Shown: positions 1 through 64,000 of the stretch, in pieces
Layout: each line of letters opens with the position of its first letter
How positions within the stretch are numbered: the first letter of the stretch is position 1
Source of the DNA: Ignavibacteria bacterium RIFOXYC2_FULL_35_21
GTDB lineage: Bacteria; Bacteroidota; Ignavibacteria; Kapaibacteriales; UBA2268
Assembly (NCBI GenBank): GCA_001804705.1
Contig: MHAY01000060.1
Coordinates: 52,055 to 116,054, forward strand
Length of the DNA: 64,000 nt
Direction: 5' to 3'
Translations under genes and position numbers: made by a program
The notes under the pieces: generated by a model
What the model was told of the DNA's origin: nothing
What the model saw: only the letters and a program-made list of their open reading frames with translations
Database searches by the model: none

Positions 1-2
1 CA

Positions 3-170
3 TTATATGATAATTGTCATAAGAGGAAAGAAATTGATGATGATTATACTTGCAAACAAACACCTTGGAATATAATAAAAAATAAAAAAAATATTATTTG
101 CCAATATGGGATGGCTGCTCATTCATTTGGTTTATGGCAAAATGAATTACTAATAAAAAATGAATGCTAA
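3..170 (+). CDS. 3' end of an unidentified protein gene entering from the left edge (partial)
   Basis: Frame 3 is open from the window edge to TAA at 168-170. My translation ends ...CHKRKEIDDDYTCKQTPWNIIKNKKNIICQYGMAAHSFGLWQNELLIKNEC. No family recognised. Confidence 0.3.
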   Translation, partial: LYDNCHKRKEIDDDYTCKQTPWNIIKNKKNIICQYGMAAHSFGLWQNELLIKNEC

Positions 171-576
171 AAGTCTTTATGAAAATATTTTAAATTTGTG
201 GTGTAAAATTTTATGAAAATTGAGAATTGGAGGTAATAATGACATTTTCAATTCAGCAACAAAAAAGGTTAGGATGAAGAATTCTAGCTTTTTTTTTATT
301 ACATATCATCAGATAATAATTGATAGCCTTTTTTGAAAAAGTCCTATAAATAAGCGCTGGGTGGGATTTGCGGAACATTAAAAGAGTCTTCAAAAAAACA
401 GAGGTGTATTTTATATTTTTTATTTTAGAAAAAAATAATTTTTAAGTTTTGGTAATTTGTCCACACAAATCAAAATGTGTTGTGGAATGTTTGTTGTTTG
501 TATATTAAAATAATTTAATAATTTTGATTAATAAAAATTTTTATTATTATAATAAAAAGCATTCTAAAGGATAAGA

Positions 577-2022
577 ATGAGTATAGACCTCGCAGAATTA
601 ACTAAAGAACATTTTTACACAAAATGGGGCTTATTCTTTGGTTGTTTAACAGTATTAATAATCACAATTCCAATATTGATTTCAGCAAAATGTGAATTAC
701 TATTAGGGTCAATTATATCTATTGTATTATTACTAACGTGGTTCACAATTTGGTTAGTTTATCAAAACCTTTTCCCTAAAACAAAAAAGGACCAAAAAGG
801 AATTTATTTTATTATTTGTTCTGACAAAAATGAGAAAGAAAATAAAAACAAACTAGATAATAGATTAAATAATGATATTTTAAATAGAATGGATACAATT
901 ATTTCAAGATACCCTATATCAAGTAAAATTAAAATTCACATTTTAAATGACTACCAAAAAGATAAATTAACTACAATATTAAAAGATTACTCAAAAAAAT
1001 TAAGAGAATTAAACGAACATAATATTAATCAAATATTAAAATATAAGGAAATAAAAAAATTCTTTAAATTAAATAGTAAGATTAATGGTTCATATTTTAT
1101 ATGGGGTAATCTCAGATTTAGAAATTCTAACGAAGAACCAACATATATTCTACAAACTATTGATGGTCTTGTTTGTCATAAACCAACACCCTTGGATATT
1201 AAGAAAAGACTATCTGAAGAATTTAATAAAATACTCGTTCGAAAATTTGAAGTAAAAGAAAAAACAGAGGAACAAGGATTTGAAGCTTATTCAATTATTA
1301 ATTTATTTGGATTGTTATATATAATTGGAATTGCGACATTAATTTCTAGTGAATATGAATTGTCGAGAGACCTTCTTAAAATTGCTAAAGAGTTTCTTAA
1401 TAGAAATTTTAAACAAAGTGAAAATACTAATGAATTAAATAAAAAAATTATTGAAACATTATCTGAATCTCTATTAGAACTTGCTTACGAAAAAATTACT
1501 AATGATAAATATTCTGATGCTAAATCTATAAACGAAGAAAATTTAATTTTGATGCCAAATAATAATTATATTATTAATCAAAGGGTGGCTATAGAATTTT
1601 ATTTAAAGAATACTAACGAAGCATTAAAATTTAATGAAATACTAAAAACCAGTGATAACAATTACTGGTTATACAATAGAGGATTCTTATTAATGTCAAA
1701 TGGAAATTTTCAAGCTGCTTATAATATATATAGTAAATTGTCAGGTTCAAAATATTCAGGTGAAAAGGAATTTGTACAAAGTTGTATTATTAATGACGAA
1801 TTAATATTGAAAAAAAATCCAAAATATAAATACATTCATTTTATACTCGGGTTTCTATATTATAAAAAGTTAAAAAATATACCAGCAGCTTTGGAGCATT
1901 TTGAAGCATTTATAAACGCAGATAAATATAAAAAGTCCAATGATAATTACATGAAATATTTTATAAAAGATTCTAAAAAATATATTAAGGAAATAAAAGA
2001 ATATCTAGAAATAAAAAAATAA
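577..2022 (+). CDS. Hypothetical membrane-anchored protein: two N-terminal TM helices, a Lys/Asn-rich middle region, and a helical TPR-like C-terminal region
   Basis: 481-aa ORF with hydrophobic helices at about residues 17-37 and 41-62. The C-terminal third has Tyr/Ala/Leu-spaced helical repeats. No catalytic motif recognised. The DNA is very AT-rich. Confidence 0.55.
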   Translation: MSIDLAELTKEHFYTKWGLFFGCLTVLIITIPILISAKCELLLGSIISIVLLLTWFTIWLVYQNLFPKTKKDQKGIYFIICSDKNEKENKNKLDNRLNNDILNRMDTIISRYPISSKIKIHILNDYQKDKLTTILKDYSKKLRELNEHNINQILKYKEIKKFFKLNSKINGSYFIWGNLRFRNSNEEPTYILQTIDGLVCHKPTPLDIKKRLSEEFNKILVRKFEVKEKTEEQGFEAYSIINLFGLLYIIGIATLISSEYELSRDLLKIAKEFLNRNFKQSENTNELNKKIIETLSESLLELAYEKITNDKYSDAKSINEENLILMPNNNYIINQRVAIEFYLKNTNEALKFNEILKTSDNNYWLYNRGFLLMSNGNFQAAYNIYSKLSGSKYSGEKEFVQSCIINDELILKKNPKYKYIHFILGFLYYKKLKNIPAALEHFEAFINADKYKKSNDNYMKYFIKDSKKYIKEIKEYLEIKK

Positions 2023-2157
2023 TCCGTTACGATTTGGCTACGAATTATTGTGAAAACTAAGGTAAAAGAGTTATAAAATCATCTTTAAATAGAATCGGTA
2101 ATAAATTACTATATCTGAAACTTAGCATGAATACTAACTTTTCTGATTTTGTTTATC

Positions 2158-2204
2158 ACTGACTTCGGATCAGAGGGTTAGGGGTTCGAGTCCCTTCGGG
2201 TGTA
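2158..2204 (+). pseudogene. 3' half of tRNA-Arg(anticodon TCG), from anticodon arm to discriminator base; the 5' half is absent (probable att-site remnant)
   Basis: Anticodon stem is ACTGA/TCAGA with loop CTTCGGA (U33, anticodon TCG, G37). Variable loop is GGGTT. T arm is AGGGG-TTCGAGT-CCCTT. The 3' acceptor is CGGGTGT followed by A. The 26 nt upstream (tactaacttttctgattttgtttatc) cannot form an acceptor or D arm. Confidence 0.7.
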
Positions 2205-2223
2205 CGTTGTTGATATAAATTTA

Positions 2224-2253
2224 AGGGAGTGATGGGAAACACTCCCTTTTTTT
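2224..2253. terminator. Bidirectional intrinsic terminator hairpin
   Basis: AGGGAGTG-atgggaaa-CACTCCCT followed by a T6 run on the plus strand. On the minus strand it lies immediately after the stop of the 2252..3007 gene. Confidence 0.7.
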
Positions 2254-3007
2254 AACTTATACTTTTCTTTTTTCTTGATGTTATTATTTGAACTGCGATA
2301 ATTAATAGTGTTCCTACAATAATCAACAAGTGACCAGTTGTGTCATGTCCTGAAATAGCATGGGACTTTTCCGGTATTACTTCGGTTCGATGTTCTGTTG
2401 TTCCATGTTCATGTTTTTCAGCAGGTGAAGCACCATGAGCAGGCATTTTATTGGCAGCATTATAAATTCCTTCTACATAGTGCATAAACACAACATATTT
2501 TTCTACAAACTCTCTGCCAGCTTCGACATTATTCTCATCATAAGATTTTGCATTGAGCATTTCCTTAAATTTTTCCGAAACACCTTTTTGTATATGCTCG
2601 TTTAACATATTTAGTACTTCGGTGCCGGTTCCTGATTCGAGTGCCTTGTCAGAAGCCTGAATGGGCGGCTCAACTTCAGCATCTTCCTTGATACCTGTGT
2701 AAGGTGCCCCTTCACCCTGGCGATGGATTCTGACAAGTGTTTCAAAGAAATAATTATCAGCTAATTCCTGAGCTTTAGGATTTGTTTTCCTGACATCAAT
2801 TGTTTGCTGAAATGCTTTTTTAATAATTTCTTCAGCTTCCGGTTTGACCCAGATTAGAACAAGGTTAATATTTCCTGTTTTTAAAGCCTCTTTTGCTGAT
2901 ATTATTACAGGACCGCTTTTAGTGTCGCAATGAGAATAAGCATTTTGTACAGAAATAATAGTTGTAAAAAAAGTTATTAATACGATTATTTTAAATAACA
3001 TTTTCAT
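2252..3007 (-). CDS. Exported, C-terminally membrane-anchored protein with a His-rich tail (DUF6448-like; family name from memory)
   Basis: Signal peptide, then SHCDTKSGPV...LVLIWV...YFFETLVRIHRQGEGAPYTG. There are about 7 His in the 40 aa before a C-terminal TM helix. Confidence 0.5.
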   Translation of the reverse strand: MKMLFKIIVLITFFTTIISVQNAYSHCDTKSGPVIISAKEALKTGNINLVLIWVKPEAEEIIKKAFQQTIDVRKTNPKAQELADNYFFETLVRIHRQGEGAPYTGIKEDAEVEPPIQASDKALESGTGTEVLNMLNEHIQKGVSEKFKEMLNAKSYDENNVEAGREFVEKYVVFMHYVEGIYNAANKMPAHGASPAEKHEHGTTEHRTEVIPEKSHAISGHDTTGHLLIIVGTLLIIAVQIITSRKKKSIS

Positions 3008-3043
3008 TTTAATACTCCTAAATAAAATTTATAATATAATTAA

Positions 3044-3589
3044 TTAGCTACCTGCTAATTCATGTGCAATTTGATGAAATCTTTCATGCTCACCTGTCCC
3101 AACTTCTTCTTCTTCAACGCGATTAAAATCAAGAACAAGGCTTTCCTGAACCTCAGGCCGCAATACATTATCTGCCATATTGAAAAGAATTTCATTTTCT
3201 TTATAAATATGATTTCTTAAAAGGGTAATATAGCTTCTAAGATTTGATGCTAATTTCTCTGATTCGGATTTATCAAGTTCGTCATTATCCGATATAATTT
3301 CTGACATATACCGGATGAATTTTCTTCCTTCCTGGTGTTCGTAAAGCATAACACCAATGGGGCCAGAGTCGCCATCGAAGCCATTTTCAACAAGTTTTGG
3401 GAAAAGCAGCTTTTCTTCTTTGATATGATGGCATCCATCTGTGAAATGCTTCGAAAAATCTATGAATTTCCTGATTCTTCCGATATCAACCGTTCCGTTT
3501 GATGTTATATCATTAAGTAATTTTTCGGCTCCTGTGAGAGCGAGCATTACAACCTGATGTTCGTGTCTTAATATATCTGTTGCTGACAT
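3044..3589 (-). CDS. Hemerythrin-like (HHE cation-binding) domain protein
   Basis: ILRHEHQ, CHHIKEE, MLYEHQEG and HIYKENEILF are spaced like hemerythrin His/Glu iron ligands. Confidence 0.75.
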   Translation of the reverse strand: MSATDILRHEHQVVMLALTGAEKLLNDITSNGTVDIGRIRKFIDFSKHFTDGCHHIKEEKLLFPKLVENGFDGDSGPIGVMLYEHQEGRKFIRYMSEIISDNDELDKSESEKLASNLRSYITLLRNHIYKENEILFNMADNVLRPEVQESLVLDFNRVEEEEVGTGEHERFHQIAHELAGS

Positions 3590-3622
3590 TTTAAATCTCC
3601 ATTATAATATTAAAATTGATAA

Positions 3623-4240
3623 TTATGTTTTTTTATTATTCAAAAGAATTTGTAAAGTTTTAAAGAATTTTTCTCCGGTTTCGATTAGAGAGAATTTGTG
3701 TTTTGAGCGTTTCCATTTCAAGATGGTCAATCGGATAAAACCCTGAATCATAGCCGCCAAAGTATCGCTGTCAACATGTATAAATATTTGCCTCTTAATT
3801 CCCTCTTCGATTATATTTATTAAAGTTGTTTGTCTCTCCCTGATTGTCAATTTCAGTTCTTCGGAAAGCGAAGAATTATGTTCAAATATTTCTTCAGCCA
3901 TTAGAATCGAGACGAGTTCCGGATTTTGAGTAAATAAGTCCATATGAAAAAGAATGAAGGCTTTTAATTTTTTATCAGCCAATTCAATAGTGTTAAGAGT
4001 AATAAATAAATCTTTACTAAGAGATTTTATTCTTCTGAAAATACCATTAATAATTTCATCTTTACTTTTAAAATGCCGATAGATTGCCGCTTCGGAAATG
4101 CCTACCTTATTAGCCAGTTCCCGAATTGAAAGGGCAGAGTAACCATTATTATGGATAAGGGCGATTGCCTCATCAATTATCTGTTCCTGCCTTAATTCTG
4201 TTGATAATCTTTTCATAATACTATAATTTTTTATAAACAA
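3623..4240 (-). CDS. TetR/AcrR family transcriptional regulator
   Basis: N-terminal HTH motif LSIRELANKVGISEAAIYRHFKSKDEI. An alternative start at M9 (4216) is possible. Confidence 0.85.
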   Translation of the reverse strand: MFIKNYSIMKRLSTELRQEQIIDEAIALIHNNGYSALSIRELANKVGISEAAIYRHFKSKDEIINGIFRRIKSLSKDLFITLNTIELADKKLKAFILFHMDLFTQNPELVSILMAEEIFEHNSSLSEELKLTIRERQTTLINIIEEGIKRQIFIHVDSDTLAAMIQGFIRLTILKWKRSKHKFSLIETGEKFFKTLQILLNNKKT

Positions 4241-4333
4241 GATTAAGTTAGTTAACGTTAACTAACAAATATTATTTTAAATATTTATGAAATTGATGGT
4301 ATATGAGTCTAAAATCGAGGTTTTTGGTGAGTT

Positions 4334-5602
4334 TTAAGATAATTCGTCTTTATCGTTTTTATTATATACGATTAATCGGGCACCCGGTTGGTTAGTGATA
4401 TAATACCACAGCCACTCGAACATAACCCTGAACCTGTTTCTGAAATTAATGATAAACAAGATATGTAGGAAAGACCAAATTAGCCATGCTAAGAAACCAG
4501 AGAATTTAATTTTACCAAATAATGCAATTGCCTTGGCTTTACCTATTGTAGCAAGGCTTCCCCTGTCTTTGTATTGGAATGGTTTTATAGTATTCTGATA
4601 TTTTCGGTTTTCTATCATTTTTGCGACAAACCTTGCTTCCTGCATAGCTACGGGTGCTAAGCTGGGGAGAATATTACCATTTTTATCTTCGAAATGTGCA
4701 GAATCACCAATTACAAATACATTATCAATGCCTGGTATGGATAAATTATTATTTACAATAACCCTGCCTGATTTATCGAGTGGCAAACCAAGTGATTGCA
4801 GTAAGGGCGAGGCTTCATTTCCTGCCGCCCAAATTGCATTCCTGGTTTCTATTTTACCGGAAGTTAAATAAACATAATCATTATCTATATCTGTAACTCT
4901 TGTTTTTGTCAAAATCTGAACACCAAGTTTGATTAAAGTTTTATAAGTATAATCCGATAGGCCGGGTGGAAAAGAAGGTAGAAGTCTTTCGGATGATTCA
5001 ATCAAAAATACTTGTATATCATCATATTTAAGGATTGGAAAGTCGGGAAGCATTGTTTTACGTGCTATTTCCGCAACTGCTCCGGCAAGCTCAATGCCGG
5101 TTGGCCCGCCTCCAATAATTACGAAATTGAGATATTTCTTTGCCCCGGGTGTTCCATAAAGTCTTTCTGCATATTCGAAGGATTTAAGCACTTGTTCTCG
5201 GATTGATAATGCATCTTTAAGGCTTTTGATTCCGGGTGCATATTTTTCCCAGTTTTGATGGCCATAATAGGAATGTAATGCCCCTGGAGCTAGAATTAAA
5301 TAATCATACTGGAGTTCACCGTCTCTAAAATATATTGTTCTTAAGTTTATATCTATTCTTAAAGCTTCATCCATGATAACCTGAACGTTCTTCTGTCTTC
5401 TCAAGATAGAGCGTAACGGAATTGCAATATCGCCCGGTGAAAGAGCTGCAGTTGCAACCTGATATAACAAAGGTTGAAACAAATGATGATTTGTTTTATC
5501 AATTAAAATAATATCAACATTATCATTCTTTAAAGATTTGGCGGCTGTCAATCCGCCAAAGCCGCCTCCAATAATAATTACTCTTGGTTTAGATAACTGC
5601 AT
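4334..5602 (-). CDS. ndh: Type II NADH dehydrogenase (NDH-2) / FAD-dependent pyridine nucleotide-disulfide oxidoreductase
   Basis: Two Rossmann motifs (VIIIGGGFGGLTAA and VIIGGGPTGIELAG) and a C-terminal hydrophobic membrane-anchoring helix. Confidence 0.85.
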   Translation of the reverse strand: MQLSKPRVIIIGGGFGGLTAAKSLKNDNVDIILIDKTNHHLFQPLLYQVATAALSPGDIAIPLRSILRRQKNVQVIMDEALRIDINLRTIYFRDGELQYDYLILAPGALHSYYGHQNWEKYAPGIKSLKDALSIREQVLKSFEYAERLYGTPGAKKYLNFVIIGGGPTGIELAGAVAEIARKTMLPDFPILKYDDIQVFLIESSERLLPSFPPGLSDYTYKTLIKLGVQILTKTRVTDIDNDYVYLTSGKIETRNAIWAAGNEASPLLQSLGLPLDKSGRVIVNNNLSIPGIDNVFVIGDSAHFEDKNGNILPSLAPVAMQEARFVAKMIENRKYQNTIKPFQYKDRGSLATIGKAKAIALFGKIKFSGFLAWLIWSFLHILFIINFRNRFRVMFEWLWYYITNQPGARLIVYNKNDKDELS

Positions 5603-5692
5603 AAAATCATATATCAGACATTAATATCCGAATTAGACGTAAAATTCTTTAAATTGGTTCAAAATATCATAATATTTATTTAATTTTCACCC

Positions 5693-5854
5693 TCACCTTG
5701 CCGCTTCCCTGAAGTCTTTTGACATATCAATTAATTCATCAAGTATTTCGGTAGTGGATAATAGGTTATTCTGATACCTTTTCACAGCTTCGGCAAGCAT
5801 TTCGGAGAATCTTTTGCTCTGAATCAAATTCCTTTTTGCTTTTACTTTTATTAT
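5693..5854 (-). pseudogene. hsdR: Remnant of a type I restriction enzyme R subunit (hsdR) C-terminal region
   Basis: My minus-strand translation is DNKVKAKRNLIQSKRFSEMLAEAVKRYQNNLLSTTEILDELIDMSKDFREAAR*. This matches the conserved HsdR C-terminal pattern (..KFSEMLE..I..Y.NR.I....VI.ELI.LAK..RE). There is no upstream helicase or nuclease part. It is bounded by the IS element on one side and the ndh promoter region on the other. Confidence 0.55.
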
Positions 5855-5864
5855 CCTAAATGTT

Positions 5865-6415
5865 AGTAAAAACTATGCACTTCCAGTGCAAAACTTTAAG
5901 TTGCTACACATTTTTCGTAAGTTTGAAGAATGAGCAACGAATACAGATATGGGAGTCATACCGTATCGAGACTGACAGCCCATATAGTATGGTTAACGAA
6001 GTATCGATATAAGATTTTGACAGGCGATATACAAAAGCGATGTCATGATCTTATAAAACAAGTATGCGATAGTGAAGATGTTAAAATACTCAAAGGAGCG
6101 GTAAGTAAAGACCATGTACATATGTTGGTCGAATACAGACCATCGATGAGCGTCAGTGACTTTGTCAAAAGAGTAAAGGACAGAACATCGAGGATGCTTC
6201 AGATGGAGTACCCTGAATTGCGAAAAAGATATTGGGGAAGACACTTTTGGGCAATAGGATATGGAGTCTGGAGTACAGGTAATGTCACAGAAAAACTTGT
6301 TAAAGAATATTTGGAACATCATAAAGACCAATCAAATTATGAAAAAGAAAATATGATTTTAGAATAAAAATTTCATTTTACAAAAAACCTATGCACTTTC
6401 AGTGCATAGTGGTTC
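5865..6415 (+). mobile_element. IS200/IS605-family insertion sequence (tnpA only); ends approximate
   Basis: A Y1 transposase ORF is flanked by related subterminal hairpins: tatgcact-tcc-agtgca (5874-5890) and ctatgcact-ttc-agtgcatag (6389-6409). There are no terminal inverted repeats, as expected for this family. Confidence 0.8.
5930..6367 (+). CDS. tnpA: IS200/IS605 family Y1 (HUH) transposase TnpA
   Basis: 145 aa with HIVWLTKYRYKIL, an HUH motif in DHVHMLVEY, and a C-terminal Tyr-containing helix. Confidence 0.9.
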   Translation: MSNEYRYGSHTVSRLTAHIVWLTKYRYKILTGDIQKRCHDLIKQVCDSEDVKILKGAVSKDHVHMLVEYRPSMSVSDFVKRVKDRTSRMLQMEYPELRKRYWGRHFWAIGYGVWSTGNVTEKLVKEYLEHHKDQSNYEKENMILE

Positions 6416-6449
6416 AGTTTGAAATATAAAAACATTTATAATTATTGAA

Positions 6450-8414
6450 ATGCTAATAGTATCAAACCTATCAATACATTTTGCAAATAGATATCTTTTT
6501 GATGGCATTACTTTCTCGGTTAATCCCGGCGACAGGATTGGCTTGATTGGTAGGAATGGTTCGGGTAAGACAACACTCCTGAATATCATAGCAGGGTTGC
6601 AGCAGGCTGAAGAAGGTACAATTATCAAACCGAAAGAATATCGAATTGGCTACCTGCCACAGGAAGAGGATCCTTCCACTACGCTCAGGATGACAAGAAC
6701 TGTTAAAGATGAAGTATATTCATCTTTAGAAGATATTGATTCAATAGATTTGAGATTAATTGAAATCTCATTACAACTCGAAAACAGAACTGATATTGGC
6801 AGTGAATCATACAATAAACTTGTCCGTGAGCAAAGTGAGTTACATGAAAGATTTGTAGTTCTTGGCGGGCATAGCATTGAGGCTGAAATTGTGAGTGTAA
6901 TGAAGGGATTGGGCTTTGATGACTATGATTTATCAAGAAATGTGAGTGAATTGAGCGGCGGCTGGCAAATGAGAATTGAACTTGCAAAAATTTTACTAAG
7001 TAAACCTGACTGCATACTTCTCGATGAACCTACCAATCATCTGGATATTGATTCAATTATGTGGGTAGAATCCTTCTTAAGAAATTATAAAGGGTCTGTT
7101 TTGCTTGTTTCTCACGACAGAACATTCCTCGATTCCGTAACGAACAGAACCATCGAAATTTCAAACGGAAAAATTTATGACTTAAATAAATCATATACTG
7201 AATTTGTAAAGTTCCGTGATGAACAAAGAAGGCAACAGCTTAATGCTTTCAAAGGCCAACAAAGACAAATAGCTGAAACTGAAAAATACATCGAGCGTTT
7301 CAGGTACAAAGCAACACTTGCATCCCGGGTTCAATCAAAAATAAAGATGCTCGATAAAATAGAAAGAATCGAGATGGATGAAGAAGATATTTCATCAATA
7401 AGGTTTAAATTTCCCGATGCAACGCGTTCAGGAAGGCTCGTCACGGAGACAATAGGTTTAAGCAAAAGCTTCGGTGATAAAATTGTATTGAAAGATATAA
7501 ATATTTCGATTGAGCAAGGAGATAAAGTCGCATTTATTGGAAGAAACGGGGAAGGCAAGACAACTTTTTCAAAGATTCTTGCCGGTGTGGAATCTTATGA
7601 TGGAAATTTGAAGATTGGGTATAATGTTTCAATTGGATTTTATGAACAGCAACAAACAGAGTTTCTTGAAAAGGATTCGACGGTATTTGATATTATTGAT
7701 AAAGCGGCAACAGGTGATATTAGAACCCGGTTAAGACAATTGCTCGGGGCATTTTTATTTAGCGGAGAGGATATTTATAAGAAGGTAAAGGTTCTTTCGG
7801 GAGGAGAAAAATCAAGGCTTGCAATTGCAAAATTATTACTCCAACCGAGTAATTTTCTCATTCTGGATGAGCCGACTAATCATCTCGATATGGGTTCAAA
7901 AGATGTACTGAAACGGGCATTAATTGATTACAAAGGTACGCTTGTGATTGTTTCACATGACAGGGAATTTCTTCACGGACTGACAAACAGGACAGTATTA
8001 TTTAAGAATAAAAAATTGATTGATTATCCCGGGGATATATATGAATTTCTTGAAAAGCAGAAATTGGAATCTTTGAGGGAAGTTGAAATAAGTAATAAAG
8101 AAGTAAAATTATTTGAGGCATCTGAGAAAATAAGCGAGTCAAAAACTTACAGAGAAGGCCGGAAAAAGCTTCAGAGAGAAATGACTAAACTGAATAAAAG
8201 AATTACAAAGTGTGAAGCAGAAATAATGGAATTAGAGATTGACATTTTTGCTCTCGAGGATGAATTCTCAAATGCCGATTTTTATTTAGATATTAAATCA
8301 AGTCAAAAAAAACAGAAAGAATATAAAGAGAAGAAAGACAAATTGGAATTAAAGGTAGATGAATGGTCAAAACTTCATTTAGAGCTCGAGGATTTCCCAA
8401 AAAATTACTTATAG
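6450..8414 (+). CDS. ABC-F family ATPase (two ABC domains plus a C-terminal coiled coil; no TM domain)
   Basis: Walker A motifs GRNGSGKTT and GRNGEGKTT, signatures LSGGWQMR and LSGGEKSR, an inter-domain linker, and a Lys/Glu-rich C-terminal tail. Confidence 0.9.
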   Translation: MLIVSNLSIHFANRYLFDGITFSVNPGDRIGLIGRNGSGKTTLLNIIAGLQQAEEGTIIKPKEYRIGYLPQEEDPSTTLRMTRTVKDEVYSSLEDIDSIDLRLIEISLQLENRTDIGSESYNKLVREQSELHERFVVLGGHSIEAEIVSVMKGLGFDDYDLSRNVSELSGGWQMRIELAKILLSKPDCILLDEPTNHLDIDSIMWVESFLRNYKGSVLLVSHDRTFLDSVTNRTIEISNGKIYDLNKSYTEFVKFRDEQRRQQLNAFKGQQRQIAETEKYIERFRYKATLASRVQSKIKMLDKIERIEMDEEDISSIRFKFPDATRSGRLVTETIGLSKSFGDKIVLKDINISIEQGDKVAFIGRNGEGKTTFSKILAGVESYDGNLKIGYNVSIGFYEQQQTEFLEKDSTVFDIIDKAATGDIRTRLRQLLGAFLFSGEDIYKKVKVLSGGEKSRLAIAKLLLQPSNFLILDEPTNHLDMGSKDVLKRALIDYKGTLVIVSHDREFLHGLTNRTVLFKNKKLIDYPGDIYEFLEKQKLESLREVEISNKEVKLFEASEKISESKTYREGRKKLQREMTKLNKRITKCEAEIMELEIDIFALEDEFSNADFYLDIKSSQKKQKEYKEKKDKLELKVDEWSKLHLELEDFPKNYL

Positions 8415-11179
8415 AATTTTATAGCTTCTATGTTGACATCAGGCCTGATATTTCCTTTCCATTTGTTCACCAAAGCAACAAGAATTTTATAAATTTCAAT
8501 AATTATAATAATTGAAAATGTTGTGCACATAACAATCAACCATTCATTTGCAGATAGAGGTACCGTATCGAGTAAATTATTCATAACCGGAATTGCAACT
8601 GCAGAAATTTGCAAACCAATTGCAAGGACCATTACAGCAAGTAATGTAGGATTGCTAAATGGGTTGATACGGTCAATTCTGGTTCCGCCGGGATAAGGTA
8701 AGTTAGCAAACAAGGACCTGTCGAATGAACGTGAATTTTGAACGTTCCAAATCTGGAAAAAGGCTAAAACGCAAAATGCCATTGTCCTTGCTTTGTCATG
8801 TGAATTAGGATTTAATACAAGCTCAGCGTCAGGCAGGTAGTAATTGAACACAAGCAAGGTACCAATCATCATAATAAATCCGGAGATTATCATCTGATAG
8901 ACCATCCTTCTGTTTATTAATGGGCTCTCTTTTCTGCGAGGAAGGAATACCATTACATCGCCATGCTCCTTTTCAAAGGCAAGTGGGAAAGTTGATGTAC
9001 CATCTGTTACAAGGTTAATCCATAATAATTGTGCTGGAAGAACAGGCAAGGGAAAACCAAAAGCAACAGATACGGCAATTGTAAGTAAACCGCCAAAGCT
9101 GGTTGAGAGTATATATAATATAATATGCTGTAAATTTCTTAGAACAACTCTTCCTCTTCTGACAGCTTTAACGATTGTTGCAAAGTTATCATCAAAAAGA
9201 ACCATATGCGCTGATTCCTTTGCTACATCAGTTCCACTACCCATAGCCACACCGATGTCTGCCTGTTTCAATGCAGGCGCATCGTTAACACCATCGCCGG
9301 TCATTGCAACAATGTTTCCTCGTGCTTGCAATTGTTTTACTATTCTATATTTATGATGTGGAGCAACGCGGGCATAAACATCAATTTCAGGAACTTTATC
9401 AAATAATTCTTTATCGGTCATTTTATCAATTTCCAGCCCAGTGATTGCTACGGGTTTTGGTTTTCCTTTGCCTATTCCGACAGTTTTGGCTACTGATTGT
9501 GCTGTCTTTGCATGGTCACCGGTAATCATAACGACACGAATACCTGCATTGTGACATTTACTAACAGCTTCTACGGCTTCGGGCCTGACTGAGTCTTCGA
9601 TACCAGCAAATCCAATAAAAATCAAATTATTCAAATTATCGAGTGACAGAGGAAAGTTAATCGAATCATCGGAATATGCAAGGGCAAGAACCCTCAATCC
9701 TTTTTCAGAGAAAGCAAGGATAACATTATTCACATTATCCAAACTTAATGGAATTTTTGCCCCGTTAATATCAATCATTGAATTACATCTGTTTAATATT
9801 TTTTCCGGAGCTCCTTTAGCAAGTATATAATTTTTATCTTCTGAAACTACACTGACAGCCATTAATTGATTTTCGGATTCAAAAGGAATATCTATATTAA
9901 CCTGGAAATTGTTAGTGTTAAATCCAAGTTTCTTTGCAGCAATCATTAATGCTACTTCAGTAGGGTCACCGGTGATATCCCAGTCAGTTCCGTTTTCCTT
10001 AATTGCAGATTCGGTGCAGAGAGAACCAACTAATGCCGTAAGATTCAGAGCATAGTAATCATCGGCGAATACCTGTTCACCGCTATGTTGCGAAAATACC
10101 TGTCCTTCTCTTGAGTAGCCCGAACCAATGACATCAAAATATTCTCCACCGCTGTAAAGCCTAGTAACGGTCATTTGATTTTTTGTAAGAGTGCCTGTCT
10201 TGTCGGTACAAATGATATTAGTACTGCCGAGAGTTTCAACTGCCTTAAGTTTTTTTACAATGGCTTTTTGTTTTGCCATCTGCGACAGACCAATAGATAA
10301 TGTTATAGTAACAGCGACAGGTAATCCTTCGGGTATGGCTGAAACAGCTAAGCCGACAGAGGTGAGAAACATTGTTAGCCAATCATTTCCCCGAAGGTAG
10401 CCAACAAGAAAAATCACAACAACAATAACCATAATAGCTATGCTGATAAATTTGCCGAAAGCAGCCATCTGGATTCCCAGGGGAGATACTGTTTCTTCGG
10501 CTTCGGCTACCTTAACTGAAATTTTACCGAATTCTGTTTGATTACCAACAGCAGTAACGACTGCAACTCCTCTGCCTTTTTGGACAATAGTGCCTGAATA
10601 AAGCATTGTGAATCTGTCACCGAGAGGAGCATCCTTACTGATAATAGAGTTGGCGTTTTTTGTGATTGAAAAAGATTCGCCTGTCAGCATAGATTCATCA
10701 ATCAGCAGATTTTGAGAATCAATTAACCGTGCATCTGCCGGTACCCTGACACCGCTTTCAAGTATAATAATATCACCAACAACGACTTCAGTAGCAGCTA
10801 TTATTTGTTGTATTCCTTCTCTTATGACACGGGCAGTCGGTGCTGTCATTTTCATCAGGGCATTTAATGCGTCCGAAGCCCTGCGTTCCTGGATAAATCC
10901 GATTAGAGTATTAAGTATAACGACAGTAGCTATTACAAAAGTGTCTTTTAATTCTGCAAGAAAAGCATTTAATACGGCTGCGACAATCAGAATATAGATA
11001 ACCGGGTCGTTGAATTGCTCGAGCAATAATACCCATGCTGATTTTTCTTTAGTTGATATTAGTGTGTTGTCCCCATGTTTTTCCCTCATATCATTTATTT
11101 GATTCGATGATAGTCCGGTTTCCTGATTAACATTTAATGTTTTCAGGACAACATCACTTGATTGCGTATGCCAAAACAT
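8405..11179 (-). CDS. P-type ATPase, type IIA-like cation (Ca2+-type) transporter
   Basis: DKTGTLT phosphorylation site (ICTDKTGTLT), PEGLP in TM4, TGDHAKTA, and MTGDGVNDAPAL. Start placed at M34 (MFWHTQ..). The ORF track extends it to 11278. Confidence 0.85.
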   Translation of the reverse strand: MFWHTQSSDVVLKTLNVNQETGLSSNQINDMREKHGDNTLISTKEKSAWVLLLEQFNDPVIYILIVAAVLNAFLAELKDTFVIATVVILNTLIGFIQERRASDALNALMKMTAPTARVIREGIQQIIAATEVVVGDIIILESGVRVPADARLIDSQNLLIDESMLTGESFSITKNANSIISKDAPLGDRFTMLYSGTIVQKGRGVAVVTAVGNQTEFGKISVKVAEAEETVSPLGIQMAAFGKFISIAIMVIVVVIFLVGYLRGNDWLTMFLTSVGLAVSAIPEGLPVAVTITLSIGLSQMAKQKAIVKKLKAVETLGSTNIICTDKTGTLTKNQMTVTRLYSGGEYFDVIGSGYSREGQVFSQHSGEQVFADDYYALNLTALVGSLCTESAIKENGTDWDITGDPTEVALMIAAKKLGFNTNNFQVNIDIPFESENQLMAVSVVSEDKNYILAKGAPEKILNRCNSMIDINGAKIPLSLDNVNNVILAFSEKGLRVLALAYSDDSINFPLSLDNLNNLIFIGFAGIEDSVRPEAVEAVSKCHNAGIRVVMITGDHAKTAQSVAKTVGIGKGKPKPVAITGLEIDKMTDKELFDKVPEIDVYARVAPHHKYRIVKQLQARGNIVAMTGDGVNDAPALKQADIGVAMGSGTDVAKESAHMVLFDDNFATIVKAVRRGRVVLRNLQHIILYILSTSFGGLLTIAVSVAFGFPLPVLPAQLLWINLVTDGTSTFPLAFEKEHGDVMVFLPRRKESPLINRRMVYQMIISGFIMMIGTLLVFNYYLPDAELVLNPNSHDKARTMAFCVLAFFQIWNVQNSRSFDRSLFANLPYPGGTRIDRINPFSNPTLLAVMVLAIGLQISAVAIPVMNNLLDTVPLSANEWLIVMCTTFSIIIIIEIYKILVALVNKWKGNIRPDVNIEAIKFYK

Positions 11180-11414
11180 ATTATTAATACTTTTTTGCTT
11201 TTCTCTTATTTTAAAATGAATAATCATACAAGTTAATAAAAAATCAAATCTTTTAAAAACCTGATTTTTCAGTAACATTTAATAAGAAGAAAAGCTTGAA
11301 TTTGAGTTTTTTCTTAAATTTTTAATTATTGTAATTCAGATACTACAAAAATAAAAAAAAGGATGATAAAAGTCGAGGCATATTTACAGACATACCTTGA
11401 TTGATTAATATTTT

Positions 11415-12116
11415 TTAGAAAGTATTATAAATCAAATATACTCCTCCAAGAATCACAAGAATTCCGCAAATTCGCTTGATATATTTTGTAGTCTTGGAAT
11501 TTTCTGTCCAATTTAAATATTGCTGTACTTTCTTTGTTAATGTACCTGCCAGAACAATGACGAAAGCATGTCCCAGTGAAAATGCAACAAGTAAGCTGAT
11601 TGCTAAAATAATATCGGTTGACGAAACCTGGAATACAACACCAAGAATAGGTGCCATAAAAGCAAAGGTACAAGGTCCAAGACCAATTCCGAAAATAAGT
11701 CCAAGAATAAGAGCGGCAATCAATCCCTTGAATCTGGTACCGCTCATTTTAGCTCCATCCCATGGTAATCTTATTACGTCAAGCAAATAAAGACCAACAA
11801 CAAAAAATACAACTGCAACAATATAATTTCCTATTGAGCCGACATCTCCCATCAATCTGCCGAGAGAAAGAGTAATAATACCAATTAATGCAATTGTAAT
11901 TAAAATACCGATTGCAAAAACAAGAGATAAATTGAAAGTTCTTTTTAAAGTGATATCCCCTTGAGAACTTAAAAAACCAATTATTAAAGGAATACTAGAT
12001 AAATGGCAGGGGCTTAAAATTATACTTAATATGCCCCAACCCAAAGCAGATAAGGATGCCAACCAAAAATTCTGGTATAACAAATTACTCAGTGTATCAA
12101 ATAAATTTTCTATCAT
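11415..12116 (-). CDS. ccdA: CcdA/DsbD-family transmembrane thiol-disulfide electron transporter
   Basis: Six-TM protein with the two conserved membrane-embedded Cys motifs (LSPCHLSSIP and LGPCTFAFMAP). Confidence 0.8.
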   Translation of the reverse strand: MIENLFDTLSNLLYQNFWLASLSALGWGILSIILSPCHLSSIPLIIGFLSSQGDITLKRTFNLSLVFAIGILITIALIGIITLSLGRLMGDVGSIGNYIVAVVFFVVGLYLLDVIRLPWDGAKMSGTRFKGLIAALILGLIFGIGLGPCTFAFMAPILGVVFQVSSTDIILAISLLVAFSLGHAFVIVLAGTLTKKVQQYLNWTENSKTTKYIKRICGILVILGGVYLIYNTF

Positions 12117-12125
12117 TTTTATTTT

Positions 12126-12692
12126 CTAACTATTAATTTTTAATCCCTTGGATTGAAGAAATTTATCAATATCTTCTTCCGGGTAGTATCCTTCATGTCT
12201 GTGTATTTCCTTTTTATTGGCATCAAGGAATATCTGGGTTGGAATTAGTCTAATTCCATATTCAATGCTTTTATCTTTATACTCATCTTTCCAAACGTCA
12301 TAAAAGATGACTTTAAGTTGTTCATCATACTTTTTCTCAAGGGATTTCATAATAGGCTGCATTTTTTTGCAAGGAATACAATTTACTGAACCTAATTCAA
12401 TAAAAGTAACAATTGGATACTTTGGCGCGTCATTTGTAGAAACCTGTTCGCTACTTTTCGAACTAGTTTTGTTTTTTGAATCGGTTGCATTATTTAAATT
12501 GATATTCTTCTCCCCTTTTGCAGAACTAGCGATTGTATTATTCTCAGTGTTAGAGTTTGTTTCAGTTTTGTTTAACTCGGTTACTTCTGCAGTCTTTGTC
12601 TGAGTCTGAGGTTGTTGCTCTGATTCTTTATTATTACAACCTATTACTATAAACGAAAGTGCTAATAGTATAATTATTAAATTTAGTTTCAT
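12126..12692 (-). CDS. Thioredoxin-fold lipoprotein (CIPC active site) with a long Ser/Thr/Asn/Gln-rich linker
   Basis: Lipobox LSFIVIGC. The C-terminal domain reads VTFIELGSVNCIPCKKM...LIPTQIF. Start moved to M26 (12692), abutting the upstream stop. Paralog of 26674..27075. Confidence 0.75.
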   Translation of the reverse strand: MKLNLIIILLALSFIVIGCNNKESEQQPQTQTKTAEVTELNKTETNSNTENNTIASSAKGEKNINLNNATDSKNKTSSKSSEQVSTNDAPKYPIVTFIELGSVNCIPCKKMQPIMKSLEKKYDEQLKVIFYDVWKDEYKDKSIEYGIRLIPTQIFLDANKKEIHRHEGYYPEEDIDKFLQSKGLKINS

Positions 12693-12693
12693 A

Positions 12694-12933
12694 CTATTTT
12701 GCCTCCCCGAGCCATTGAAGAATCTGATTATCTTTTGGAATTGAGCCATAACTAACCACTTTATCATTCACAACCAAACCTGGAGTCATCATAATTCCGA
12801 ATTTCATTATTTCCTGAAGGTCGGTTATTTTTTCAATTGTGGCATCAATCTTGTTGATATTAACAATCTCTCTGACTTTTTTTTCAAGATTAACACATTT
12901 AGCACACCCGGTTCCTAAAATTTTGATATTCAT
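12694..12933 (-). CDS. Small glutaredoxin-like protein (redox-active disulfide protein 2 / MTH895-TM0996 type)
   Basis: 79 aa with MNIKILGTGCAKC...MMTPGLVVNDKVV. This is the typical small Trx-fold protein found next to ArsP-type permeases. Confidence 0.75.
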   Translation of the reverse strand: MNIKILGTGCAKCVNLEKKVREIVNINKIDATIEKITDLQEIMKFGIMMTPGLVVNDKVVSYGSIPKDNQILQWLGEAK

Positions 12934-12934
12934 T

Positions 12935-13342
12935 TCAATCTCCTAATATTTTTTTTATTTCATTAGTTATATATTTTTTAAATTTTTTAAAATCATTCTC
13001 ATAATCCCAAATCTTATCGAGATTTTTCCATTGAACTTCTTTTCCATTTATTTTTTTGCTGATTATAAGTGTTTGAGTGTCAAATTTATATTGTTCTTGA
13101 TAATGTCCATTCTTCGGTTGAAGAAAATCAAGAGATTTGAGAGTTATTGTACTATCTTTTAACTCTTTTTCAAAATATAATTCAACCGAATTCTTAATGA
13201 AGTCTTCAATTGTAAGGCAAGCATGACACCTTATAGTTGCATGGAAATATAAAATATCTATCTGTACATTTTTGACCTGAGCTTGCATATTAATTAAGCT
13301 CATTATAAATACAATAGCTACAATAATGATTTGTCTTTTCAT
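12935..13342 (-). CDS. Small exported CxxC protein (resembles proteins annotated as ArsF family in ars clusters; from memory, unverified)
   Basis: Signal peptide, then IDILYFHATIRCHACLTIE. About 135 aa. Paralog of 14951..15364. Confidence 0.45.
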   Translation of the reverse strand: MKRQIIIVAIVFIMSLINMQAQVKNVQIDILYFHATIRCHACLTIEDFIKNSVELYFEKELKDSTITLKSLDFLQPKNGHYQEQYKFDTQTLIISKKINGKEVQWKNLDKIWDYENDFKKFKKYITNEIKKILGD

Positions 13343-13587
13343 TAGCTGTTCACTCCTTTACTTAAATAAACCTTCAGTTCCTCAACCGTTGGCACTTTAC
13401 CGGAGAACAAAACCTTGTCATTGACAACTAATGCTGGAGTTCTCATAACACCAAATTGTGCAATTGTGTTTATATTTGACATTTTAAAGATGTCTGCCTT
13501 AATATTCAATTCATGCACGGCAGAACGAACTCTTTTTTCGAGAGTCTCACAATTTATGCAACCAGGCCCTAAAACAAGAATGTCCAT
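13342..13587 (-). CDS. Small glutaredoxin-like protein (redox-active disulfide protein 2 type), second copy
   Basis: MDILVLGPGCINC...VMRTPALVVNDKVLF. Start moved to M13 (13587). The stop overlaps the next start by 1 nt. Confidence 0.75.
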   Translation of the reverse strand: MDILVLGPGCINCETLEKRVRSAVHELNIKADIFKMSNINTIAQFGVMRTPALVVNDKVLFSGKVPTVEELKVYLSKGVNS

Positions 13588-13597
13588 TTCTTCACCT

Positions 13598-14890
13598 TTA
13601 AATAAGACCAAAAATAAATCCAACTATTGTTGAAAAAAATACGACTAATGACACATATATTACCGTCTTCTTAGTGCCAATTACACTTTTAATAACAAGC
13701 ATACTTGGTAAAGATAATGCAGGTCCAGCTAATAGCAAAGCAAGTGCAGGCCCCTTTCCCATACCTGAACCCATCAATCCCTGTAAAATCGGAACTTCCG
13801 TTAAAGTAGCAAAATACATAAAAGCGGCAATAATACTTGAAATGAAGTTAGCAAACAACGAATTACCTCCAACTAAATCTGATATCCACACTGAAGGAAT
13901 AATTCCTTCATGCCCGGGTCTGCCGAGCATAAATCCGGCAAAAAGGACACCAATGAACAGAAGCGGCATGATTTGCTTAGCAAATGTCCACGTAGATTCG
14001 AACCATTTCTTCAATTCGTCATTGCCGGTTATAGTGATATATGTTAAACCTAATATTGCTACTCCAAATGGAATACTTGGATTATCAAATATAAATACGG
14101 AAACAGCAACAATTGCCGCAATTGCTACTAATTTAATGATATTGGCTTTATACCACAGCGCCAATACAATACCGAATATTAAAGCTGCAACCGAAGTTAT
14201 TATCCATTTTGAACTATATACCGCAAACCAAAAACCTTCAACCGTATCGGGTTTAGCCCAGTTCGAAAACACCAGAATAATTATCATCAAACCAAAGAAT
14301 ATTATTGTTTGCCATAATGGTCGTGGTGTTTCCGGTTCGGGCAGTTCGGCGGCGGCTTCAATTTTTTTTATTTCTTCCTTCCTAAAAATAAACGCCATAA
14401 TCAAACCGATTACTATAGCAAAAGAAACGGCTCCAACTGTTCTTGCAACTGCAATTTCAATCCCAAGCACTTTCCCCGATAAAATTATAGCTAAAACATT
14501 AATTGCCGGACCAGAGTATAAAAATGCTATTGCCGGTCCCAAACCAGCACCCATCATATATATTCCTGTAAAAATAGGCAATACAGTACAAGAACACACC
14601 GCAAGAATACTTCCGGAAACTGAGCCAACACCATAAGCCATTTTTTTATTAGCTTTAGGTCCCAAATATTTCATCACTGAATTTTGACTTACAAAGACGC
14701 CAATTGCTCCTGCGATGTAAAATGCAGGCAGTAAACATAGAATTACATGTTCTTGGGCATACCATTTCATCAACTCTAAGGCTTCAAATATTGCCCCATC
14801 AAATCTTTGATTACCTATAGGTAAATTATAAAATAATATAAATGCCACTGCTAAATATATAAAAATTTTTATTTCTTTTTTCCATTCCAT
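13598..14890 (-). CDS. Multi-pass permease of the ArsP / UPF0718 (COG0701-like) type
   Basis: 430 aa with about 10 TM helices and a conserved CxC motif in a TM helix (SILAVCSCTVLPIF). It is followed by a small redox-active disulfide protein, the classic pairing. Confidence 0.65.
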   Translation of the reverse strand: MEWKKEIKIFIYLAVAFILFYNLPIGNQRFDGAIFEALELMKWYAQEHVILCLLPAFYIAGAIGVFVSQNSVMKYLGPKANKKMAYGVGSVSGSILAVCSCTVLPIFTGIYMMGAGLGPAIAFLYSGPAINVLAIILSGKVLGIEIAVARTVGAVSFAIVIGLIMAFIFRKEEIKKIEAAAELPEPETPRPLWQTIIFFGLMIIILVFSNWAKPDTVEGFWFAVYSSKWIITSVAALIFGIVLALWYKANIIKLVAIAAIVAVSVFIFDNPSIPFGVAILGLTYITITGNDELKKWFESTWTFAKQIMPLLFIGVLFAGFMLGRPGHEGIIPSVWISDLVGGNSLFANFISSIIAAFMYFATLTEVPILQGLMGSGMGKGPALALLLAGPALSLPSMLVIKSVIGTKKTVIYVSLVVFFSTIVGFIFGLI

Positions 14891-14950
14891 TTAATAATCT
14901 CCAAAGGTATTTTTGCTTACTTTATTTTCAAATAGGGTTCTGTTTATTAC

Positions 14951-15364
14951 TTACTTAATTGCTTCAGCAATACTTTTCTTCATTTCCTCTTCAAATTTCA
15001 TTTTATTACTTGTTCTTGCATAGTCTTTAACAATTGCAGAAACATCCACCGATGATTCATCCTGTCCAATTTTTGTAACAATAATGACAGTTTGCGATTT
15101 TGCATTGTATTTTGAAACTAAATCTATATTAGCAGAATCTGCTAACCGGATAACTTTAAATTCAATATTCTCGTTAGCAAAGTATTTAATCAAGACAGAA
15201 TCAACGTCTGCCTGAAGGGCATTACAGGCTCTTGCTTTACAGCAAGCAAGATTTGCTTTGAAATATAAAACTTCAATATATTTTTTGTTTTCTTGTGCTA
15301 AAGAAGTTTCAAATACTGAAATAACAGCCAAGAAAAGCAATAAAACTAATTTCTGCAAATTCAA
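14951..15364 (-). CDS. Small exported Cys-motif protein (ArsF-family-like), second copy
   Basis: Signal peptide, then YIEVLYFKANLACCKARACNAL. Same length and pattern as 12935..13342. Confidence 0.45.
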   Translation of the reverse strand: MNLQKLVLLLFLAVISVFETSLAQENKKYIEVLYFKANLACCKARACNALQADVDSVLIKYFANENIEFKVIRLADSANIDLVSKYNAKSQTVIIVTKIGQDESSVDVSAIVKDYARTSNKMKFEEEMKKSIAEAIK

Positions 15365-16093
15365 TTAATTTTCTCCTAATCTATCACAAAATGCTTTATA
15401 TACATTCTTTGCTCTTGACCTTTCAATTGCTTGTGTTTTCAAGTAATCCAGATTATTAATAACCATATCTAGTTTTGAGTATGGAAAACCCAATACTGCT
15501 TCTCCTGTCTTTACATCTGTTGCATCCCTGCATCCATAGCAACCGAAACTCATATTAATCATACCGCTCAAATATGGAATTACACATGCATCAACGCATA
15601 CAGCCTGTAAAATACTGGTGCTAAATTCAAGCCTTCCGCCATCCTCATTCAAATAAGCAAGAGCAAGCCACATCAACTTTTCTACTTCATCCTCAACTAT
15701 TATCACATCAGGAGTTTTATCGAAATTTTTCAATGGCTTCACAAGAACTGAATTAAATTTATTCTGCTCAATCCTTGGCATTGTTTCCATTACTTTCTGT
15801 CCAACTTCAAGTTCACGAAATATTCCATATCCTTGTAATATACTGCCGTTTTTTAACTGCTCTGTGAGTGGTTTAAGACCTAAAGCTGCTGCTGCCGCCG
15901 GACAAGCAATGTTATCTTTATTGATCGTTATTGATTTGCCATGTCGTGCTTCCATTACTGCCTGGCAAAACCGGCAGTCAATCTTATTAGACTGTTCAGA
16001 TTGATAATTTTCTTTGTAAAATTTTACACCTACCGGCAAGCCCGTTAATCCAATAGTGTTCATAACTTCTTCTGATATTTCTTTTAAGTTCAT
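15365..16093 (-). CDS. DUF169-family protein
   Basis: PVGVKFYKE, CRFCQAV, ACPAAAAALGL and FGCYGCRDATD match my memory of the DUF169 (COG2043) pattern. Function unknown. Confidence 0.6.
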   Translation of the reverse strand: MNLKEISEEVMNTIGLTGLPVGVKFYKENYQSEQSNKIDCRFCQAVMEARHGKSITINKDNIACPAAAAALGLKPLTEQLKNGSILQGYGIFRELEVGQKVMETMPRIEQNKFNSVLVKPLKNFDKTPDVIIVEDEVEKLMWLALAYLNEDGGRLEFSTSILQAVCVDACVIPYLSGMINMSFGCYGCRDATDVKTGEAVLGFPYSKLDMVINNLDYLKTQAIERSRAKNVYKAFCDRLGEN

Positions 16094-16094
16094 A

Positions 16095-16463
16095 TTAATT
16101 CCTTTTTTTATCTTCTTTGTCGCTACATATTATGTCATATCTATCAACACTTTTAACTTTCGCCAAATCTTCCTTTATCTCCTTCTCATTAGAGAACCAT
16201 CCAGGTAAAGAATCAATTATATTTTTTACGATTGTGTTTTCAATATCTTGTGAAATCCTGTAATTTATCCATTTTCCTTCTTTCTCATCTTCAATAAATC
16301 CTTCTTTTCTAAGATATGATAAATGGTTTGAAACAGTTGCAGTGGTTAAACCCAAAATCGAAGTAATTTCACAGACGCATAGCGGCTTCTGCAAAAGCAT
16401 CATCAATATCCGTACTCTATTTGGCTCGGACATCACTTTAAATAATTCTATTTTATCTCTCAT
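16095..16463 (-). CDS. arsR: ArsR/SmtB family metalloregulator (As(III)-type CVC site), second copy
   Basis: RILMMLLQKPLCVCEITSILGLTTATVSNHLSYLRKEGFI contains a winged HTH with the CVC motif. Confidence 0.85.
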   Translation of the reverse strand: MRDKIELFKVMSEPNRVRILMMLLQKPLCVCEITSILGLTTATVSNHLSYLRKEGFIEDEKEGKWINYRISQDIENTIVKNIIDSLPGWFSNEKEIKEDLAKVKSVDRYDIICSDKEDKKRN

Positions 16464-16480
16464 CTGTTTTTCTCATTTAT

Positions 16481-16504
16481 TCATTTAGCTAATCATCTAA
16501 ACGA
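16481..16504. promoter_or_regulatory. Candidate ArsR operator (imperfect inverted repeat) upstream of the second arsR
   Basis: TCATTTAG-N8-CTAAACGA (7 of 8 positions complementary), 18-41 nt upstream of the arsR start at 16463. Confidence 0.3.
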
Positions 16505-16691
16505 TAATTATGAAAATATATTTTGAATACCAAATGATTTCTAAAAAATATTTGCTTCTAAACAAGGAAATTTGAGGTTGTGTCAAGATAAAAATAAATA
16601 AACACCCAAAGTGGTAAAATGAAAATCGGAAAATATTTTTTATAATACCTGATTCTATGTTTGAAAACACCTATTGACTCATCTCGCATAT

Positions 16692-17234
16692 TCATTTTAA
16701 TTTTTTTTCTAGAACATTTTGAATCTCTTCTTCTATTCCAGTTATATATCCCATCCTTTGCCAGGTAATTTCTCCTTTCTCATTGAAAAGAATATAATGA
16801 GGTTTATCATTAACATTCATAGCTCTTTTGAAATCGCTGTTCTCATCAAGATAAATATCAAACAGCCAACCTTTTCCCTTTGCCAAGGGAGCAACTTTTT
16901 TGCTGCTTCTCGAATCGTCAATACTTATTGCGATCACTTTAAGACTAAATTTATCCTGCAATTCGCTATAATTATCAGCTAATCCATCCAGGGCTTTCAA
17001 GCTTGGACTACAGCAGGATCCAAAAAAGACAATAAGTAATGGATTCTGATCACTTGCCAGATATTTGGTGTCAATACTTTCTCCTTTCAGGTTCTTTATT
17101 TTTACAGAAGGGATTGAATTAATTTGTGAAAAAACCTTATTAAAAAGAATTAACAACACTACAATTATTGAAAATGATATAGTACGAATTTTCTTTGACA
17201 ATTTTAACTTCATATTTTTCTTTATAGTATTCAA
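16692..17234 (-). CDS. TlpA/redoxin-like exported thioredoxin-fold protein with a non-canonical CCSPS site
   Basis: Signal/anchor helix. PLLIVFFGSCCSPSLKAL aligns with the WCGPC region of TlpA-type proteins, with Trp replaced by Cys and the resolving Cys replaced by Ser. Confidence 0.6.
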   Translation of the reverse strand: MNTIKKNMKLKLSKKIRTISFSIIVVLLILFNKVFSQINSIPSVKIKNLKGESIDTKYLASDQNPLLIVFFGSCCSPSLKALDGLADNYSELQDKFSLKVIAISIDDSRSSKKVAPLAKGKGWLFDIYLDENSDFKRAMNVNDKPHYILFNEKGEITWQRMGYITGIEEEIQNVLEKKLK

Positions 17235-17242
17235 TAAATATT

Positions 17243-17386
17243 TTATACAATACTACCTTTATCTATATGAATCCTTACATTACCATAATTAGAAGCAACA
17301 GGACTATGCGTTACCATAGCAATAGTTATTTGATTCTCGATATTAATCTGTTTCAAAACTTCTAATATTTCAATTGCTGATTTCAT
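17243..17386 (-). pseudogene. Remnant of an ABC ATPase 3' end (47 codons), a paralogous copy of the end of gene 21581..22249
   Basis: My translation is MKSAIEILEVLKQINIENQITIAMVTHSPVASNYGNVRIHIDKGSIV*. The intact gene ends ...SIEILEVLKRINIENQITIAMVTHSPTASKYGNIRIHIDKGSIVN*. By hand alignment, nt 17247-17374 match 21588-21715 at about 113/128 with no gaps. There is no Walker A/B part. Confidence 0.8.
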
Positions 17387-17413
17387 AATTTTTATTAAAT
17401 CCGATATAAAAGC

Positions 17414-18682
17414 CTAAAAATAAAATCTTGCCCAAATATCTAATTTTCCTTCGTATTGTTTGCTGCCATATTCGGTATTATCACTACCAACTAAAAAAGT
17501 GGGCCATAGTATAAATTCAAAGTTTGTGACTGGTTTATAACTTAAAGGCATGCCAATTATAAAGCTATTATCATTTAAATTATAAATTGTATATAAAGCA
17601 GGAGTGAAGTCAACCCAGTTAAACGGCTCCGGCAACGATATTTTTAGGTATAAGTAATCCTGCATTAGGTTTGATGAAGTAAAATAATTTTTATTCATAT
17701 TAAGTGCTTCTGATACGGAAATATTATTTCCCGATGAAATTGCATTCAAAAGAAATTTGTTGTATTCCTCATATTCTTTTAGCATTAATCCAGCATCATT
17801 ATGATAATATTCTAAAATAAATGTCATATTTAACTCATTCAACCATCTTATACCGATTAAATAAGAAGAACCACTGATTTTTTCAAGCATTAAGATACTA
17901 TCTGAAACAGTATACTTTGAATGATTATCGAACAAACTGTATTCACAATGAATTTCTAAACTTGGAAAAATGTTTCTTGAGAAATCTAATCCGATTTTCG
18001 ATGAATTTGCTTTGCTGTAATAACTCATTAAATCAATATCAGTATCCCATAATAGAAAATATAATTTTACTGCTAAATCAGTGTATTCAAGTTCGGATAT
18101 TTTATTATTAATCGTTTTTATCGAAGGTATAACAATTAAGTCAATAGCCATATTATTAATAAAGTCGCTTTGAAAGCTTTTGGAATATTGAAGATTAATA
18201 GAAAAAATACCGGACTTTGCGAGTTCAGGATTTTCCGGGTCTTTTACAGAATTGACATAACCGACAGGATTAAAGGCATATCCTTTGCCCCAATTAAGCA
18301 TTTTTTTGCCTATGATAGCATCCATATTTTGGAATAAGCTAATATTTCCATACATTTCAAATAAATTTATATCAAACTGATTGTCATTATAATATTCGGA
18401 ATGGGTTTTAATGTGAAAGCCTAAATCTTTTGTTTGATAGTCGCCATTAAGATATAATTCCATTCTGTATGATGATAAAACATCTGATAAATCCTGATTA
18501 TAAAACATTAAATTATATATAGGAGAACTTTTTCTGGTTTTATTTAATGAATATTTACTATCAAGATTCCCGCTTAATTTTAATGTTTCGACTTCACTTA
18601 ATACAAAGCTGCTATCATAGTCTTGCGCTGATAATATAGTAATCATTAATATGGAATATATAAAAATAAAAAAAGTCTTCAT
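17414..18682 (-). CDS. Predicted outer-membrane beta-barrel protein, family unknown
   Basis: Signal peptide, alternating amphipathic Tyr/Asn/Ser-rich strands, and a C-terminal ...IWARFYF aromatic terminus typical of OM barrels. Confidence 0.5.
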   Translation of the reverse strand: MKTFFIFIYSILMITILSAQDYDSSFVLSEVETLKLSGNLDSKYSLNKTRKSSPIYNLMFYNQDLSDVLSSYRMELYLNGDYQTKDLGFHIKTHSEYYNDNQFDINLFEMYGNISLFQNMDAIIGKKMLNWGKGYAFNPVGYVNSVKDPENPELAKSGIFSINLQYSKSFQSDFINNMAIDLIVIPSIKTINNKISELEYTDLAVKLYFLLWDTDIDLMSYYSKANSSKIGLDFSRNIFPSLEIHCEYSLFDNHSKYTVSDSILMLEKISGSSYLIGIRWLNELNMTFILEYYHNDAGLMLKEYEEYNKFLLNAISSGNNISVSEALNMNKNYFTSSNLMQDYLYLKISLPEPFNWVDFTPALYTIYNLNDNSFIIGMPLSYKPVTNFEFILWPTFLVGSDNTEYGSKQYEGKLDIWARFYF

Positions 18683-19416
18683 TTTCTTAAGCCTTCTAAT
18701 TTTGACATATAATTAATAGTAAAAACTTCATCCTGAAATTTTCTTGGATTAACTTTTATGTATATCATTTTTGAAAAGTATCCCTTATACAGTGGACTTG
18801 TTGTTTCAAGTATTGAAGGCCTTTTCAACCCATTACTAAAATCTTTTACTTCCTTAAATTCAAGCGTTTTTATTAGCATCCCACCCGCAGAATAGCATTC
18901 TATTTTTGTTAATATCTCATCTTTGGTTGCCCACATTTTTAATTTATCATAAGCGACGGTTTGGTTCTTTGCCTTTAAGTCCAGGATATATCCTTTTTCG
19001 TTTTTATCCGCTTTAATAACATTATATTCGGCGTTATAATCAACTTGCATTATATCGGCATTATTGAATACTCCGCCGGTAATTGACTGCAGGCTGGTAA
19101 TACGAATCGGCTTGCCGACATTGGGTATATAAAGCCACATATTATCTCCGACTCTTAAAGTTGTTCTGCCTTTTTCACTTGCAGGTGAAAGGAAAAGCAT
19201 AGCCACTTTATCCTTATCCTTTTTTACTGTATAAACATTAAATTCTTTTGTCTTTCCATCAGGATAAATATCAATTAATTTTCGATATGCTTCATAACTT
19301 GCAGGCATAAGTTTATCATCTATTCTTTTCAACAACTCATCGCCGCTTTGTGCAAAAAGCAAAAATGTTGTTGAGAAAAGAAATATTAGCAATAAGGTTG
19401 TTTTGTAGATTTTCAT
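18679..19416 (-). CDS. LolA-like outer membrane lipoprotein-sorting-type periplasmic protein
   Basis: Signal peptide, then GDELLKRIDDKL...KVAMLFLSPASEKGRTTLRVGDNMWLYIPNVGKPIRI...GGVFNNADI. This is the pattern of LolA_like proteins that accompany FtsX-type ABC permeases. Confidence 0.65.
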   Translation of the reverse strand: MKIYKTTLLLIFLFSTTFLLFAQSGDELLKRIDDKLMPASYEAYRKLIDIYPDGKTKEFNVYTVKKDKDKVAMLFLSPASEKGRTTLRVGDNMWLYIPNVGKPIRITSLQSITGGVFNNADIMQVDYNAEYNVIKADKNEKGYILDLKAKNQTVAYDKLKMWATKDEILTKIECYSAGGMLIKTLEFKEVKDFSNGLKRPSILETTSPLYKGYFSKMIYIKVNPRKFQDEVFTINYMSKLEGLRK

Positions 19417-19434
19417 AATTATTATCTCAATTTA

Positions 19435-20685
19435 TTAAACATGTCTTAATGCTTCAACCGGTTCCATTTTCGATGCCTTGATTGCCGGCTGTAAGCTTGC
19501 AAATGCCGAAATAATAATAACAATTAGCAATGTAAATAAAATTTCAGCAATTGGTATTTGAGGAGCAAGTGTAAGTTCCATCATGCCAAAAGTAAAGTTC
19601 AATTTAAATGCACTTATTATCAATAATATTAATGCGCCAAAAATATTGCCGGCAATAGCGCTGAAAAAGCCAAGAGTAAGACCTTCGCTCAAGAAAAGTA
19701 AAAGGATTTTCCCCGGCAATGTACCGATTGATGCAATTGTTCCGATTTCTCCAATCCTTTCGTAAACTGACATCATCATAACATTTAAAATGCTGATTAA
19801 AACAATTGATATTAGAACAATCCTAATAGTTATTATTAATAATGATACTATCTTTGATATACTTGCAAAAGGAGATAATTCTTCCCAAGTGTGAATTTCA
19901 AAGTTTTGATTAGTTGAATTTTTTCCATCTATTTTTAAAATATCTTTTTTCAATTTTTTTACTACGCTGTTCAATTTATTAAAATTATTCAGTTTTACAG
20001 CAATTTCAGTAATATCTCTGTTTCCAATTCTTAATATGGATTTTGCATCATCAATATGAATATATCCGTCTTTACCTTGTGGACCAAGAATGTTTTCCGA
20101 GATTCCTGAAATTCTAAAGTTCATACCATTAACCGAACCATCTTTATTAGTCGCGATTATGACAACATCGTCTCCGACTTTTAAATTCATTCCATCTGCA
20201 ATATTAAGTGGAATTACTACCGAACCCGGTTTAACAAAAGTATTTGGTTCGGAATTTCCTTTTTCTATTCTTTTTACAAGTCCTGGACAAGTTTTACTTT
20301 CGTTTTCGGGATTTACTGCAGTTAATTTTAAATTAGTTGTTTGAGTAAAATTACTTATCATAGCACCAAATTTAATCCTTTGGGAATATGCTTTTACTTC
20401 GGGATTGTTAGATAATAATTTCTCTATTCGTTTTAAATCTTTTTCAGGGATAGTAATATCCAAGGGTAAATTATCTATTGAGCTTACATATCCTTTTTTA
20501 TGTATTTGGATGTCTCCAAGATTAGATTCAGTTAGAATTCCGATAATCTCCTTGTTAAAAGAATTACCGATACCGCTGAAAATTATGACTAAAGCTACGC
20601 CCATAGTAATTAAAGAAGATGTTAATAACGTTCTGCGCTTATATCTCATGATATTTCGTATTGCTAATTTTATTATGGTTTTCAT
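19435..20685 (-). CDS. ABC transporter permease, FtsX/MacB/LolC type (module 2)
   Basis: N-terminal TM helix, a periplasmic domain of about 250 aa, three C-terminal TM helices, and a C-terminal ..PAIKASKMEPVEALRH motif. Confidence 0.85.
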   Translation of the reverse strand: MKTIIKLAIRNIMRYKRRTLLTSSLITMGVALVIIFSGIGNSFNKEIIGILTESNLGDIQIHKKGYVSSIDNLPLDITIPEKDLKRIEKLLSNNPEVKAYSQRIKFGAMISNFTQTTNLKLTAVNPENESKTCPGLVKRIEKGNSEPNTFVKPGSVVIPLNIADGMNLKVGDDVVIIATNKDGSVNGMNFRISGISENILGPQGKDGYIHIDDAKSILRIGNRDITEIAVKLNNFNKLNSVVKKLKKDILKIDGKNSTNQNFEIHTWEELSPFASISKIVSLLIITIRIVLISIVLISILNVMMMSVYERIGEIGTIASIGTLPGKILLLFLSEGLTLGFFSAIAGNIFGALILLIISAFKLNFTFGMMELTLAPQIPIAEILFTLLIVIIISAFASLQPAIKASKMEPVEALRHV

Positions 20686-21399
20686 TTAATTGTACTCCCT
20701 AAGTGTTGCATTCGTATTTTCTTGTACTGTGATAATTAGCCCGTCTTCAAGTGTATAAATGATTTCTGCTTCTTTCATAATCTTGGGGTCATGGGTAGCA
20801 AAAATAAAAGTAGTACTGAATTCATCTTTCATATTCCTCATTAACTCTAATACTTTGAAGGCAGTAATATGGTCGAGATTCGCTGTCGGTTCGTCTGCCA
20901 ACACCAGTTTCGGTTCCGTTACAAGCGCTCTTGCAATAGCTACTCTTTGCTTCTGTCCACCGGAAAGCTGGGCGGGGTACTTATCTTTTTGATCCAGCAT
21001 TCCGACTTTTTCAAGCAAGGCATTTATTTTTTGCTTTCGAATTTCTAACGGGACATTTTGCACCATTATCAGAGGATATTCAACGTTTTCATATACTGAA
21101 AGAACAGGAATGAGGTTGAAATTTTGAAAAATAAAACCGATATTTTTTCCCCTAAATTTTGCTAAGGACTTCCTGTCCATATTGTTGATTTCTGTTCCCG
21201 CCACAAACACTTTCCCTTCGGTTGATTTGTCTATACAGCCGATTAGATTAAGTAATGTAGTCTTTCCACTGCCCGAAGGCCCAATAAATGATACAAAGAG
21301 TCTTGTAGTTATTGAGAAATTTATACCATTTAATGCAGGGACGGTAATTTCTCCCATCTTATATAACTTTTTTACATCCTGAAAATTAATTAAGTCCAT
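20686..21399 (-). CDS. ABC transporter ATP-binding protein, MacB/LolD type (module 2)
   Basis: [39 protein letters not shown] and the H-loop ATHD. Confidence 0.9.
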
Positions 21400-21500
21400 A
21401 AATATATCTCCTTGTAATTTATTTAAATATTATTATGGTTATTAGACAATGAAATATTCATAAGGTTTAATTTAATATTTGATTTCATATCTCACTTCTA

Positions 21501-21570
21501 TCACTTGCAAACATCCTGTGTACTTAAAGTTCCGGCTTCCAGATTTTTAAAATATTTCTTTTGGATTCAC
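21501..21570 (-). pseudogene. acr3: Remnant of an acr3 3' end (last 22 codons plus stop)
   Basis: Ungapped colinear match of 21501-21570 to 24302-24371, about 55/70 by hand count, with the stop codon at the same position. It reads IQKKYFKNLEAGTLSTQDVCK*, against [21 protein letters not shown] in the intact acr3. Confidence 0.7.
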
Positions 21571-21580
21571 TTAGCAGTAT

Positions 21581-22249
21581 TTAATTCACAATACTTCCTT
21601 TATCTATATGAATCCTAATATTACCATATTTAGAAGCCGTGGGACTATGCGTTACCATAGCAATAGTTATTTGATTCTCGATATTGATTCTTTTTAAAAC
21701 TTCCAAAATTTCAATAGATAAGGCAGGGTCAAGATTGCCAGTAGGTTCGTCTGCTAAAATCAGATTAGGCTTGTTTACTAAGGCTCTCGCAATTGCTACT
21801 CTTTGCTGTTGACCTGCGGATAGCTCTTTAGGTAAATGATTCATTCTATCTTTTAAACCAACTGTTTCAAGTAAATGAATGGCATAATCACTTTTAGTTC
21901 TTTCTCCGTTTTGATTCAAAGATAAAGGAATAAGTACGTTGTTTAGTACAGACAAATATGGAATCAAACTGAAATTTTGCATAACAAAACCTATATGCTT
22001 GCTTCTGATGCCGGCTAATACATTATCAGAAGCAGAATGGAGTTCATGTTTCTGAAATTTGATTGAACCTGCTGTTGGTCTTAATAATCCGGCAAGTAAC
22101 AGCAATAGAGTCGTTTTGCCTGAGCCGGAAGGTCCGGTGATTGTAACAAAATCACCTTGATTGAATCCTAAGTTAATATCCTTAATCGCTTCTACGATAC
22201 CATCTTTATGTTTGTAAAATTTCGATAATCCTTTTGTTTCTATTAACAT
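21581..22249 (-). CDS. ABC transporter ATP-binding protein, MacB/LolD type (module 1)
   Basis: [40 protein letters not shown] and VTHS. Confidence 0.9.
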   Translation of the reverse strand: MLIETKGLSKFYKHKDGIVEAIKDINLGFNQGDFVTITGPSGSGKTTLLLLLAGLLRPTAGSIKFQKHELHSASDNVLAGIRSKHIGFVMQNFSLIPYLSVLNNVLIPLSLNQNGERTKSDYAIHLLETVGLKDRMNHLPKELSAGQQQRVAIARALVNKPNLILADEPTGNLDPALSIEILEVLKRINIENQITIAMVTHSPTASKYGNIRIHIDKGSIVN

Positions 22250-22250
22250 T

Positions 22251-23468
22251 TTAAGCCTCCTGCATAATTTTATATGGTTCTATTTTACCTGCTAAATATG
22301 CAGGAATTAAAGAACCTAAAAGAGAAATAAGTAATGATATTAAAACTGACCAAAGCAAGAATATTGGTATAGGTTCAATATTCAAACCCGCTAACTGTGG
22401 TCCGAGTATTACACCTGATAAAGTACCGATAATATAACCCAATATACCGCCAATAATTCCGAGTATAGAAGCTTTAAGTAAAAGCATCTCATAAATTCTG
22501 CCCTTTGTGAAGCCAATCATTCTATAAGTTCCCAATTCTTTCTTTCTTTCATTAACATTTGCCCAGATAGAATTTCCTATTGAAATACCTCCGACAAAAA
22601 GAATTATAATTAGGAAAATAATTGAAATTTTATTCATTAATTGATTTGTCTTTATTTGCGTTGAAACAATTTGATTGATGGTAGTTATTTTAGTATCGGG
22701 TAGTATATTCCTTAATTTACCAAGCAATCCATCGCTTATTGCATTACAACAACCCATAATTTCAATGACACTCACCTGGTTTTCAATGCCGGTCAATTTC
22801 TGTACAGCATGTAAATGTGCAAATATCCTATCGTCGTCAATTGTACCTGTTTCGCCCAACACATTGAAAACTTTAAAATCACTACCGAGAATATTGACAT
22901 TTTCACCTTGTCTTAATTTCAAAGTAGTAGCAATATTAGACCCGACAATACATTCATTTTGTTGCAAAGTTTCAATTGGTTTTCTTTGAAGACGAACATC
23001 TTCATAACCGTGTGATTTATTAGCAGCGCTTGTGTCACAGGTTGCTTTCAATGCTTGTCCTGATAAACCTGAAGTTTGCCAAACGGGTTTTGAAATAATT
23101 TCATTAGAAGGCAATATACCAGTCAAAACAACGCTTTGGTTGTTGATTTTAATCCTACGAGTCAGTTTTGGAGATATATTATCTACTCCCTGTAATGTTG
23201 AAGTTCTAATCTTTTCGACATAATCTTCAGGAAAAGTTGGAGCATCTATATCTGCCGAGTAATAGTTATCAATGCTGGTTCCCTGAGGCAACACTAAAAT
23301 ATTAGCACCAAGATTATCGAGGTTGACAGCTACAGCTTTTTCTGAAACAACAGCAACAGAGCGAATACCTACTATCACTCCGATTCCAAGAGTAATTGCT
23401 AATAGTGCCGTTATCAATTGAGATTTTCGATGCCATATCTCTATTAACACTAATTTATAAATTTTCAT
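22251..23468 (-). CDS. ABC transporter permease, FtsX/MacB/LolC type (module 1)
   Basis: Same 1+3 TM topology with a large periplasmic loop. The C-terminal motif is PAYLAGKIEPYKIMQEA. Confidence 0.85.
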   Translation of the reverse strand: MKIYKLVLIEIWHRKSQLITALLAITLGIGVIVGIRSVAVVSEKAVAVNLDNLGANILVLPQGTSIDNYYSADIDAPTFPEDYVEKIRTSTLQGVDNISPKLTRRIKINNQSVVLTGILPSNEIISKPVWQTSGLSGQALKATCDTSAANKSHGYEDVRLQRKPIETLQQNECIVGSNIATTLKLRQGENVNILGSDFKVFNVLGETGTIDDDRIFAHLHAVQKLTGIENQVSVIEIMGCCNAISDGLLGKLRNILPDTKITTINQIVSTQIKTNQLMNKISIIFLIIILFVGGISIGNSIWANVNERKKELGTYRMIGFTKGRIYEMLLLKASILGIIGGILGYIIGTLSGVILGPQLAGLNIEPIPIFLLWSVLISLLISLLGSLIPAYLAGKIEPYKIMQEA

Positions 23469-23500
23469 ATTTGAATGTCCTTGTTAAATATCGTAATAAA

Positions 23501-24241
23501 TTATTTGCAGACTTTACCACTACTGGGAGGACAACAACCGCTACTGACCTTTTTATTTGCTGCTTCAACTAAGCTTTTGGCTTCGGTGATCCCGTTGAAC
23601 ATAGATGAAATCTGACCTTGTGCATTGATAACATATGTTATAGGAAATGAGGCATTTTTATCAAATTTGAATTTATTGATAAATGTTTTTTCATTTTTAT
23701 CATCAATATCCAGATTAATAATTGTGGCTTTATCTTTCAAACTCTTACAGGCTGATTGGCAGGCATCTAATTGCTTTTTACTATTCGAGTCAAATTGTTT
23801 TGAAAAGATAACGAATACAGAATTACCTTCATAAATTGCCTTTAAAACATCTTCTTCTTTAGGCGAAGGAACCATATTAACAAGTTGTTCTGGCGTCAGA
23901 TTTTGGGTGGGAGCACCTCCTGCAACAAACCCGTTGGTTGCAATTACCAATATAAGTGGAGTTGGAGCTCCTGCTAAACGATAAGTTTGTACAAGTTTAT
24001 GATTAGCAATGCTTGTTCTATCTAATTCTAATACAGTAGATTTAGAAATAGACTTTTGAGCTTTTTCTGCCAGATTCATGGCTTCCTTAGTGTTGGGATT
24101 ACCTCTTTCAGTAACTACAAGGAATACGATTTTACCATTCTTGTTTGCATTCTCAATGTCTTGCTTTGTATCAGCCAAGGATACAAATAGGTTCGCAAAA
24201 AATAATGTTGCGATTAGAACGGAAATGCTTAAATTTTTCAT
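23501..24241 (-). CDS. Exported protein with two thioredoxin-like domains lacking CxxC and a C-terminal GCCPPSSGKVCK tail
   Basis: Signal peptide. Two Trx-fold-like halves (GKIVFLVVTE...TPLILVIATNG and NSVFVIFSK...FPITYVINAQG). The final 12 aa carry a vicinal Cys pair plus a third Cys. Confidence 0.5.
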   Translation of the reverse strand: MKNLSISVLIATLFFANLFVSLADTKQDIENANKNGKIVFLVVTERGNPNTKEAMNLAEKAQKSISKSTVLELDRTSIANHKLVQTYRLAGAPTPLILVIATNGFVAGGAPTQNLTPEQLVNMVPSPKEEDVLKAIYEGNSVFVIFSKQFDSNSKKQLDACQSACKSLKDKATIINLDIDDKNEKTFINKFKFDKNASFPITYVINAQGQISSMFNGITEAKSLVEAANKKVSSGCCPPSSGKVCK

Positions 24242-24301
24242 GTGATTCTCCTAAAAATTATTTTTAAATTCTTTTATATTATAATCATTTATTTCATTCA
24301 A

Positions 24302-25384
24302 TTAAATGCGAAAATCCTGAGCAATCATAGTATCGGCTTCCTGATTTTTAAAATATTTCTTTTGGAACCACAATGCAACATTGACTAATGCAATCAGAGC
24401 CGGTACCTCAACTAATGGTCCTATTACTGCCGCAAATGCTTCACCTGAATTTATTCCGAATACTGCAACTGCTACTGCAATAGCTAATTCAAAATTGTTG
24501 CTTGCAGCCGTGAATGATAATGTAGCAGTTTTGGAATAATCTGCTCCAACTTTTTTACCCATATAAAATGAGACAAAAAACATTATAACGAAGTAAAGTA
24601 AAAGTGGTATCGCTATTCTTATTACATCAAAAGGTATTCTGACAATAAATTCCCCTTTTAAAGAAAACATTACGAATATTGTAAATAGCAAAGCTATCAA
24701 TGTAATGGGACTTATTTTAGGAATAAACTTTTTATGATACCATTCTTTGTTTTTGAATTTAATTAAAGTAAATCTGGTAAGGATGCCTGCAATGAAAGGG
24801 ATACCCAGATAAATAAATACACTTTCTGCTATTTGACCTATTGTAATATCTACCTTGAATGATTGCAGTCCGAGCCATTTTGGCAAAACTGTAATAAAAA
24901 CATAAGCATAAACGGAAAAAAACAGTACCTGGAAAATTGAGTTGAAAGCAACCAAACCTGCGGCATATTCTGTATCACCTTTGGCAAGCTCGTTCCATAC
25001 AATTACCATAGCAATACATCTTGCGAGTCCAATCAATATCAAACCAACCATGTAATGCGGATAGTCCTGAAGAAACAGAATTGCAAGAAAGAACATTAGG
25101 ATTGGACCGACAATCCAGTTTTGTACGAGTGATAATCCGAGAATTTTGAAATTCTTAAACACATCGCCCAGTTCTTCATATCTGACTTTGGCAAGCGGGG
25201 GATACATCATTAAAATTAGTCCCACGGCGATTGGAATGTTTGTAGTTCCCGATTGAAATTGGTTCCAGAAACCAACTATACCCGGGAATAAATAACCTGA
25301 CAATACACCTATAGCCATTGCAATGAATATCCACAATGTCAGGTATCTATCGAGAAAGCTAAGTTTTTGTGATATATTTTCCAT
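24302..25384 (-). CDS. acr3: ACR3-family arsenite efflux permease
   Basis: [22 protein letters not shown], and GLARCIAMV (containing the conserved Cys). Start placed at M12 (25384), just after the upstream stop. Confidence 0.9.
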
Positions 25385-25394
25385 TTTAATACTA

Positions 25395-26642
25395 TTATTT
25401 GTTAAACAGTTTTCCACCCATTAAATAAAAATATGCAGTTGCCCAATTTGCCAATAAAGTTGCAACACCGAAAATCAGCATACCAACACTGAACATAGCC
25501 CATGCTGATAAAATATTTCCAATAATACAACCGGTTGCAATTCCTGCACCAACTCCTATTAGAAATCCACCTAATGCCGCAATCAATATTTGACTTGGTT
25601 CCTTTGGTAAAAGTTTCGTTTGACCGGACATTAACCCGGATATAAATGCTCCAATTATAGTTCCTATTGAAAGTAGAATTAGCCATACACTGAGTTTCTT
25701 CGGTTCATATTTTGGAACGGCGACAGAAGGAATTTGAGCTGACTTTGTCTGTATGTATGTTATTGTACTATTAATATTAGTCTGTGCTTTGGGTTGAGGC
25801 TTCTGATAAATGAATCTTACATTATTATCAACAATTGCCTGATAAATATGATTAACACCATGCGTTACACCAAGAGGATAATTCCTGCCAACAGGCAATG
25901 ATGAGAGCCAAGCCAACATAGCAATTACTCCGATTGCAATACCAGTCTGCCAGGGTTTCCAGGATTTTGTAAATATCTTGTTAAATTGAAATTTGTCCTT
26001 TATGGTATTTTTTGTTCTTGTTTTCTTTTTTGAATTAATATAAATCAAAACAATAGTCAGCAGAAAAAACATTAAAACCAGCAGCCAGTACGGTAAACCT
26101 AATAACGAGTGCAGGGTAATTGCATTATCATTTTCACCATTTATAACGAAGCTAAGAAGAAATTTGTTGAATCCCTCCAGGGGGCCAAAATCAGCAAAAG
26201 AAATCCCAATTGGTATTGTTAAAAGTGCGGCAATGGAGTTAATATTTCCTGTTGCTCCTTTATACATACAACCGCTAATGCAGCCACCTCCTAAGACAGT
26301 GCCAACACCAAAAATTAATCCGCCAACTAATGCACTGAGCCAGATTAATTTTTTTGGAGCTAATTGTATGACACCTAAACTCTCAAAAATTGCAAACAGA
26401 ATCATTGATGTAAGAATTGCTATCCAGAATCCAAATAGTTTCTTAGAATCCCGCATAATGATTACTTCGCTCATAGCAGATGAACCGCACAGGTCACCCT
26501 TTTGGAGAGCAAATCCAAATAAGAAGCCAACTCCAATAGATAGGATAACCCATAATTCAGTTGCAACAGCAAGAATAACAACAGCTATAAAAAACAATGC
26601 AGAAATTGTTAATAATAATTTTAGATTATTTAATTGTCTCAT
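25395..26642 (-). CDS. YeeE/YedE-family (sulfur-compound transporter-like) membrane protein, full two-half fusion
   Basis: 415 aa with about 9-10 TM helices. Cys-containing re-entrant motifs are [21 protein letters not shown] and ATGCIIGN. Confidence 0.7.
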
Positions 26643-26673
26643 AAAAATAATCCCTTTATTTTAAGTTTATATT

Positions 26674-27075
26674 TTATTTGCATATTAAACCTCTCGACTG
26701 CAATAAAATATGTATGCTGTCTTCAGAAAAAAATCCCTCATGTCTATAAAACTCAATATTGGCTGAATCAAGAAATACCTGGGTAGGCATTAACCTTATT
26801 TTATATTGTTCCGCTTCTTCTCTGTTTTTTATTACATCAATGAATTTCACAAGTATTTGGCTACCATATTTTTTTTGAATTGAATCCATTACAGGTCTCA
26901 TGTTTTGGCAAGGGATACAACTCACAGAACCAAGTTCAATAAATGTTACTTTCGTAATTGTATCTATTGGATTAATATTGTTATCACTAATATTGTCAGA
27001 GTTATTACAAGATGAAATAAGGAAACACAATATTAAAACCAATAATACTATAAATATTTTGCTCTTATTTTTCAT
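26674..27075 (-). CDS. Thioredoxin-fold lipoprotein (CIPC active site), paralog of 12126..12692
   Basis: Lipobox FLISSC, then VTFIELGSVSCIPCQNM...LMPTQVF. Confidence 0.75.
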   Translation of the reverse strand: MKNKSKIFIVLLVLILCFLISSCNNSDNISDNNINPIDTITKVTFIELGSVSCIPCQNMRPVMDSIQKKYGSQILVKFIDVIKNREEAEQYKIRLMPTQVFLDSANIEFYRHEGFFSEDSIHILLQSRGLICK

Positions 27076-27469
27076 TATAAATAAGGTTATTTAATTCCAC
27101 AGTTTCGATGTAATCAATTATTTCATCCACTTTATCTACTGTTACAGGAGTTTTCCCCTTTACTATTCCAAAATCGGTTGTATTAATGTGTTTAAAGGTT
27201 GTTATTCCTTTATCCTTTAGAATTTCTTCTGCACAATTGATAGGACATCCATCAAGGACTACAAATCTTGAGTACTCTTGTTTGGATTGTTCTGTAAATT
27301 TTTCGTCTATTGCAAATCTTGCAAGGCACAGCATTTTAGATTTACCTCTTTGCATTAGTTTACGGGCAACCAAATCTGAATATGCACCTGTGTTTGATGC
27401 CCCTGAACAAGCGACGATTCCAACTTTTCCATCTTCCATTTTTAATCTTTCTGTATCATTTATTATCAA
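27065..27469 (-). CDS. DGC-domain (putative zinc-binding) protein
   Basis: VACSGASNTGAYSDLVARKL...MLCLA...VVLDGCPINCAEEILKDKGI contains the eponymous D-G-C motif and conserved Cys. The start may be M11 (27439). Confidence 0.7.
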   Translation of the reverse strand: MIINDTERLKMEDGKVGIVACSGASNTGAYSDLVARKLMQRGKSKMLCLARFAIDEKFTEQSKQEYSRFVVLDGCPINCAEEILKDKGITTFKHINTTDFGIVKGKTPVTVDKVDEIIDYIETVELNNLIYNEK

Positions 27470-27512
27470 AAATCATATTCAGACTTATATAAACAAATGT
27501 TATAATCTATAA

Positions 27513-28451
27513 TTATGAATCTAAATTTATTTGCCATGTTAACATAATGCCAAAAGAATATGAGTTAGTCAATTGTTTGCCATTATAATATTTATAAAAA
27601 GGATAATCATAATTACAGGAAATATAAAAATTATCAATTTTATAACTAAGCTGTGGAGAGGCAACAAATACTAAACCACCCGAGTCTTCAATAATACTTC
27701 CGTTATATCTGTCTTTACCTCTATACTCATTTCTCAATTCTAAAATGCCGACAAGGTTATTGAAAATAGATTTTGATATATAGAACGAAGAGAAAATTGA
27801 ATAACCGTATAAATAATCGTGTTTGTTAATGGCATTGATTTCAGCCCTGTTTATCAGGAACAAATGCAAACCTTCGTTCTTAAATCCTTTGTGTAAAAAA
27901 GAGTGGAATAAAATCCCATAAGCACCGGTTGAAGGTAAAATATTCTGTGGTACGTTAGCTTCACTAAAGTTAACAGGCACTCTGGCGCCAATACCTGCCG
28001 TATATTCAAGCTCTTTTACCCTGCTGTTATACAGATTGTATTTAACAGATGTATTGAGATGTGAAAACCCCGAACTTTCTAATTTATAATAATAATAATC
28101 CTGCATTTTTTGGAGGAAATAACCCGACTCTAATTCCAAAGTTAAATCTTCTGTTAAGCCATAGCCGGTATTGAATCCGATATAATTAAATTTATATTCT
28201 TTTACTAATCCCGGTTCGGTTATGATGTCACCTGAATAGTATTTATTGCCATAACCATTCATAAAAAATACTGATGTCCGAAGATTGTTTTCTTTCAGAA
28301 CTCCCAGATTTGCCGAACCACCTAATGGTGTCAGACCACCCACTGCAGCACCTCCCATACATCCACACTGTGAATATAGGCTGTAACCGCATAAAAATAT
28401 AATTGTAATAAAAACACTAATTTTCATCATTATACTCTTCAATAATTTCAA
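27513..28451 (-). CDS. Predicted outer-membrane beta-barrel protein with an N-terminal QCGCMGG motif
   Basis: Signal peptide (..GYSLYS), then CGC directly after the predicted cleavage site. The rest has Tyr/Gly/Asn-rich alternating strands. Family unknown. The start may be M8/M9. Confidence 0.45.
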   Translation of the reverse strand: MKLLKSIMMKISVFITIIFLCGYSLYSQCGCMGGAAVGGLTPLGGSANLGVLKENNLRTSVFFMNGYGNKYYSGDIITEPGLVKEYKFNYIGFNTGYGLTEDLTLELESGYFLQKMQDYYYYKLESSGFSHLNTSVKYNLYNSRVKELEYTAGIGARVPVNFSEANVPQNILPSTGAYGILFHSFLHKGFKNEGLHLFLINRAEINAINKHDYLYGYSIFSSFYISKSIFNNLVGILELRNEYRGKDRYNGSIIEDSGGLVFVASPQLSYKIDNFYISCNYDYPFYKYYNGKQLTNSYSFGIMLTWQINLDS

Positions 28452-28920
28452 TCATATAATCTAGCCATTCATAATCAGGATTTACAATAGTCCCAACGAT
28501 TTTGTCCCGGTGCAATATAAATAAGCATGGAGTAGTAGGAATTTCGAATCTTTTATAGTATCCGCTCGGTTCTTGCATATTATGGTCAATTCCATATAAA
28601 GCAGTTTTATTGCTATCAATCTGTGCCGATTCAAAAATATTAAATATTATTGGCAAGTTTTCTTTGCAATCATCGCAAAAAGAAGTTGCAAATACAACGA
28701 AAGTATATTCGCCATCTTTTATATGTTCTTTTAATTTTAGTATTTTTTTATCGGATGAATTATAAAAATTAACATTAATATCCCATCCACTCTTTGTTCT
28801 CCATTCCATCCAAGAGGTTTTACCTAAAATTATTGGTTCTTCAATTTTTTGTGTTTTCTGTAAATTTGAACAAGATATACAAATAATGAAAATGATTAAT
28901 ATTAAAATAGTTCTCTTCAT
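28417..28920 (-). CDS. TlpA-like thioredoxin-fold lipoprotein (CDDC active site)
   Basis: Lipobox IICISC, then FVVFATSFCDDCKENLP. Start moved to M10 (28920), adjacent to the arsM stop. Confidence 0.7.
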   Translation of the reverse strand: MKRTILILIIFIICISCSNLQKTQKIEEPIILGKTSWMEWRTKSGWDINVNFYNSSDKKILKLKEHIKDGEYTFVVFATSFCDDCKENLPIIFNIFESAQIDSNKTALYGIDHNMQEPSGYYKRFEIPTTPCLFILHRDKIVGTIVNPDYEWLDYMIEIIEEYNDEN

Positions 28921-28921
28921 T

Positions 28922-29737
28922 TTAATTAATATTTTTTTCTGCAACAACTGTTATGCTGACAATGGGATTTAGATTCTTCCTGAACTCATCAATTTCGTTC
29001 AAATCCAGATAATTCATCAATACGCTCGATGGAATTTTAATATTTTTTTCTTTAACAATCTGAATATTTGAGAAGCCTGATGATTTTATAATATCCATAT
29101 ATTCATTTTTTTGCATTGCTCCTGCTACACATCCTGCATACATTTCTGCGGCTGACTGTAATTTCTCAGGTAGAACGGCATTCAGTACAATATCAGAGAT
29201 GCAAAACCTTCCGCCACTTTTGAGTACTCTGAATATTTCCGAAAAAGCCTTTTCCTTGTTCGGAACAAGATTAAGAACACAGTTGCTGATTATTAAATCT
29301 ATTGTATTGTTATCAACCGGTAAATTTTCTATTTCTCCAAGCCTGAACTCGACATTATCATAATTTAGTTTTTTGCAATTTTCGCGAGCTTTGTCAAGCA
29401 TATCCTGAGTCATATCAACTCCTATTACTCTGCCAGTTTCCCCAACATATCTTCTTGCTATGAATACATCGTTTCCTGCGCCGGAACCTAAATCGAGAAC
29501 TGTTTCACCATTTTGAATTTTAGCAAACTCTGTTGGCAAACCGCATCCCAAGCCTAAATCAGCTTCGTTAAAATATCCATCAATTCCTTTATAATCGTCA
29601 CTCATAACCGTATAATCTATAGTATAGGGACCACATCCGCAGCAACATCCTGACTCTGAATTTTGCTTATCAGCTTCTCTTGCAATTTGTCCGTATTTTT
29701 CTTTTACAATTTCCTTTATTTCATCATCTGTTCTCAT
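28922..29737 (-). CDS. arsM: Arsenite S-adenosylmethionine methyltransferase
   Basis: N-terminal VKEKYGQIA, a Cys cluster SGCCCGCG, the SAM motif VLDLGSGAGNDVF, and conserved downstream Cys (SNCVLNL, YAGCVAGA). Confidence 0.9.
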   Translation of the reverse strand: MRTDDEIKEIVKEKYGQIAREADKQNSESGCCCGCGPYTIDYTVMSDDYKGIDGYFNEADLGLGCGLPTEFAKIQNGETVLDLGSGAGNDVFIARRYVGETGRVIGVDMTQDMLDKARENCKKLNYDNVEFRLGEIENLPVDNNTIDLIISNCVLNLVPNKEKAFSEIFRVLKSGGRFCISDIVLNAVLPEKLQSAAEMYAGCVAGAMQKNEYMDIIKSSGFSNIQIVKEKNIKIPSSVLMNYLDLNEIDEFRKNLNPIVSITVVAEKNIN

Positions 29738-30159
29738 TTGCCACCTATTATATAATGTTTATAAAAATTATTAAATTCTTTCATAATTAAATCTCTAACT
29801 TCCCTATACTTATTCAGAGTATCTTCTTCATTTCCTTTAAATGAATAGGGGTCTTCAAATCCTATGTGCAATCTTTGTTTAACATTTCCTGTGAATATAG
29901 GGCATGTCTCTTTAGCATTATCACATACTGTAATTACATAATCAAAATTTTCATTAACATATTGTTCAACTGATTCAGGATATTGTTTACTTATATCAAT
30001 TCCAATTTCATTCATAACTTGGACAGCTTTTGAGTTTATTCTTGATGCAGGTTCTGTTCCTGCAGAGAAAACATCAAGAGTGTTATCGATTGATTTCAGA
30101 AATCCTTCTGCCATTTGACTGCGGCAAGAGTTGCCTGTACATAAAATTAGTATCTTCAT
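29734..30159 (-). CDS. arsC: Arsenate reductase, LMW-PTPase / thioredoxin-coupled type
   Basis: P-loop LCTGNSCRSQMAEG plus the Cys pair in VCDNAKETCP. Confidence 0.9.
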   Translation of the reverse strand: MKILILCTGNSCRSQMAEGFLKSIDNTLDVFSAGTEPASRINSKAVQVMNEIGIDISKQYPESVEQYVNENFDYVITVCDNAKETCPIFTGNVKQRLHIGFEDPYSFKGNEEDTLNKYREVRDLIMKEFNNFYKHYIIGGK

Positions 30160-30194
30160 ATCATATTATATTAATTAAGTAAAATTGTTATTTA

Positions 30195-30223
30195 GATTCT
30201 GAACCAAGTTCAGAATGACAATC
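30195..30223. repeat. Short palindromic repeat, family B copy (GATTCTGAAC-caa-GTTCAGAATGACAATC)
   Basis: A 10-bp stem hairpin in the 77-nt arsR-arsC spacer. Related copies are at 40779-40804 (inverted) and 41023-41052. Confidence 0.6.
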
Positions 30224-30236
30224 AGTTTTGATTTAT

Positions 30237-30581
30237 TTAAATATTACAAATCTTGTTTCTATCTACAATTTCGAGTTTCCGTTTATCGGCTTTTATTCTT
30301 GCTTCATCATTAAACCATTCAGGCAGTAGCTTCATTAGTTTCCTGACCTGGAGATTTTCAGCTTTGTCATTTAGTTTGTAATCAACCCACTTGCCGTTCT
30401 TTTCATCGAGTATAAATCCGGCTTCCCGTAATAGGGAAAGGTGCTTCGATACAGTTGAATTTGCAAGGTTCAGAACTGCCCTTATTTCGCAAACACACAT
30501 TGGGCTGTCTTCGAGCATCTTAAGAATGCGAAGCCTGTTTGAATCCGATAAAGCTTTAAATATTTTAACATAATTTCTCAT
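30237..30581 (-). CDS. arsR: ArsR/SmtB family metalloregulator (CVC As(III) site), first copy
   Basis: RILKMLEDSPMCVCEIRAVLNLANSTVSKHLSLLREAGFI. Confidence 0.9.
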   Translation of the reverse strand: MRNYVKIFKALSDSNRLRILKMLEDSPMCVCEIRAVLNLANSTVSKHLSLLREAGFILDEKNGKWVDYKLNDKAENLQVRKLMKLLPEWFNDEARIKADKRKLEIVDRNKICNI

Positions 30582-30596
30582 ATTTTCACTTTCTCA

Positions 30597-30616
30597 TTTC
30601 GTTATTTGACGAAATA
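30597..30616. promoter_or_regulatory. Candidate ArsR operator: perfect 7-bp inverted repeat
   Basis: ATTTCGT-tatttg-ACGAAAT, 16-35 nt upstream of the arsR start codon (30581). Confidence 0.4.
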
Positions 30617-30684
30617 TAAAAATAAATGTTTCAATAAAAAAATTATTTTTGAATTATATTGAAATTTGATTTTGTGTTATTATT

Positions 30685-31359
30685 TCAAACACCTCTTTTA
30701 TTCGGTTCCCAGATGTATTTATGGATTTGAAGTTGAAGCCGGGCAGGTATTCCGCTTTTGAGAAGCCATTTTGCGAGTGTATCGGGTTCAACAATGTTGA
30801 ATGCAGGCGAGAATAAAATATTTTCAGTTATTTTGAATAATTGATATTTTTCAATTATAACCACAGCCCAGTCAAAATCAGATTTATCGGCGATAACAAA
30901 TTTAATCTCATCTTTTTTGGTAATGTATTTTAAATTTTCAAATTTATTCAATTTGGCCATACCAGAAGCAGGGCATTTCAAGTCCATAATTTTTATTACC
31001 CTACTGTCAACATTTGAAATATCAACTGCACCACTTGTTTCAAGTGCAACAGAGTATTTTTGTGTACATAAAATTTTCATCAAATAAATTACATTTTCCT
31101 GGTGTAAAGGTTCTCCGCCTGTGATTTGAATGAAATTGCAATTGTAGGATTTTATGATTTTCATAATTTTCTCAATTTCCATTGAATTTCCTTCACCTTT
31201 AAATTTTAAAGCATAAGGAGTATCGCACCATTTGCACCTTAGCTTACAGCCTTGCAAACGAACAAACACACAGGGTAAACCTGCTCTTGTTCCTTCCCCC
31301 TGTATTGAGTAAAATATTTCTGATATATTTAGTTCTAATTTTTTATTATTCAAGCTCAT
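30685..31359 (-). CDS. queE: 7-carboxy-7-deazaguanine synthase (radical SAM)
   Basis: EIFYSIQGEG, CVFVRLQGCKLRCKWCDTPY and ITGGEPL. Confidence 0.85.
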   Translation of the reverse strand: MSLNNKKLELNISEIFYSIQGEGTRAGLPCVFVRLQGCKLRCKWCDTPYALKFKGEGNSMEIEKIMKIIKSYNCNFIQITGGEPLHQENVIYLMKILCTQKYSVALETSGAVDISNVDSRVIKIMDLKCPASGMAKLNKFENLKYITKKDEIKFVIADKSDFDWAVVIIEKYQLFKITENILFSPAFNIVEPDTLAKWLLKSGIPARLQLQIHKYIWEPNKRGV

Positions 31360-31489
31360 ATAAAATCTTTTATGACAGTATTAAAATGTTGTTTAGGATT
31401 ATTATTCAAATTATAAAATCATTCAAAATAAGTTAAAAATTTATTATATTTATATAAATTGTAAAGAGTTAATTAAATAATAAAATAGA

Positions 31490-34264
31490 ATGAAAAGAAA
31501 ATTACTAATTTTTTCAATTCTAATAACATTATTATCATCTGTTTTTCTTATATATTATATAAAGAATAACAGGTCTGAATATTATTTAAATGGAGAAAAT
31601 CTTTATAATATAAGGTTATCTAAGGCAGAACGCGCCTTTTTCCATGCGGATTATGAATTTATGAAAATCCGTAATCCTTTTACTAATTCCATACCTGAAA
31701 ATGCAAGGCAAAGGGAACTTGAATTTACTAAAAATATCCCAACCAGAGAATCAGTTGGAAATAATAAAAGTAATTCATTGCTTTCTCAAAACTGGGTATC
31801 CATGGGTCCAAATAATGTTTCAGGAAGAATGCTTGCAATTGAATTTGATATAAATAATGAAAATATCATACATGCAGGTAGTGCTTCAGGAGGGATATGG
31901 AAATCAATTGACAAAGGAATGTCATGGGTTAAAACAAGTTCCCCGGGAGAAACTCAAAGTGTAACTTGTATAGCTCAAGATACCAGAATTGGGAAAAACA
32001 ATATTTGGTTTTACGGAACAGGGGAATTGCTAAGTACAACCGATAGGAGGATAACTACATCAATCAGAACAATAGGTTTGGGAAACGGTATTTATAAATC
32101 AACTGATAACGGTTCGACATGGCAACCTTTATCTTCAACTCAAAGTGCGATTTCAGGAAAATTGAGCGAGGTATTCCAGGGTGTATGGAATATCAAAGTA
32201 GATGCGACTCGGAATAATGAAGATATTATATATGCAGCTTGTTATGGTGCAATTATGAGGAGTAGTGATACCGGTCTTTCATGGTCTAAAGTGCTTGGTG
32301 ATTTAGATAAAAAATCATTTTCAACAGATATTGCAATATTAACAAATGGAGTCATGTATGCAGCCTTAAGTTCATTTACAACATCAGGAAAGAGGCCAAA
32401 AGAAACCGGTATCTGGAAATCAACAAATGGTATTGATTGGATTAATATCACTCCAACTAATTTTCCAAATGATACCAGGATAATCAAACTTGCCCTTGCT
32501 CCATCGAATCAGAATATATTATATGTGGTTACTGAAGTGCCTCAGTATTCCAAATCGGTTCAGGCATTTTATCCTTCATACCACGGATTTTGGAAATACA
32601 CAGATAATCCATCAACCGGACAAGGGACCTGGGATAAGAGGACTTACTATCTACCCGGTAAAGGAACGGATAATTATGATAATAATAGCTTGAATTCGTT
32701 GGGGGGATATGCTCTTGTTATTAAAGTTAAACCGGATGATGAAAATGTTGTTTTTCTCGGAGGTACCAGCCTTTTCAGAACTACAAACGGATTCATTGAC
32801 TCAACTACGAATTTAAATATTGGTGGTTACCCCTATTATTGGACTGATAAAGAACTACACCCTGATATGCATGGAATGGCTTTTCTCCCATCAAATCCGA
32901 ACATATTATTTATATCAAATGACGGTGGGATTCAGGTTACAGATAATTGTTTAAGTAATAATGTTGAATGGAGATATTTAACCAATGGATTAATTACAAC
33001 TCAATTTTATTCAATAGCAATGGACCATAGCGGATATCAAGACGGACTATTATTCGGTGGTTTGCAGGATAATGCATCACAGGTTATGAATTCCGAAGAC
33101 CCTTATCGGCCATGGAAAACTGTTTATGGAGGGGATGGAATGTCAACAGCTATTGTGAACAATGGAGATTTTCTGATTGGTTCGATTTATTATGGTTCCA
33201 TATTTACAACTGATAAAGAAGGTAATAACTTTGTATATCAAAAACCATGGTTTTTAAACTGGTCTGATTTTTCATTTTATACTTATTTTACTCTCGATGC
33301 GGATAATTCCAAAACCCTATATTTAGCCGCTAAAAATAATATCTGGAGGAAAGATGATATTACAATATCAGCTTTTGATACAAGTAAGGTTAATATAGGA
33401 TGGGAAGAAATTTCAAAAAATAAAATAAGTTCATCAGCCTATATCACTGCACTCGAAGCAGACTCCTCAAGATTATATATTGGTACGAGTAATGGTAAAG
33501 TTTATAGATTAGATGAACCCGGGGGTAACAATAATTCACCATTTGAAATAACCGGAAAAGAATTTCCCTTTAATGGATTTGTCTCTTGTATCGAAATGGA
33601 CCCTGATGATTCAGATAAAGCATTTGTTGTTTTTTCAAACTATAGTGTATTAAGTATTTTTTATACAACAGACGGAGGTGTAAGCTGGACAAAACAGGGT
33701 GGGAACCTTGAAGGGAATCCTATAACAGGTACCTTGGGGCCATCAGTCAGGTATGTTAAAATCCTCAGATACCATGGTTCTACTATTTATTTTGCGGGTA
33801 CAAGTACCGGACTATATTCTACAACAGAACTTGCCGGTTCTAATACTGTTTGGGTGAAAGAAGCTGCTAATTCTATAGGCAATGTTATTGTTGATTATAT
33901 TGATGCCAGAAGCAGTGACGGATTGGTAGCAGTTGCAACCCAGGGTAGCGGGATTTATACGGCTTATTTTTCTACAACCGGAAAAAATAATCAGGACGAA
34001 GAAAATTACTTTTCTTTAAATCAGAATTATCCTAATCCGGCAAATGATTATACTGATATAAAATTTTCTCTAAATGAAGATGGATTTACACAAATTAAAC
34101 TTTATGATTTGAACGGAAATTATAAAAAACATGTTATCAGTTCATTTTTGTCAAGTGGAAATCATAGTATAAAACTAAATGTGTCGAATCTGGAAGCTGG
34201 TACATATTATTATACTCTTGAATCGGGTAATAAAAAACAAACAAGAAAAATGATTGTTCTTTAA
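31490..34264 (+). CDS. Secreted BNR/Asp-box repeat beta-propeller protein (sortilin-Vps10/GH74-like) with a T9SS C-terminal sorting domain
   Basis: N-terminal signal/anchor. Repeated S-x-D-x-G-x-T/S-W motifs (SIDKGMSW, STDNGSTW, SSDTGLSW, TTDGGVSW). The C-terminus YPNPANDYTDIKFSL...GTYYYTLESGNKKQTRKMIVL is the T9SS type. Confidence 0.75.
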   Translation: MKRKLLIFSILITLLSSVFLIYYIKNNRSEYYLNGENLYNIRLSKAERAFFHADYEFMKIRNPFTNSIPENARQRELEFTKNIPTRESVGNNKSNSLLSQNWVSMGPNNVSGRMLAIEFDINNENIIHAGSASGGIWKSIDKGMSWVKTSSPGETQSVTCIAQDTRIGKNNIWFYGTGELLSTTDRRITTSIRTIGLGNGIYKSTDNGSTWQPLSSTQSAISGKLSEVFQGVWNIKVDATRNNEDIIYAACYGAIMRSSDTGLSWSKVLGDLDKKSFSTDIAILTNGVMYAALSSFTTSGKRPKETGIWKSTNGIDWINITPTNFPNDTRIIKLALAPSNQNILYVVTEVPQYSKSVQAFYPSYHGFWKYTDNPSTGQGTWDKRTYYLPGKGTDNYDNNSLNSLGGYALVIKVKPDDENVVFLGGTSLFRTTNGFIDSTTNLNIGGYPYYWTDKELHPDMHGMAFLPSNPNILFISNDGGIQVTDNCLSNNVEWRYLTNGLITTQFYSIAMDHSGYQDGLLFGGLQDNASQVMNSEDPYRPWKTVYGGDGMSTAIVNNGDFLIGSIYYGSIFTTDKEGNNFVYQKPWFLNWSDFSFYTYFTLDADNSKTLYLAAKNNIWRKDDITISAFDTSKVNIGWEEISKNKISSSAYITALEADSSRLYIGTSNGKVYRLDEPGGNNNSPFEITGKEFPFNGFVSCIEMDPDDSDKAFVVFSNYSVLSIFYTTDGGVSWTKQGGNLEGNPITGTLGPSVRYVKILRYHGSTIYFAGTSTGLYSTTELAGSNTVWVKEAANSIGNVIVDYIDARSSDGLVAVATQGSGIYTAYFSTTGKNNQDEENYFSLNQNYPNPANDYTDIKFSLNEDGFTQIKLYDLNGNYKKHVISSFLSSGNHSIKLNVSNLEAGTYYYTLESGNKKQTRKMIVL

Positions 34265-34277
34265 TAGTAAAAATAAT

Positions 34278-35204
34278 ATGAGAACATTATCTTTATTTTT
34301 TAGTGCAGACAGAACCTACCTTGCAGTCATAGAAGAATTCAAAAAAGGTTTGAGGTTAATTCACGTTAATTCAACCGGGCAGAGGATTGATTTATTTAAT
34401 GCTAAGGAAGAACTATTAAAAGTTGGTATCGATGAATTTAATAGTCTATTGAAATTTCTGCCAGAAAAAATCGAACAGCTTGTTATTACTCTTCCTGCCG
34501 AGCACGTACTTGTCTCTAAATTTCCCGGGAATGAGAATATTTCGATGAGTGATTTAAGGAAACTCGTTGAATTGGAAATCAAACAGAATTTTCCACAGTT
34601 CAATTATCAGGATTTTACTTCGACCGTAGTTCCGATTTTACCGGGAATGGATAAGAAACAAATGCTGATGGGAATCATTATTCCTAAAGATATTTATGCA
34701 ACCTGCAAAAAACTTCTTGAGCCTTTTGAGTTGCCAATAAAGCATGTTGAAATCAGCCAGCTTAACACACATTCTGCGTTTATTTATAATTATCCCGAAC
34801 ATTCGGATAAAGCTGTAGCTTTTTTTGGAATTAAAAAGAGATTTATTGATATTAGTGTGATAAAAGACAGAAAACCACTATACTATAATCTTGTTTCTTA
34901 CAAAGACCATGAGTCAATCTGTGATATATGCCATTCCGAATTTACAAGGATTGTTTCCGAATATATTGAGAAAATAGATTATGCATATTTTTTCGGATAT
35001 TCTTTGACAAAGGAAATACTTGATAAAGCAAAACAGGAACTTTCGTCAAGTGTCGAACATGTCGGCAGATTGAATGCCTTTAGGATGATGACCGCTAATA
35101 TCAGTGAAAGAGAGAGATATTACTGTTCACGGACTGCCCATATATATCCTCCTTGTATAGGAGCCTGCATACCTTCTTTTCATAAAAGGATTAAACTCGT
35201 ATAA
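34278..35204 (+). CDS. Hypothetical protein
   Basis: ORF with an ATG at 34278 (the track starts at a TTG at 34254). The stop overlaps the rsmD start (TAATG). No motif recognised. Confidence 0.45.
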   Translation: MRTLSLFFSADRTYLAVIEEFKKGLRLIHVNSTGQRIDLFNAKEELLKVGIDEFNSLLKFLPEKIEQLVITLPAEHVLVSKFPGNENISMSDLRKLVELEIKQNFPQFNYQDFTSTVVPILPGMDKKQMLMGIIIPKDIYATCKKLLEPFELPIKHVEISQLNTHSAFIYNYPEHSDKAVAFFGIKKRFIDISVIKDRKPLYYNLVSYKDHESICDICHSEFTRIVSEYIEKIDYAYFFGYSLTKEILDKAKQELSSSVEHVGRLNAFRMMTANISERERYYCSRTAHIYPPCIGACIPSFHKRIKLV

Positions 35205-35767
35205 TGCGTATAATAACAGGATATCTAAAGGGAAGGCTCATTAAAGAAAATGTTCCTTCATTTATCAGGCCAACAACCGATAAGGTGAGAGAAGCAATTT
35301 TTAATATTCTCGATAATTATTTTGTATATGAAGATTTGTTTGTTGCAGATATTTGTGCCGGGACCGGTATGCTGGGATTTGAAGCCCTTAGCAGAGGTTG
35401 TAAAAATTGTTTCTTTGTGGATAAGGACATTCATTCAATTCGGTTTATAAATTCATTAGCCGAGACATTTAAAATAAGTAAAGAAAAATATTCTATACAA
35501 AAAAGTGATGCTCTTAAATTTTTGGAATCCTGTATAAAAACTAAACCTGAATTAAAATTCGATTTGATATTTACCGACCCACCTTATAAAGCGAATTTTT
35601 TGAATCAGATGGTAAGAATAATTTATGATGGGAATCTTTTAAAATCCGGCGGAATTTTTGTTGCCGAACATGATGATACTGAAATAATTTTAGTTCCAAT
35701 GGATTGGAATAAAATTGTAGATAAAAATTATGGAAATACAAGGATTGAGATGTATAGGATGGGATGA
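35204..35767 (+). CDS. rsmD: 16S rRNA (guanine966-N2)-methyltransferase
   Basis: MRIITG..KGR, RPTTDKVREAIFNIL and the DPPY motif (LIFTDPPY). Confidence 0.85.
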   Translation: MRIITGYLKGRLIKENVPSFIRPTTDKVREAIFNILDNYFVYEDLFVADICAGTGMLGFEALSRGCKNCFFVDKDIHSIRFINSLAETFKISKEKYSIQKSDALKFLESCIKTKPELKFDLIFTDPPYKANFLNQMVRIIYDGNLLKSGGIFVAEHDDTEIILVPMDWNKIVDKNYGNTRIEMYRMG

Positions 35768-35835
35768 ATTTTTGTTTTAAGGCCACATTGAAAAATGGAA
35801 AGCCAAAGAAAAAAAACTATAATAACACACACCCT

Positions 35836-35855
35836 ACCCCCTCTTGATAGAGGGG
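35836..35855. terminator. Hairpin between the convergent rsmD and ALDH genes; a member of palindromic repeat family A
   Basis: CCCCCTCT-tgat-AGAGGGGG (8-bp GC-rich stem), preceded by ACCCTA. Confidence 0.55.
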
Positions 35856-35881
35856 GAATCAGAGCAAGGTTTAAATCAAAA

Positions 35882-37363
35882 TCAATAATTATCTATCTGG
35901 GCTCTCTGCAATTTTCCTGAAAAATCAATATATACGGTTTTCCATTCTGTGAATATGTCAAATACAGTCCAGCCTCCTTCACGATGACCATTTCCCGTGC
36001 CTTTAACGCCACCGAATGGCATGTGTGCCTCTGCTCCGATTGTCGGGCTGTTGATATATGTAATACCAGCTTCGATGTCTCGCATACCAATACATGCTTC
36101 ACCAATATCATTTGTATATAATGAAGATGACAAACCGTATTGTACGCCATTAGCGAGTTCCAATCCATGTTCGAATGAATCGGCTTTGCTGACAGCAAGC
36201 ACAGGACCGAAAATTTCCTCCTGAAAGATTGTCATATCTATTGTGATGTCTGCTATTATTGTCGGTTTGTAGAAAGAACCTTTTGCCAAATCTCCTTCAG
36301 TTGCCCTTTCGCCGCCAAGAACTAATCTGCCGCCTTCTTTGACAGCAATTTTAACGTAATTATCAATTTCTTTCAAGGCTGTCTCATGAATAACCGGACC
36401 AACCTGGGTGCCTTCTTTCAAGCCATCACCTAATTTAAGTTTTCCGGCTTTGGCTACAAGCATGTTAATGAACTTTTCGTAAATATCTTTGTGAATAATC
36501 AATCTTGAAGTTGCTGTACACCTTTGTCCTGTTGTACCGAAAGCACCCCACAACACACCTTCAATCGCTGAATCCAAATCGGCTGAAGGCATTACAACCT
36601 GCGGATTTTTTCCGCCCATTTCGAGAGAACATTTTTTATTTGTCCTTCCGCAAATTTCACCGATTTGTAAACCAATTCCTGTTGAACCGGTAAATCCGAT
36701 GAGATTGACATCCGGATGTTCCACAATCATATTCCCCATGCTCCCTTTACCGAGAATAACATTGAAAACACCTGGAGGAATGCCCGCTTCTTCGAGTATT
36801 TCGGCAAATATAACCCCAGAGTGGGGTGAATCTTTTGATGGCTTATATACTACTGTATTTCCAGCAGCAAGTGCGGGTAGAATTTTCCAGGAAGGAACGG
36901 CAACAGGGAAATTCCATGCAGTGATTATTCCACAAACTCCGATTGGAACTCTGAATGAAAGATTGAATTTATTCATCATTTCGCTTGGTGCAGTATGACC
37001 GAAAAGCCTTCTCGTTTCGGAAGCGGCATAGTATGCAGTATCAATAGCTTCCTGAACATCGCCTTCGGTTTCAAAAGTTGGTTTTCCCATTTCGCGGGTC
37101 ATAATTCTACCAAGCTCCTTTTTTCTTCGGCTGAAAATATCTCCTGCTTTACGCAAAATATCACCACGCTTGGGTGCGGGTATAAGCCGCCATGATTTGA
37201 AAGCTGCTTTAGCTGCAGAAACAGCATCATCCACATCTTCCTGTCCTGATAATGGAAATTTGCCGATTATGTCATTATGATTGGCAGGATTAATATTATC
37301 GAATGTCTGCCCACTCTTAGCTGTTCCCCATTGACCATTAATGTAATTTTTAAATTCTTGCAT
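35882..37363 (-). CDS. NAD(P)-dependent aldehyde dehydrogenase
   Basis: 493 aa with the catalytic-region motifs LEMGGKNP and FGTTGQRCTA. Confidence 0.9.
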   Translation of the reverse strand: MQEFKNYINGQWGTAKSGQTFDNINPANHNDIIGKFPLSGQEDVDDAVSAAKAAFKSWRLIPAPKRGDILRKAGDIFSRRKKELGRIMTREMGKPTFETEGDVQEAIDTAYYAASETRRLFGHTAPSEMMNKFNLSFRVPIGVCGIITAWNFPVAVPSWKILPALAAGNTVVYKPSKDSPHSGVIFAEILEEAGIPPGVFNVILGKGSMGNMIVEHPDVNLIGFTGSTGIGLQIGEICGRTNKKCSLEMGGKNPQVVMPSADLDSAIEGVLWGAFGTTGQRCTATSRLIIHKDIYEKFINMLVAKAGKLKLGDGLKEGTQVGPVIHETALKEIDNYVKIAVKEGGRLVLGGERATEGDLAKGSFYKPTIIADITIDMTIFQEEIFGPVLAVSKADSFEHGLELANGVQYGLSSSLYTNDIGEACIGMRDIEAGITYINSPTIGAEAHMPFGGVKGTGNGHREGGWTVFDIFTEWKTVYIDFSGKLQRAQIDNY

Positions 37364-37600
37364 TTGAATTACTCCTTGTTATTAATACTTTTTATTTTTT
37401 TCATTCTGAAAAATATTATTAAAAGAATATAAAAAATATGTATTTTGCGTTTTATTATTTATTATGCAAAGACCTATACTAATTTTAGAAAGACAAAATT
37501 ACAATCATTAATATTGAAAAAAAATTAGAGTTTTAGATATGTAATTTAAATATACATAGATTTTTAAGTGATTATTGAAAATTAACAACATTAACAAGCT

Positions 37601-38155
37601 ATGAAAACATTATATTCAGTTATAATCATTTTATTATTTTTTGGAATAAGCCTAAAAGCCCAGTTCAGGCCAATTGATACATTAACCGGAAAGGTTGTCC
37701 ATTACACAGGAGTATATGCAGGAGCCGCATCAATATTAGAAGACAAGCTATTCGGATTTTCGCTTCATGGAGAATATGAATATAGAATGGTAAAATCATC
37801 TTTTGGTTTTGGATTAGCATTACAAATGCTTTTTTCGGATATGACTGAGATTGGCGTCGGCTTCCCGGTTTACTGGCATGGAATAACAAGCATGAATTTG
37901 AGATTCAGTCTTACTCCGGGGGTAACTATTACTAAGAGAGTGATATATTCAAGGATTGGTCCCGGAACATCTGAATTTGAAGAAACAAAAAACACAACAA
38001 ACTTTTTTGTTCGTGCAGGTTTAGGGTGGGAGACGTTTATTTACAGAGATGCAGACCCTGTGCTGGTTTTGACACCAATTCTCAGCTTTGATATTATAAG
38101 CGAAAGTGAAGTGTATATGGGTATAGGGGCTAGTCTAAGCTGGATTATATATTAA
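37601..38155 (+). CDS. Small predicted outer-membrane beta-barrel protein
   Basis: Signal peptide, alternating Gly/aromatic strands, and an aromatic C-terminus (..LSWIIY). Confidence 0.45.
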   Translation: MKTLYSVIIILLFFGISLKAQFRPIDTLTGKVVHYTGVYAGAASILEDKLFGFSLHGEYEYRMVKSSFGFGLALQMLFSDMTEIGVGFPVYWHGITSMNLRFSLTPGVTITKRVIYSRIGPGTSEFEETKNTTNFFVRAGLGWETFIYRDADPVLVLTPILSFDIISESEVYMGIGASLSWIIY

Positions 38156-38180
38156 AAAAATAAATTTTTATGAGGCTCAA

Positions 38181-38615
38181 ATGAAAATAAAATTACTACG
38201 ATTCACTTTGTTATTTTATTTCTTTTCATTCTCTCTTTTTGCACAGTCTTATGATTTTGGGAAAATAAAAATAATATCGGGCTTTGACCCTGCTGTTGCT
38301 TTTTCTGAAGAAACGAAAAGTTATCTCGATGCTTTAGTTACTTACTTATATGCTAATCCTGCTTTTCAAGTCAAGGTAACAGGACATTCTGATAATACAA
38401 GTACATTAGAGCAGAATGACAAATTATCTATTGAAAGAGCTAAGATGGTTACCGATTATATATTGTCGAAAGGGATAACAAAGGATAGAATCATCGAGAA
38501 AGGGGAAGGTGCAAAAATGCCGATTGTCCCCAATGATTCACCTGAAAATAGGGCATTGAATAATAGAGTGGAAATTAGTGTTATACATTCTTCTACGGAT
38601 TCGTCAAACGAATAA
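38181..38615 (+). CDS. OmpA-family peptidoglycan-binding domain protein
   Basis: Signal peptide, then VTGHSDNT...LSIERAKMV...NRALNNRVEISV. Confidence 0.8.
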   Translation: MKIKLLRFTLLFYFFSFSLFAQSYDFGKIKIISGFDPAVAFSEETKSYLDALVTYLYANPAFQVKVTGHSDNTSTLEQNDKLSIERAKMVTDYILSKGITKDRIIEKGEGAKMPIVPNDSPENRALNNRVEISVIHSSTDSSNE

Positions 38616-38617
38616 AA

Positions 38618-40708
38618 ATGAAACCTTTAAAAGTTGCTATTCTTTGGCATTATCACCAGCCGTATTATGATAAAGACGGTGAGTTGATTCTTCCATGGGT
38701 AAGACTACATAGCGTGAAAGATTATTGGGACCTTCCCGAATTGTTCCACGAATATCCTGATGTGAAACAGACTGTAAACCTTGTGCCATCCCTGAGTATG
38801 CAGATTGATGATTATATTAACGGCAAAACATTCGATAAGATTCAAAGGCTCACTAATATTAATCCTTCTGAATTGACTGAATCAAATAAGAGAGAAATAT
38901 TAAGATTGTTTTTTCTTTGCAACGAAGAAAATATGATTTTTCCATATCCCCGCTATCGGGAGCTTTACGAACAAGCTCAGAATAAAGATGAAGCTATTAA
39001 TAAATTTACAGGGCAGGATTGGTTTGATTTGCAGGTCTGGTACAATCTGACCTGGTTCGGATATTTTTCCAAGGAGAGGAAACCAATCAAAAGGCTGTTG
39101 AAGAAGGGTAGGGGTTTTTCGGAAATAGAAAAAAAACTGGTTATGGAAATGCAGATTGATGTGCTGAAGCAAATTAACAGCCAAATGAAAATGCTACATT
39201 CATTGGAGCAAATTGAATTAAGCTGTACTCCACTTTATCACCCGATTTTGCCTTTACTGTGTGACACACATTCTGCAAAACAAGCAATGCCTGAGATTAA
39301 CTTACCCGAAAATAATTTTGCTTTTCCTGAAGATGCAAAAGCTCAAATCAATGGAGCTATAAATTATTATGAGAGTCAATTAGGCATCAAACCCAAAGGA
39401 ATGTGGCCCTCGGAAGGTTCTATTTCGGACGAGGTTTTGAGATTAATGATTGGAGGCGGATTGGAGTGGACTGCAAGCGATGAGGGTGTACTTGCGGCTT
39501 CAAATGCTGAAAATTATGATTATACTGAAAAATATTTCCCAAGGAAATACATTGCTGATAATGGTGAAATTGCTATCCTGTTCAGAGACCACACGCTATC
39601 CGATGCGATTGGATTTTTGTATTCCAGGTGGAATCCGCATGATGCGGCGAGGGATTTTATCGGAAGACTGGAAGGAATAAGAAATGATCTGATAAATAAG
39701 AGGGGAGAGGATTGCCTTAAATATGCAGTTGTACCGATAATACTCGATGGAGAGAATTGCTGGGAATTTTATCAGTATAACGGATTACCATTTCTGAAAG
39801 CACTTTTTGAGCAATTATCAAATTCTGAAACAATCGAGACTGTTACTTGTTCAACAGCCACAGCAAACGAGAATCTCGATTATTTGCCTCCTATTAAAGC
39901 AGTAAGAGCTGGGTCGTGGATTAACGCAGATTTCAATATCTGGATGGGGCATGAAGAACACCGTAAGGCTTGGTCTATGCTCGCGAAAGCAAGGCAAAAG
40001 GTAGAAGAAAAACAATCAGAACATGATGTGCAAAAATTGAATGAAGTGATGAAGGAAATATATATAGCCGAAGGCTCTGACTGGTTCTGGTGGTATGGCG
40101 ATACTCACATTGCAGAGAATAAGAGTGATTTTGATGTTCTGTTCCGTTGGCATATTGGAAACATTTACAAACTGCTCGGTGAGGAAATTCCAAAGGATGT
40201 TGAGGTACCTATTGGTAAAGAATATGAAGTTGTAAAAGTAGTAAAGCAGGAGGGACCGGTAACACCTTCGATTGACGGTAAAATCAGTGCTGAAGATGAG
40301 TGGATTAAAGCAGGTTATTATGATGCCCAAAGCTCAATGACGGCTATGCATCAGGTAGGAGAACTACTCCAAAAACTCTGGTATGCTAATGATAATAACA
40401 ATATTTATCTTAGGTTTGACCTTGTTAAAGCACTCGATGAGGATGATTCTATAGAAGTTCAGTTTCTGAATCCGAAAAATTTTCAATTAATAATCAGAAA
40501 AAATATTTTTGAAATAAAATCAGATGATGCCATAAAACTAAATCAATTTTCATACTCTAATTACGAAATTGTTGAACTATCATTTTCAAAATCAACATTT
40601 ATCAGTGACAATACATCCGAAATAAAGCTTGAGCTGACAATACAGACTAAAACAAAAGAAGGAGATATCTGTTATCCGAGACAAGGGAGTCTGGAATTAT
40701 TGATGTAA
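38618..40708 (+). CDS. Glycoside hydrolase family 57 enzyme (alpha-amylase / alpha-glucanotransferase type)
   Basis: The N-terminal WHYHQPYY motif, the DGENCWE catalytic-region motif, and WFWWYGD. Confidence 0.85.
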   Translation: MKPLKVAILWHYHQPYYDKDGELILPWVRLHSVKDYWDLPELFHEYPDVKQTVNLVPSLSMQIDDYINGKTFDKIQRLTNINPSELTESNKREILRLFFLCNEENMIFPYPRYRELYEQAQNKDEAINKFTGQDWFDLQVWYNLTWFGYFSKERKPIKRLLKKGRGFSEIEKKLVMEMQIDVLKQINSQMKMLHSLEQIELSCTPLYHPILPLLCDTHSAKQAMPEINLPENNFAFPEDAKAQINGAINYYESQLGIKPKGMWPSEGSISDEVLRLMIGGGLEWTASDEGVLAASNAENYDYTEKYFPRKYIADNGEIAILFRDHTLSDAIGFLYSRWNPHDAARDFIGRLEGIRNDLINKRGEDCLKYAVVPIILDGENCWEFYQYNGLPFLKALFEQLSNSETIETVTCSTATANENLDYLPPIKAVRAGSWINADFNIWMGHEEHRKAWSMLAKARQKVEEKQSEHDVQKLNEVMKEIYIAEGSDWFWWYGDTHIAENKSDFDVLFRWHIGNIYKLLGEEIPKDVEVPIGKEYEVVKVVKQEGPVTPSIDGKISAEDEWIKAGYYDAQSSMTAMHQVGELLQKLWYANDNNNIYLRFDLVKALDEDDSIEVQFLNPKNFQLIIRKNIFEIKSDDAIKLNQFSYSNYEIVELSFSKSTFISDNTSEIKLELTIQTKTKEGDICYPRQGSLELLM

Positions 40709-40720
40709 TTCAACTTCAAA

Positions 40721-40741
40721 TTCTGAATTCTGAATTCTGAA
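40721..40741. repeat. Tandem heptamer TTCTGAA x3
   Basis: Three perfect adjacent copies directly after the GH57 stop. The unit equals the stem core of repeat family B. Confidence 0.8.
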
Positions 40742-40744
40742 TTA

Positions 40745-40870
40745 TTTTTTTTACTACAAAGCCCACAAAGAAAAGAAAGTCATTCTGAATATATTTCAGA
40801 ATCCATTTTCTGAACAGGATTAAAAAGATTAAAGGATTACAGGATTTTTTACCACAAAGCCCAAAAAGAA
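40745..40870. repeat. Direct repeat pair T(6-8)-ACYACAAAGCCCAMAAAGAA (40745-40772 and 40845-40870) enclosing a family B hairpin
   Basis: ttttttttactacaaagcccacaaagaa versus ttttttaccacaaagcccaaaaagaa, read by eye. Confidence 0.6.
40779..40804. repeat. Palindromic repeat, family B copy (inverted orientation)
   Basis: GTCATTCTGAA-tatat-TTCAGAATCC. Confidence 0.6.
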
Positions 40871-40966
40871 TTTTTGTGATATAGAGCCAAAACGTGCATT
40901 TTGTTCATCTGGAGCAGGTTTGACAGAGTTTTCATTTTTTCAATTTTGAATTTTGTTATGGATAAC

Positions 40967-40999
40967 AAAAATCCCCCGAACCCCCTTTGAAAAAGGGGG
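40967..40999. repeat. Palindromic repeat, family A copy
   Basis: aaaaATCCCCCGAA-CCCCCTTT-gaa-AAAGGGGG. Confidence 0.65.
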
Positions 41000-41022
41000 C
41001 AGTTGATGTGGGTTGTGGATAT

Positions 41023-41052
41023 GGATTCTTCGACAGGCTCAGAATGACAATC
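41023..41052. repeat. Repeat family B copy with a degenerate stem
   Basis: GGATTCTTCGACAGGCTCAGAATGACAATC shares its GGATTCT... and ...TCAGAATGACAATC ends with 30195-30223. Confidence 0.5.
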
Positions 41053-41071
41053 TGTGGTTTTGTGGAAAATT

Positions 41072-41108
41072 AAAAATCCCCCTGAATCCCCCTTTTTTAC
41101 AAAGTGGG
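41072..41108. repeat. Palindromic repeat, family A copy (degenerate)
   Basis: aaaaATCCCCCTGAA-TCCCCCTTTTTTACAAAGTGGGA has the same ATCCCCC-nnAA leader as the copies at 40967 and 49723. Confidence 0.5.
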
Positions 41109-41112
41109 AAAT

Positions 41113-41547
41113 TTATTTCACAGCAATCATTGAAATTTCGATATGGGCACCCATTGGCAGGGCGGCTACCTGTATGGTTTCGCGTGCAGGGAAATCTGCA
41201 GTAAAAAATGAAGCATATACTTTATTGACAGGATTGAATTCTTTCATATCAGTCAAGTATATAGTTGTTTTTACGATATTTTCAAAAGTACAGTCTGCGG
41301 CTTCGAGAACGTTTTTTAAATTATTCAGAATAATTTCAGCTTCCTTGGCGGCACCACCTTCGGCGATTTTGCCTGTGGCAGTATCGAGTGCAATCTGCCC
41401 TGATAAATAAATTGTACTGCCGAACTTGATTGCCTGGCTGTAAGGACCAATGGGCTTTGGTGCTTTCTCTGAGAAAATTACTTTTTTGTCTTTTGCTGTT
41501 AAATTTAAAGACATAAACAAGCATAATATAAAAATAAAATATTTCAT
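41113..41547 (-). CDS. ridA: RidA (YjgF/L-PSP) family enamine/imine deaminase with an N-terminal Sec signal peptide
   Basis: MKYFIFILCLFMSLNLTA signal, then APKPIGPYSQAI..G..IYLSGQIALD...ARETIQVAALPMGAHIEI. Confidence 0.85.
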   Translation of the reverse strand: MKYFIFILCLFMSLNLTAKDKKVIFSEKAPKPIGPYSQAIKFGSTIYLSGQIALDTATGKIAEGGAAKEAEIILNNLKNVLEAADCTFENIVKTTIYLTDMKEFNPVNKVYASFFTADFPARETIQVAALPMGAHIEISMIAVK

Positions 41548-41561
41548 TTTTCCTCTATGAA

Positions 41562-42854
41562 TTATGATTTAGACATTTCTGTAATTGCTTCGACAAGAAT
41601 GTCGAGGTCTTTTGTTGACGTATAAACATGAGGTGTTACACGCACACCTTTGATGTTTTCCCAGTCAATCGGCGTTGTATGTATCTTGTATTTACTGAGT
41701 AATGTACTTTCGATGTCAGCAGGTTTCATACCGTCAATTGAAAAGATAGCCAAAGCACAAGAATAATTCTCTTTTAGAGAAGTCTGGAGCTTTACTCTAT
41801 CCAATTTTACCACTTTACTTGCCCAATAATTTTTAAGGAAACGCAAGCGTTCTTCTTTTCTTTTTGTAGTTATTGAATTATGGAAATTAATCGCACTTCC
41901 AATGGCATGTTCGGCAGGAAATGAGCGTGTGCCAAGTGTTTCAAATTTTCTGATGTCTTCACTTTCAGGTTTATCATTCGGGTAGAGGGGCCAGATTGTT
42001 TTGATTTTATTTTTCTTAACGTAGAGCATACCTGTTCCGAAGGGGGCACATAGCCATTTGTGGAGGCTGGTACCGAGAAAATCGCAATTCAAATCATCAA
42101 TTCTGAAATCAATATGAGCGAAAGTGTGAGCAGCATCAACAATCACATCAATACCAAGCTTATGTGCCTCATCAGCTATTTTTCTCGAAGGAAGAATCTG
42201 TCCGCTCCAGTTAATCATGTGAGTGATGTTAACTGCTTTGGTTTTTGAAGTGAATGTATTTTTGAACTGATTTACAATTTCATCATCATTTTCAAGTGGG
42301 AGATTCAGGTTTACCCATTTTATAATTATGCCGTCTCGTTTTTCCCTTTGTTTCCATGCATTAATCACATTAGGATAGTCCTGCTTTGTAAGGACAACTT
42401 CATCACCTTTGGATAAATTTAAACCGAAGATAACCATATCGAGTGCTTCTGTAGTATTTCTACATATTGAGACTTCCTCGATTGAAGTACCGGCTAAGTT
42501 TGCAAGGCGTTTTCTAAGCATTTCACGCCCCTGGTCAAGAATACGCCACATATAGTAAGATGGTCCCTCGTTGCACATACGATTAAAATTATCAAATGCA
42601 TCCTGAACGACTTTTGGCTGAGGACTGACACCTCCATTATTCAGGTTGATGATATTAGGATTGACAGTATAAGACTGCTGAACCCAAGCCCAGAAATCCT
42701 CATCCTGAGCTGAATCCTCGGGGGATAATCCCATAAAGTTGTTGTAAGCACTTTCGACGGAATCTTTTGCTTTTGCCGGGAAATAAGAAAAAAATGGTGC
42801 TGCTGTCAGGAAAACTCCAAGATACCTGACAAAGTCTCTCCTTTGGAATTGCAT
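41562..42854 (-). CDS. Class V aminotransferase-fold PLP enzyme (cysteine desulfurase / isopenicillin-N epimerase-like) with a twin-arginine signal
   Basis: N-terminal MQFQRRDFVRYLGVFLTAAPFF...AKA (Tat motif RRxFV). The PLP-lysine region is SLHKWLCAPFGTG. Confidence 0.75.
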   Translation of the reverse strand: MQFQRRDFVRYLGVFLTAAPFFSYFPAKAKDSVESAYNNFMGLSPEDSAQDEDFWAWVQQSYTVNPNIINLNNGGVSPQPKVVQDAFDNFNRMCNEGPSYYMWRILDQGREMLRKRLANLAGTSIEEVSICRNTTEALDMVIFGLNLSKGDEVVLTKQDYPNVINAWKQREKRDGIIIKWVNLNLPLENDDEIVNQFKNTFTSKTKAVNITHMINWSGQILPSRKIADEAHKLGIDVIVDAAHTFAHIDFRIDDLNCDFLGTSLHKWLCAPFGTGMLYVKKNKIKTIWPLYPNDKPESEDIRKFETLGTRSFPAEHAIGSAINFHNSITTKRKEERLRFLKNYWASKVVKLDRVKLQTSLKENYSCALAIFSIDGMKPADIESTLLSKYKIHTTPIDWENIKGVRVTPHVYTSTKDLDILVEAITEMSKS

Positions 42855-42987
42855 ATTTACCTCAATAATGTTTGGCAGATTTTTTGAAATGCAATAATAG
42901 AAATTTTTAGTGATAAGACAAATTAAATTGAAAAATTTTCTTTAAATAGTCATTGTTTTTGCATAAATTTTATTTATTCAAAATCAA

Positions 42988-43995
42988 TTGTTTCAGAGAT
43001 TTAATAAAACATTGAATAAAAAGCGAGACATAGAACTAATCATAATTTCTTACAATTCATGTAAAATGACTCTCAATTGTATTGAATCAATCATTAATAC
43101 AACGGATGGCCTGGATATTGGAATCACGGTAGTTGACAATGGTTCTATGGATGATACTGTCATAGAGGTAATTAATAAATATCCACATGTAAAAATAATA
43201 TCCAATGATGAGAATCTCGGATATGCTGCTGCTGTCAACGCTGGAGCCAAATCCTCGGGGGCTAAAATCATTATCATATCAAATAATGATGTGATTTATC
43301 ATGAAAAAACGATTAACAAACTTATTTCATATTTAGAAAATAATCCTGAAACCGCTGTAACAGGCCCACAGCAGATGTATCCCGACGGCAGTTGGGAATA
43401 CAGCTATGGGAGGCTACCGGGAATAATACTTGGATTAAAAAATCTTTTTCTTATTACTTCAATTCAACAGAATTGGCAAAGATTAAGATGGAGGAAGAAA
43501 AATAAAGGTTTGAAACCTAAGAATACACAATATGTTGATGGTGCAGTCATGGCAGTCAGGAAAAATGTTTTTGACAGCCTGAAAGGATTTGATGAGGATT
43601 ATTTTTTCTATACCGAAGAAGCGGATTTTTGTAAAAGAGTTAAGGACAAAGGATTAAAAGTAAAGTTTATTCCTGATGCAGTTGTAACTCACATAAGAGG
43701 AGGAAGCTCGACAAGGATGGGTTATGATGAAAACAAGGTTCAGACATTTATAACAAGTAAATTCATTTATTGCGACAAGCATTTTTCACCTCTAAGGACA
43801 AGAATTTATGCGAGTTTGGAAATTGTGCATAATTATTCAATGATATTAATGTGGAAACTGATAAATTTGTTTTTCACAAAGGGTAAAAAACATTATATTC
43901 AATCGAAGATTAAAGTATATAAGATTTTAGCTAAAACATGGAAAAATGTTTTTGCCAAATATTTAGATAAAGAATTATTAATAGAAAACAAATAA
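42988..43995 (+). CDS. Family 2 glycosyltransferase
   Basis: IELIIISYNS, VVDNGSMDDT and DEDYFFYTEEADFC (DxD/ED region). The track start is a TTG, so the true start is uncertain. Confidence 0.8.
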   Translation: MFQRFNKTLNKKRDIELIIISYNSCKMTLNCIESIINTTDGLDIGITVVDNGSMDDTVIEVINKYPHVKIISNDENLGYAAAVNAGAKSSGAKIIIISNNDVIYHEKTINKLISYLENNPETAVTGPQQMYPDGSWEYSYGRLPGIILGLKNLFLITSIQQNWQRLRWRKKNKGLKPKNTQYVDGAVMAVRKNVFDSLKGFDEDYFFYTEEADFCKRVKDKGLKVKFIPDAVVTHIRGGSSTRMGYDENKVQTFITSKFIYCDKHFSPLRTRIYASLEIVHNYSMILMWKLINLFFTKGKKHYIQSKIKVYKILAKTWKNVFAKYLDKELLIENK

Positions 43996-44023
43996 CAATT
44001 TATAAATTACTTTAGAAGATAAA

Positions 44024-45067
44024 ATGAAAACAAAGACAGAAGAAAAAAGCCCGGTTGTCGAACAGACTATTCCGGAAGAAAAGCTGAAAGCAGTAAATTT
44101 TGCAATGGAACAGATAGAGAAACAACATGGCAAAGGTTCAATCATGCGGCTAAGCGATAAGAATATAGTGCAGGTTTCTGCTATTCCAACCGGATGTTTT
44201 TCCTTTGATGCCGCTATTGGCATTGGTGGAGTGCCTCGTGGCAGGATTACTGAAATATTCGGTCCCGAATCATCAGGAAAAACAACAGTTTGTTTGCATG
44301 TGATTGCCGAAGCACAGAAGCTGGGTGGAATTGCAGCATTTATTGATACGGAACATGCCTTAGATGCCAATTATGCAAAGAGGATTGGAGTTGACCTGAA
44401 CAATCTTCTTTTATCTCAGCCTGAATTTGGCGAACAGGCACTTGAAATCGTTGATACACTTGTGCGAAGCGGTGCAATTGATGTGATTGTTATTGACTCA
44501 GTTGCAGCATTAACTCCGAGAGTTGAGATTGAAGGCGATATGGGTGATGCACAGATGGGCTCACAAGCGAGGCTGATGTCGCAGGCAATGAGGAAACTGC
44601 AGGCGGCTATCGGTAAATCGAATACCTGTGTCATGTTCACTAACCAATTAAGAAGCAAGATTGGTGTTGTGTATGGTAATCCCGAAACCACAACCGGCGG
44701 CAATGCGTTGAAATTTTATGCTTCTGTACGAATTGACATCAGAAGGAAAGAGATTATCAAGGAAGGACAGGAAATTATCGGGAACAGGGTAAAAGTTAAA
44801 ATTGTGAAAAACAAGATTGCACCTCCTTTTAAGGAAGTTGAATTTGACATTCTATATAATGAAGGCATTTCGAAAATCGGTGATTTGATTGATACTGCAA
44901 CCGAATATGGCATAGTAACAAAGAGCGGTTCATGGTACACGTTCAAAGGCGAAAGAATGCAAGGCAGGGAAGGTTTGAAGAAAGTGCTTGTTGAAGACCC
45001 TAAACTTTTAGAAGAACTTGAAACTCAGGTGAAAACTTCTTTGAATATGCCGGCTGAAAATAAATAA
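44024..45067 (+). CDS. recA: Recombinase RecA
   Basis: Walker [19 protein letters not shown], and the L2-loop region [30 protein letters not shown]. Confidence 0.97.
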
Positions 45068-45310
45068 TGTGGTTGATTATTCTAATATATTAATTCATTT
45101 TACGAAATAATTATTATTTTTATAATTTTCAATTTTCAATATTGAATTTTCAATCAATTTTAAAATTTCCAATGTTTAAATAGAAAAGAACATTACGGCA
45201 TTAATACAATTTACCATTTAAAAGAAGTAAAAATTTGAAATTGATAATTTGATTCAGCTACACAATTAATATGTAGCGTTATATGAGTAATTATCAAACT
45301 GCAAAAAAAC

Positions 45311-45955
45311 ATGAATGATGAACTCAGGATAATATCTGTTAAGAGCAAAAAGAACGGGCAGAGCTGTATTATTTGCCTAAATGACGGAGAATTATTCGAA
45401 TGTTCTTATGATTTGGTACTGAAGTATAAATTAGGCAGTGGTAGTAATATACCTCCTGATTTATTACAAGAGCTTAAGAAAGAACAAAGAATATATGTTG
45501 CAAAGCAATCTGCATACAATTATGTTTCATACAAACCGAGAACTGAAAAACAAATCAGGCAAAAACTAAGAGATAAGATGTTTGAAAAAGATGAGGCAGA
45601 CCTTGCATTAGAGTTCCTGATGAAGTTTGACCTTGTTGATGATGCAAAGTATGCAAAACAGTTCATTACTGATTATTTAAAAAGGAAATCTTCGGGTAAA
45701 TCAAAGTTAATGTCCGAATTGATAATTAAAGGAATAGACAAATCAATAGCTCAACAAGCTTTGGAAGAGTACTACCCACATACAGAAACCTTAGAATTAG
45801 CACTAAAAGCAACGAAAAAAAAATTAAGACTAATACGTCATAAACCAAAAGAAAAACAAAAGGAATCATTAATAAGGTTTTTACAGTCTGCGGGTTTTGA
45901 CTGGGACATAATCAGGAAAGTTTTAAAAGAAATTCAATTTGGTGATGATGAATGA
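45311..45955 (+). CDS. recX: RecX-like regulatory protein
   Basis: Positioned downstream of recA. It has three-helix repeat-type sequence (ALEFLMKFDLVDDAKYAKQFI...). The stop overlaps the next start. Confidence 0.7.
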   Translation: MNDELRIISVKSKKNGQSCIICLNDGELFECSYDLVLKYKLGSGSNIPPDLLQELKKEQRIYVAKQSAYNYVSYKPRTEKQIRQKLRDKMFEKDEADLALEFLMKFDLVDDAKYAKQFITDYLKRKSSGKSKLMSELIIKGIDKSIAQQALEEYYPHTETLELALKATKKKLRLIRHKPKEKQKESLIRFLQSAGFDWDIIRKVLKEIQFGDDE

Positions 45956-47457
45956 ATAGAATAATTAGAATAAATATTTTTCTTTTTTACTTAATAATTT
46001 TTTCTTTAAGAGCTAATTCTGGCCCTAATCCCGATTCGATGAATACCTGCAAAGAAAGGTTACCAAACGAAATTAACAGCTACCAGCCTGTGTTGGTGCC
46101 GCTTCTTACACCTGATGGTAGGAGAATTTATTATGACAGGAAATGGCATCCAAAAAACATTAATAGTACTAATGATCAAGATGATATATGGTATTCCGAC
46201 AGGATATCTCAAGGAATTTGGTCTGAGCCAAAGAATTTGACAGAGCTAAATACATTTGATTCGGATGTGTTATTTTGGATTTCCCCCGATGGTAGAATAG
46301 GGCTTGTTTATGGGATATATTCAGATAAACATATTCAGAAAAAACAAGGTTTTTCCTTTTCTGAATATGACGGAAATAATTGGTCGAAACCTGAATCATT
46401 AAATATTAAAAATTTCTATAATGATTCATTGCATTTTTATGCTAATCTTTCTGCTGACGGAAAAATTCTAATCATGTCTGTCAGCCGTAAAGATGCCGTT
46501 GGAGGATTGGATTTATATGTTTCATTTTTAAATGAGAAAACCCAAGAATGGTCTGCACCGTTGAATATGGGCAAGGAAATTAATACAAAGGGGAATGAAG
46601 AAACACCATATCTGGCTTATGATAACAAAACATTATACTTTTCTTCCAATGGTTATAAAGGTGAGGGTGAGCAGGATTTGTATTTTTCGAGACGTCCGGA
46701 TGATAGCTGGAAAAGATGGAGCAAACCTCAGAATCTGGGGAAAGGTATTAATACAAAATTTGGTGAACAGGGAATATGTCTTACAGCTCTTGGAGATTCA
46801 GCGATTATCGTTTCTTATGATAGTGTGAGCAAAAGAAAAGGTTTATATTGGATTTGCCTTCCAAAAGAAGCCCAACCGGAGCCTTATACTATCGTATCAG
46901 GAGATATTAATATTAAGAATAATAATGATAAAATTACTGATGTAAATATTTTCGTTAATGATCTCCCTGAACAAAAAATCAGAATCGGATTATTGAAAAA
47001 TTATTCAATCGTTATACCGGAAAAGAAAATATATAAAATTCGTGTCGAAGCTGAAAATTTCAGCACCGGTTCATTTGAGTTTGATTCAAGAGATATTAAA
47101 TGGCCTCAGATAATAAAATATGATTTCAATCTTGAACAGATAAAAAATATAAATGAAAAATTTATTATTTATTTTGATACCGATTCTTATGAATTGAATG
47201 AAGAAAATAAAAAAATTATAGATGAATTTTATAAAGAGTATAGAAAGAATAAAATTCAGATTTCTGGTTATGCAGATGAAACAGGTACGGAAGATTATAA
47301 TATGATATTATCCATGAAAAGAGCAAAACAAGTAAGGGATTATTTAGTTAATAAGGGCTTGAAAATAAAAAATATTCAAATAAATGCTATGGGAGAAAAA
47401 GAACCAATATCCGAAGACTACAGTAAAAACCGCAGAGTAGAAATAATAATTAAATGA
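45952..47457 (+). CDS. OmpA-family protein with an N-terminal TolB-like (PD40/WD40-like) beta-propeller region
   Basis: Signal peptide, repeated ..SPDG..I.F/..LSADGK.. propeller motifs, and a C-terminal OmpA domain (ISGYADETGTEDYNMILSMKRAKQV...NRRVEIII). Confidence 0.75.
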   Translation: MNRIIRINIFLFYLIIFSLRANSGPNPDSMNTCKERLPNEINSYQPVLVPLLTPDGRRIYYDRKWHPKNINSTNDQDDIWYSDRISQGIWSEPKNLTELNTFDSDVLFWISPDGRIGLVYGIYSDKHIQKKQGFSFSEYDGNNWSKPESLNIKNFYNDSLHFYANLSADGKILIMSVSRKDAVGGLDLYVSFLNEKTQEWSAPLNMGKEINTKGNEETPYLAYDNKTLYFSSNGYKGEGEQDLYFSRRPDDSWKRWSKPQNLGKGINTKFGEQGICLTALGDSAIIVSYDSVSKRKGLYWICLPKEAQPEPYTIVSGDINIKNNNDKITDVNIFVNDLPEQKIRIGLLKNYSIVIPEKKIYKIRVEAENFSTGSFEFDSRDIKWPQIIKYDFNLEQIKNINEKFIIYFDTDSYELNEENKKIIDEFYKEYRKNKIQISGYADETGTEDYNMILSMKRAKQVRDYLVNKGLKIKNIQINAMGEKEPISEDYSKNRRVEIIIK

Positions 47458-47647
47458 TTGAAATATTTTATACTTTGATACTCAACCAACCAAACAATAA
47501 AAGGTTATTATATTAACAAATTTCAAGTAATATTTTCAAAATCTGTAATAGTTTAGTAATTTGCAATTTTACTATAAATTATTGTATTGTTAATACGATA
47601 CAAATTTTGATTGTTCAATTTAATTGAGAATAATAAGACGAATAAAC

Positions 47648-48991
47648 ATGAAATCAAAATTTACTTCTCCAATATTTTCAATAATAATCTTACTGACAAT
47701 AATATTGGTTTCCTGCAAAAATGAGGAAACTGTAGAGTTGCCGTCAAAACAAGATTATGGAATAAAAATTTTTAGGCTCTCAAAATTGGAATTTTCAATA
47801 GGTGATACAATTGAAGTTTATGGAAAGAATTTTGGTGAAACCAAAGTTAATAGTGTACTTGTTTTTGATGGTACAGAAGTTTCTGACGAAGGTTACATAA
47901 GCTGGAATGATAGTACTATCAAAGTGATAGTACCCAAGGATGCTATCAATTTATCAGCAGAAACCGGTTTGGTGAATTTATCGTTATCAAATATTGGCAA
48001 AATATATATCATAAATAAAGAAAGCAATTCATTAAGCTATGAAGTTCTAAGACCCTGGTATGTAAGTGTAATAAGTTATTTTGTTCAGATTTCGTTACTA
48101 ATCACTGTGGTTTTTATATACCTGAAAATCAACAAGATGTGGAAACGTAAACATGAGCGGGAAGTGGCAGAGAGCCAATCTTTGGTCGGTTTATCTATTT
48201 ATATTGCAAATTGTGTTTTATGGGTATGTTACTACGCATTTGTTCAATTTGATGATAAGAGTCTTGCCGATACATCTATATATATTTTTGAGGGTTCTAT
48301 ATTTTTCTTAATAGGTACGGGAATTTTTGTAAAGGGCCAGAGAAGGCTTGGTTTGTGGAACTTGATTAAGCAAGCTTTGAGGTTGGAACGTAAAGAAGCA
48401 GACTATTTATTGAAGAAATGGTTCCGTCCTGCTAATGCAGAAGCCATCATTGGAATCTTACACCAGATAGCAATGATTGATGAAGAATATGACCCGAAGG
48501 AAGAGGAATTAATTAAAGCATTCGCTAAGGAATGGAATATTGATTACAATCCTGCTAAATTGAATCTTGAAAGACACAAGGGTACTGAGGATAATTATAT
48601 CCGTTTGAGAAAAACAGTAGAAAAATATCTTGACCGCGAACCGCCATTAGAACAGGTTGCACAGTTGAAGGATATGATTACTACTATGATACAGGCTGAC
48701 GAAAAAATAACTTATGAAGAAGAAATGATTAGTTCTGAACTCCTCCCGATGATAGAAAATTACCTTAAAGGAGATGAAGGAACAATACAATATCTTGTAC
48801 TAATTGTTCCGCAAAGTTCAGAGCAGGAAGATTCGATTGCCGAACTTCTGCCAAATGCCGAAAAGATTTATACATCAGGCGGGATGGCATATATGATTGA
48901 TTCTTTTTATTCAAAGAAGTTTGCCGAAATGGTTTGTAATCAGTACAGGGAAATTAATTACTTTACTATTGTCAAAACACCTGATACTTAA
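47648..48991 (+). CDS. Lipoprotein-signal membrane protein: IPT/TIG-like domain, 3 TM helices, a TerB-like helical domain, and an unknown C-terminal domain
   Basis: Lipobox ILVSC, then IGDTIEVYGKNFG..VLVFDG (IPT-like). Three hydrophobic helices at about residues 150-240. IIGILHQIAMIDEEYDPKEEELI is TerB-like. All domain calls are by eye. Confidence 0.45.
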   Translation: MKSKFTSPIFSIIILLTIILVSCKNEETVELPSKQDYGIKIFRLSKLEFSIGDTIEVYGKNFGETKVNSVLVFDGTEVSDEGYISWNDSTIKVIVPKDAINLSAETGLVNLSLSNIGKIYIINKESNSLSYEVLRPWYVSVISYFVQISLLITVVFIYLKINKMWKRKHEREVAESQSLVGLSIYIANCVLWVCYYAFVQFDDKSLADTSIYIFEGSIFFLIGTGIFVKGQRRLGLWNLIKQALRLERKEADYLLKKWFRPANAEAIIGILHQIAMIDEEYDPKEEELIKAFAKEWNIDYNPAKLNLERHKGTEDNYIRLRKTVEKYLDREPPLEQVAQLKDMITTMIQADEKITYEEEMISSELLPMIENYLKGDEGTIQYLVLIVPQSSEQEDSIAELLPNAEKIYTSGGMAYMIDSFYSKKFAEMVCNQYREINYFTIVKTPDT

Positions 48992-49037
48992 GAACTGTAC
49001 TTGAATTGAAATATTCAATTTTAAAAAATGAAAAAAA

Positions 49038-51095
49038 ATGATAAGATATAGAAATATTATAAGAAAAATCCTCGAAGTAATTTTATATATTTTTATTTTT
49101 TTCTCTATACTTAACTATACTTATTCTCAAATAAGATATTATATTATCAATTCTCAGGGAACAAGGACAGTTCATACATCTGAAGTTCTAAATAATATCA
49201 CTTATCTTCCTTTATCGCAAATATCGCCTGCAATTTTTCCGGCAGGAAGATATGAAGACTCCAAAGGCGAGATAAAATTCAAAGATGGAATTATAAAAAT
49301 AACGCCATTATCATTTTATATTGTGCTTGAGAAAGGTAATAAGATAAGTGCAGCTCAGATGCATATACCTGCAATTGTAATAAATTCTCAATTATATGTT
49401 CCGGCAATTTCCTTTTTTAAATGTCTTGAAGCTCTAAACATTTTTTCAATTACACAAAGAAATGAGACATTTTATTTCAGAAGTAAAGCTGATACAACTA
49501 ATCTTGGAGAATTACCCTTGCAGGATATAATAAATAATCAAATTATACAAGAATCCGCTGCTTCCCAAAAGTTTAAACCTGAGATAATCAAAAAAACAAT
49601 CCCCATAACTTTTAAAAAATATTTTTTTGAGGGTAATGAAAAACTAAAAAGTGGATTAATTTCACTTAAAGCATTAAATGATAGAAGAAGCAAGATAAGT
49701 GAAGGAGATGTTATTGAAAAAGAAATCCCCCTTAATCCCCTTTTGAAAAAGGGGGAAATAAAGGAGGAAAAAAATGAGAAAATTGAAAAGCCTGTTTTTA
49801 AAGGGTCTATCAAACCTATTGATAAAAAATACCCTCCTAATCTTTACGTTTTGCCTCAAAATCTAATCAGGAAAGAATTGGAAGAAAGACAGGAAGAAGA
49901 TACCTTAAAAAAAAATGATTTGGACGAGAATTACGACAGAGAATTAAAAAATGAACTATTTGCTTCGACATCTTTGTTTTCAATGTATTCACTCCCTCAG
50001 TTTATTAAAATCACAACTGAATTATCCGGTGATACTTTAATTATTCACCTGGTAGCAGATAGTTATATTGAAGCATACCAGGCGCCCGATTGTTCAGGAA
50101 AAAATCTTATCTTAAGAATCAATGATGCCGTTAATGCAATTGATGAATTCAATGATTTGGATGGTATTAAAAGTATAAAAACAGAAAAAATAAGAGATAT
50201 ACTTGTTTACAGAATTACAACCGGATCTAACATTATCAGCTGTAATTCTAAGAGAAACGGCTCAAAAGAAATTATATACAGTATCAATGTACAGTCATCA
50301 AAAAAACCTGAAATCATCAATACTCCACCCATTGAAAAGAATGAGATTGAAATTAAAAATGAAGGCGGATTTGAGAATGAAAAACGGAAATGGGCATTGG
50401 ATGTAATAATACTTGATCCCGGTCATGGCGGCGAAGACCCGGGTGCAATCAGTGTGAATGGGTATAAAGAGAAAGATTTTACTCTCAAAATCGCAAAAAA
50501 AGTCAGAGATTTATTAAATGAAAATATGCCTGCTACAAAAGTTGTGATGACAAGGACTGATGATACATTTATAGAACTGTATAGAAGGGGGCAAATTGCA
50601 AATATAAGCAAAGGAAAGATTTTTGTTAGTATTCATCTTAATTCTGCGGCTAAAAAACCCAGCACAGCAAATGGTTTTGAGACTTATATATTGAGGCCCG
50701 GCAGGAATGATGATGCTGTAAGAGTTGCTAATTTTGAAAACTCTGTTATCAAGCTGGAAAAAAAGACAGAGAAATACAAAAACCTAACAGGAGAAGAATT
50801 GATTATTGCAACTATGGCTCAGAGTGCCTTTGTAAAGTTCAGTGAGCTTTTGGCAAAGATATTACAGTCAGAGGTTGAAAAAACTACACCGATGAAGAAC
50901 AGGGGAGTTAATCAGGCTGGATTTTATGTACTTGTCGGAGCCTCGATGCCGAATGTTTTATTTGAAGCGGCATTTCTGTCAAACCAGGAAGATGAAGATT
51001 ATGTAAATACTGAAAAAGGTATTGATGCAATAGCACAGGGAATCTATAATGCTATTTCCCGATATGCAGAAGAGTATGAGAGGATATGTAAATAG
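49038..51095 (+). CDS. N-acetylmuramoyl-L-alanine amidase (AmiC-like) with a long low-complexity linker
   Basis: The C-terminal catalytic domain has VIILDPGHGGEDPGA, FVSIHLNS and EAAFLSNQED. Confidence 0.85.
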   Translation: MIRYRNIIRKILEVILYIFIFFSILNYTYSQIRYYIINSQGTRTVHTSEVLNNITYLPLSQISPAIFPAGRYEDSKGEIKFKDGIIKITPLSFYIVLEKGNKISAAQMHIPAIVINSQLYVPAISFFKCLEALNIFSITQRNETFYFRSKADTTNLGELPLQDIINNQIIQESAASQKFKPEIIKKTIPITFKKYFFEGNEKLKSGLISLKALNDRRSKISEGDVIEKEIPLNPLLKKGEIKEEKNEKIEKPVFKGSIKPIDKKYPPNLYVLPQNLIRKELEERQEEDTLKKNDLDENYDRELKNELFASTSLFSMYSLPQFIKITTELSGDTLIIHLVADSYIEAYQAPDCSGKNLILRINDAVNAIDEFNDLDGIKSIKTEKIRDILVYRITTGSNIISCNSKRNGSKEIIYSINVQSSKKPEIINTPPIEKNEIEIKNEGGFENEKRKWALDVIILDPGHGGEDPGAISVNGYKEKDFTLKIAKKVRDLLNENMPATKVVMTRTDDTFIELYRRGQIANISKGKIFVSIHLNSAAKKPSTANGFETYILRPGRNDDAVRVANFENSVIKLEKKTEKYKNLTGEELIIATMAQSAFVKFSELLAKILQSEVEKTTPMKNRGVNQAGFYVLVGASMPNVLFEAAFLSNQEDEDYVNTEKGIDAIAQGIYNAISRYAEEYERICK
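49723..49757. repeat. Palindromic repeat, family A copy embedded in frame in the amidase CDS
   Basis: aaATCCCCCTTAA-TCCCCTTTTGAAAAAGGGGGAA is translated as EIPLNPLLKKGEI. The intergenic copy at 41072 translates to KIPLNPPF in the spurious ORF 41013..41204. Confidence 0.65.
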
Positions 51096-51963
51096 ATTTG
51101 GCGACTGAATCCTTTTTGTTGAAAATCATAAATTTATTTGTTGTGGAATTATCAGGAGTAAAGTAATCTAATTGGTCTGAGAATTGTGGCTGTTGAGATG
51201 AGGCAATCATTTCAGCTACTCCTATTGAATAGCCACCGGGTTTCAGGATTGTGTTGCCATCGAAGAAAATCCTTCCAAAGTTTGCAGTATATGACTTACC
51301 ATTATATAAACCTTCGAGTCTCTGACGAAGTATCTTTGATTGATAAATACCTCTTTCATTCAACAGTATATCTTTGTTCGCATCGAAATCTTCAGTTTTC
51401 GCAAAAGCAAAAATACGTGCCGGTTCTTTATCTACCACCATAACGGGTGTACCTCTTTTAACCATAGAATATAGCTTCTCACCATCTTCTCTGCTGATTC
51501 TGATACAACCATGTGAGGAAGGTGCTTTACCAAGTCTCCAGTAATAGGAGTTACCTTTAAGCCCATGGAAGCCAATATTGCCGTTGAAACCAATCCAGTT
51601 GATTAGCTCAGCATTTTCGAATTGCTTTGATATGGCAATTGGAGATTTCGACTGAACTGTATAGATGCCTGTTGGTGTGTCTTTGCCTTTTTCAAGACGG
51701 TTTGTCCCGGATGAAACTTTGAAACTAATCGAACTGTCGTTCCGAAAAATAATTTCAACATTCTGATTTTTCAGGGAGAGTTTTATGTAGTAATCGCATA
51801 ATAAAAAAATTGTATCCCGTATAGGCAAATGTGAGAACTGAAGAGGTGTACCCACTATTTGTTTATTGCATTTAAAATATTCATTTTGTACGAAACCAGG
51901 TGTTAGCAGACAAACAGATAGTATAAAGATTACAGGAACTAATATTAAAAACTTTATATTCAA
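51052..51963 (-). CDS. L,D-transpeptidase (YkuD) family protein
   Basis: Signal peptide, with catalytic motif SHGCIRIS preceded by GFHG. Confidence 0.8.
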   Translation of the reverse strand: MNIKFLILVPVIFILSVCLLTPGFVQNEYFKCNKQIVGTPLQFSHLPIRDTIFLLCDYYIKLSLKNQNVEIIFRNDSSISFKVSSGTNRLEKGKDTPTGIYTVQSKSPIAISKQFENAELINWIGFNGNIGFHGLKGNSYYWRLGKAPSSHGCIRISREDGEKLYSMVKRGTPVMVVDKEPARIFAFAKTEDFDANKDILLNERGIYQSKILRQRLEGLYNGKSYTANFGRIFFDGNTILKPGGYSIGVAEMIASSQQPQFSDQLDYFTPDNSTTNKFMIFNKKDSVAKSIYISSHTLLHIGK

Positions 51964-52072
51964 TTTAATTTTTTCAAATGTTATTACTTATTTTTGATTG
52001 CATAAAAAAAGCGGAGCTAAATTAAGAGATATGCGAGATTAATACAAAAGATAATTAAAAGTAATTAAAAAA

Positions 52073-53062
52073 ATGCCAAGAAAACAAAAAATATGTGTCA
52101 TTAGGACAGACAGATTAGGGGATATGGTTTTAACACTTCCAATGTGTAAGGCACTGAAGGAGAATTGTGTTGAATCCGAGATTACTTTGATTGCAAGAAG
52201 ATATGTCGAGCCTTTGCTTGAAAATTGCACGGTAATTGATAGAATATTTTATATTGATGACTATAAAAATGGTATAAAAGAAATATTCAAGAATAATAAA
52301 TTTGACGTTGTTTATTTTCCAAGGCCCAGACTGAATGAGTGTTTTGCCGCTTATATGAATAAAATACCATTAAGAGTAGGTACTGCATATCGTTATTATT
52401 CTTTATTATTTAACCATAAAGTTTATGACCACAGGAAAACTGCAGAATTTCATGAAGCAGAATATAACACAAGGCTTGTAGCTTCTGTATTAAAGAAAAA
52501 GCTTAAGACTGAGTTGGTAAAGCCAATTGTTAATAAAGATGCAAATGATTTTGTAAGGAATGTTTTAAATCAAAAAGGCATTTTAAATAGTGATTATATA
52601 ATCCTTCATCCGGGAAGCGGTGGTTCTGCTTATAATTGGAAAGCAGAGAATTTCGGGAAAGCCGGGAATGTCATAAGTCAAGAAACTGGGTTGACAGTTG
52701 TTATAACAGGAACACCAGAGGAATCAAGTTTGTGTAACGCAGTTAGTCAAAACTGCTCAAATTCAATTAATCTTTGCGGTATTTTTGATTTAAAGCAATT
52801 GATTGCAATTATTTCAAATGCAAAATTGCTGCTCGTTAATTCTACAGGTGTCTTACATATAGCTGCAGCTCTTGATGTTCCTGTTTTAGGCTTATATCCT
52901 AATTCTCCGCATATTTCTGCTAAAAGGTGGGGGCCATATTCCAAAATGTCAAGAATTGTTAGTCCACCGATAAGTAACGATAAAAAATTGAGAGACAATA
53001 TGGATTTAATAAGTGTTGAAGAAGTAGTGAAAAAGGGTTTAGAATTATTACGTAGCCATTAA
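52073..53062 (+). CDS. Family 9 glycosyltransferase (LPS heptosyltransferase-like)
   Basis: ICVIRTDRLGDMVLTLP at the N-terminus, and C-terminal NSTGVLHIAAAL..PVLGLY. Confidence 0.8.
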   Translation: MPRKQKICVIRTDRLGDMVLTLPMCKALKENCVESEITLIARRYVEPLLENCTVIDRIFYIDDYKNGIKEIFKNNKFDVVYFPRPRLNECFAAYMNKIPLRVGTAYRYYSLLFNHKVYDHRKTAEFHEAEYNTRLVASVLKKKLKTELVKPIVNKDANDFVRNVLNQKGILNSDYIILHPGSGGSAYNWKAENFGKAGNVISQETGLTVVITGTPEESSLCNAVSQNCSNSINLCGIFDLKQLIAIISNAKLLLVNSTGVLHIAAALDVPVLGLYPNSPHISAKRWGPYSKMSRIVSPPISNDKKLRDNMDLISVEEVVKKGLELLRSH

Positions 53063-53818
53063 TAATATTTTTTCAACTTCCACTATATCTTCTTTTGTAT
53101 CAACCCCAATGAGATTTATGTCAGTTTCAACACAAAGATATTTTGCACCATGCTCTAAAAGCCGCAATTGTTCGAGCTTTTCGGCTTGTTCCAATTTTGA
53201 TGGACTGAGATTGGCAAAGTTTAGTAATGATTCTTTTCTGTAAGCATAAATACCGATATGTTTCCAATAATTATTATTGTTGAGCCATGATTCAGGCATT
53301 GTATCTCTTACATGAGGAACAGGACTTCTCGAAAAGTATAAGGCGTAATTATTATTATCAATGACAACCTTAACAACTGAGGGATCGAATAACTCATCAT
53401 TAGTATTGATTTTTTTTATTAATGTTCCGACATCAGCATTCGATAAAGCAAATTGATTGATGAGTAAATCAATAACATCAGCCTTTATGAGCGGTTCATC
53501 CCCTTGCAGGTTTAATATAATATCTGCATCTTCTTTCAAAGATTGATATGTAAATGCAATTCTATCCGAACCACTCTGAATATTTTTTGGAGTTAATAAA
53601 TACTCAGCCCCAATATTTTTACACATATCGCAAATTCTTTCATCATCGGTGGCAATAATTACTCTGCTTAAATAGACGGATTTTTTTGCAGATTCCCAAA
53701 CCCATTGCAGGAGAGGTTTGCCTGCAATATTAATTAAAGGTTTACCCGGCAGCCTTGTGGAATCATACCTTGCCGGGATAATGCAGATTGCTTTCTTATT
53801 GAATTTATTTTCGTCCAT
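53048..53818 (-). CDS. kdsB: 3-deoxy-manno-octulosonate cytidylyltransferase
   Basis: IIPARYDSTRLPGKPL, ATDD, NLQGDEP and HIGIYAYR. Confidence 0.9.
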   Translation of the reverse strand: MDENKFNKKAICIIPARYDSTRLPGKPLINIAGKPLLQWVWESAKKSVYLSRVIIATDDERICDMCKNIGAEYLLTPKNIQSGSDRIAFTYQSLKEDADIILNLQGDEPLIKADVIDLLINQFALSNADVGTLIKKINTNDELFDPSVVKVVIDNNNYALYFSRSPVPHVRDTMPESWLNNNNYWKHIGIYAYRKESLLNFANLSPSKLEQAEKLEQLRLLEHGAKYLCVETDINLIGVDTKEDIVEVEKILLMAT

Positions 53819-53835
53819 AATAATTTAGAATATAT

Positions 53836-54780
53836 TTAAAATGGTGTCCACTTAAAGCTGACAAAAGGGACAATGTAAGGAATTGTGAAAAAAGTTATTC
53901 CGAAATCGGATGAAAAGCTTGAATTACAAAGCCTGAAACCCAGCAGTACACCGCTGTTTGTAGGTTTGGCTACATTACTGTTCCAAATCTCACCGATTAA
54001 ATGCAGGTCATGCCTCTTTGTGATTCTAGTATCTAATCCTAAGCCAATACCGAAGGAACCATCCTCATATATTAAATCAATTCGGTTATTTCCAAAATAT
54101 ATGTCATAAAAATCCTTGCTTCCCATCTTAGCAAATACCATTGCAGTCAGCTTCGACCTGCTCAACTCAACAGTTCCAACACCATATAGATGCACAAAAC
54201 GGTTATAACTATTTACATAAGCAAGATTATATCCAAGAGCCAAAGTCATTTTCCTGGCAACATCTTCAAATTCCATAGACAATAAAGTAAGCTTAACATT
54301 TAAAGCAGAAATTTGCTGACTTGATGATATACCCGGAAGGAAAGAATGGCCTGCGGTAACAGACAGTATATCTCCCACTCCTGCACCTGCATAGAAAAAC
54401 ATCAATTCATATAATCCTATAAAATGGTTGCTGCTAATCGGGTCGGCAGTGGGTAAGAGATAAACACTGTGGCTGTGCCTGTATTGCTCTTCTTTTGGTG
54501 TTATTTCGACAATTTGATTGGCAAATATAATAGCATTTCCAACTTCGGTTTTTAATTTAATTCCCTCACCATCTTTAGGGTCGTTGACCATTTCAATGAC
54601 ATATCCTGATAATACATCCCCATTAGCTAAACGCAGGATATACTCTAATTCTCTGTTTGGGAGAATACCCTTCAATATGTCATCGGCACAATAGACATTT
54701 TGAAAAAAAAGAAAAAATAAAGAAACAAATATCGAATATCTGATAATTTTCAAGTTTCCTCCTGAAAAATAATTTTCCAA
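53836..54780 (-). CDS. Hypothetical exported protein, probably an outer-membrane beta-barrel
   Basis: Signal-like N-terminus and Gly/aromatic alternating C-terminal half, ending ..SFKWTPF. Confidence 0.4.
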   Translation of the reverse strand: MENYFSGGNLKIIRYSIFVSLFFLFFQNVYCADDILKGILPNRELEYILRLANGDVLSGYVIEMVNDPKDGEGIKLKTEVGNAIIFANQIVEITPKEEQYRHSHSVYLLPTADPISSNHFIGLYELMFFYAGAGVGDILSVTAGHSFLPGISSSQQISALNVKLTLLSMEFEDVARKMTLALGYNLAYVNSYNRFVHLYGVGTVELSRSKLTAMVFAKMGSKDFYDIYFGNNRIDLIYEDGSFGIGLGLDTRITKRHDLHLIGEIWNSNVAKPTNSGVLLGFRLCNSSFSSDFGITFFTIPYIVPFVSFKWTPF

Positions 54781-54813
54781 AATAAGAAAAATTGCATTAT
54801 TCCCGATTTTTTA

Positions 54814-55893
54814 TTATTGTTTATTTTCCCTTAAGCTTTTCAGGGCGAGCTGGCCACAAGCGGCATCAATGTCCAAACCGCTCGAAGTTCGTTGGAATGA
54901 TTGAACATCCAACTTTAACAATTCTTTTCTAAACCACTGAATTTTCCCCTTGGATGCCGGTTTTAACTCTGATGCAAATCCCGTTGGATTTGTGAATTCA
55001 ATTGTGTGGAAGGGAATTAAGTTAATCTTTGCAGGAACTCTTTTAGCAAGCTTAGCAAGACGCTTGATGTCTTCGGGCCTGTCGTTTAATCCTTCAAAAA
55101 GTATATATTCAAACGTAACAGGCGTTTTTGTCTTTCTATAATAATATTCGATAGATTCAATTAATTCATCGAATTTCCACTTTCCGGCCGAAGGCATTAG
55201 TTTCTTTCTTAAATCTTGTGTAGGAGCATGTAGGGAAAGAGCAAGCTTAACGGGAAGATTATCATCGGCAAGCTGAATTATTTTTGGAATAATGCCTGCT
55301 GTTGAAATTGTGAGCTTCTTTTTCTTAATCAACTGAATTTCAGGATTTGTTAAAATCTCAACAGCTTTTTTTACATTTTCATAATTGAGGAGAGGCTCGC
55401 CCATACCCATAAATACTATGTTAGTAAGCTTCGAGCCAATTTGCTTCTCAACGGCTAAAACCTGGTCAACTATTTCGGAAGCAGAAAGATTTCGTTTGAA
55501 TTTTAGCTTGCCTGTCGCACAGAATGTGCAATTCAGTGAACAGCCTGCCTGGGACGAAATACACAATGTCCGCCTGTTTTTTTTTGCCTCATCTGTGTAT
55601 TCGCAAGGGATGAGGACAGATTCAATGGCTGAACCGTCTTTCAGTTCAAAAAGAAATTTAATAGTGCCATCAGATGAATGTTGCGATTTAGAGCTATTAA
55701 AAGAAGAAATATCAAAATCATTTGTGAGTTTCTGACGTAATGATTTAGGTAAGTTTGCAATTTCATCGAATGTTGCAACACGTTGAACATATATTTTCTG
55801 GAATATCTGATTGGCTCTGTATTTGGGCTCACTTACAGAAACAAGATAATCCTGCAATTCGGGAATAGTCAGATTTTTTATATTTCTTTTCAA
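54814..55893 (-). CDS. rlmN: 23S rRNA/tRNA (adenine-C2)-methyltransferase, radical SAM
   Basis: YRANQIF, radical SAM cluster motif GCSLNCTFCATG, MGMGEPL, and the C-terminal DIDAACGQL. Confidence 0.9.
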   Translation of the reverse strand: MKRNIKNLTIPELQDYLVSVSEPKYRANQIFQKIYVQRVATFDEIANLPKSLRQKLTNDFDISSFNSSKSQHSSDGTIKFLFELKDGSAIESVLIPCEYTDEAKKNRRTLCISSQAGCSLNCTFCATGKLKFKRNLSASEIVDQVLAVEKQIGSKLTNIVFMGMGEPLLNYENVKKAVEILTNPEIQLIKKKKLTISTAGIIPKIIQLADDNLPVKLALSLHAPTQDLRKKLMPSAGKWKFDELIESIEYYYRKTKTPVTFEYILFEGLNDRPEDIKRLAKLAKRVPAKINLIPFHTIEFTNPTGFASELKPASKGKIQWFRKELLKLDVQSFQRTSSGLDIDAACGQLALKSLRENKQ

Positions 55894-56017
55894 GTTATTT
55901 TACTTTAATTAAAATTCGTTATAACAATTGTCTATCTGATTCAGTAACCAACGCTGATACGATGGTAAACAAAAATATGATAAAAAATGAATAGAACTTA
56001 ATATTTTATTTGATTAT

Positions 56018-56140
56018 CCACTATCTTTAGATAGTGGAGGTTTCTTGGTAAGGACACGGCATGCCGTATCCCTACACATTCTTTTTGGGATAAATCCCTA
56101 CATATGGTGACGAACTCTCACCACTACTTGAAAGTAGTGG
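56018..56140. repeat. Cluster of three palindromes in the rlmN-leuS spacer
   Basis: CCACTATCT-tt-AGATAGTGG (56018-56037), GGACACGGCATGCCGTATCC (56052-56071), and CCACTACTT-ga-AAGTAGTGG (56121-56140). The two outer hairpins are related to each other. Confidence 0.6.
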
Positions 56141-56164
56141 CTATTCATTTTATATCTATTTAAC

Positions 56165-56189
56165 TATGTCGGGAGTTACTCCTGACATA
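56165..56189 (-). terminator. Strong hairpin 8 nt downstream of the leuS stop (candidate terminator; no clear U-tract)
   Basis: TATGTCGGGAG-tta-CTCCTGACATA forms an 11-bp stem with one G-T pair. Confidence 0.35.
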
Positions 56190-56196
56190 AACATAA

Positions 56197-58746
56197 TCAA
56201 ACAATAAAATTAATAAGTTTATTCGGGACGAAAATAACTTTTTTTATGGTTTTACCTTCGATGAATTTTTGTACTTTATCATCTTTAAGAGCCATTTGCT
56301 GAATTTCTTCTTGTTCGAGGCCAGGTGCAACATACAGCTTTGCTCTTATCCTACTTTGTACCTGAACAACAAATTCAATTTGTTTCTTAGCGGCTTTTAA
56401 TTCATCAAATTCAGGAAAATTTCGAAGAACGATAGAATCATTATGTCCCAGTATTTGCCAAAGTTCCTCGGCAATATGAGGAGCGAATGGAGAGAGGCAG
56501 AGGATAAACTTTTCCATAGCTTCTCTGGGCTTGATTTCGTATTTAGTAAACTCATTAACGAAAATCATCATCTGTGAGACAGCAGTATTGAAGTGAAGTT
56601 CTTCGATGTCATCGCTTACTTTTTTTATCGTGTAATGAAGGATTTGCTCCTGCTCCAGCGAAAGCCGAACATCTTTTACATTTACCGAAAGAGTGCCATT
56701 ATCCTCAACAATCATTCTCCAGACACGGCTGAGAAAACGGTTCACACCTTCAATCCCGCTTTTTGACCAGGGTTTTGCATCCTGAAGGGGACCGAGGAAC
56801 ATTTCGAACATTCTCAGGGAATCTGTACCAAATTCCTCCACTACATCATCAGGATTTATAACATTCCCGAGAGATTTCGACATCTTTCTTCCATCCTCGC
56901 CGATAATCAGCCCCTGATGAAAAAGTTTTTTAAATGGTTCAATTGTTGAAACATAGCCATAATCATACAGAAGTTTATGCCAGAACCTCGCATACAGAAG
57001 ATGAAGAACAGCATGTTCGGCACCACCAACATACAAATCCACTCCATCCGGTTGCATCCAGTATTTTTCTTTTTCCTTACTACAGAAAATATCATCATTA
57101 TTAGGGTCAATATATCTGAGATAATACCAGCAGGAACCTGCCCATTGGGGCATTGTATTTGTCTCAAACCTTCCTTTTTTACCGGTTTTTTTATCAATGA
57201 AATTTACCCATGATTCAACTTTAGCAAGTGGAGATTCCCCGGTGCCGGATGGCTTAAAATCAGGGACATCGGGAAGCATTAAGGGTAGTTCATCCAATTC
57301 GAGATTTCGTTTTGTTCCATCCTCAAAAAACATAATGGGTATCGGTTCGCCCCAATACCTTTGTCTGGAAAACAGCCAATCACGAAGTTTGTATTGAATT
57401 TTTCTACATCCTATTTTTTTTGATTCAAGCCATTCTATTGTTTTATCAAATGCTTTTTTTGTCGGTAAATCATTAATAGAAAACTCATTATTTAAAGAAT
57501 TAACAGCGGCGCCTTCATCAACATAAGCAGACTCCTGAATATCCCATTCAGAGCCATCTGCGGGTGCAACAACTTTTATTATCGGCAGTCCGAAAGTTTT
57601 TGCAAATTCATGGTCTCTTTCGTCATGTCCGGGTACTGCCATAATTGCACCGGTGCCATAATGAGATAGGACATAATCGGCTATCCATATCGGTATATCA
57701 GTATTTGTAGCAGGATTTATTGCATAAGCACCTGTGAATATACCTGTCTTTACTTTGTTCAATTCTGTTCTTTCGAGGTCGCTTTTCATCGAGGCCGAAT
57801 ATATGTAAGCATCAACTTCCCGAGCTTTATCTTTGTTGGTGATTATTTTGACTAATTCATGTTCCGGAGCTAATACCATGTAGGTAGCTCCGAAGACAGT
57901 ATCAGGCCTTGTTGTAAATACGGCGATGGATTCATTAATACCTTTTATTCTAAATTGAATTTCAGCACCTTCGCTTCTGCCAATCCAGTTTTTTTGCATT
58001 TCTTTTGTTGAGTGGGGCCAGTCAACGAGTTCAAGGTCATCCAGAAGCCGTTGAGCATAAGCAGTAATTCGTATCAACCACTGCTTCATAGGTTTTCGCT
58101 CTACAGTATATCCCTTTTCCCGCCATTCGTCACATTCTTCATTTGCAAGGACAGTACCAAGTTCTTCGCACCAGTTAACAGGAATCATCGCTATGTAAGC
58201 AAGTCTCTTACTGTCAATATATTCGTCAATTTCCTTTCTTGTTTTCAAACCTGATGGTATTGGAAGCTCACCTACATGCCTTGCTTTATTCAGATTCTCA
58301 TCGAACCATGAATTGTATATTTGCAGGTACATCCACTGTGTCCATTTATAATATCCGGGGTCAGTAGTATTAATTATCCTTGACCAGTCATAGCCGAAGC
58401 CAAGCATATTAAGTTGATTTTGAAATATTTCAATATTATTATTAGTTGCTACATAAGGGTGAATACCTGTCTGCATACTATATCTTTCGGTAGGTAAGCC
58501 AAATGCATCAAAACCCATCGGATGAAGAACATTAAATCCCTTCATTCTTTTGTAACGGGCAATTATATCAGTTGCAGTGTAGCCTTCGGGATGGCCTATA
58601 TGTAGTCCTTGTCCGCTTGGATAAGGAAACATATCGAGTATGTAAAACTTTGGTTTGGAATAATCCTCTACGACTTTATATATTTTATTATCTTTCCAAA
58701 ATTCCTGCCACTTTTCTTCTATATCTTTGAAGGGATAAGATGCCAT
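56197..58746 (-). CDS. leuS: Leucine--tRNA ligase
   Basis: HIGH-type motif ([10 protein letters not shown]) and KMSKS (RKMSKSLGN). 849 aa with an editing-domain insertion. Confidence 0.97.
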
Positions 58747-58919
58747 CTTACATTATTTAAACTTAATAATAAATACAAACTACAAAGTTACGAAAAGGTT
58801 ATGAAATTTTAACTTATGAAGTTTTATAGCAGTTCCATAATTCAATTTCTTTTTTTTACTTCTAATTTTTATTATTTTTATAAATATTAATTTTGTTATA
58901 AAAATCAGATGTAATTAGT

Positions 58920-59483
58920 ATGAAAAAAAAGTTACTGAGTTTGTTCGTTTTTTCAATATTAATAATAATATTATCATCTTGCAGAGAAAATAATAAGGCA
59001 CAAAAAGGGGATACGATTGAAAAAACACCATTAGAGTATAACGAATACATTATTGGCGAGCATAATAAAATAATGGTAAAAATGCTTGATTTTTCAAAAG
59101 CATTTAATGCAGGGGATGGCAGACGAATGGAGCATACACTGAACCTATTGCAAAAACAGATTGAATCTTCAATAGCAATGATGTCCAAACTTGAACCTTA
59201 TAAAGGGGATGATACATACAAAGAAGCTGCAATGGAATTATTCGAATTTTACGATTCAATTTCGGGTGATGAATTCGAAGAGATGATTGAAATTCAACAA
59301 AAGAAGGGGAGCCAGACAATCGAGGATAATAAGAGAATGAATGAACTGAATAGGGTTATAGCTGAGAGAGAAGCTATTCTTGATAAAAATTTATCCCAGG
59401 CTCAACGTGCTTTTGCCGAAAAACATTCTGCACAGATGCAAAAAAACCGGCTTCAGGATTCGATTAATAAAATGAATAAATAA
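58920..59483 (+). CDS. Hypothetical lipoprotein (tandem paralog 1)
   Basis: Lipobox ILSSC. Helical with TPLEYNEYIIGEHNKIMVKMLDFSKAF. Confidence 0.5.
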   Translation: MKKKLLSLFVFSILIIILSSCRENNKAQKGDTIEKTPLEYNEYIIGEHNKIMVKMLDFSKAFNAGDGRRMEHTLNLLQKQIESSIAMMSKLEPYKGDDTYKEAAMELFEFYDSISGDEFEEMIEIQQKKGSQTIEDNKRMNELNRVIAEREAILDKNLSQAQRAFAEKHSAQMQKNRLQDSINKMNK

Positions 59484-59581
59484 ATCGGATAAAAATCATT
59501 AATTTTGAAGCAGGGAATTGAAAATTATGTTATCATTCTTCTCTTCTTTTATTTAAAGTTGTAAAATTCTGGAAATTAATT

Positions 59582-60178
59582 ATGAAAAAAGTTATAAAAA
59601 TTTTATCGGTAATTTGTTTACTGGTATGGATTATTTCAATTCAGTCCTGTAATGATAAAAAAAGTCAAAAGAAGGCCATTCAACAGGTTACGAAGCTAAC
59701 TCCTGTTGAATACAATGATTCTATTATAGGATTCCAGGAGAAAGTAATTAAAAAGGTGCTCGACTTTTCCCAAAATTTTCAGATGCTCGATACTGTTCAA
59801 AGAGAATCGAAACTTAATGAAATAATTTTTGAGATTGATAATTCACTTTCACTATTAAATCAACTCCCGCCTTTTTATGGAAATTCAAGATTAAAGAATG
59901 CCGCAATTACATGGCTCAATTTTTATAAATCCGCTTTTGATAAAGAATACAGAGAAATTATAAAAATTTCAAAAAAGCCGGAAGCCGAAATAACCGAGAA
60001 TGATATCATTCGCATGAACGATTTATCCCAAAGCGTTGCCGACAGGGAACTTCAGGTTCATAAGGATTTTGAAACCATTCAACAGGAATTTTACAAACAG
60101 TTTGATATTCAGGGCAGACAAAACGAGCTTAACAGTAAAATTGAAAAGATTGAAAAAGAAAAACATAAACCGAAATAA
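59582..60178 (+). CDS. Hypothetical lipoprotein (tandem paralog 2)
   Basis: Lipobox SIQSC. TPVEYNDSIIGFQEKVIKKVLDFSQNF is colinear with the preceding gene. Confidence 0.5.
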   Translation: MKKVIKILSVICLLVWIISIQSCNDKKSQKKAIQQVTKLTPVEYNDSIIGFQEKVIKKVLDFSQNFQMLDTVQRESKLNEIIFEIDNSLSLLNQLPPFYGNSRLKNAAITWLNFYKSAFDKEYREIIKISKKPEAEITENDIIRMNDLSQSVADRELQVHKDFETIQQEFYKQFDIQGRQNELNSKIEKIEKEKHKPK

Positions 60179-60324
60179 ATTCTTTACATATTTTTGGCAT
60201 TATTTTTTATAATATTTTAAAGTATGTTTATTTGACTATTGTTTGTAAAAGTAATAAAATCAAATACTTTTCCGTCATATAGTGCAAATAAAATTAATAT
60301 AATATTATTTATAGGTGGGGGAAT

Positions 60325-62868
60325 ATGAGAAAACTTTCTATTATTTTATGTTTGATATTATTCAGCAGTTCTGCATTTTCGGCAGGACAGAAATTCAGGA
60401 CCGGAGTGTTTCTCCATTATACCATTGGCGAAAGAATATGGGGACCAAACGGAAGCAGTACAAGCATACCCAACGAAATTCATCTTTATAACAACTCTCA
60501 TGGCTTTATTGGGCAGGATACTTTTAAGCTGATTGAAGAAATATTTCCTGCAGATGAACAAAACAACGAATGGTACCGTTGGAGGGAGATATTTGAAAAC
60601 ACAAGGTCAACTGCCGACATCAGGCCTTATATTGATGCAAATAAGATAATAATGATAAAAACGAATTATCTTTCATCCGAAATGCCCTCTTGGGAAAACC
60701 CCGAAGATACGGTTGACCCGACAATCAAGTCTGTGTATAATTACAAGCGGCACTGGCGAAAAATAATTGACAAAATGAGAGAGAACAGCGATAAATTTTT
60801 TATTATCTGGACAAATGCTCCTCTTGCGGCTTCCACAGACGAGCAGGCTCTTTTATCGCATTATTTTTGCAAATGGGCGAAAGATACTTTAGCTACAGGG
60901 AAAGACCCATTATTCGGAAAGTTTCCTATAAATGTCTATGTGTTTGATTACTTCCATAAGCTAACAGACGCAAATTCAAAATGGAAATTAAAAACAATTT
61001 ATTCTGCTGTCGATAATGTCAATTATCCTAATTCTGCCGCTACTGCTCTTATAGCACCGGCATTAGTCCAGGAAAGCTTTAATGCTATTCTTATATTTGA
61101 AAATTATTTTAACCCGGATATGATTTCGATTCCTATTCTTGTTTCTCCAAATGATACTGCTACTAATGTAGCACAAAATATTACCTTAAGGTGGCGGAAG
61201 GTGCAATATGCAACAAGATACTCAGTACAGATTGCTTTAGATACGGGTTTCACCAGCATTATTGAGTCTGATAATAGTGTCATTGATACATTCTATACCG
61301 CCGGCAGTCTTTATTATAACAAAAAGTATTATTGGAGAGTCAAATGTTATAATTACGGTGGAGCTACAAACTGGTCAACGAGGAGAAGCTTTACGACAAT
61401 AATAGCTCCTCCCGGTGTTCCCGGATTAATTCAGCCAAACGATGAGAAAACAAATGCACCTGTCTTCCTGTATTTCACATGGTCACAATCTGCACCTGCC
61501 GCAGAGAAATACCGTTTCCAGCTCGCAAAAAATTCTAATTTTTCAAATATGGTTGTGGACAGTCAAAATATAAAAGTTACATCAATACTTGTGTTGAACA
61601 AACTTGATTCGACAACTACATATTATTGGCGTGTCAAAGGTATTAATATCGGAGGTGAAAGCTTTTGGTCGGAAGTATGGAGTTTTACAACCATATCTGC
61701 TATACCGGCTAATGTAACTTTGATACAGCCGCAGGATTTTACAAATAATATCGCATTAAACCCGGTCTTTAAATGGAACAGTTCGGCAAGAGCAACAAGA
61801 TATATATTTCAATTAGCGAGTGATAATTCATTCAATAATATTGTTAATAATGACAGTGCCGTTACTGACACTTCGCACACTATCACGCCTGATTTATTAA
61901 ATGACATGACTTATTATTGGAGAGTAAAATCTGTCAATGGTACGGGAGGCAGTCTTTGGTCACAAGTATGGGCATTTCATACTATAAAAGCCGCTCCCGA
62001 TGCCCCTGATTATGTATATCCATCAGAAGGTGAAATAAATGTGCCGGTAAAACCTAAATTTGTTTGGAGCGTTTCAACCAGAGCAGAAAGATATTCATTC
62101 CAGGTGGCACACGATGCTTCATTCACGAATAATGTCTATGACAATGTAATCGTACAAGACACATTTTACGTTGGGGATGTAGAGTTGCAAAGGAATCAAG
62201 TTTATTGGTGGAGATTGAAGGCAATTAATTATGCCGGAGAAAGCGAATGGACATCGAGTGCAAGCTTTACAATATTAGTGATGCCGCCGGCAACCACATT
62301 ATTGTTTTCACCGGGAAAAGGCGATACTGCAGTTCCGGCTTATACGACTTTTGTTTGGGATGCTACTCCCGGAGCTGAAACCTATATATTACAGGTGTCA
62401 AAGGATTATAGATTCCAGGTGATGATTCTTGTTAAATCCGGTTTAACCGATACAACATATACTTTAACTTCTCCACTCGATAATTCAAAGGAGTATTTCT
62501 GGAGAGTCAAAGCAGTAAATGCCGGAGGAGAGGGTTCATGGTCTGCTTATGCGAATTTCTTTACCGAAGAATTCACATCAGTTGACGATGATTTTTCAAA
62601 TAACCATATTACTGTTTCACCTAATCCATTTAGTAATTCTTTTACCTTGAAATTCAATTTAACAGAACCTGAAGTTGTTACCGGTTCTCTGTATGGTATA
62701 AATGGACAGGAAATCTGCACAATCGTTAATAAATGGTTTGAAGAAGGGGAACATAATTTAAATATCAATGCAAATACCCTGATGGAAATTTCAGGGGAAG
62801 GTATGTTAATTTGTAAGCTGAGAATAGGTAATAAAACAAAAACTATCAAATTAGTCAGGCAACGATAA
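60325..62868 (+). CDS. Secreted protein: an N-terminal domain of about 260 aa, six tandem repeats of about 95 aa (FN3-like beta-sandwich), and a T9SS C-terminal sorting domain
   Basis: Signal peptide. A six-fold motif W..(A/T).RY..Q(I/L/V)A.D..F......(Y)YWRVK..N..G.S.WS....F.T is encoded by about 61130-62570. The C-terminus reads SPNPFSNSFTLKFNL... Confidence 0.7.
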   Translation: MRKLSIILCLILFSSSAFSAGQKFRTGVFLHYTIGERIWGPNGSSTSIPNEIHLYNNSHGFIGQDTFKLIEEIFPADEQNNEWYRWREIFENTRSTADIRPYIDANKIIMIKTNYLSSEMPSWENPEDTVDPTIKSVYNYKRHWRKIIDKMRENSDKFFIIWTNAPLAASTDEQALLSHYFCKWAKDTLATGKDPLFGKFPINVYVFDYFHKLTDANSKWKLKTIYSAVDNVNYPNSAATALIAPALVQESFNAILIFENYFNPDMISIPILVSPNDTATNVAQNITLRWRKVQYATRYSVQIALDTGFTSIIESDNSVIDTFYTAGSLYYNKKYYWRVKCYNYGGATNWSTRRSFTTIIAPPGVPGLIQPNDEKTNAPVFLYFTWSQSAPAAEKYRFQLAKNSNFSNMVVDSQNIKVTSILVLNKLDSTTTYYWRVKGINIGGESFWSEVWSFTTISAIPANVTLIQPQDFTNNIALNPVFKWNSSARATRYIFQLASDNSFNNIVNNDSAVTDTSHTITPDLLNDMTYYWRVKSVNGTGGSLWSQVWAFHTIKAAPDAPDYVYPSEGEINVPVKPKFVWSVSTRAERYSFQVAHDASFTNNVYDNVIVQDTFYVGDVELQRNQVYWWRLKAINYAGESEWTSSASFTILVMPPATTLLFSPGKGDTAVPAYTTFVWDATPGAETYILQVSKDYRFQVMILVKSGLTDTTYTLTSPLDNSKEYFWRVKAVNAGGEGSWSAYANFFTEEFTSVDDDFSNNHITVSPNPFSNSFTLKFNLTEPEVVTGSLYGINGQEICTIVNKWFEEGEHNLNINANTLMEISGEGMLICKLRIGNKTKTIKLVRQR

Positions 62869-62897
62869 CAATATTTGAGTTTTATTGTTTGTATTTT

Positions 62898-62931
62898 TGA
62901 GCGGAGTGATATGGCGCTTCGCTCATTTTTT
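62898..62931 (+). terminator. Intrinsic terminator after the T9SS repeat protein gene
   Basis: TGAGCGGA-gtgatatggcgc-TTCGCTCA (one G-T pair) followed by a T6 run. Confidence 0.7.
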
Positions 62932-62965
62932 ATTGATATAATAATTAAATTTTTAATTTTTAAAG

Positions 62966-64000
62966 ATGGTAGATAAAAATCTTATAAGATTTATAATAAT
63001 CATTCTGATTTTTTTTGCACATTCCATTCATTCTTTTTCCAGGCAGAGAATTAATGAGATATACCTTGATAAAAAGGAAGTGTTTGATTCGACTCAAAGC
63101 GACTGGTTCTTTGCCGCACCATTAGCTAATTCATTGCACATTTTAACAAGGGATTATGTTATCGAAGATGAACTATTGTTCGATAAAGATGACGAGCTTG
63201 ACTTTGATGCTATCAATGAAACAGAGAGAAACCTGCGGTTAATAAAGCTTTTCACAAATGTAAAAATCGAAATTGATACCATTAATGATTATTTATGCAA
63301 TGTTAATATAATTGCACAAGACAGGTGGTCAACTAATCCCAGTATTTTATTCGGGACAGGGGGCAACCAGACAAATTGGGGCGGGAAAATTGAAGAACAT
63401 AATCTTATCGGAACAGGAACAAACATTTTAATTGAAGCCCTACACCGTTCCGAAAACGATATAGGCTGGCAGGGTAGAGTAGAGTTATACCAAAGAAGAC
63501 TTTTCAGAACAGAGTTCAGTTTATTGGGAAGTCTTTTAGCCCATAAATACAGGACAGAACAGGATTTGTCATTTTATAAGCCATTCAGAACTTTATCAAC
63601 AGAATGGTCTTATGGATTTATCGGGAAAAATCACTTTGGCAATGATTTTGAATATATAAACAATCATTATAATTTGATGCAGTTCCATGAAAGAAATGTT
63701 ATTGCATGGCTTTCCCGTTCGTGGAGGAGGAGAGACCGTGTGTTTGCAACTTTTGCTCTTGAATTGAATGATGTCAACAGAGGCGATACGAATTTTCGCA
63801 GGGCTTATGATAATTCAGGAAGAATTTTTCTTGCTTTCTCATCTGTTTCTGAAGATTATATTAAAACGAATAACCTGAATCAATGGCAGGATGAAGACTT
63901 GCCAATTGGAGGCTGGGGGACAGCAATTCTAGGAAGAACATTTGCCTACAAGCCTGGTGGTGATGGTTTGTATTACGTAGCAGGCCAGGGTGAGAAATCT
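62966..64000 (+). CDS. 5' part of an Omp85/BamA-TamA-like outer-membrane protein gene (partial; runs off the right edge)
   Basis: ATG at 62966, with the frame open for 345 codons to the window end (not in the ORF track because no stop is reached). It has an N-terminal hydrophobic signal. WSTNPSILFGTGGNQTNWGGKIEEHNLIGTGTNILIEA resembles the start of surface-antigen barrels. Confidence 0.5.
   Translation, partial: MVDKNLIRFIIIILIFFAHSIHSFSRQRINEIYLDKKEVFDSTQSDWFFAAPLANSLHILTRDYVIEDELLFDKDDELDFDAINETERNLRLIKLFTNVKIEIDTINDYLCNVNIIAQDRWSTNPSILFGTGGNQTNWGGKIEEHNLIGTGTNILIEALHRSENDIGWQGRVELYQRRLFRTEFSLLGSLLAHKYRTEQDLSFYKPFRTLSTEWSYGFIGKNHFGNDFEYINNHYNLMQFHERNVIAWLSRSWRRRDRVFATFALELNDVNRGDTNFRRAYDNSGRIFLAFSSVSEDYIKTNNLNQWQDEDLPIGGWGTAILGRTFAYKPGGDGLYYVAGQGEKS

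Follow-up and report, generated by a model that had tools for sequence, protein, structure and literature searches.

The papers on the ArsEFG and ArsP genes, to which part of this locus is related, are cited in PMC9144182. In NCBIfam, ArsG is named an efflux permease and ArsE and ArsF are named nitroreductase subunits, not parts of an electron relay. The 3′ third of our locus (ArsP, ArsE, ArsF and a CcdA/ArsG-like protein) is a relative of these published genes and matches the NCBIfam ArsE, ArsF and ArsG families, so the statement of the sequence-only reading that it knew of no characterised system with this composition is overstated.

In the window, the whole 64-kb stretch of DNA that was analysed, 26 genes on the minus strand run co-directionally from 30581 down to 11415 (ORFs with family support and public gene calls). 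Their junctions, tabulated from the public gene calls, are mostly 0-30 nt, with overlaps of 4 nt at 29734-29737 and 18679-18682 and of 1 nt at 13342, and genes that abut without a gap (0 nt) at 20685/20686 and 15364/15365. Spacers longer than 150 nt are limited to two, of 181 nt (21400-21580) and 228 nt (16464-16691); 17214-17413 would also count as one if it did not contain a 47-codon ORF (17243-17386). The table reproduces the junctions given by the sequence-only reading, and the unbroken run is confirmed. The run continues past both ends with QueE (30685-31359) and a type-II P-type ATPase (8405-11278) on the same strand, and strandedness alone therefore does not bound the island. Since the identical gene order was found in at least three independent assemblies (ENA, JGI) from Rifle-type groundwater samples and the GC content is even over the region (29-35 %), a mis-assembled join of unrelated loci is unlikely. 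The island is carried by the groundwater MAG Ignavibacteria bacterium GWB2_35_12.

Profile searches of the ORFs identified two ArsR with CVC sites, an LMWP-type ArsC, ArsM, ACR3, an ArsP_1 permease and a DsbD_TM/CcdA protein, together with YeeE, DGC, DUF169 and LolA_like proteins, two FtsX+MacB_PCD permeases with ATPases, and nine small thioredoxin-fold, CxxC or CC proteins. No ArsA, ArsD or ArsB was detected in the locus by the same searches, and neither were Mer, Cop, Czc or CadA-type genes, nor Ccm/Ccs genes. Curated cutoffs were passed by ACR3, ArsM, ArsR, ArsE and one ArsF. Signal-peptide-like N-termini were recognised on ten proteins by a heuristic check only. These results agree with the gene content given by the sequence-only reading and with its description of an arsenic locus where canonical ars genes are outnumbered by accessory ones, which mainly encode exported proteins with Cys motifs, together with a membrane protein of the CcdA type. 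All features below lie on the minus strand, except the strandless palindrome.

Module M1 is arsR-arsC-arsM. ArsR1 (30237-30581) is an ArsR/SmtB repressor (PF01022, 60 bits; NF033788, 87.8 bits, cutoff 55) whose metalloid site reads CVC (MCVCE). A perfect palindrome, ATTTCGT-N6-ACGAAAT (30596-30615), is located 15 nt before the start codon of arsR1 and could serve as an ArsR operator; this candidate has one exact match in the window, and all other occurrences need three mismatches and are no more frequent than by chance. Promoter and terminator scans of the locus gave nothing above chance. ArsC (29734-30159; PF01451, 79.5 bits) is an arsenate reductase of the LMW-phosphatase, thioredoxin-coupled type with a CX5R P-loop and two distal cysteines, and its best NCBIfam match, TIGR02691, scored 127.9 bits, under the cutoff of 174. 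ArsM (28922-29737) is an arsenite S-adenosylmethionine methyltransferase (NF008823, 352 bits, cutoff 263).

Module M2 pairs an exported thioredoxin-like protein with a CDDC motif (28417-28920; weak Thioredoxin_9 and Thioredoxin_2 matches, signal-peptide-like N-terminus) with a probable outer-membrane barrel (27513-28427), whose mature N-terminus is an invariant Q-C-x-C. The window protein had no Pfam match; in its family of 33 clusters, PF13557 (Phenol_MetA_deg) matched 3 of 19 members and OMP_b-brl one, and C21 is conserved in 32/32 and C23 in 31/32. The pair is kept at 38-40 % identity in two loci without ars genes (L090 and L091), where its neighbours are rubrerythrin or a NifX-like protein. 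Arsenic specificity of M2 is not supported, as these distant relatives lack ars neighbours. Module M3 consists of a cytoplasmic, Cys-containing DGC-domain protein (27065-27439; PF08859, 88 bits), a thioredoxin lipoprotein (26674-27075; PF00085, 39 bits) in which we read a CIPC motif and a LISSC lipobox, a YeeE/YedE-family (Sulf_transp) membrane protein (25395-26642; PF04143, 200 bits; 167 for TsuA equivalog models, under the cutoff of 400) and the arsenite efflux permease ACR3 (24302-25384; TIGR00832, 459.7 bits, cutoff 282.8). DGC relatives occur in six comparison loci, four of which contain ars genes.

Module M4 (21581-24241) starts with an exported tandem-thioredoxin-fold protein (23501-24241; AF2 pLDDT 86.8), for which Foldseek returned PDI bb'a', QSOX and PfPDO (E ~4e-6). 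It lacks an active-site CxxC and ends in a disordered tail, GCCPPSSGKVC (pLDDT <50), with the pattern CC-x7-C, in which C236 is nearly invariant and C245 invariant. The family comprises 664 representative clusters in an exhaustive library, and multi-Cys tails are present in at least 95 of 126 full-length members. The MacB-type permease A (22251-23468; FtsX + MacB_PCD; PF02687, 74 bits; PF12704, 39 bits) has four periplasmic cysteines, including the motif IEIMGCCNAISDGLL; C144, C240 and C241 are conserved in 27/27 homologues and C173 in 26/27. It is followed by ABC ATPase A (21581-22249; PF00005, 121 bits). Permease A stands immediately 3′ of the Cys-tailed gene in 31 of 33 loci, and of the 16 loci whose sequence extends far enough downstream, 15 have ATPase A. 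In 17/42 loci an ArsR gene is located no more than 400 nt upstream of M4. Of the 23 informative metagenome loci (at least 3 kb of flank), 20 link the trio to ars genes, with ArsR, ACR3, ArsC and ArsM as its immediate neighbours or regulators, and two minimal loci contain only ArsR and M4 (L088) or ArsR, ACR3 and M4 (L089).

Module M5 is a self-contained cassette that encodes ABC ATPase B (20686-21399; PF00005, 118 bits), the MacB-type permease B (19435-20685; PF12704, PF02687), an exported LolA-like (TP_0789-like) protein (18679-19416; PF17131, 130 bits; match to PDB 3buu of the LolA superfamily, E 1e-22) and an outer-membrane beta-barrel of about 18 strands (17414-18682; AF2 pLDDT 80.5). The permease and ATPase differ from the Lol equivalogs, with scores far under the cutoffs (lolCE, 107 vs 362 bits; LolD, 217 vs 308 bits). 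Foldseek matched the barrel to AlgE, chitoporin and Occ channels (E 2e-11 to 1e-9, TM-score 0.5-0.58), and it has more than 1355 homologues in many phyla. Of the two outer-membrane barrels proposed earlier, this one is well founded, while the one in M2 stays weakly supported. The four-gene core is kept in 65-77 of 80 species; by gene, ATPase B is found in 68, permease B in 72 and the LolA-like protein in 77 of the 80 cassette loci. M5 contains no conserved Cys. It is ars-adjacent in 12/80 species, in at least six phyla and at least seven arrangements, and the families that recur most often beside it include ACR3, ArsR and ArsP. In the other 68 species the contexts are non-ars, with TonB-dependent receptor, Fur, PadR, DUF302, NifX-like and MinD-4Fe4S proteins nearby, and single MAGs can hold two copies of the cassette (L018 and L024; L028 and L039). 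The cassette is widespread and its arsenic specificity, like that of the M2 pair, is not supported.

An exported ResA/TlpA-like redoxin with a CCSPS motif (16692-17213; PF00578, PF13905, PF08534) precedes the 228-nt spacer, and a 56 % orthologue follows ArsR in a Kapabacteria island (L087). Behind the spacer begins module M6, headed by ArsR2 (16095-16463; LCVCE; PF01022, 61 bits; NF033788, 84.8 bits, cutoff 55). It continues with a Cys-rich cytoplasmic DUF169 protein (15365-16093; PF02596, 187 bits), an ArsF-like exported protein with a CC..C motif (14951-15364; NF040494, 42.8 bits, below the cutoff of 60), the ArsP_1-family permease (13598-14890; PF03773, 229.9 bits), a small cytoplasmic ArsE-family thioredoxin with CINC (13342-13611; TIGR00412, 95 bits, cutoff 62; PF13192), an ArsF-family exported protein with CHAC (12935-13342; NF040494, 92.5 bits), a second small ArsE-family thioredoxin with CAKC (12694-12933; TIGR00412, 101 bits), a thioredoxin lipoprotein with CIPC and an apparent VIGC lipobox (12126-12692; PF13098, PF00085), and the CcdA/DsbD_TM-family membrane protein (11415-12116; PF02683, 42 bits, cutoff 27). 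Both ArsF-type proteins have signal-peptide-like N-termini. The best-named relative of the CcdA-type protein is ArsG (NF040495, 50.5 bits, under the cutoff of 200), and its sequence shows SPC and GPC motifs. In each of the eight comparison loci with a CcdA gene, ArsP, ACR3 or ArsR is present too.

Two scars were found in the run. In the 181-nt spacer, 21496-21581 is a relic of the ACR3 3′ end, with 76-79 % nucleotide identity to 24297-24382 (E 8e-15); its reading frame, QKKYFKNLEAGTLSTQDVCK followed by a stop, aligns against the ACR3 C-terminus. The 47-codon ORF at 17243-17386 was rejected as a gene, being a relic of the ATPase A 3′ end (17247-17374 matches 21588-21715 with 88 % identity over 128 nt). 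The two relics exactly bracket M5. The Kapabacteria island has M1, M2, M4, M6 and ACR3 and lacks M5, YeeE and DUF169, and every module was found alone or in other combinations or orders in other genomes. The comparison covered 127 loci, with M4 or M5 as anchor, and its co-occurrence figures therefore cannot be read as unbiased statistics for whole genomes. Within it, at least three accessory blocks (the Trx-lipoprotein/CcdA/ArsE/ArsP block, M4 and partly the LolA-like cassette) recur beside ars genes in other phyla, in support of the sequence-only reading; no relative of YeeE and no ars-linked relative of DUF169 occurred in the 127 loci.

Together, ArsR2 behind its spacer, the two relics and the occurrence of the modules alone elsewhere indicate that the island is an accreted mosaic of six separately occurring modules and not one machine, with at least two and probably three putative transcription units. 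The earlier proposal was a single co-evolved and co-transcribed 19-kb super-operon, working as one envelope-spanning arsenical machine that needs reducing power from CcdA. The 26 co-directional genes with their many overlaps or 0-4 nt junctions, the spacers without convincing intrinsic terminators and the order reproduced across assemblies would suit such a unit. However, the internal ArsR2, the relics flanking the LolA-like cassette and the free-standing modules speak against it, and the same strand run also takes in the unrelated QueE and P-type ATPase, so we regard it as quite unlikely. Very improbable is the idea that the accessory ORFs are housekeeping Dsb/Ccm redox and Lol trafficking genes placed beside ars by chance. 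The labels DsbD_TM ("cytochrome c biogenesis") and LolA_like, and lolCE and LolD as best NCBIfam names, invite it, but all Lol equivalog scores are sub-cutoff, Ccm/Ccs genes are absent, the cassette is patchy, duplicated and variable in context, and the modules stand behind ArsR repressors.

The accessory modules might instead form a general envelope stress kit against soft metal(loid)s or reactive sulfur (Sb, Hg, Cd, Cu(I), thiometalates, thiosulfate or polysulfide, Se/Te), with arsenic not a substrate and the modules merely aggregating with ars genes in resistance islands. YeeE belongs to the thiosulfate-transporter family, weak best matches were obtained to the TsoB, TsoR and TsoX models of the Tso selenoprotein system, multi-Cys tails bind many soft metals, and the non-ars neighbours of M5 and M2 fit as well. 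The ars linkage of M4, its two minimal operons, the ars genes in every CcdA/Trx-bearing comparison locus and the absence of Mer, Cop, Czc and CadA-type genes argue otherwise, and we consider this rather unlikely. It is likewise rather unlikely that the 3′ unit is an ArsEFG/ArsP organoarsenical module, in which ArsE and ArsF would reduce nitro-aromatic arsenicals (roxarsone, nitarsone), the ArsG relative would export the amino-aromatic products and ArsP methylarsenite, with no electron relay. The ArsE and ArsF scores above cutoff, ArsG as the best-named match and the published ArsEFG and ArsP genes all point this way. Yet the ArsG score is not that of an equivalog, the CcdA-like protein scores above the DsbD_TM cutoff and retains the two P-C motifs, the ArsF-type proteins, with signal-peptide-like N-termini and a single CxxC, look more like periplasmic thiol-disulfide partners than like cytoplasmic nitroreductase subunits, and an aquifer is an improbable place for synthetic aromatic arsenicals.

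We hold, with slightly more confidence than doubt, that the accreted arsenic island works as follows. As(III) would lift the repression by both CVC-type ArsR proteins at two or more promoters; arsenate would be reduced by ArsC and arsenite methylated by ArsM, and ACR3 and ArsP would move As(III) and methyl-As(III) to the periplasm. Electrons may pass from the cytoplasmic ArsE thioredoxins through the CcdA-type protein to the exported CxxC proteins (ArsF, the thioredoxin lipoproteins and the redoxin), which would maintain the thiols of the envelope in a reduced, arsenic-free state; the NCBIfam names of ArsE, ArsF and ArsG speak against such a relay. As its cysteines suggest, the M4 tail could capture periplasmic As(III) and hand it to the cysteines of permease A, which would expel it by ATP-driven mechanotransmission, with a possible outer-membrane route from M5 and the barrels. 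Neutral As(OH)3 might be able to exit the periplasm unaided via porins, so a periplasmic pump is not necessarily required. M4 is the most novel part of the island, a consistently arsenic-linked unit with no description in the literature searched, which may remove arsenite from the periplasm.

The open reading frames on the minus strand run without a break from 30581 to 11415. We translated all 26 genes of this island and scanned the proteins against Pfam and NCBIfam. At its 5′ end the island encodes ArsR1 with a CVC site, an LMWP-type ArsC and ArsM (genes 1-3, module 1), followed by an exported CxxC thioredoxin-like protein and a 304-aa protein without family match (genes 4-5, module 2), and by a DGC protein, a thioredoxin lipoprotein, YeeE and ACR3 (genes 6-9, module 3). 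Genes 10-12 (module 4) code for an exported protein of 246 aa, whose sole family match is a weak one to Thioredoxin_8, and for a MacB-type permease and an ABC ATPase, which make up pump A. The ABC ATPase and MacB-type permease of pump B, a LolA_like protein and a 422-aa protein without family match follow as genes 13-16 (module 5). After a ResA-like redoxin (gene 17) come ArsR2, also with a CVC site, and DUF169 (genes 18-19), then an ArsF-like protein, an ArsP_1 permease, ArsE, ArsF and a further ArsE (genes 20-24), and finally a thioredoxin lipoprotein and a DsbD_TM/CcdA protein (genes 25-26); ArsR2 and all genes downstream of it constitute module 6. Signal-peptide-like N-termini were predicted in 10 proteins by a simple hydrophobicity and lipobox check. 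In the NCBI annotation of Ignavibacteria bacterium GWB2_35_12, most accessory genes are labelled 'hypothetical protein'.

The unbroken minus-strand locus observed in the sequence-only reading is real, as seen from the ORF map, the junctions and other assemblies. The junction table prepared from public gene calls recovered the overlapping and zero-gap junctions, and it contains just the two claimed spacers above 150 nt, 21400-21580 (181 nt) and 16464-16691 (228 nt). Exact island proteins are present on 22 contigs, and the gene order is repeated in independent ENA and JGI assemblies from Rifle-type groundwater. As the GC content is also even across the island region, mis-assembly was ruled out and the island is not an assembly artefact. 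On its upstream side the same-strand run takes in QueE, and on its downstream side a type-II P-type ATPase. The latter (957 aa, 8405-11278, minus strand) lies 136 nt downstream of CcdA, is Ca/Mg-like and not of the heavy-metal P1B type, and keeps this place in the organism's other assemblies. A plus-strand gene (31490-34264), divergent to QueE and arsR1, encodes 924 aa with a BNR repeat and a T9SS sorting domain at the C-terminus, which is consistent with a diderm host from the FCB group. In the first 2000 nt of the window (1-2000) the GC content falls to 23%, compared with 30-38% in the rest.

Both ArsR proteins scored above the NF033788 cutoff of 55 bits (87.8 and 84.8 bits), with their CVC sites in the contexts MCVCE and LCVCE. 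ACR3 reached 459.7 bits for TIGR00832 (cutoff 282.8) and ArsM 352.1 bits for NF008823 (cutoff 263). ArsC matched PF01451 at 79.5 bits and scored 127.9 bits for TIGR02691, under the cutoff of 174.3; it has the CX5R loop and two distal cysteines. The 430-aa ArsP matched PF03773 (ArsP_1) with 229.9 bits (cutoff 32.3) and is a candidate for methylarsenite efflux. A perfect palindrome, ATTTCGT-N6-ACGAAAT, is located at 30596-30615, 15 nt upstream of arsR1; it is unique, as a search for more copies inside the locus found none. In these features, namely CVC-type ArsR, a probable thioredoxin-type ArsC, ACR3 and ArsM above curated cutoffs and an operator-like palindrome before arsR1, the island resembles the canonical ars operons, which consist of arsR-arsC-acr3 and in some cases arsM. 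It differs from them in that canonical genes make up only 5 or 6 of the 26 and have genes for exported thiol proteins and for two ABC systems between them. Moreover, ArsA, ArsD and ArsB, already reported as missing, were not found among the island ORFs in the Pfam and NCBIfam scan.

A repeat search gave two unexpected direct repeats, which indicate that the array is a mosaic. The segment 17247-17374 is an 88% direct-repeat copy of the 3′ end of the gene for ATPase A (21588-21715), which explains why a 47-codon ORF lies behind the gene for the 422-aa protein, ahead of the redoxin gene. In the 181-nt spacer, positions 21496-21581 hold a second copy, 76-79% identical to the resident ACR3 gene at its 3′ end. 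Translated in frame, this copy gives QKKYFKNLEAGTLSTQDVCK followed by a stop, to be compared with the C-terminus of ACR3. We also considered an Elusimicrobia-like donor (locus L007) for this relic and rejected it, as the relic is closest to the resident ACR3 (79% identity). The four genes at 17414-21399 (module 5) are exactly bracketed by the two relics. We infer that module 5 came in by recombination, or else took the place of the inner part of a tandemly duplicated segment that reached from the 3′ end of ACR3 to ATPase A. In both cases the present gene array would be secondary, and the position of ArsR2 behind the 228-nt spacer points in the same direction. From the relics and this second ArsR, the island appears to consist of at least two, probably three, transcription units. 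Scans for sigma-70 promoters and intrinsic terminators in 11300-31200 gave counts no different from shuffled sequences and are therefore uninformative on transcription units; promoters of the FCB group fall outside the consensus used. A related Kapabacteria island (L087) contains a gene for a DUF559/MTES_1575 endonuclease-like protein (6849-7217) between the thioredoxin lipoprotein and CcdA, which is a further sign of continuing rearrangement in such islands.

The most novel element of the locus is the compact, conserved and apparently undescribed trio of module 4 (21581-24241). The AF2 model of the 246-aa protein (pLDDT 86.8) shows two tandem thioredoxin folds without an active-site CxxC and a disordered C-terminal tail, GCCPPSSGKVC, with PDI bb'a', QSOX and P. 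furiosus PDO as its closest structural matches. In an alignment of 22 homologues the cysteines of the tail are conserved. An exhaustive profile search placed 664 representative clusters in the family (480 at E ≤ 1e-10), and multi-Cys Gly/Pro-rich tails terminate at least 95 of the 126 full-length cluster members. The only cysteines of permease A, four in number, lie between TM1 and TM2, within or beside the MacB periplasmic core domain. These cysteines, including the motif IEIMGCCNAISDGLL, are kept in 26-27 of 27 homologues, and permease B shows none of this pattern.

We evaluated the genomic context of module 4 in 47 metagenome loci. The permease directly follows the Cys-tailed protein in 31 of 33 loci, the other two being second copies placed after a trio, and the ATPase is present in 15/16. 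ArsR lies at most 400 nt upstream in 17 of 42 loci. When at least 3 kb of flanking sequence was available, some ars gene was present in 20/23 loci and ACR3, ArsC or ArsM in 13 of these 23. The smallest arrangements are ArsR plus the trio, set among unrelated genes (L088), and ArsR, ACR3 and the trio (L089). The Kapabacteria island L087 carries ArsR, a redoxin, a relative of the 304-aa protein, further genes and ArsP, continues with ArsE, ArsF, ArsE, Trx, CcdA, ArsR, ArsC, ArsM, the trio and ACR3, and lacks module 5, YeeE and DUF169. Four loci (L105, L123, L124 and L129) have two copies of the Cys-tailed protein, in tandem or on either side of the pump genes. A literature search for FtsX or MacB-type pumps tied to ars operons returned no paper.

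In outline, module 4 resembles the ArsD-ArsA pair, in which a thioredoxin-fold protein with vicinal cysteines is also encoded beside an ATP-driven transporter. The module 4 protein, however, is exported and has two thioredoxin folds, and its partner is a MacB-type permease with an ABC ATPase instead of ArsA with ArsB or ACR3. Homology to ArsD was rejected: hhalign of our family alignment against verified ArsD gave a probability of 17% and no domain homology, and the aligned part is only the 12-column Cys tail (VSSGCCPPSSGKVC against APSGCC--GGNTSC of ArsD). Within this stretch, SSGCCPPSSGKVC is set against PSGCC--GGNTSC. It is possible, though we consider it rather doubtful, that module 4 is a periplasmic counterpart of ArsD-ArsA in which an exported metallochaperone feeds the permease cysteines for ATP-driven release. 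The flexible CC-x7-C tail of the chaperone would bind As(III) or Sb(III), and the metalloid would then be passed to the invariant periplasmic cysteines of permease A (GCC plus two more). Permease A would then expel or release it from the periplasm at the expense of cytoplasmic ATP hydrolysis, and a relay from ArsE through CcdA to exported thioredoxins would keep the module 4 thiols reduced. Since the module comprises only three genes and occurs in minimal ArsR operons, it is directly testable.

Candidates for such a relay are encoded in module 6. Both small thioredoxins belong to the ArsE family (TIGR00412, 101.4 and 95.1 bits, cutoff 62), and the product of 12935-13342 belongs to the ArsF family (NF040494, 92.5 bits, cutoff 60); a second ArsF-like copy at 14951-15364 stays below that cutoff with 42.8 bits. 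The ArsF-type proteins look exported according to their N-termini and have a single CxxC or CC motif each. The CcdA-type protein matches PF02683 (DsbD_TM) with 42.4 bits (cutoff 27.1) and contains the motifs LSPCH and LGPCTF. Its best-named relative is ArsG (NF040495), but at 50.5 bits, far under the cutoff of 200, it is not an ArsG equivalog. All eight comparison loci with a CcdA relative carry ArsP, ACR3 or ArsR, and seven of them have ArsE and five the thioredoxin lipoprotein.

The ArsEFG system of Shewanella putrefaciens (Chen, Zhang and Rosen 2019, Environ Sci Technol 53:6182) and ArsP (Chen et al. 2015, Mol Microbiol 98:625) are published, both as cited in PMC9144182. The block 11415-14890 is similar to them in having two ArsE, one above-cutoff ArsF, an ArsG-related DsbD_TM protein and an ArsP_1 permease. 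It differs from them in the second, sub-cutoff ArsF-like copy, the extra thioredoxin lipoprotein, DUF169, its own ArsR and the unmatched ArsG model. A literal reading of the 3′ unit as an organoarsenical ArsEFG system is a less probable rival. A signal-peptide ArsF with a single CxxC next to a DsbD_TM-like family named ArsG (NF040494, NF040495, TIGR00412) suggests that the ArsEFG trio itself has a relay architecture. From its sequence, the ArsE, CcdA and ArsF set may be read as a relay in which a membrane conduit links a cytoplasmic thioredoxin with a periplasmic CxxC protein, which differs from the published functional names and may prompt a second look at the mechanism of ArsEFG. The claim that no characterised system has such a composition holds only in part, given the resemblance of module 6 to ArsEFG and ArsP. 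Literature searches combining ars or arsenite with FtsX, MacB, LolA-like, CcdA or DUF169 found nothing relevant.

The island also shares features with the pathways leading from thioredoxin through DsbD/CcdA to periplasmic reductases (CcmG/ResA, TlpA, DsbC/G). Among its products are a DsbD_TM protein of CcdA size in which two P-C motifs are present, small thioredoxins of the cytoplasm and several exported thioredoxin-fold proteins with CxxC, one of them ResA-like. Unlike those pathways, it stands behind ArsR repressors, lacks cytochrome c maturation genes, and its clients appear to be ars-linked Cys proteins. A precedent for thioredoxin and CcdA-type genes in the ars operon of an FCB-group anaerobe is said to exist in Bacteroides vulgatus ATCC 8482 (attributed to Li, Mandal and Rosen, 2016). 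That operon is reportedly arsenic-inducible, contains thioredoxin-like and cytochrome-c-biogenesis-like genes and has ArsD and ArsA with ACR3, reportedly without MacB-type pumps, a LolA-like protein, barrels, YeeE, DGC or DUF169.

Regarding module 2, the 304-aa protein (27513-28427) belongs to a small family of 33 clusters, which has an invariant Q-C-x-C at the mature N-terminus and is probably an outer-membrane barrel. PF13557 (Phenol_MetA_deg, an outer-membrane channel family; COG4313) was matched by 3 of 19 members (best E 1.6e-5), with no match for the window protein, and OMP_b-brl by one of 19. The pair with the thioredoxin-like protein of about 167 aa is kept in two distant loci without ars genes nearby (L090 and L091), and a third locus (L092) has the barrel relative without the thioredoxin-like partner. 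Closer relatives adjoin ACR3 or sit in ars islands (L087, L093, L135, L106 and L115), so the link to arsenic is lineage-limited. None of the 127 comparison loci holds a relative of YeeE or DUF169; DGC relatives occur in six, four of which have ars genes. YeeE matched PF04143 (Sulf_transp) at 200 bits, and its scores for the TsuA equivalogs were 167 against 400 bits (NF052577) and 128 against 645 bits (NF041049). Using tblastn against PLSDB plasmids, DGC gave no match and DUF169 one uninformative match.

Module 5 is much more widespread. Homologues of the 422-aa protein (17414-18682), with a length of about 424 aa, number more than 1355 and come from many phyla, including Elusimicrobia, Edwardsbacteria, Ignavibacteria, Bacteroidota, Fibrobacterota and Bdellovibrionota. 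Its AF2 model is a barrel of about 18 strands (pLDDT 80.5), and the nearest solved structures are AlgE, chitoporin and the Occ channels; PDB sequence searches with the profiles of both barrels (422-aa and 304-aa) gave nothing significant. The most conserved motif of the family, NWGKGYAFNPVGYVNPVKDPENPEL (residues 130-154), maps to the one long loop modelled with low confidence (pLDDT <50), which may be a plug or constriction loop. The LolA-like protein matched PF17131 at 130 bits and PDB entry 3buu with E 1e-22; literature on TP0789 yielded nothing useful. Conserved cysteines are absent from the module.

In a survey of 80 loci, one genome per species, the core of module 5 was conserved (LolA-like gene in 77, permease in 72 and ATPase in 68 loci), and the flanking genes varied. 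Ars-type genes (ArsR, ACR3-family, ArsP, ArsE, CcdA, thioredoxin lipoprotein) adjoin it in 12 of the 80 species, in at least seven distinct arrangements and at least six phyla. Clustering of the neighbours placed ACR3, ArsR and ArsP among the commonest families, with only the TonB-dependent receptor commoner; other recurrent neighbours are NifX-like, PadR, Fur, DUF302, split ArsP_1 halves and a MinD-4Fe4S ATPase. We conclude that module 5 is a widespread, uncharacterised envelope cassette of metal(loid) contexts, repeatedly recruited to ars islands and not specific to arsenic.

Several variants of the cassette were noticed. An exported NifX-like protein (Nitro_FeMo-Co, PF02579) of about 150 aa is encoded between the permease and LolA-like genes in L072, L073, L075, L078, L082, L084 and L085, which come from several Calditrichota, KSB1 and Bacteroidales genomes, and another NifX-like gene stands ahead of the thioredoxin-like/barrel pair (L091, 6769-7128), which hints that both barrel systems traffic metal-sulfur species. 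A PadR-family regulator with an N-terminal C-x-C-H is located directly upstream of ATPase B homologues in L011 (6253-6645), L012, L014 and L041, the loci nearest to the window's version, and may be a dedicated regulator of module 5 that is missing from the window. In L011 and L012 an OsmC-like protein also precedes the cassette. Two genomes have two cassettes in different contexts (L018 and L024 in MAG JBFXJL01, L028 and L039 in MAG JAGVPT01); the JAGVPT01 pair comprises an ars-linked copy and one beside a TonB-dependent receptor. The paralogues may thus have specialised according to their context.

Both island permeases contain PF02687 (FtsX) and PF12704 (MacB_PCD) and both separate ATPases PF00005, as in the type VII ABC systems MacAB-TolC and LolCDE-LolA, and module 5 adds a LolA-fold periplasmic protein and an outer-membrane barrel. 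On the other hand, the island has no MacA-type adaptor and no TolC-type duct (HlyD and OEP families had no match among the 26 ORFs in the Pfam scan), the barrel model is AlgE/Occ-like and does not resemble TolC, and the invariant GCC motif of permease A is unique. The scores for lolCE (107.5 bits, cutoff 362.45) and LolD (216.7 and 210 bits, cutoff 307.75) stay below the equivalog cutoffs. These scores and the patchy distribution led us to reject housekeeping Lol, Ccm or Dsb functions. A general kit against soft-metal or sulfur stress is plausible for modules 2, 3 and 5, considering the ars-free module 2 loci, the sulfur transporter family of YeeE and the variable neighbours of module 5, and is a weak explanation for module 4, which keeps its ars neighbours. 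The sequence-only reading had proposed a single envelope-spanning arsenic/thiol-redox super-operon of about 19 kb. An ars island with exported thiol proteins is supported; the unitary super-operon is weakened by the recombination scars and by the independent occurrence of the modules.

The island is a new version of the ars resistance island, and we propose that it would work as follows. As(III) would derepress the ArsR-controlled units, ArsC and ArsM would act in the cytoplasm, and ACR3 and ArsP would export trivalent species to the periplasm. Electrons would pass from the ArsE thioredoxins via the CcdA-type protein to the exported CxxC proteins, so that envelope cysteines stay reduced. The Cys tail of module 4 would take As(III) and hand it to the permease for ATP-driven release, and module 5 and the barrels would offer passage through the outer membrane.

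Descriptions of arsenic resistance usually place it in the cytoplasm, as reduction, methylation and pumping. The island, together with about 60 related loci from uncultured FCB-group bacteria, Elusimicrobia and other anaerobes, suggests a second layer of resistance at the level of the envelope, based on CcdA-fed exported thiol proteins that recur with ars genes and on at least one ArsR-linked, ATP-driven MacB-type system with conserved periplasmic cysteines (module 4). That a long co-directional 'super-operon' of a MAG can be a recombination mosaic is exemplified by the two relics (17243-17386 and 21496-21581), and the ATPase/permease/LolA-like/barrel cassette enclosed by them is widespread and itself uncharacterised. 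If the proposed role of module 4 is true, it would be the first arsenic-resistance mechanism at the periplasm/outer-membrane level and would add a new substrate class to type VII ABC mechanotransmission.

Follow-up and report, generated by a model that had tools for sequence, protein, structure and literature searches.

Gene content of the operon

The window is the 64,000-nucleotide stretch that was analysed, from Ignavibacteria bacterium RIFOXYC2_FULL_35_21. Eight close-set genes lie 3' of arsR2 on its minus strand, and all nine open reading frames were confirmed. The intergenic gaps from arsR2 to ccdA are, in order, 1, 0, 60, 10, −1, 1, 1 and 9 nt. The tight coupling of the eight genes and the spacer ahead of arsR2 are as the initial annotation had described them. 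Terminator-like sites were not found on the minus strand within the string, and co-transcription of the nine genes is predicted from the sequence. Among public RNA runs, none was found to contain the locus. The string forms the end of an island of ∼19 kb with arsR1, arsC, arsM and acr3; neither arsA nor arsD turned up in its gene set. The gene order lies above chance, recurring in dozens of genomes, and the string is a real arsenic-type operon.

The spacer (16464..16691, minus strand, 228 nt) lies between a TlpA-like gene and arsR2 and is the presumed promoter region. Its last ∼75 nt are partly conserved at L088, the locus of the sole arsR2 orthologue available, whose regulator is 88% identical to ArsR2. 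An imperfect inverted repeat, TCGTTTAG-N8-CTAAATGA, was located at 16481..16504 with 7 of 8 positions matching, and contains the palindrome TTAGCTAA. Its core, TTTAGAYGATTAGCTAAATGA, is kept at equal distance 5' of arsR2 at L088. The spacer holds 3 repeats as good as this one against 4.4 ± 3.2 in shuffles, which is chance level. The repeat was absent from the output of a repeat search with seed 6 and was not found 5' of 61 other arsR genes checked. The inverted repeat noted in front of arsR2 is thus present and its core conserved at one further locus, but taken alone it is statistically unremarkable; as a candidate ArsR2 operator it is the weak point of what was initially observed.

Module 1: arsR2, DUF169 and ArsF1

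ArsR2 (16095..16463, minus strand) is an ArsR/SmtB repressor (HTH_5 E 9.5e-17; NF033788 84.8 bits, cut-off 55) and shares 49% identity with the island's other regulator, ArsR1. An LCVCE site and a C-terminal Cys were read in the sequence, and the gene is a second arsR of the CVC type as annotated.

Profile searches upheld the DUF169 assignment of the next gene (15365..16093, minus strand; PF02596 E 4.9e-55), which is present in single copy in the genome. The protein is cytoplasmic, and C43, C64 and C166 are invariant in the family-wide alignment. The AF2 model has a pLDDT of 96.5; it matched no PDB fold (best E 0.23), and the sequence likewise gave no match in the PDB.

ArsF1 (14951..15364, minus strand) has a cleavable signal peptide and is exported. 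Its active site is widened to C-C-x4-C in the motif CCKARAC, and the canonical ArsF residues H, R and WKNL are missing. It scores 42.8 bits against NF040494 and so misses the cut-off (60), which ArsF2 passes. ArsF1 is homologous to ArsF with an hhalign probability of 99.75% (E 2.6e-27) and occupies its own long branch in the ArsF tree. Its subfamily has >254 members, in which C42 and C47 are invariant, unlike C41, which opens the Cys pair. Sequence comparison places ArsF1 as a member of a divergent ArsF subfamily. The earlier description of two ArsF-like CxxC proteins stands as to homology, between the two and with ArsF.

Module 2: permease, ArsE proteins, ArsF2, thioredoxin and CcdA

The permease (13598..14890, minus strand) is a long-form ArsP_1 protein of 430 aa, also assigned as annotated (PF03773 E 4.8e-68), with a CSC motif. 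Against its best NCBIfam equivalogs, SaoE and the SO_0444 Cu/Zn exporter, it scored below both cut-offs. ArsP_1 relatives take in Cu/Zn and other exporters, so the permease substrate need not be arsenic.

ArsE1 (13342..13587, minus strand) and ArsE2 (12694..12933, minus strand) are cytoplasmic mini-thioredoxins, 42% identical to each other. Both match Thioredoxin_3 and TIGR00412 'MTH895/ArsE' (95.7 and 101.4 bits, respectively, cut-off 62), and ArsE2 matches PDB 1ILO (MTH895) at E 6.7e-12. ArsE1 carries CINC and a cis-Pro (TP) and is found in some relatives only; ArsE2 carries CAKC and is encoded directly 5' of the thioredoxin/CcdA pair. The two 'mini-glutaredoxins' of the initial annotation are indeed small redox proteins, with their class refined to MTH895/ArsE-type, thioredoxin-like.

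ArsF2 (12935..13342, minus strand) is a canonical ArsF (NF040494 92.5 bits, cut-off 60) with a cleavable signal peptide and the motifs YFH-x3-RCxxC (RCHAC), NxH and WKNLDKIW. It has no Pfam family. Its AF2 model (pLDDT 94.2) matched thioredoxins in Foldseek at E 1.6e-4, giving a thioredoxin fold. From the fold topology, the conserved ArsF residues would be gathered around the CxxC. The ArsF alignment has no conserved proline (cis-Pro), which points to a non-protein substrate. ArsF is exported in all lineages examined.

In the exported thioredoxin lipoprotein (12126..12692, minus strand; Thioredoxin_2 and Thioredoxin) the lipobox is VIGC and the active site CIPC; a cis-Pro is present, as is a linker of ∼70 aa of low complexity. 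CcdA (11415..12116, minus strand; DsbD_TM PF02683 42.4 bits, cut-off 27.1) retains both 'PC' cysteines, in SPCH of TM1 and GPCT of TM4. It was tried as an ArsG and rejected (NF040495 50.5 bits, cut-off 200), and no true ArsG was found in the genome. A second DsbD-like gene, of 675 aa, lies elsewhere in the genome, which makes the operon CcdA an extra copy. The parts list for carrying reducing equivalents from cytoplasm to periplasm is complete and rightly localised: signal peptides are absent from the ArsE proteins, CcdA has its cysteine pair, and the thioredoxin and ArsF are exported.

Survey of related loci

For comparison, 80 related loci were found with an ArsF profile, and sub-counts were made over 79, 61 or 50 (long) loci. 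An ArsE lay near ArsF in 57/61 loci, an ArsP_1 permease next to ArsE/ArsF in 49/61 and an ArsR nearby in 40/61. The cassette of arsR, ArsP_1 permease, arsE, arsF and arsG spans >12 phyla, mostly uncultured anaerobes of groundwater and sediment. By sequence, module 2 is the Ignavibacteria/Kapaibacteria form of this widespread arsenic-island cassette.

Module 1 occurs alone elsewhere, as the trio arsR2, DUF169 and ArsF1 at L088, and in a second lineage it is joined to a like permease module (L095, behind acr3: DUF169, ArsF1, CMD, ArsP_1, ArsE, ArsF, ArsE). The string thus joins two modules that can also exist apart, and the idea of one designed unit was abandoned.

Replacement of ArsG by thioredoxin and CcdA

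ArsG, a DsbD_2 protein of ∼230 aa, is encoded directly 3' of ArsF in 53/79 loci, in most of them starting −4 to +5 nt from the ArsF stop. The five proteins tested from this slot are true ArsG (250-307 bits, cut-off 200). In a further 19 loci and in the window, ArsF is accompanied by ArsE2, a secreted thioredoxin and CcdA instead of ArsG; 7/79 loci have neither ArsG nor operon-type CcdA with ArsF. The orthologous thioredoxins of all CcdA-type loci show C(I/V)PC and PT (cis-Pro) behind a signal peptide, and the ArsF proteins of these loci form one clade (24 rows, support 93/87).

Within the window's class, eight ArsF genomes have ArsG beside ArsF and lack such a CcdA. Three of the four genomes of the class with no ArsG carry this type of CcdA (53-70% identity) 0.3-2.5 kb from ArsF, and the window is a further case. 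ArsG and thioredoxin/CcdA occurred together in no genome among the 13 of this class, a count of 13 genomes only, in which kinship is ignored. The CcdA and ArsG families each retain one Cys per half, in a 'PC' motif. A single event probably put a secreted thioredoxin and CcdA, together with a second ArsE, in the place of ArsG. This swap argues for ArsG and CcdA as electron conduits for exported ArsF. It lends independent support to the relay proposed initially, a two-cysteine DsbD-family protein filling the slot of thioredoxin and CcdA to their mutual exclusion.

Proposed working and alternative explanations

On balance, the nine genes probably make up a single operon under ArsR control, which combines two portable modules and in which a thiol relay feeds exported ArsF. 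ArsR2 would leave its operator on binding a trivalent arsenical, and the permease would eject a thiol-reactive arsenical, for example methylarsenite or arsenite. The ArsE mini-thioredoxins would pass reducing equivalents in the cytoplasm to the cysteine pair of CcdA, and CcdA would reduce the lipoprotein thioredoxin. The thioredoxin would hold the CxxC of ArsF2, and perhaps the Cx4C of ArsF1, as dithiol. Outside the cytoplasm, ArsF would either bind a small arsenical and transfer it, or reduce it. Which way the electrons flow, what induces the operon, what the permease carries and what ArsF does chemically are inferred in this scheme. The periplasmic reduction of an oxidised or organo-arsenical, as initially suggested, is conjecture.

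Alternatively, a trivalent arsenical could be exported by thiol hand-off with no net redox change, from the cytoplasmic ArsE CxxC to the permease CSC and on to ArsF (CxxC) and ArsF1 (CCx4C) outside, the thioredoxin and CcdA only mending accidental oxidation. ArsE is the commonest neighbour of permease and ArsF, and the permease has the CSC motif such a route would use. Two thiols fit R-As(III) and three fit As(III). The C-C-x4-C spacing of ArsF1 is that of the As(III) site of ArsD (sequence checked against PDB 3MWH), and this segment is the sole stretch that hhalign aligned between the two. However, no homology of ArsF1 to ArsD is detectable (hhalign probability 2.6%, no Pfam match), C41 varies within its subfamily, and a stoichiometric extracellular binder would saturate. 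The tight translational coupling of ArsF and ArsG, and the exclusive presence of ArsG or thioredoxin/CcdA, further suggest a constant need for reductant and not occasional repair. Hand-off export is considered unlikely.

A second alternative, judged less likely still, is that the operon is a general unit that protects envelope thiols and exports soft metals or metalloids (Sb, Hg, Cu, Cd, Se, Te or sulfur species), switched on by an ArsR/SmtB protein and merely housed in an arsenic island. The nearest equivalogs of the permease are consistent with this. So are the surroundings of module 1 relatives: the L088 trio adjoins genes for a CDF cation exporter, TauE and FmdE, no ars gene being visible in that neighbourhood, and the DUF169 gene of Melioribacter stands 5' of an RND pump. 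Among long loci, acr3, arsC or arsM was present in only 30/50. Against it, MAs(III) and Rox(III) are export substrates of Campylobacter ArsP (review PMC6205960). The CVC site of ArsR2 is of the As(III) type, arsC, arsM and acr3 lie in the island that the operon ends, and the close DUF169 relatives at L089, L095 and L098 adjoin acr3 or arsC.

In Shewanella, ArsE and ArsF reportedly act as reductants of the nitro group in trivalent roxarsone and nitarsone, and ArsG reportedly as an efflux permease (Chen, Zhang and Rosen, 2019). Applied here, ArsE and ArsF would reduce the nitro group of such trivalent aromatic arsenicals, and the DsbD-family protein and ArsP_1 would export the amino products. 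The NCBIfam names TIGR00412, NF040494 and NF040495 rest on the ArsEFG work and follow this nitroreductase/efflux reading, and a PF00881 nitroreductase gene directly 3' of ArsG in Lentimicrobiaceae (L084-L086) suggests that nitro chemistry may be linked in some lineages. It is the least probable account for this operon: the genome has a textbook CcdA and secreted thioredoxin in place of ArsG, a soluble two-subunit enzyme is hard to picture with ArsE cytoplasmic and ArsF exported, profile searches of ArsE and ArsF revealed no domain for a flavin or metal cofactor, and nitroaromatic arsenicals are synthetic drugs of the twentieth century while the cassette's hosts are phylogenetically broad and mostly uncultured.

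Relation to known systems

The operon resembles ArsEFG and the adjacent ArsP_1 of Shewanella putrefaciens 200 (Chen, Zhang and Rosen, 2019, Environ Sci Technol 53:6182) in its ArsE mini-thioredoxins, an exported ArsF above cut-off, ArsR control and arsenic-island setting. It differs in lacking ArsG, for which ArsE2, a secreted thioredoxin and a CcdA from a different DsbD subfamily stand in, and in having two ArsE, an extra divergent ArsF (Cx4C) and a DUF169 gene. The published nitroreductase and efflux-pump roles do not fit the localisation of its products, and the relay appears to fit the exchange of ArsG better than the published 'nitroreductase plus efflux pump' labels.

With CcdA pathways (cytoplasmic thioredoxin to CcdA to ResA/CcmG/StoA/Etrx-type proteins; E. 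coli DsbD) the operon shares a six-TM DsbD_TM protein with one Cys per half, and an exported CxPC thioredoxin with cis-Pro encoded alongside a cytoplasmic thioredoxin-fold donor. In contrast to those pathways, the proposed final client is ArsF, a proline-less thioredoxin-fold protein of ars-type operons only, rather than an apocytochrome, Msr or spore protein; an MTH895-type mini-thioredoxin would serve as dedicated donor, and an ArsR repressor governs the pathway as a whole. ArsF1 shares with the arsenite metallochaperone ArsD (PDB 3MWH) a thioredoxin-type fold with C-C-x4-C just after the first strand, but is exported and has no detectable homology to it.

The same gene combination was recognised in genome-context work of 2010, in which CcdA was suggested as a possible transmembrane electron carrier. 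Its authors linked the genes to cytoplasmic ArsC and deemed flow across the membrane less likely. They did not recognise ArsF, and described neither the alternation of ArsG with thioredoxin/CcdA nor the DUF169-ArsF1 module. A new gene combination was considered and rejected, as the genes correspond to the named ArsE/ArsF/ArsG and ArsP_1 cassette. The combination has thus been known since 2010 and the cassette named since 2019; the window holds a local variant of it with a DUF169 gene pair in front.

Organisation of the putative arsR2 operon

Nine ORFs occupy the minus strand of the window from 16463 to 11415, in the order arsR2, DUF169, ArsF1, ArsP_1 permease, ArsE1, ArsF2, ArsE2, thioredoxin lipoprotein and CcdA, with intergenic gaps of 1, 0, 60, 10, −1, 1, 1 and 9 nt. 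A terminator scan returned no minus-strand terminator-like site within the nine-gene string, all such sites being on the plus strand. The spacing, taken by itself, suggests that the nine genes are co-transcribed. The string forms the end of a ∼19-kb minus-strand island that starts with arsR1, arsC and arsM and includes acr3. The locus was detected in 17 DNA runs from groundwater and soil; words of the locus were absent from all 6 related metatranscriptome runs.

The initial annotation had described the string accurately, and the nine ORFs agree with the Pfam and NCBIfam assignments. ArsR2 is an ArsR/SmtB regulator (HTH_5, E 9.5e-17; NF033788, 84.8 bits against a cut-off of 55) in which the winged-helix HTH_5 domain and the Cys-Val-Cys motif of the R773 CVC-type ArsR are both present (LCVCEI). 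ArsR1 and ArsR2 are paralogues with 49% identity and a common CVCE site. Three of the proposed family assignments were upheld by HMM scores: DUF169 (PF02596, 187.1 bits against a Pfam gathering cut-off of 27; E 4.9e-55), the 430-aa permease (PF03773, 229.9 bits; E 4.8e-68) and ArsF2, a canonical ArsF of 135 aa with a signal peptide (NF040494, 92.5 bits against a cut-off of 60). ArsF1 (137 aa, signal peptide) scored 42.8 bits on NF040494, below the cut-off of 60. ArsE1 and ArsE2 are MTH895/ArsE mini-thioredoxins (TIGR00412, 95.7 and 101.4 bits against a cut-off of 62), and the MTH895 structure PDB 1ILO matched ArsE2 with E 6.7e-12. The exported thioredoxin carries a VIGC lipobox, CIPC and IPT, and CcdA scored 42.4 bits on DsbD_TM PF02683 (cut-off 27.1).

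Downstream of CcdA, after 136 nt, comes a P2-type cation ATPase of 957 aa (Cation_ATPase_N/C; 8405-11278, minus strand). Three related loci (L003, L007 and L016) likewise have a homologue behind CcdA, so that the ATPase may belong to the conserved surroundings of the module. A DGC-domain gene is present in the upstream part of the island (27065-27469), and several loci (L025, L039, L079 and L083) have DGC proteins too, encoded between ArsE and ArsF or beside the exported thioredoxin.

The ArsP_1 permease

The window permease contains the PF03773 domain and the cysteine-pair CSC motif (AVCSCTVLP). ArsP of the Campylobacter jejuni type is reportedly a methylarsenite efflux permease that exports MAs(III) and Rox(III). 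In contrast to that protein (∼300 aa, 8 TMS), the window permease has ∼100 additional residues mid-protein. An ArsP type of ∼400 aa has already been recognised, and the 430-aa permease corresponds to this second type (PMC2963123). A small CMD/AhpD-like gene stands just before ArsP_1 in loci of different lineages (L083 5866-6099, L087 5278-5598 and L095 2677-2997); the window lacks it and has the 60-nt gap at that position.

Comparison with the arsEFG cassette

A search of one-genome-per-species contigs with an ArsF profile gave 177 relatives, and 80 loci were retrieved from Ignavibacteriota, Kapaibacteria, Zixibacteria, Omnitrophota, Thermodesulfobacteriota, Planctomycetota, Fibrobacterota, Calditrichota, Acidobacteriota, Elusimicrobiota, Armatimonadota and others. 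The window proteins were searched against the ORFs of the retrieved loci. ArsE was close to ArsF in 57 of 61 loci, with an ArsP_1 permease nearby in 49/61 and ArsR in 40/61; acr3, arsC or arsM was found in 30 of the 50 long loci. An iterated DsbD-family profile located a ∼230-aa membrane protein immediately after ArsF in 53/79 loci, its start mostly −4 to +5 nt from the ArsF stop. All five of these proteins that were scored on NF040495 were true ArsG (250-307 bits, cut-off 200). In control searches Bacteroides thetaiotaomicron exceeded both the ArsF and the ArsG cut-off. From the neighbour counts and the ArsG scores, the common form is therefore arsR, arsP_1, arsE, arsF, arsG. This cassette is named after Shewanella ArsEFG, and the E/F/G names reportedly date from 2019.

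Judged by sequence, the permease-to-CcdA block of the window is a variant of this widespread cassette. Both window ArsE proteins belong to the ArsE family of the cassette (TIGR00412), and ArsF2 has the ArsF profile match and motifs (NF040494; YFHxxxRCxxC and WKNLDKIW), unlike ArsF1. The window differs from the cassette in having no protein that scores above 200 bits on NF040495 directly after arsF. Elsewhere, two or three ArsF genes occur in tandem before ArsG (L032 7869-10302; L039, L051, L072 and L079), and in L032 two of the ArsF copies reach 291-315 aa through longer N-terminal regions.

Replacement of ArsG by a thioredoxin and CcdA

Nineteen loci and the window contain no ArsG and have ArsF, ArsE2, a secreted thioredoxin and CcdA in its stead. 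The CcdA of these loci belongs to a different DsbD subfamily, with 50-56 bits on the ArsG model (50.5 bits for the window CcdA). In the ArsF tree the CcdA-type loci group together in a single clade (24 rows, support 93/87) against 57 ArsG-linked ArsF rows, which indicates that ArsG was replaced in a single event. Three loci inside or near this clade (L022, L023 and L031 9001-9700) contain arsR, ArsP_1, ArsF and ArsE, and neither ArsG nor the thioredoxin/CcdA pair within 9 kb downstream.

An NF040495 search found no true ArsG in the window's genome, which is 97.75% complete; the window CcdA was the sole match. Because the genome encodes a separate 675-aa DsbD-like gene, the window CcdA is taken as an extra, dedicated copy, and a housekeeping role in cytochrome maturation is unlikely for it. 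ArsF is present in 13/101 genomes of the class and in 0/10 other sampled genomes of the window's order; given that absence, the ArsF module is regarded as accessory. Eight of the 12 further ArsF genomes carry ArsG next to ArsF and lack any close relative of the window CcdA; three of the four without ArsG have a window-type CcdA (53-70% identity) 0.3-2.5 kb from ArsF. Over all 13 genomes, window included, none has both, 8 have ArsG only, 4 have window-type CcdA only and 1 has neither. The hypergeometric probability of no overlap, calculated by hand and ignoring phylogeny, is 5/715 (∼0.007).

Both membrane families have one cysteine per half, in 'PC' motifs. LSPCHLSSIP and GLGPCTFAFMAP are conserved in 20 CcdA orthologues and hold the TM1 and TM4 'PC' cysteines. 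The secreted thioredoxins of CcdA-type loci have a signal peptide, C(I/V)PC and a cis-Pro (PT) in all 22 relatives; as in the CcdA/DsbD relay, the window thus has an exported thioredoxin-fold acceptor with CxxC and cis-Pro. From this parts list and the exclusivity of ArsG and thioredoxin/CcdA, we infer a route for electrons that would start at a cytoplasmic thioredoxin and reach the acceptor by way of the membrane protein. Since ArsG is exchangeable for CcdA plus an exported thioredoxin, the ArsG-type two-cysteine DsbD protein would most simply be an electron conduit rather than a pump.

The window thioredoxin (12126-12692) is a lipoprotein with a ∼70-aa linker rich in Asn, Ser, Thr, Lys and Glu; most orthologues (L003-L020) lack the linker and are 121-129 aa long, with an ordinary signal peptide. 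In an Ignavibacteriaceae locus (L089 9285-9575) an ORF with a GIY-YIG nuclease domain, which may be a mobile insertion, lies between the thioredoxin and CcdA genes.

ArsF and ArsF1

All ArsF relatives examined have a signal peptide, signal anchor or lipobox. The family hallmarks are YFH-x3-RCxxC, N-x-H and WKNLDKIW, all of which are found in ArsF2. No Pfam model covered the family in scans of 41 members, and no PDB sequence match was obtained. The AlphaFold model of ArsF has a pLDDT of 94.2, and its best PDB fold matches in Foldseek were thioredoxins (E 1.6e-4, TM about 0.5). If ArsF follows the standard thioredoxin topology, loops around the CxxC would carry the conserved His, Arg, Asn/His and Trp-Lys-Asn. 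Thioredoxins hold protein substrates with the cis-proline. The ArsF alignment contains no conserved proline, and this absence, with the conserved cationic pocket, suggests a small ligand, probably anionic or thiophilic. The YFHxxxRC of ArsF resembles the 'IYHNPAC' motif of R773 ArsC; neither Pfam scans of 41 members nor the top 50 Foldseek matches supported an ArsC/Spx-like reductase.

ArsF1 lacks the H, R and WKNL of canonical ArsF and represents a divergent subfamily with over 254 sequences, most of which come from Bacteroidia MAGs. It forms a long separate branch in the tree, and hhalign establishes its homology to ArsF (probability 99.75%, E 2.6e-27), so that the two signal-peptide proteins of the string are related, as the initial annotation had supposed, and do not belong to unrelated families. 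The subfamily has a wider site, Cx4C, in which C42 and C47 never vary and which is often preceded by another Cys. In its CCx4C spacing ArsF1 matches the As(III) site of ArsD (Cys12-Cys13-Cys18). Homology of ArsF1 to ArsD (PF06953) was rejected, with an hhalign probability of 2.6% and no Pfam ArsD match in 35 members. In Bacteroidia, ArsF1 comes after the ArsP_1 permease, and the loci concerned further contain ArsE, a canonical-type ArsF and ArsG.

DUF169

DUF169 is single-copy in the window's genome, and close relatives (54-87% identity) are common in Ignavibacteria. Every context that could be inspected was ArsR- or ars-linked. The module of arsR2, DUF169 and ArsF1 stands alone in L088, beside CDF, TauE and FmdE genes, and the P0165 contig has ArsR, DUF169 and a 137-aa gene. 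L095/L096 read acr3, HesB, CoA-binding, DUF169, ArsF1, CMD, ArsP_1, ArsE, ArsF, ArsE. L089 contains arsC, acr3 and then ArsR, ArsP_1 and DUF169, followed further on by Trx_3, Trx and CcdA; L090 contains ArsR and, after an interval, Trx_3, one further gene and DUF169, then an RND pump; in L098 acr3 adjoins DUF169. Within the class, DUF169 and ArsF each occur in 13/101 genomes and both occur in nine, against ∼1.7 expected by chance.

Three cysteines of DUF169 are invariant across 51 diverse sequences. The model has a pLDDT of 96.5, and a fold search of the PDB found no structural relative (best E 0.23, TM about 0.2). A PDB sequence search gave no match either. The literature gives no function for the family, in line with the initial annotation. 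DUF169 remnants with in-frame stops were found in two genomes (G076:C2:430195-430482, L110; G010:C31:1246-1866, L099), which suggests that the link to the cassette has been gained and lost repeatedly. In G076 the fragment adjoins a DGC gene and is ∼5 kb away from the ArsF/CcdA module of the genome.

Candidate operator upstream of arsR2

The 228-nt spacer reported ahead of arsR2 is real. Within it, an operator had been proposed at an inverted repeat (16481-16504), TTTAGATGATTAGCTAAATGA. The repeat is imperfect, TCGTTTAG-N8-CTAAATGA, with matches at 7/8 positions, and is not significant alone: 3 repeats of equal quality were observed in the AT-rich spacer against 4.4 ± 3.2 in shuffles (chance level), and it was also unlisted by a repeat search. 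Its core was conserved in the single orthologous promoter. L088 is the only locus with an orthologous regulator (88% identity to ArsR2, first 70 residues identical), and there TTTAGACGATTAGCTAAATGA is kept equally far from the start codon; a check ahead of the 61 other arsR genes did not find the repeat. Because of its conservation in L088 the repeat was retained, and on these two sequences it is a reasonable candidate operator for ArsR2. Promoter-like matches numbered 42 against a shuffled mean of 32.2 ± 4.8 (∼two SD above), in a scan for promoters and terminators that is uninformative for this phylum.

Proposed function

We lean towards an ArsR-gated unit that couples permease export to a relay serving ArsF outside the cytoplasm. 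ArsR would gate the unit and the permease would expel a thiol-reactive arsenical. A relay from ArsE through CcdA and the thioredoxin lipoprotein to ArsF would hold the exported ArsF dithiol reduced, and reduced ArsF would act on an arsenical outside the cytoplasm. A path in which the arsenical is handed from thiol to thiol without redox chemistry is less likely but possible, as is a role for the unit with soft metals other than arsenic. In the published reading, ArsE/ArsF is reportedly a nitroreductase and ArsG a pump, with resistance to trivalent roxarsone or nitarsone. Applied to the window this fits poorly, since the membrane separates the ArsE and ArsF 'subunits', neither of which showed a redox cofactor domain, and since ArsG is absent from the genome. 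The cassette is also old and widely distributed among uncultured anaerobes, whereas nitroaromatic arsenicals are recent synthetic compounds. In Lentimicrobiaceae-type loci (L084-L086, order ArsE, ArsR, ArsP_1, ArsF1-like, ArsF, ArsG, nitroreductase) a PF00881 nitroreductase gene directly follows ArsG (8847-9479); the presence of a genuine flavin nitroreductase next to the cassette is relevant to the published claim that ArsEF is a nitroreductase.

A broader form of the relay reading is more speculative and, in our estimation, rather doubtful: that ArsE, ArsF and either ArsG or CcdA/thioredoxin constitute one misnamed arsenic-inducible transmembrane dithiol relay, with ArsF a new class of exported enzyme and DUF169/ArsF1 a second branch. 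The names nitroreductase subunit and efflux permease would then misdescribe ArsE, ArsF and ArsG. ArsF would be a thioredoxin-fold enzyme without cis-proline, with a His/Arg/Lys/Trp pocket around RCxxC, and its substrate would be a small natural arsenical outside the cytoplasm. Its task would be, for example, to reduce or de-thiolate pentavalent or thiolated arsenicals, or to strip As(III)/MAs(III) from envelope dithiols. In the window's lineage, cytoplasmic DUF169 and the exported CCx4C ArsF1 would form the second branch, for inorganic As(III) at a three-thiol site.

Significance

The arsP-arsE-arsF-arsG cassette is among the commonest unexplained passengers of the arsenic islands of anaerobes, and to our knowledge its sole biochemical description concerns synthetic poultry drugs. 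The window adds a clean exchange of ArsG for thioredoxin/CcdA with quantified exclusivity, a duplication of ArsE, and a conserved DUF169-ArsF1 pair fused to the cassette; through this pair an old family, DUF169, is linked to arsenic-type regulons. The exchange in the ArsG slot is a natural "swap experiment" and speaks for ArsG as an electron conduit and for thiol chemistry on periplasmic arsenicals as the true function of the cassette. If true, this would alter the annotation of these genes in thousands of genomes and the modelling of arsenic speciation by groundwater and paddy-soil microbes.

Follow-up and report, generated by a model that had tools for sequence, protein, structure and literature searches.

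Gene content of the locus

The window, i.e. the whole 64-kb stretch of DNA that was analysed, carries an arsenic island with two MacB-like ABC exporter modules, both encoded on the minus strand (Table 1). Each module pairs a four-helix FtsX permease, which contains a MacB periplasmic core domain, with a cognate ATPase, and the gene labels were upheld by Pfam (SBF/Acr3, FtsX+MacB_PCD, ABC_tran and LolA_like). No equivalog match to MacB, LolC/E or LolD was obtained, all NCBIfam scores being far under the curated cut-offs. The modules have in common with MacAB and LolCDE (type VII ABC systems) the FtsX/MacB_PCD permease and the LolD/MacB-like ATPase, but the MacA/TolC partners are replaced here by a Trx-like protein in module 1, and by a LolA-like protein and an AlgE-like barrel in module 2. 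The barrel assignment comes from a structure model, in which the 422-aa protein folds as an AlgE/porin-like beta-barrel (pLDDT 86; Foldseek E=1e-10; TM ~0.5). Module 2 is bracketed by two truncated gene copies, an acr3 3' stub and an ATPase 3' stub, and an AhpC/redoxin-like gene is the sole intact gene between the latter and a third stub, which derives from a permease.

Table 1. Features of the exporter region, in window coordinates
Feature	Position	Strand	Remarks
Resident parent unit acr3-Trx-permease-ATPase	21581..25417	-	proposed duplicated segment 21581-24382
Resident acr3	24302-25417	-	Pfam SBF/Acr3
Trx-like protein, 246 aa	23501-24241	-	resident unit
MacB-type permease 1	22251-23468	-	PF02687 + PF12704
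ATPase 1, 222 aa	21581-22249	-	PF00005
acr3' 3' stub, last 22-27 codons and stop of a putative second acr3	21496..21581	-	secure core 21501-21570
Left 9-nt direct repeat, ATGAAATCA	21480..21488	-	abuts left end of module-2 insert
Module-2 insert, 4,093 nt	17387..21479	-	80-nt leader, four genes, 27-nt tail
Module-2 ABC ATPase	20686-21399	-	PF00005, ABC_tran
Module-2 FtsX/MacB permease	19435-20685	-	PF02687 + PF12704
Module-2 LolA-like protein	18679-19416	-	Pfam LolA_like
Module-2 AlgE/porin-like OM barrel, 422 aa	17414-18682	-	structure model
Right 9-nt direct repeat, ATGAAATCA	17378..17386	-	abuts right end of insert; doubles as mini-ORF start
ATPase-1' 3' stub, 47-aa ATG-to-TAA mini-ORF	17243..17386	-	ATPase homology 17239-17380, H-loop to C-terminus
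AhpC/redoxin-like gene	16692..17234	-	gene callers start 17213
Third stub, ArsP_1-family permease 5' end, 45 codons	16558..16695	-	ATG overlaps redoxin stop

Two gene remnants flank module 2

A sequence-only reading of the window had proposed that a copy of the acr3 tail follows the stop of the module-1 ATPase gene, and that a copy of the 3' end of that ATPase gene, retaining a 47-codon ATG-to-TAA mini-ORF, lies further downstream. Formal pairwise alignments confirm that both repeats are real and that the mini-ORF is present. The upstream copy matches acr3 at 55/70 positions without gaps (21501-21570 vs 24302-24371), and a self-BLAST of the window extends this to 86 gap-free nt at 75.6% identity (21496-21581 vs 24297-24382; E=2e-12); the downstream copy matches the ATPase gene at 113/128 positions, also ungapped (17247-17374 vs 21588-21715; E=5e-38). 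Among the five strongest self-similarities of the window the two repeats rank first and fifth by E-value, those in between being paralogous gene pairs, and the two stubs were the only gene remnants found by a first-pass blastx of the intergenic regions of the island.

The window has a G+C content of only 28-37%, and in one MAG scaffold (GCA_001802185.1) a run of 100 Ns falls precisely on the repeat copy in ATPase 1 (window 21596-21808), so it had to be considered that AT-rich sequence might give such matches by chance or that the assembly might be chimeric. Against chance stand the two E-values and the preservation of frame and stop position in the acr3 stub. Furthermore, contigs from ~14 samples carry the region, nine loci from eight assemblies, when compared with the window, show 99.85-100% identity, and both junctions are spanned in two of them (L001 and L002). 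As the arrangement recurs at this identity in every assembly checked, it is not an assembly chimera; the E-values and the independently assembled contigs practically rule out either origin.

The acr3 stub has the same frame and the same stop position as acr3 and reads IQKKYFKNLEAGTLSTQDVCK between stop codons. Of 371 codons only the last 22-27 are left, without a start, and a Trp codon of acr3 has become an in-frame TGA. By its similarity, frame and stop, and by its disabling changes, it is a 3' pseudogene fragment of acr3. Given that TGA and the near equality of dN (0.25) and dS (0.21), it has probably been neutral since its birth, as would be expected of a fragment made by duplication. The stub starts 0-18 nt from the ATPase-1 stop codon, and the sequence past its own stop has no significant homology to the resident acr3-Trx spacer (p=0.09).

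In the ATPase stub, homology extends from residue 176 of ATPase 1, in the H-loop region, to the C-terminus only, the first 3-4 codons of the mini-ORF being junction sequence; without Walker A/B, this is a 3' pseudogene fragment of an ABC ATPase. The homology between the two copies stops at 21578/17239, and the few bases past the two stop codons are not recognisably alike. Of 16 differences in 129 nt, 11 lie at third codon positions (binomial p=3e-4), and dN is 0.058 against a dS of 0.545, which suggests that the copy diverged while it was still a working gene. The central 44 nt are identical in the stub and ATPase 1; orthologues differ there at 3-9 sites (L189 at 5), almost all at third codon positions, and the tract would imply gene conversion between the two copies. 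Dating of the stub by dN/dS was set aside, being confounded by this tract, which likewise blurs the age of any duplication. Only ~30 nt of the stub is left in the L019/L101 lineage, so that it appears to be dispensable.

Affinities and limits of module 2

The closest named relatives of module 2 are found in Elusimicrobia, Desantisbacteria and Edwardsbacteria (60-77% amino acid identity), with Ignavibacteria at ~49%. Its relatives are mostly from outside the Ignavibacteria; as a rule they form isolated modules preceded by a PadR-like gene, a label that was read from the conserved C-terminus and was confirmed by Pfam in L020 only. The stubs, on the other hand, are 88% (ATPase) and 79% (acr3) identical to the resident genes, while orthologues reach at most 81-85% for the ATPase and have unalignable tails for acr3. 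Over the ATPase stub region the resident gene is 87.6% identical, the closest relative, L189, 84.5% and the others 68-79%; in the acr3 tail, stub and resident agree at 32/45 positions (a hand count from the alignment) in a region that is unalignable between orthologues. The affinities of the parts are discordant, both stubs being host-type, i.e. Ignavibacterial, and module 2 of foreign affinity.

Identical copies of the 9-mer ATGAAATCA lie just outside both ends of the module-2 insert. This 9-mer occurs just three times in the window, and the probability that two 20-40-nt windows share a 9-mer is 0.0016-0.010. At the left end, homology with L185 (Ga0376277) begins exactly at 21479, and the upstream gene there is porin-like, not acr3. 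The right end recurs only in L019, in an unchanged context: the junction there between cassette and ATPase stub is that of the window, so the two are likely to have been together at least since L019 split off. The repeat could have arisen as a target-site duplication or mark a microhomology joint. Since the 13-mer AATTATGAAATCA is also found in the start region of an arsP2-type permease gene in L189, it may instead be a former gene start. The L019 junction, in short and AT-rich sequence, may derive either from the ATPase stub or from an arsP2 start.

Origin of the stubs

The reading that we prefer, with a probability of about one half, is that the host unit once had a second copy, since gutted, of which the stubs mark either end and in which module 2 later landed. 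The stubs, read as sequence, support the former presence of a second acr3 and of a second module-1-type ATPase. A second acr3-Trx-permease-ATPase copy would have lain directly downstream of the intact unit, and its simplest origin would be a tandem duplication of ~2.8 kb, from window position 24382 to 21581 on the minus strand, whose single new joint would connect the ATPase stop to acr3 codon -27. The two stubs have the order and orientation of the resident unit, and the distance of 0-18 nt between the ATPase-1 stop and the acr3 stub, together with the end of homology at 21578/17239, fits such a single joint, at which the end of a unit is joined to an interior point. The same picture would result if a homologous unit had come in from a very close relative. 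We infer that module 2, a 4.1-kb foreign cassette, later landed in the interior of the dead copy or replaced it, and that its arrival left the 9-bp direct repeat at the ends of the insert. Being separate and later to land, module 2 would have left the stubs to hold the history of the target site, not that of the cassette donor.

On this reading the empty site before module 2 would read acr3 stub, one 9-mer, ATPase stub (TAGAAGTGAGATATGAAATCAGCAATTGAAATATTAGAAG), and an intact second unit (Trx'-permease'-ATPase') would end ...PVASNYGNVRIHIDKGSIV. Neither the 80 genome loci nor L181-L192 contain a second copy in whole or partly preserved form. The predicted ancestral adjacency of ATPase and redoxin was absent from the 80 module-1 loci and from eight loci of close relatives; that a predicted adjacency should be missing from more than 85 related loci counts against our preferred explanation, as do the dissimilar bases past the two ATPase stops, the want of a transposase, the weak inverted repeat, the lack of clear flanking repeats at other module-2 loci, the possible gene start at the 9-mer, and the presence in L019 of the junction between cassette and ATPase stub.

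The sequence-only reading had instead taken the remnants to frame module 2 exactly and explained them by recombination from a paralogous ars locus with acr3 ahead of module 2; in the form examined here, a single stretch made up of the acr3 tail, module 2 and the ATPase tail was cut from a paralogous or foreign ars locus, where acr3 stood directly upstream of module 2, and was pasted after ATPase 1. The stubs do bracket module 2, which often lies in ars neighbourhoods; acr3 directly follows the barrel gene in two loci (L164 and L167), and the right junction is common to the L019/L101 lineage (ERZ27247709, Ga0315282). However, module 2 has ends of its own inside the stubs, at 17387-21479, with the 9-bp repeat between, and the same left end adjoins a porin-like gene in L185. 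A search of 81 module-2 loci for the donor arrangement found acr3 directly upstream of the module-2 ATPase in none of the 41 with readable upstream sequence. The transfer of one segment would also leave unexplained why an acr3 tail abuts the ATPase-1 stop. The order of the stubs is that of the conserved resident unit, and the stubs are host-type, module 2 being of foreign affinity. The donor segment is not supported and is unlikely. It is also doubtful that the stubs are unrelated to each other, the acr3 stub being left by an acr3 that once stood after ATPase 1, and a 0.83-kb block (ATPase' tail-redoxin-arsP2 5' stub) having come from a homologous locus by illegitimate recombination. In favour of this, ATPase is followed by acr3 in 9/80 loci, including the 86-89%-identical L022; in L189, which is without module 2, the 43 nt past the ATPase stop match the stub region of the window at 24/43 (p=5e-5); truncated genes border the redoxin gene on both sides; and the content of the post-ATPase slot differs among relatives. 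But more events would be needed, both stubs seem to belong to one age class, with a divergence close to that of L189, none of the 80 loci has acr3 on both sides of module 1, and the L189 spacer shows no significant similarity in its second half (p=0.44).

Retention of the fragments for a function, as a 47-aa small protein or as promoters or translation signals for downstream genes, is highly improbable. The ATPase stub does show a low dN/dS against ATPase 1, its 47-aa ORF is called by gene callers in every assembly, and 3' stubs lie just upstream of retained genes both here and in L019 (a DUF169 stub before p137). Yet the low ratio is explained by divergence before truncation and by the 44-nt conversion tract, a fragment lacking Walker A/B cannot be an ATPase, the L019/L101 lineage has lost most of it, and a promoter/terminator scan gave no excess over shuffles. 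If the stubs are indeed the ends of a gutted second copy, they would form a clean, datable record of the rebuilding of one arsenic island, in which a foreign four-gene exporter now occupies the place of a lost second copy of the host's exporter unit; such a replacement hints at a similar role for the two MacB-like modules.

Comparison with known systems

In the manner of pseudogene stubs at the joints of resistance and genomic islands, the remnants are short, in-frame, truncated copies of neighbouring genes at block boundaries, and relatives differ in the genes that occupy a given slot; there is no essential difference, except that here the two ends of one conserved unit bracket a foreign cassette. 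With tandem duplication followed by degeneration or replacement, the locus shares the joint from ATPase stop to acr3 codon -27, in the same order and strand, and signs of gene conversion between copies; here the interior of the second copy is gone, and no relative with an intact duplicate was found.

Module 2 also resembles mobile insertion cassettes and non-autonomous transposable units, being a discrete passenger cassette of 4.1 kb that is flanked on either side by a 9-bp direct repeat and whose left end recurs in another genomic context (L185). However, its terminal inverted repeat is weak, with an anchored score of 8 over ~24 nt (p=0.005 under a general null, 0.03 under an AT-rich null) and no ungapped match within 3 mismatches at the cassette ends; no long inverted repeats or transposon ends were found around it, and no base-composition step was seen at it. 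No cognate transposase was found: a Pfam scan of the window ORFs with 150 aa or more, which covered all except two that overlap known genes on the opposite strand, gave no transposase or integrase match, RecA being the sole recombinase. The 9-mer is perhaps a former gene start, and flanking direct repeats were in no clear excess at 37 other module-2 loci. It is quite unlikely that module 2 is a self-contained, non-autonomous mobile cassette with AT-rich ends and a 9-bp target duplication, which moves an envelope exporter between phyla into arsenic islands and here replaced a resident analogous MacB-type module. Integron gene cassettes likewise are promoter-less blocks added serially in one orientation, but the module-2 cassette is a four-gene operon, the window encodes no integrase, and the cassette ends lack an attC-like or structured inverted repeat.

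Mosaic structure and linkage to ars genes

The third stub has a full-length parent type in L189 (GCA_016219595.1), where a 347-aa permease is located after the ATPase. Depending on the relative, the position behind the ATPase is occupied by arsC, acr3, arsP2, an omp312-like gene, an IS-like transposase or a putative DUF3800-like protein (read from the sequence by eye). This stub and the variable slot confirm that the island is a mosaic, built from shuffled blocks. Homology of the whole ATPase-to-9-mer spacer to L189 was considered and set aside, being convincing over the first 43 nt only. The earlier description of the stubs as mosaic junctions holds, relatives carrying other genes in the same slots and further stubs; of the proposed growth by cassette recombination, shuffled blocks and a foreign cassette are borne out, and the insertion mechanism is a matter of inference. 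The 47-aa and 45-aa 'hypothetical proteins' should be flagged as gene fragments in annotation.

The remnants had also been taken as evidence of a habitual linkage between these exporters and acr3. They resemble commonplace scars left by the rearrangement of host genes and do not prove that cassette and acr3 travelled together; the linkage of both modules to ars genes is nonetheless real, on the basis of comparative loci. The Trx-permease-ATPase core is present in 78 of 80 related loci, with acr3 directly upstream in 6, as also in L190 and L192; ars markers accompany module 1 in 68/80 loci and acr3 in 52/80. For module 2 the counts are 15/34 and 10/34, among loci with at least 8 kb of flank. 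Strong enrichment of both predicted exporter modules beside ars genes in related loci offers a testable lead. In a survey of ars operons, 5 ABC transporters were recorded among ~700 transporters, always alongside ACR3 (PMC4435449).

The two repeats and their reliability

On either side of the second ABC transporter module of the island (module 2) lies a copy of a gene end, one from acr3 (the acr3 stub) and one from the module 1 ATPase, ATPase 1 (the ATPase stub). Both repeats are as the sequence-only reading had described them, with 55/70 matching positions for acr3 and 113/128 (E=5e-38) for the ATPase. Comparison of the window with itself extended the former to 21496-21581 versus 24297-24382 (65/86, E=2e-12), and the two repeats rank first and fifth by E-value among its five strongest self-matches, the other three being paralogous gene pairs. 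The acr3 stub retains its frame and stop position, with a Trp codon changed to TGA, and the ATPase stub is an ATG-to-TAA ORF whose codons 1 to 3-4 are junction sequence. The region is present on contigs of ~14 samples, and nine loci from eight assemblies are 99.85-100% identical to the window, with both junctions spanned by two of the loci (L001 and L002); an assembly chimera is therefore excluded, and chance similarity or artefact is an extremely improbable source of the repeats. In one public MAG scaffold (L006; GCA_001802185.1, MGZP01000011.1), a 100-N gap at 9416-9515 corresponds to 21596-21808 of the window and falls exactly on the repeat copy within ATPase 1, a gene left uncalled there; other assemblies read through it.

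Layout of the arsenic island

From 11.4 to 31.4 kb every gene lies on the minus strand, forming an arsenic island flanked by housekeeping genes (RecA, RecX, LeuRS). Neither a transposase nor an integrase was found among the scanned window ORFs of at least 150 aa, which comprised all except two opposite-strand overlap ORFs. The 422-aa protein of module 2 has no Pfam match, and its confident structural model (pLDDT 86) predicts an AlgE/porin-like outer-membrane barrel. Within 14951-16093 (-), the 137-aa protein weakly resembles the ArsF family (nitroreductase subunit; NF040494; 42.8 bits versus a cut-off of 60), and its position beside a DUF169 protein and ArsP suggests an organoarsenical-handling block.

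Features of the arsenic island in transcription order (window positions)
Feature	Position	Strand	Remark
arsR, LMWP-type arsC, ArsM-like methyltransferase, thioredoxin-like genes, DGC protein, Sulf_transp permease		-	first in the island
acr3	24302-25417	-	
Trx-like protein	23501-24241	-	module 1; 246 aa
MacB/FtsX permease (permease 1)	22251-23468	-	module 1
ABC ATPase 1	21581-22249	-	module 1
acr3 stub	21496-21581	-	
ATPase (ATP2)	20686-21399	-	module 2
Permease	19435-20685	-	module 2
LolA-like protein	18679-19416	-	module 2
422-aa protein (barrel)	17414-18682	-	module 2
ATPase stub	17243-17386	-	47-codon ORF
Redoxin	16692-17234	-	
Third stub	16558-16695	-	45-aa ORF
Second arsR (arsR2), DUF169, ArsF-like 137-aa protein, ArsP, more thioredoxins, DsbD		-	after redoxin, in this order

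Module 1 and the slot behind its ATPase

A genome scan with permease 1 yielded 80 module 1 loci, mainly in Bacteroidota and Ignavibacteriota. In 78 of the 80, across Bacteroidota, Ignavibacteriota and others, the three genes (Trx-like, permease, ATPase) stand side by side; ars markers occur in 68/80 loci and acr3 in 52/80, and in six the gene immediately before the Trx-like one is acr3, as it is in the related loci L190 and L192. Earlier work had already recorded ABC transporters within ars operons, as 5 of ~700 transporters, always with ACR3 (PMC4435449). The unit of Trx-like protein, MacB permease and ATPase looks like an uncharacterised arsenic-linked exporter. The Trx-like protein of the window has a Cys-rich C-terminal tail (SSGCCPPSSGKVCK), and a population variant (L004/L014, JGI 3300025013) carries a ~42-nt in-frame deletion in permease 1 at 23344-23384 (391 versus 405 aa).

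The gene directly after the ATPase is arsC in 28/80 loci and acr3 in 9/80, and this slot is hypervariable among the closest relatives: it holds an arsP2-type permease in L189, an omp312-like gene followed by arsR2 in L186, an IS-like transposase in L190 (4981-6051; read from the sequence, the cut gene having no Pfam hit on record) and, on a similar reading, a putative DUF3800-like protein in L192, while the operon ends there in L181 and L184. L190, whose ATPase is 87% identical, also has a Bro-N gene at 1270-2106, between acr3 and the Trx-like gene, and thus mobile DNA enters these same slots.

The window carries a third stub as well. The 45-aa ORF (MNMRDES...YKKYFPIFILPLWVFIYFYLDTTSNFLV, then the stop), whose ATG overlaps the redoxin stop, is the truncated 5' end of an ArsP_1-family permease gene resembling arsP2 of L189 (347-aa type), with 68% identity over 88 nt by blastn (E=5e-8) and 14/28 by tblastn (E=9e-5). 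Relative to L189, the arsP2 gene body is replaced in the window by arsR2-DUF169-ArsF-like-ArsP-Trx, and upstream of arsR2 homology to L186 starts at 16540.

Module 2 as a discrete insert

The four genes of module 2 form a fixed cassette in 81 loci, usually behind a PadR-like gene, a label that reads the conserved C-terminus and has Pfam confirmation in L020 only. Among the 34 module 2 loci with flanks of 8 kb or more, ars markers occur in 15 and acr3 in 10; acr3 lies directly upstream of the module 2 ATPase in none of 41 loci, and in two it follows the barrel directly. The barrel has more than 1,300 homologues, the nearest on two metagenome contigs (~90% identical) and the next best at 60-66%, where the named relatives belong to Elusimicrobia, Desantisbacteria or Edwardsbacteria; those labelled Ignavibacteria stand at ~49%, and the module 2 ATPase has the same pattern of affinity.

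In L185 (ATP2 88% identical in amino acids), which has a porin-like gene upstream, homology to the window begins exactly at 21479 (AATATTAAAT...). In the related loci L019 and L101 (barrel 88-91% aa and 90-92% nt), homology covers the barrel, the tail of 27 nt, in which a 17-nt indel lies, the motif ATGAAA(A/T)CA and ~20 nt of the ATPase stub, and then jumps to a DUF169 3' stub, p137 and ArsP. Redoxin and arsR2 are absent here, as are the remainder of the ATPase stub and most of DUF169. These two loci are identical over their 1,616-nt overlap and ~90% identical to the window, and in them (L019 1655-1928) ~30 nt of the ATPase-stub junction precede the DUF169 3' stub, which is frameshifted. Immediately outside both insert ends stands the 9-mer ATGAAATCA (21480-21488 and 17378-17386), of which the window has only three copies; two random segments of 20-40 nt would have a 9-mer in common with P=0.0016-0.010. 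Judged by the left end in L185, the L019/L101 match and the terminal 9-mers, module 2 behaves as a discrete insert of 4,093 nt (17387-21479), with the stubs outside it. Any inverted repeat between the two insert ends is weak (p=0.005-0.03). The left 9-mer copy lies 92 nt past the ATPase stop (82 nt in L189), and the 13-mer AATTATGAAATCA with which the 47-codon ORF opens (17378-17390) is identical to the arsP2 start region of L189 (1461-1473).

Affinity and age of the stubs

Over 129 nt, the ATPase stub shares 87.6% identity with ATPase 1, against 84.5% with the orthologue of L189, the closest, and 68-79% with the others. Of its 16 differences from ATPase 1, 11 fall at third codon positions (dN 0.058, dS 0.545, p=3e-4 against neutrality), and the copy therefore diverged while still a working gene. 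Four amino acids differ; the stub has the family-consensus residue at two of these sites, and ATPase 1 shares the alternative state with L189 at three. The central 44 nt (21632-21675 versus 17291-17334) are identical, a stretch in which L189 differs at five sites and other orthologues at 3-9, almost all third codon positions, whereas 16/85 flanking positions differ, the same level as in L189; by this pattern the tract looks like a short gene conversion.

The acr3 tail is hypervariable, the tails of orthologues being unalignable, yet 32/45 positions of the variable part agree between the stub and the resident tail (hand count from the alignment). The substitutions in the stub are even across codon positions (dN 0.25, dS 0.21), which fits a piece that was never functional. 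From these affinities and substitutions, both stubs are host-type and of a similar age class, unlike module 2.

History of the joints

Gene stubs at rearrangement joints are a well-known phenomenon. Here the order of the stubs, acr3 tail and then ATPase tail, is that of the resident unit (acr3 plus module 1); the acr3 tail starts 0-18 nt from the ATPase 1 stop, and homology between ATPase 1 and its stub ends at 21578/17239. One tandem duplication from 24382 to 21581 would yield exactly the observed joint of ATPase stop and acr3 tail, its product being a dead acr3 tail and a live second Trx-permease-ATPase copy, whose interior module 2 would later have replaced, directly or after a deletion, leaving the 9-bp repeat as a trace. 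We consider this the most likely history, at a probability of about 0.5. Against it, neither an intact second copy of the unit nor an ATPase-to-redoxin adjacency was found in the relatives, and the AATTATGAAATCA match to the start of arsP2, the gene after the ATPase in L189, is not accounted for.

The sequence-only reading had a single donor segment, ordered acr3 - module 2 - ATPase, bring in module 2 with both stubs. Its view of the island as a mosaic holds, but an acr3-adjacent source for module 2 is not the best reading and seems unlikely, given the cassette limits, the discordant affinities of host-type stubs and module 2, and the absent acr3-to-ATP2 adjacency. Equally doubtful is an origin of the two stubs as independent relics, which draws support from the nine loci with ATPase-to-acr3 adjacency, from L189, where, without module 2, the 43 nt past the ATPase stop match the stub region of the window at 24/43 (p=5e-5), and from the truncated genes that bound redoxin on both sides. 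That the stubs were kept for a function is very improbable, most of the ATPase stub being lost in L019.

Other repeats in the window

A weak self-match (63% over 98 nt, E=6e-4) links the aminotransferase gene region at 41488-41585 with the LolA/barrel junction at 18620-18717. Further along, an imperfect palindrome of 103 nt occupies 58839-58941, and an internal tandem repeat lies within the gene of an 847-aa Ig/fn3 protein at 61618-62415.
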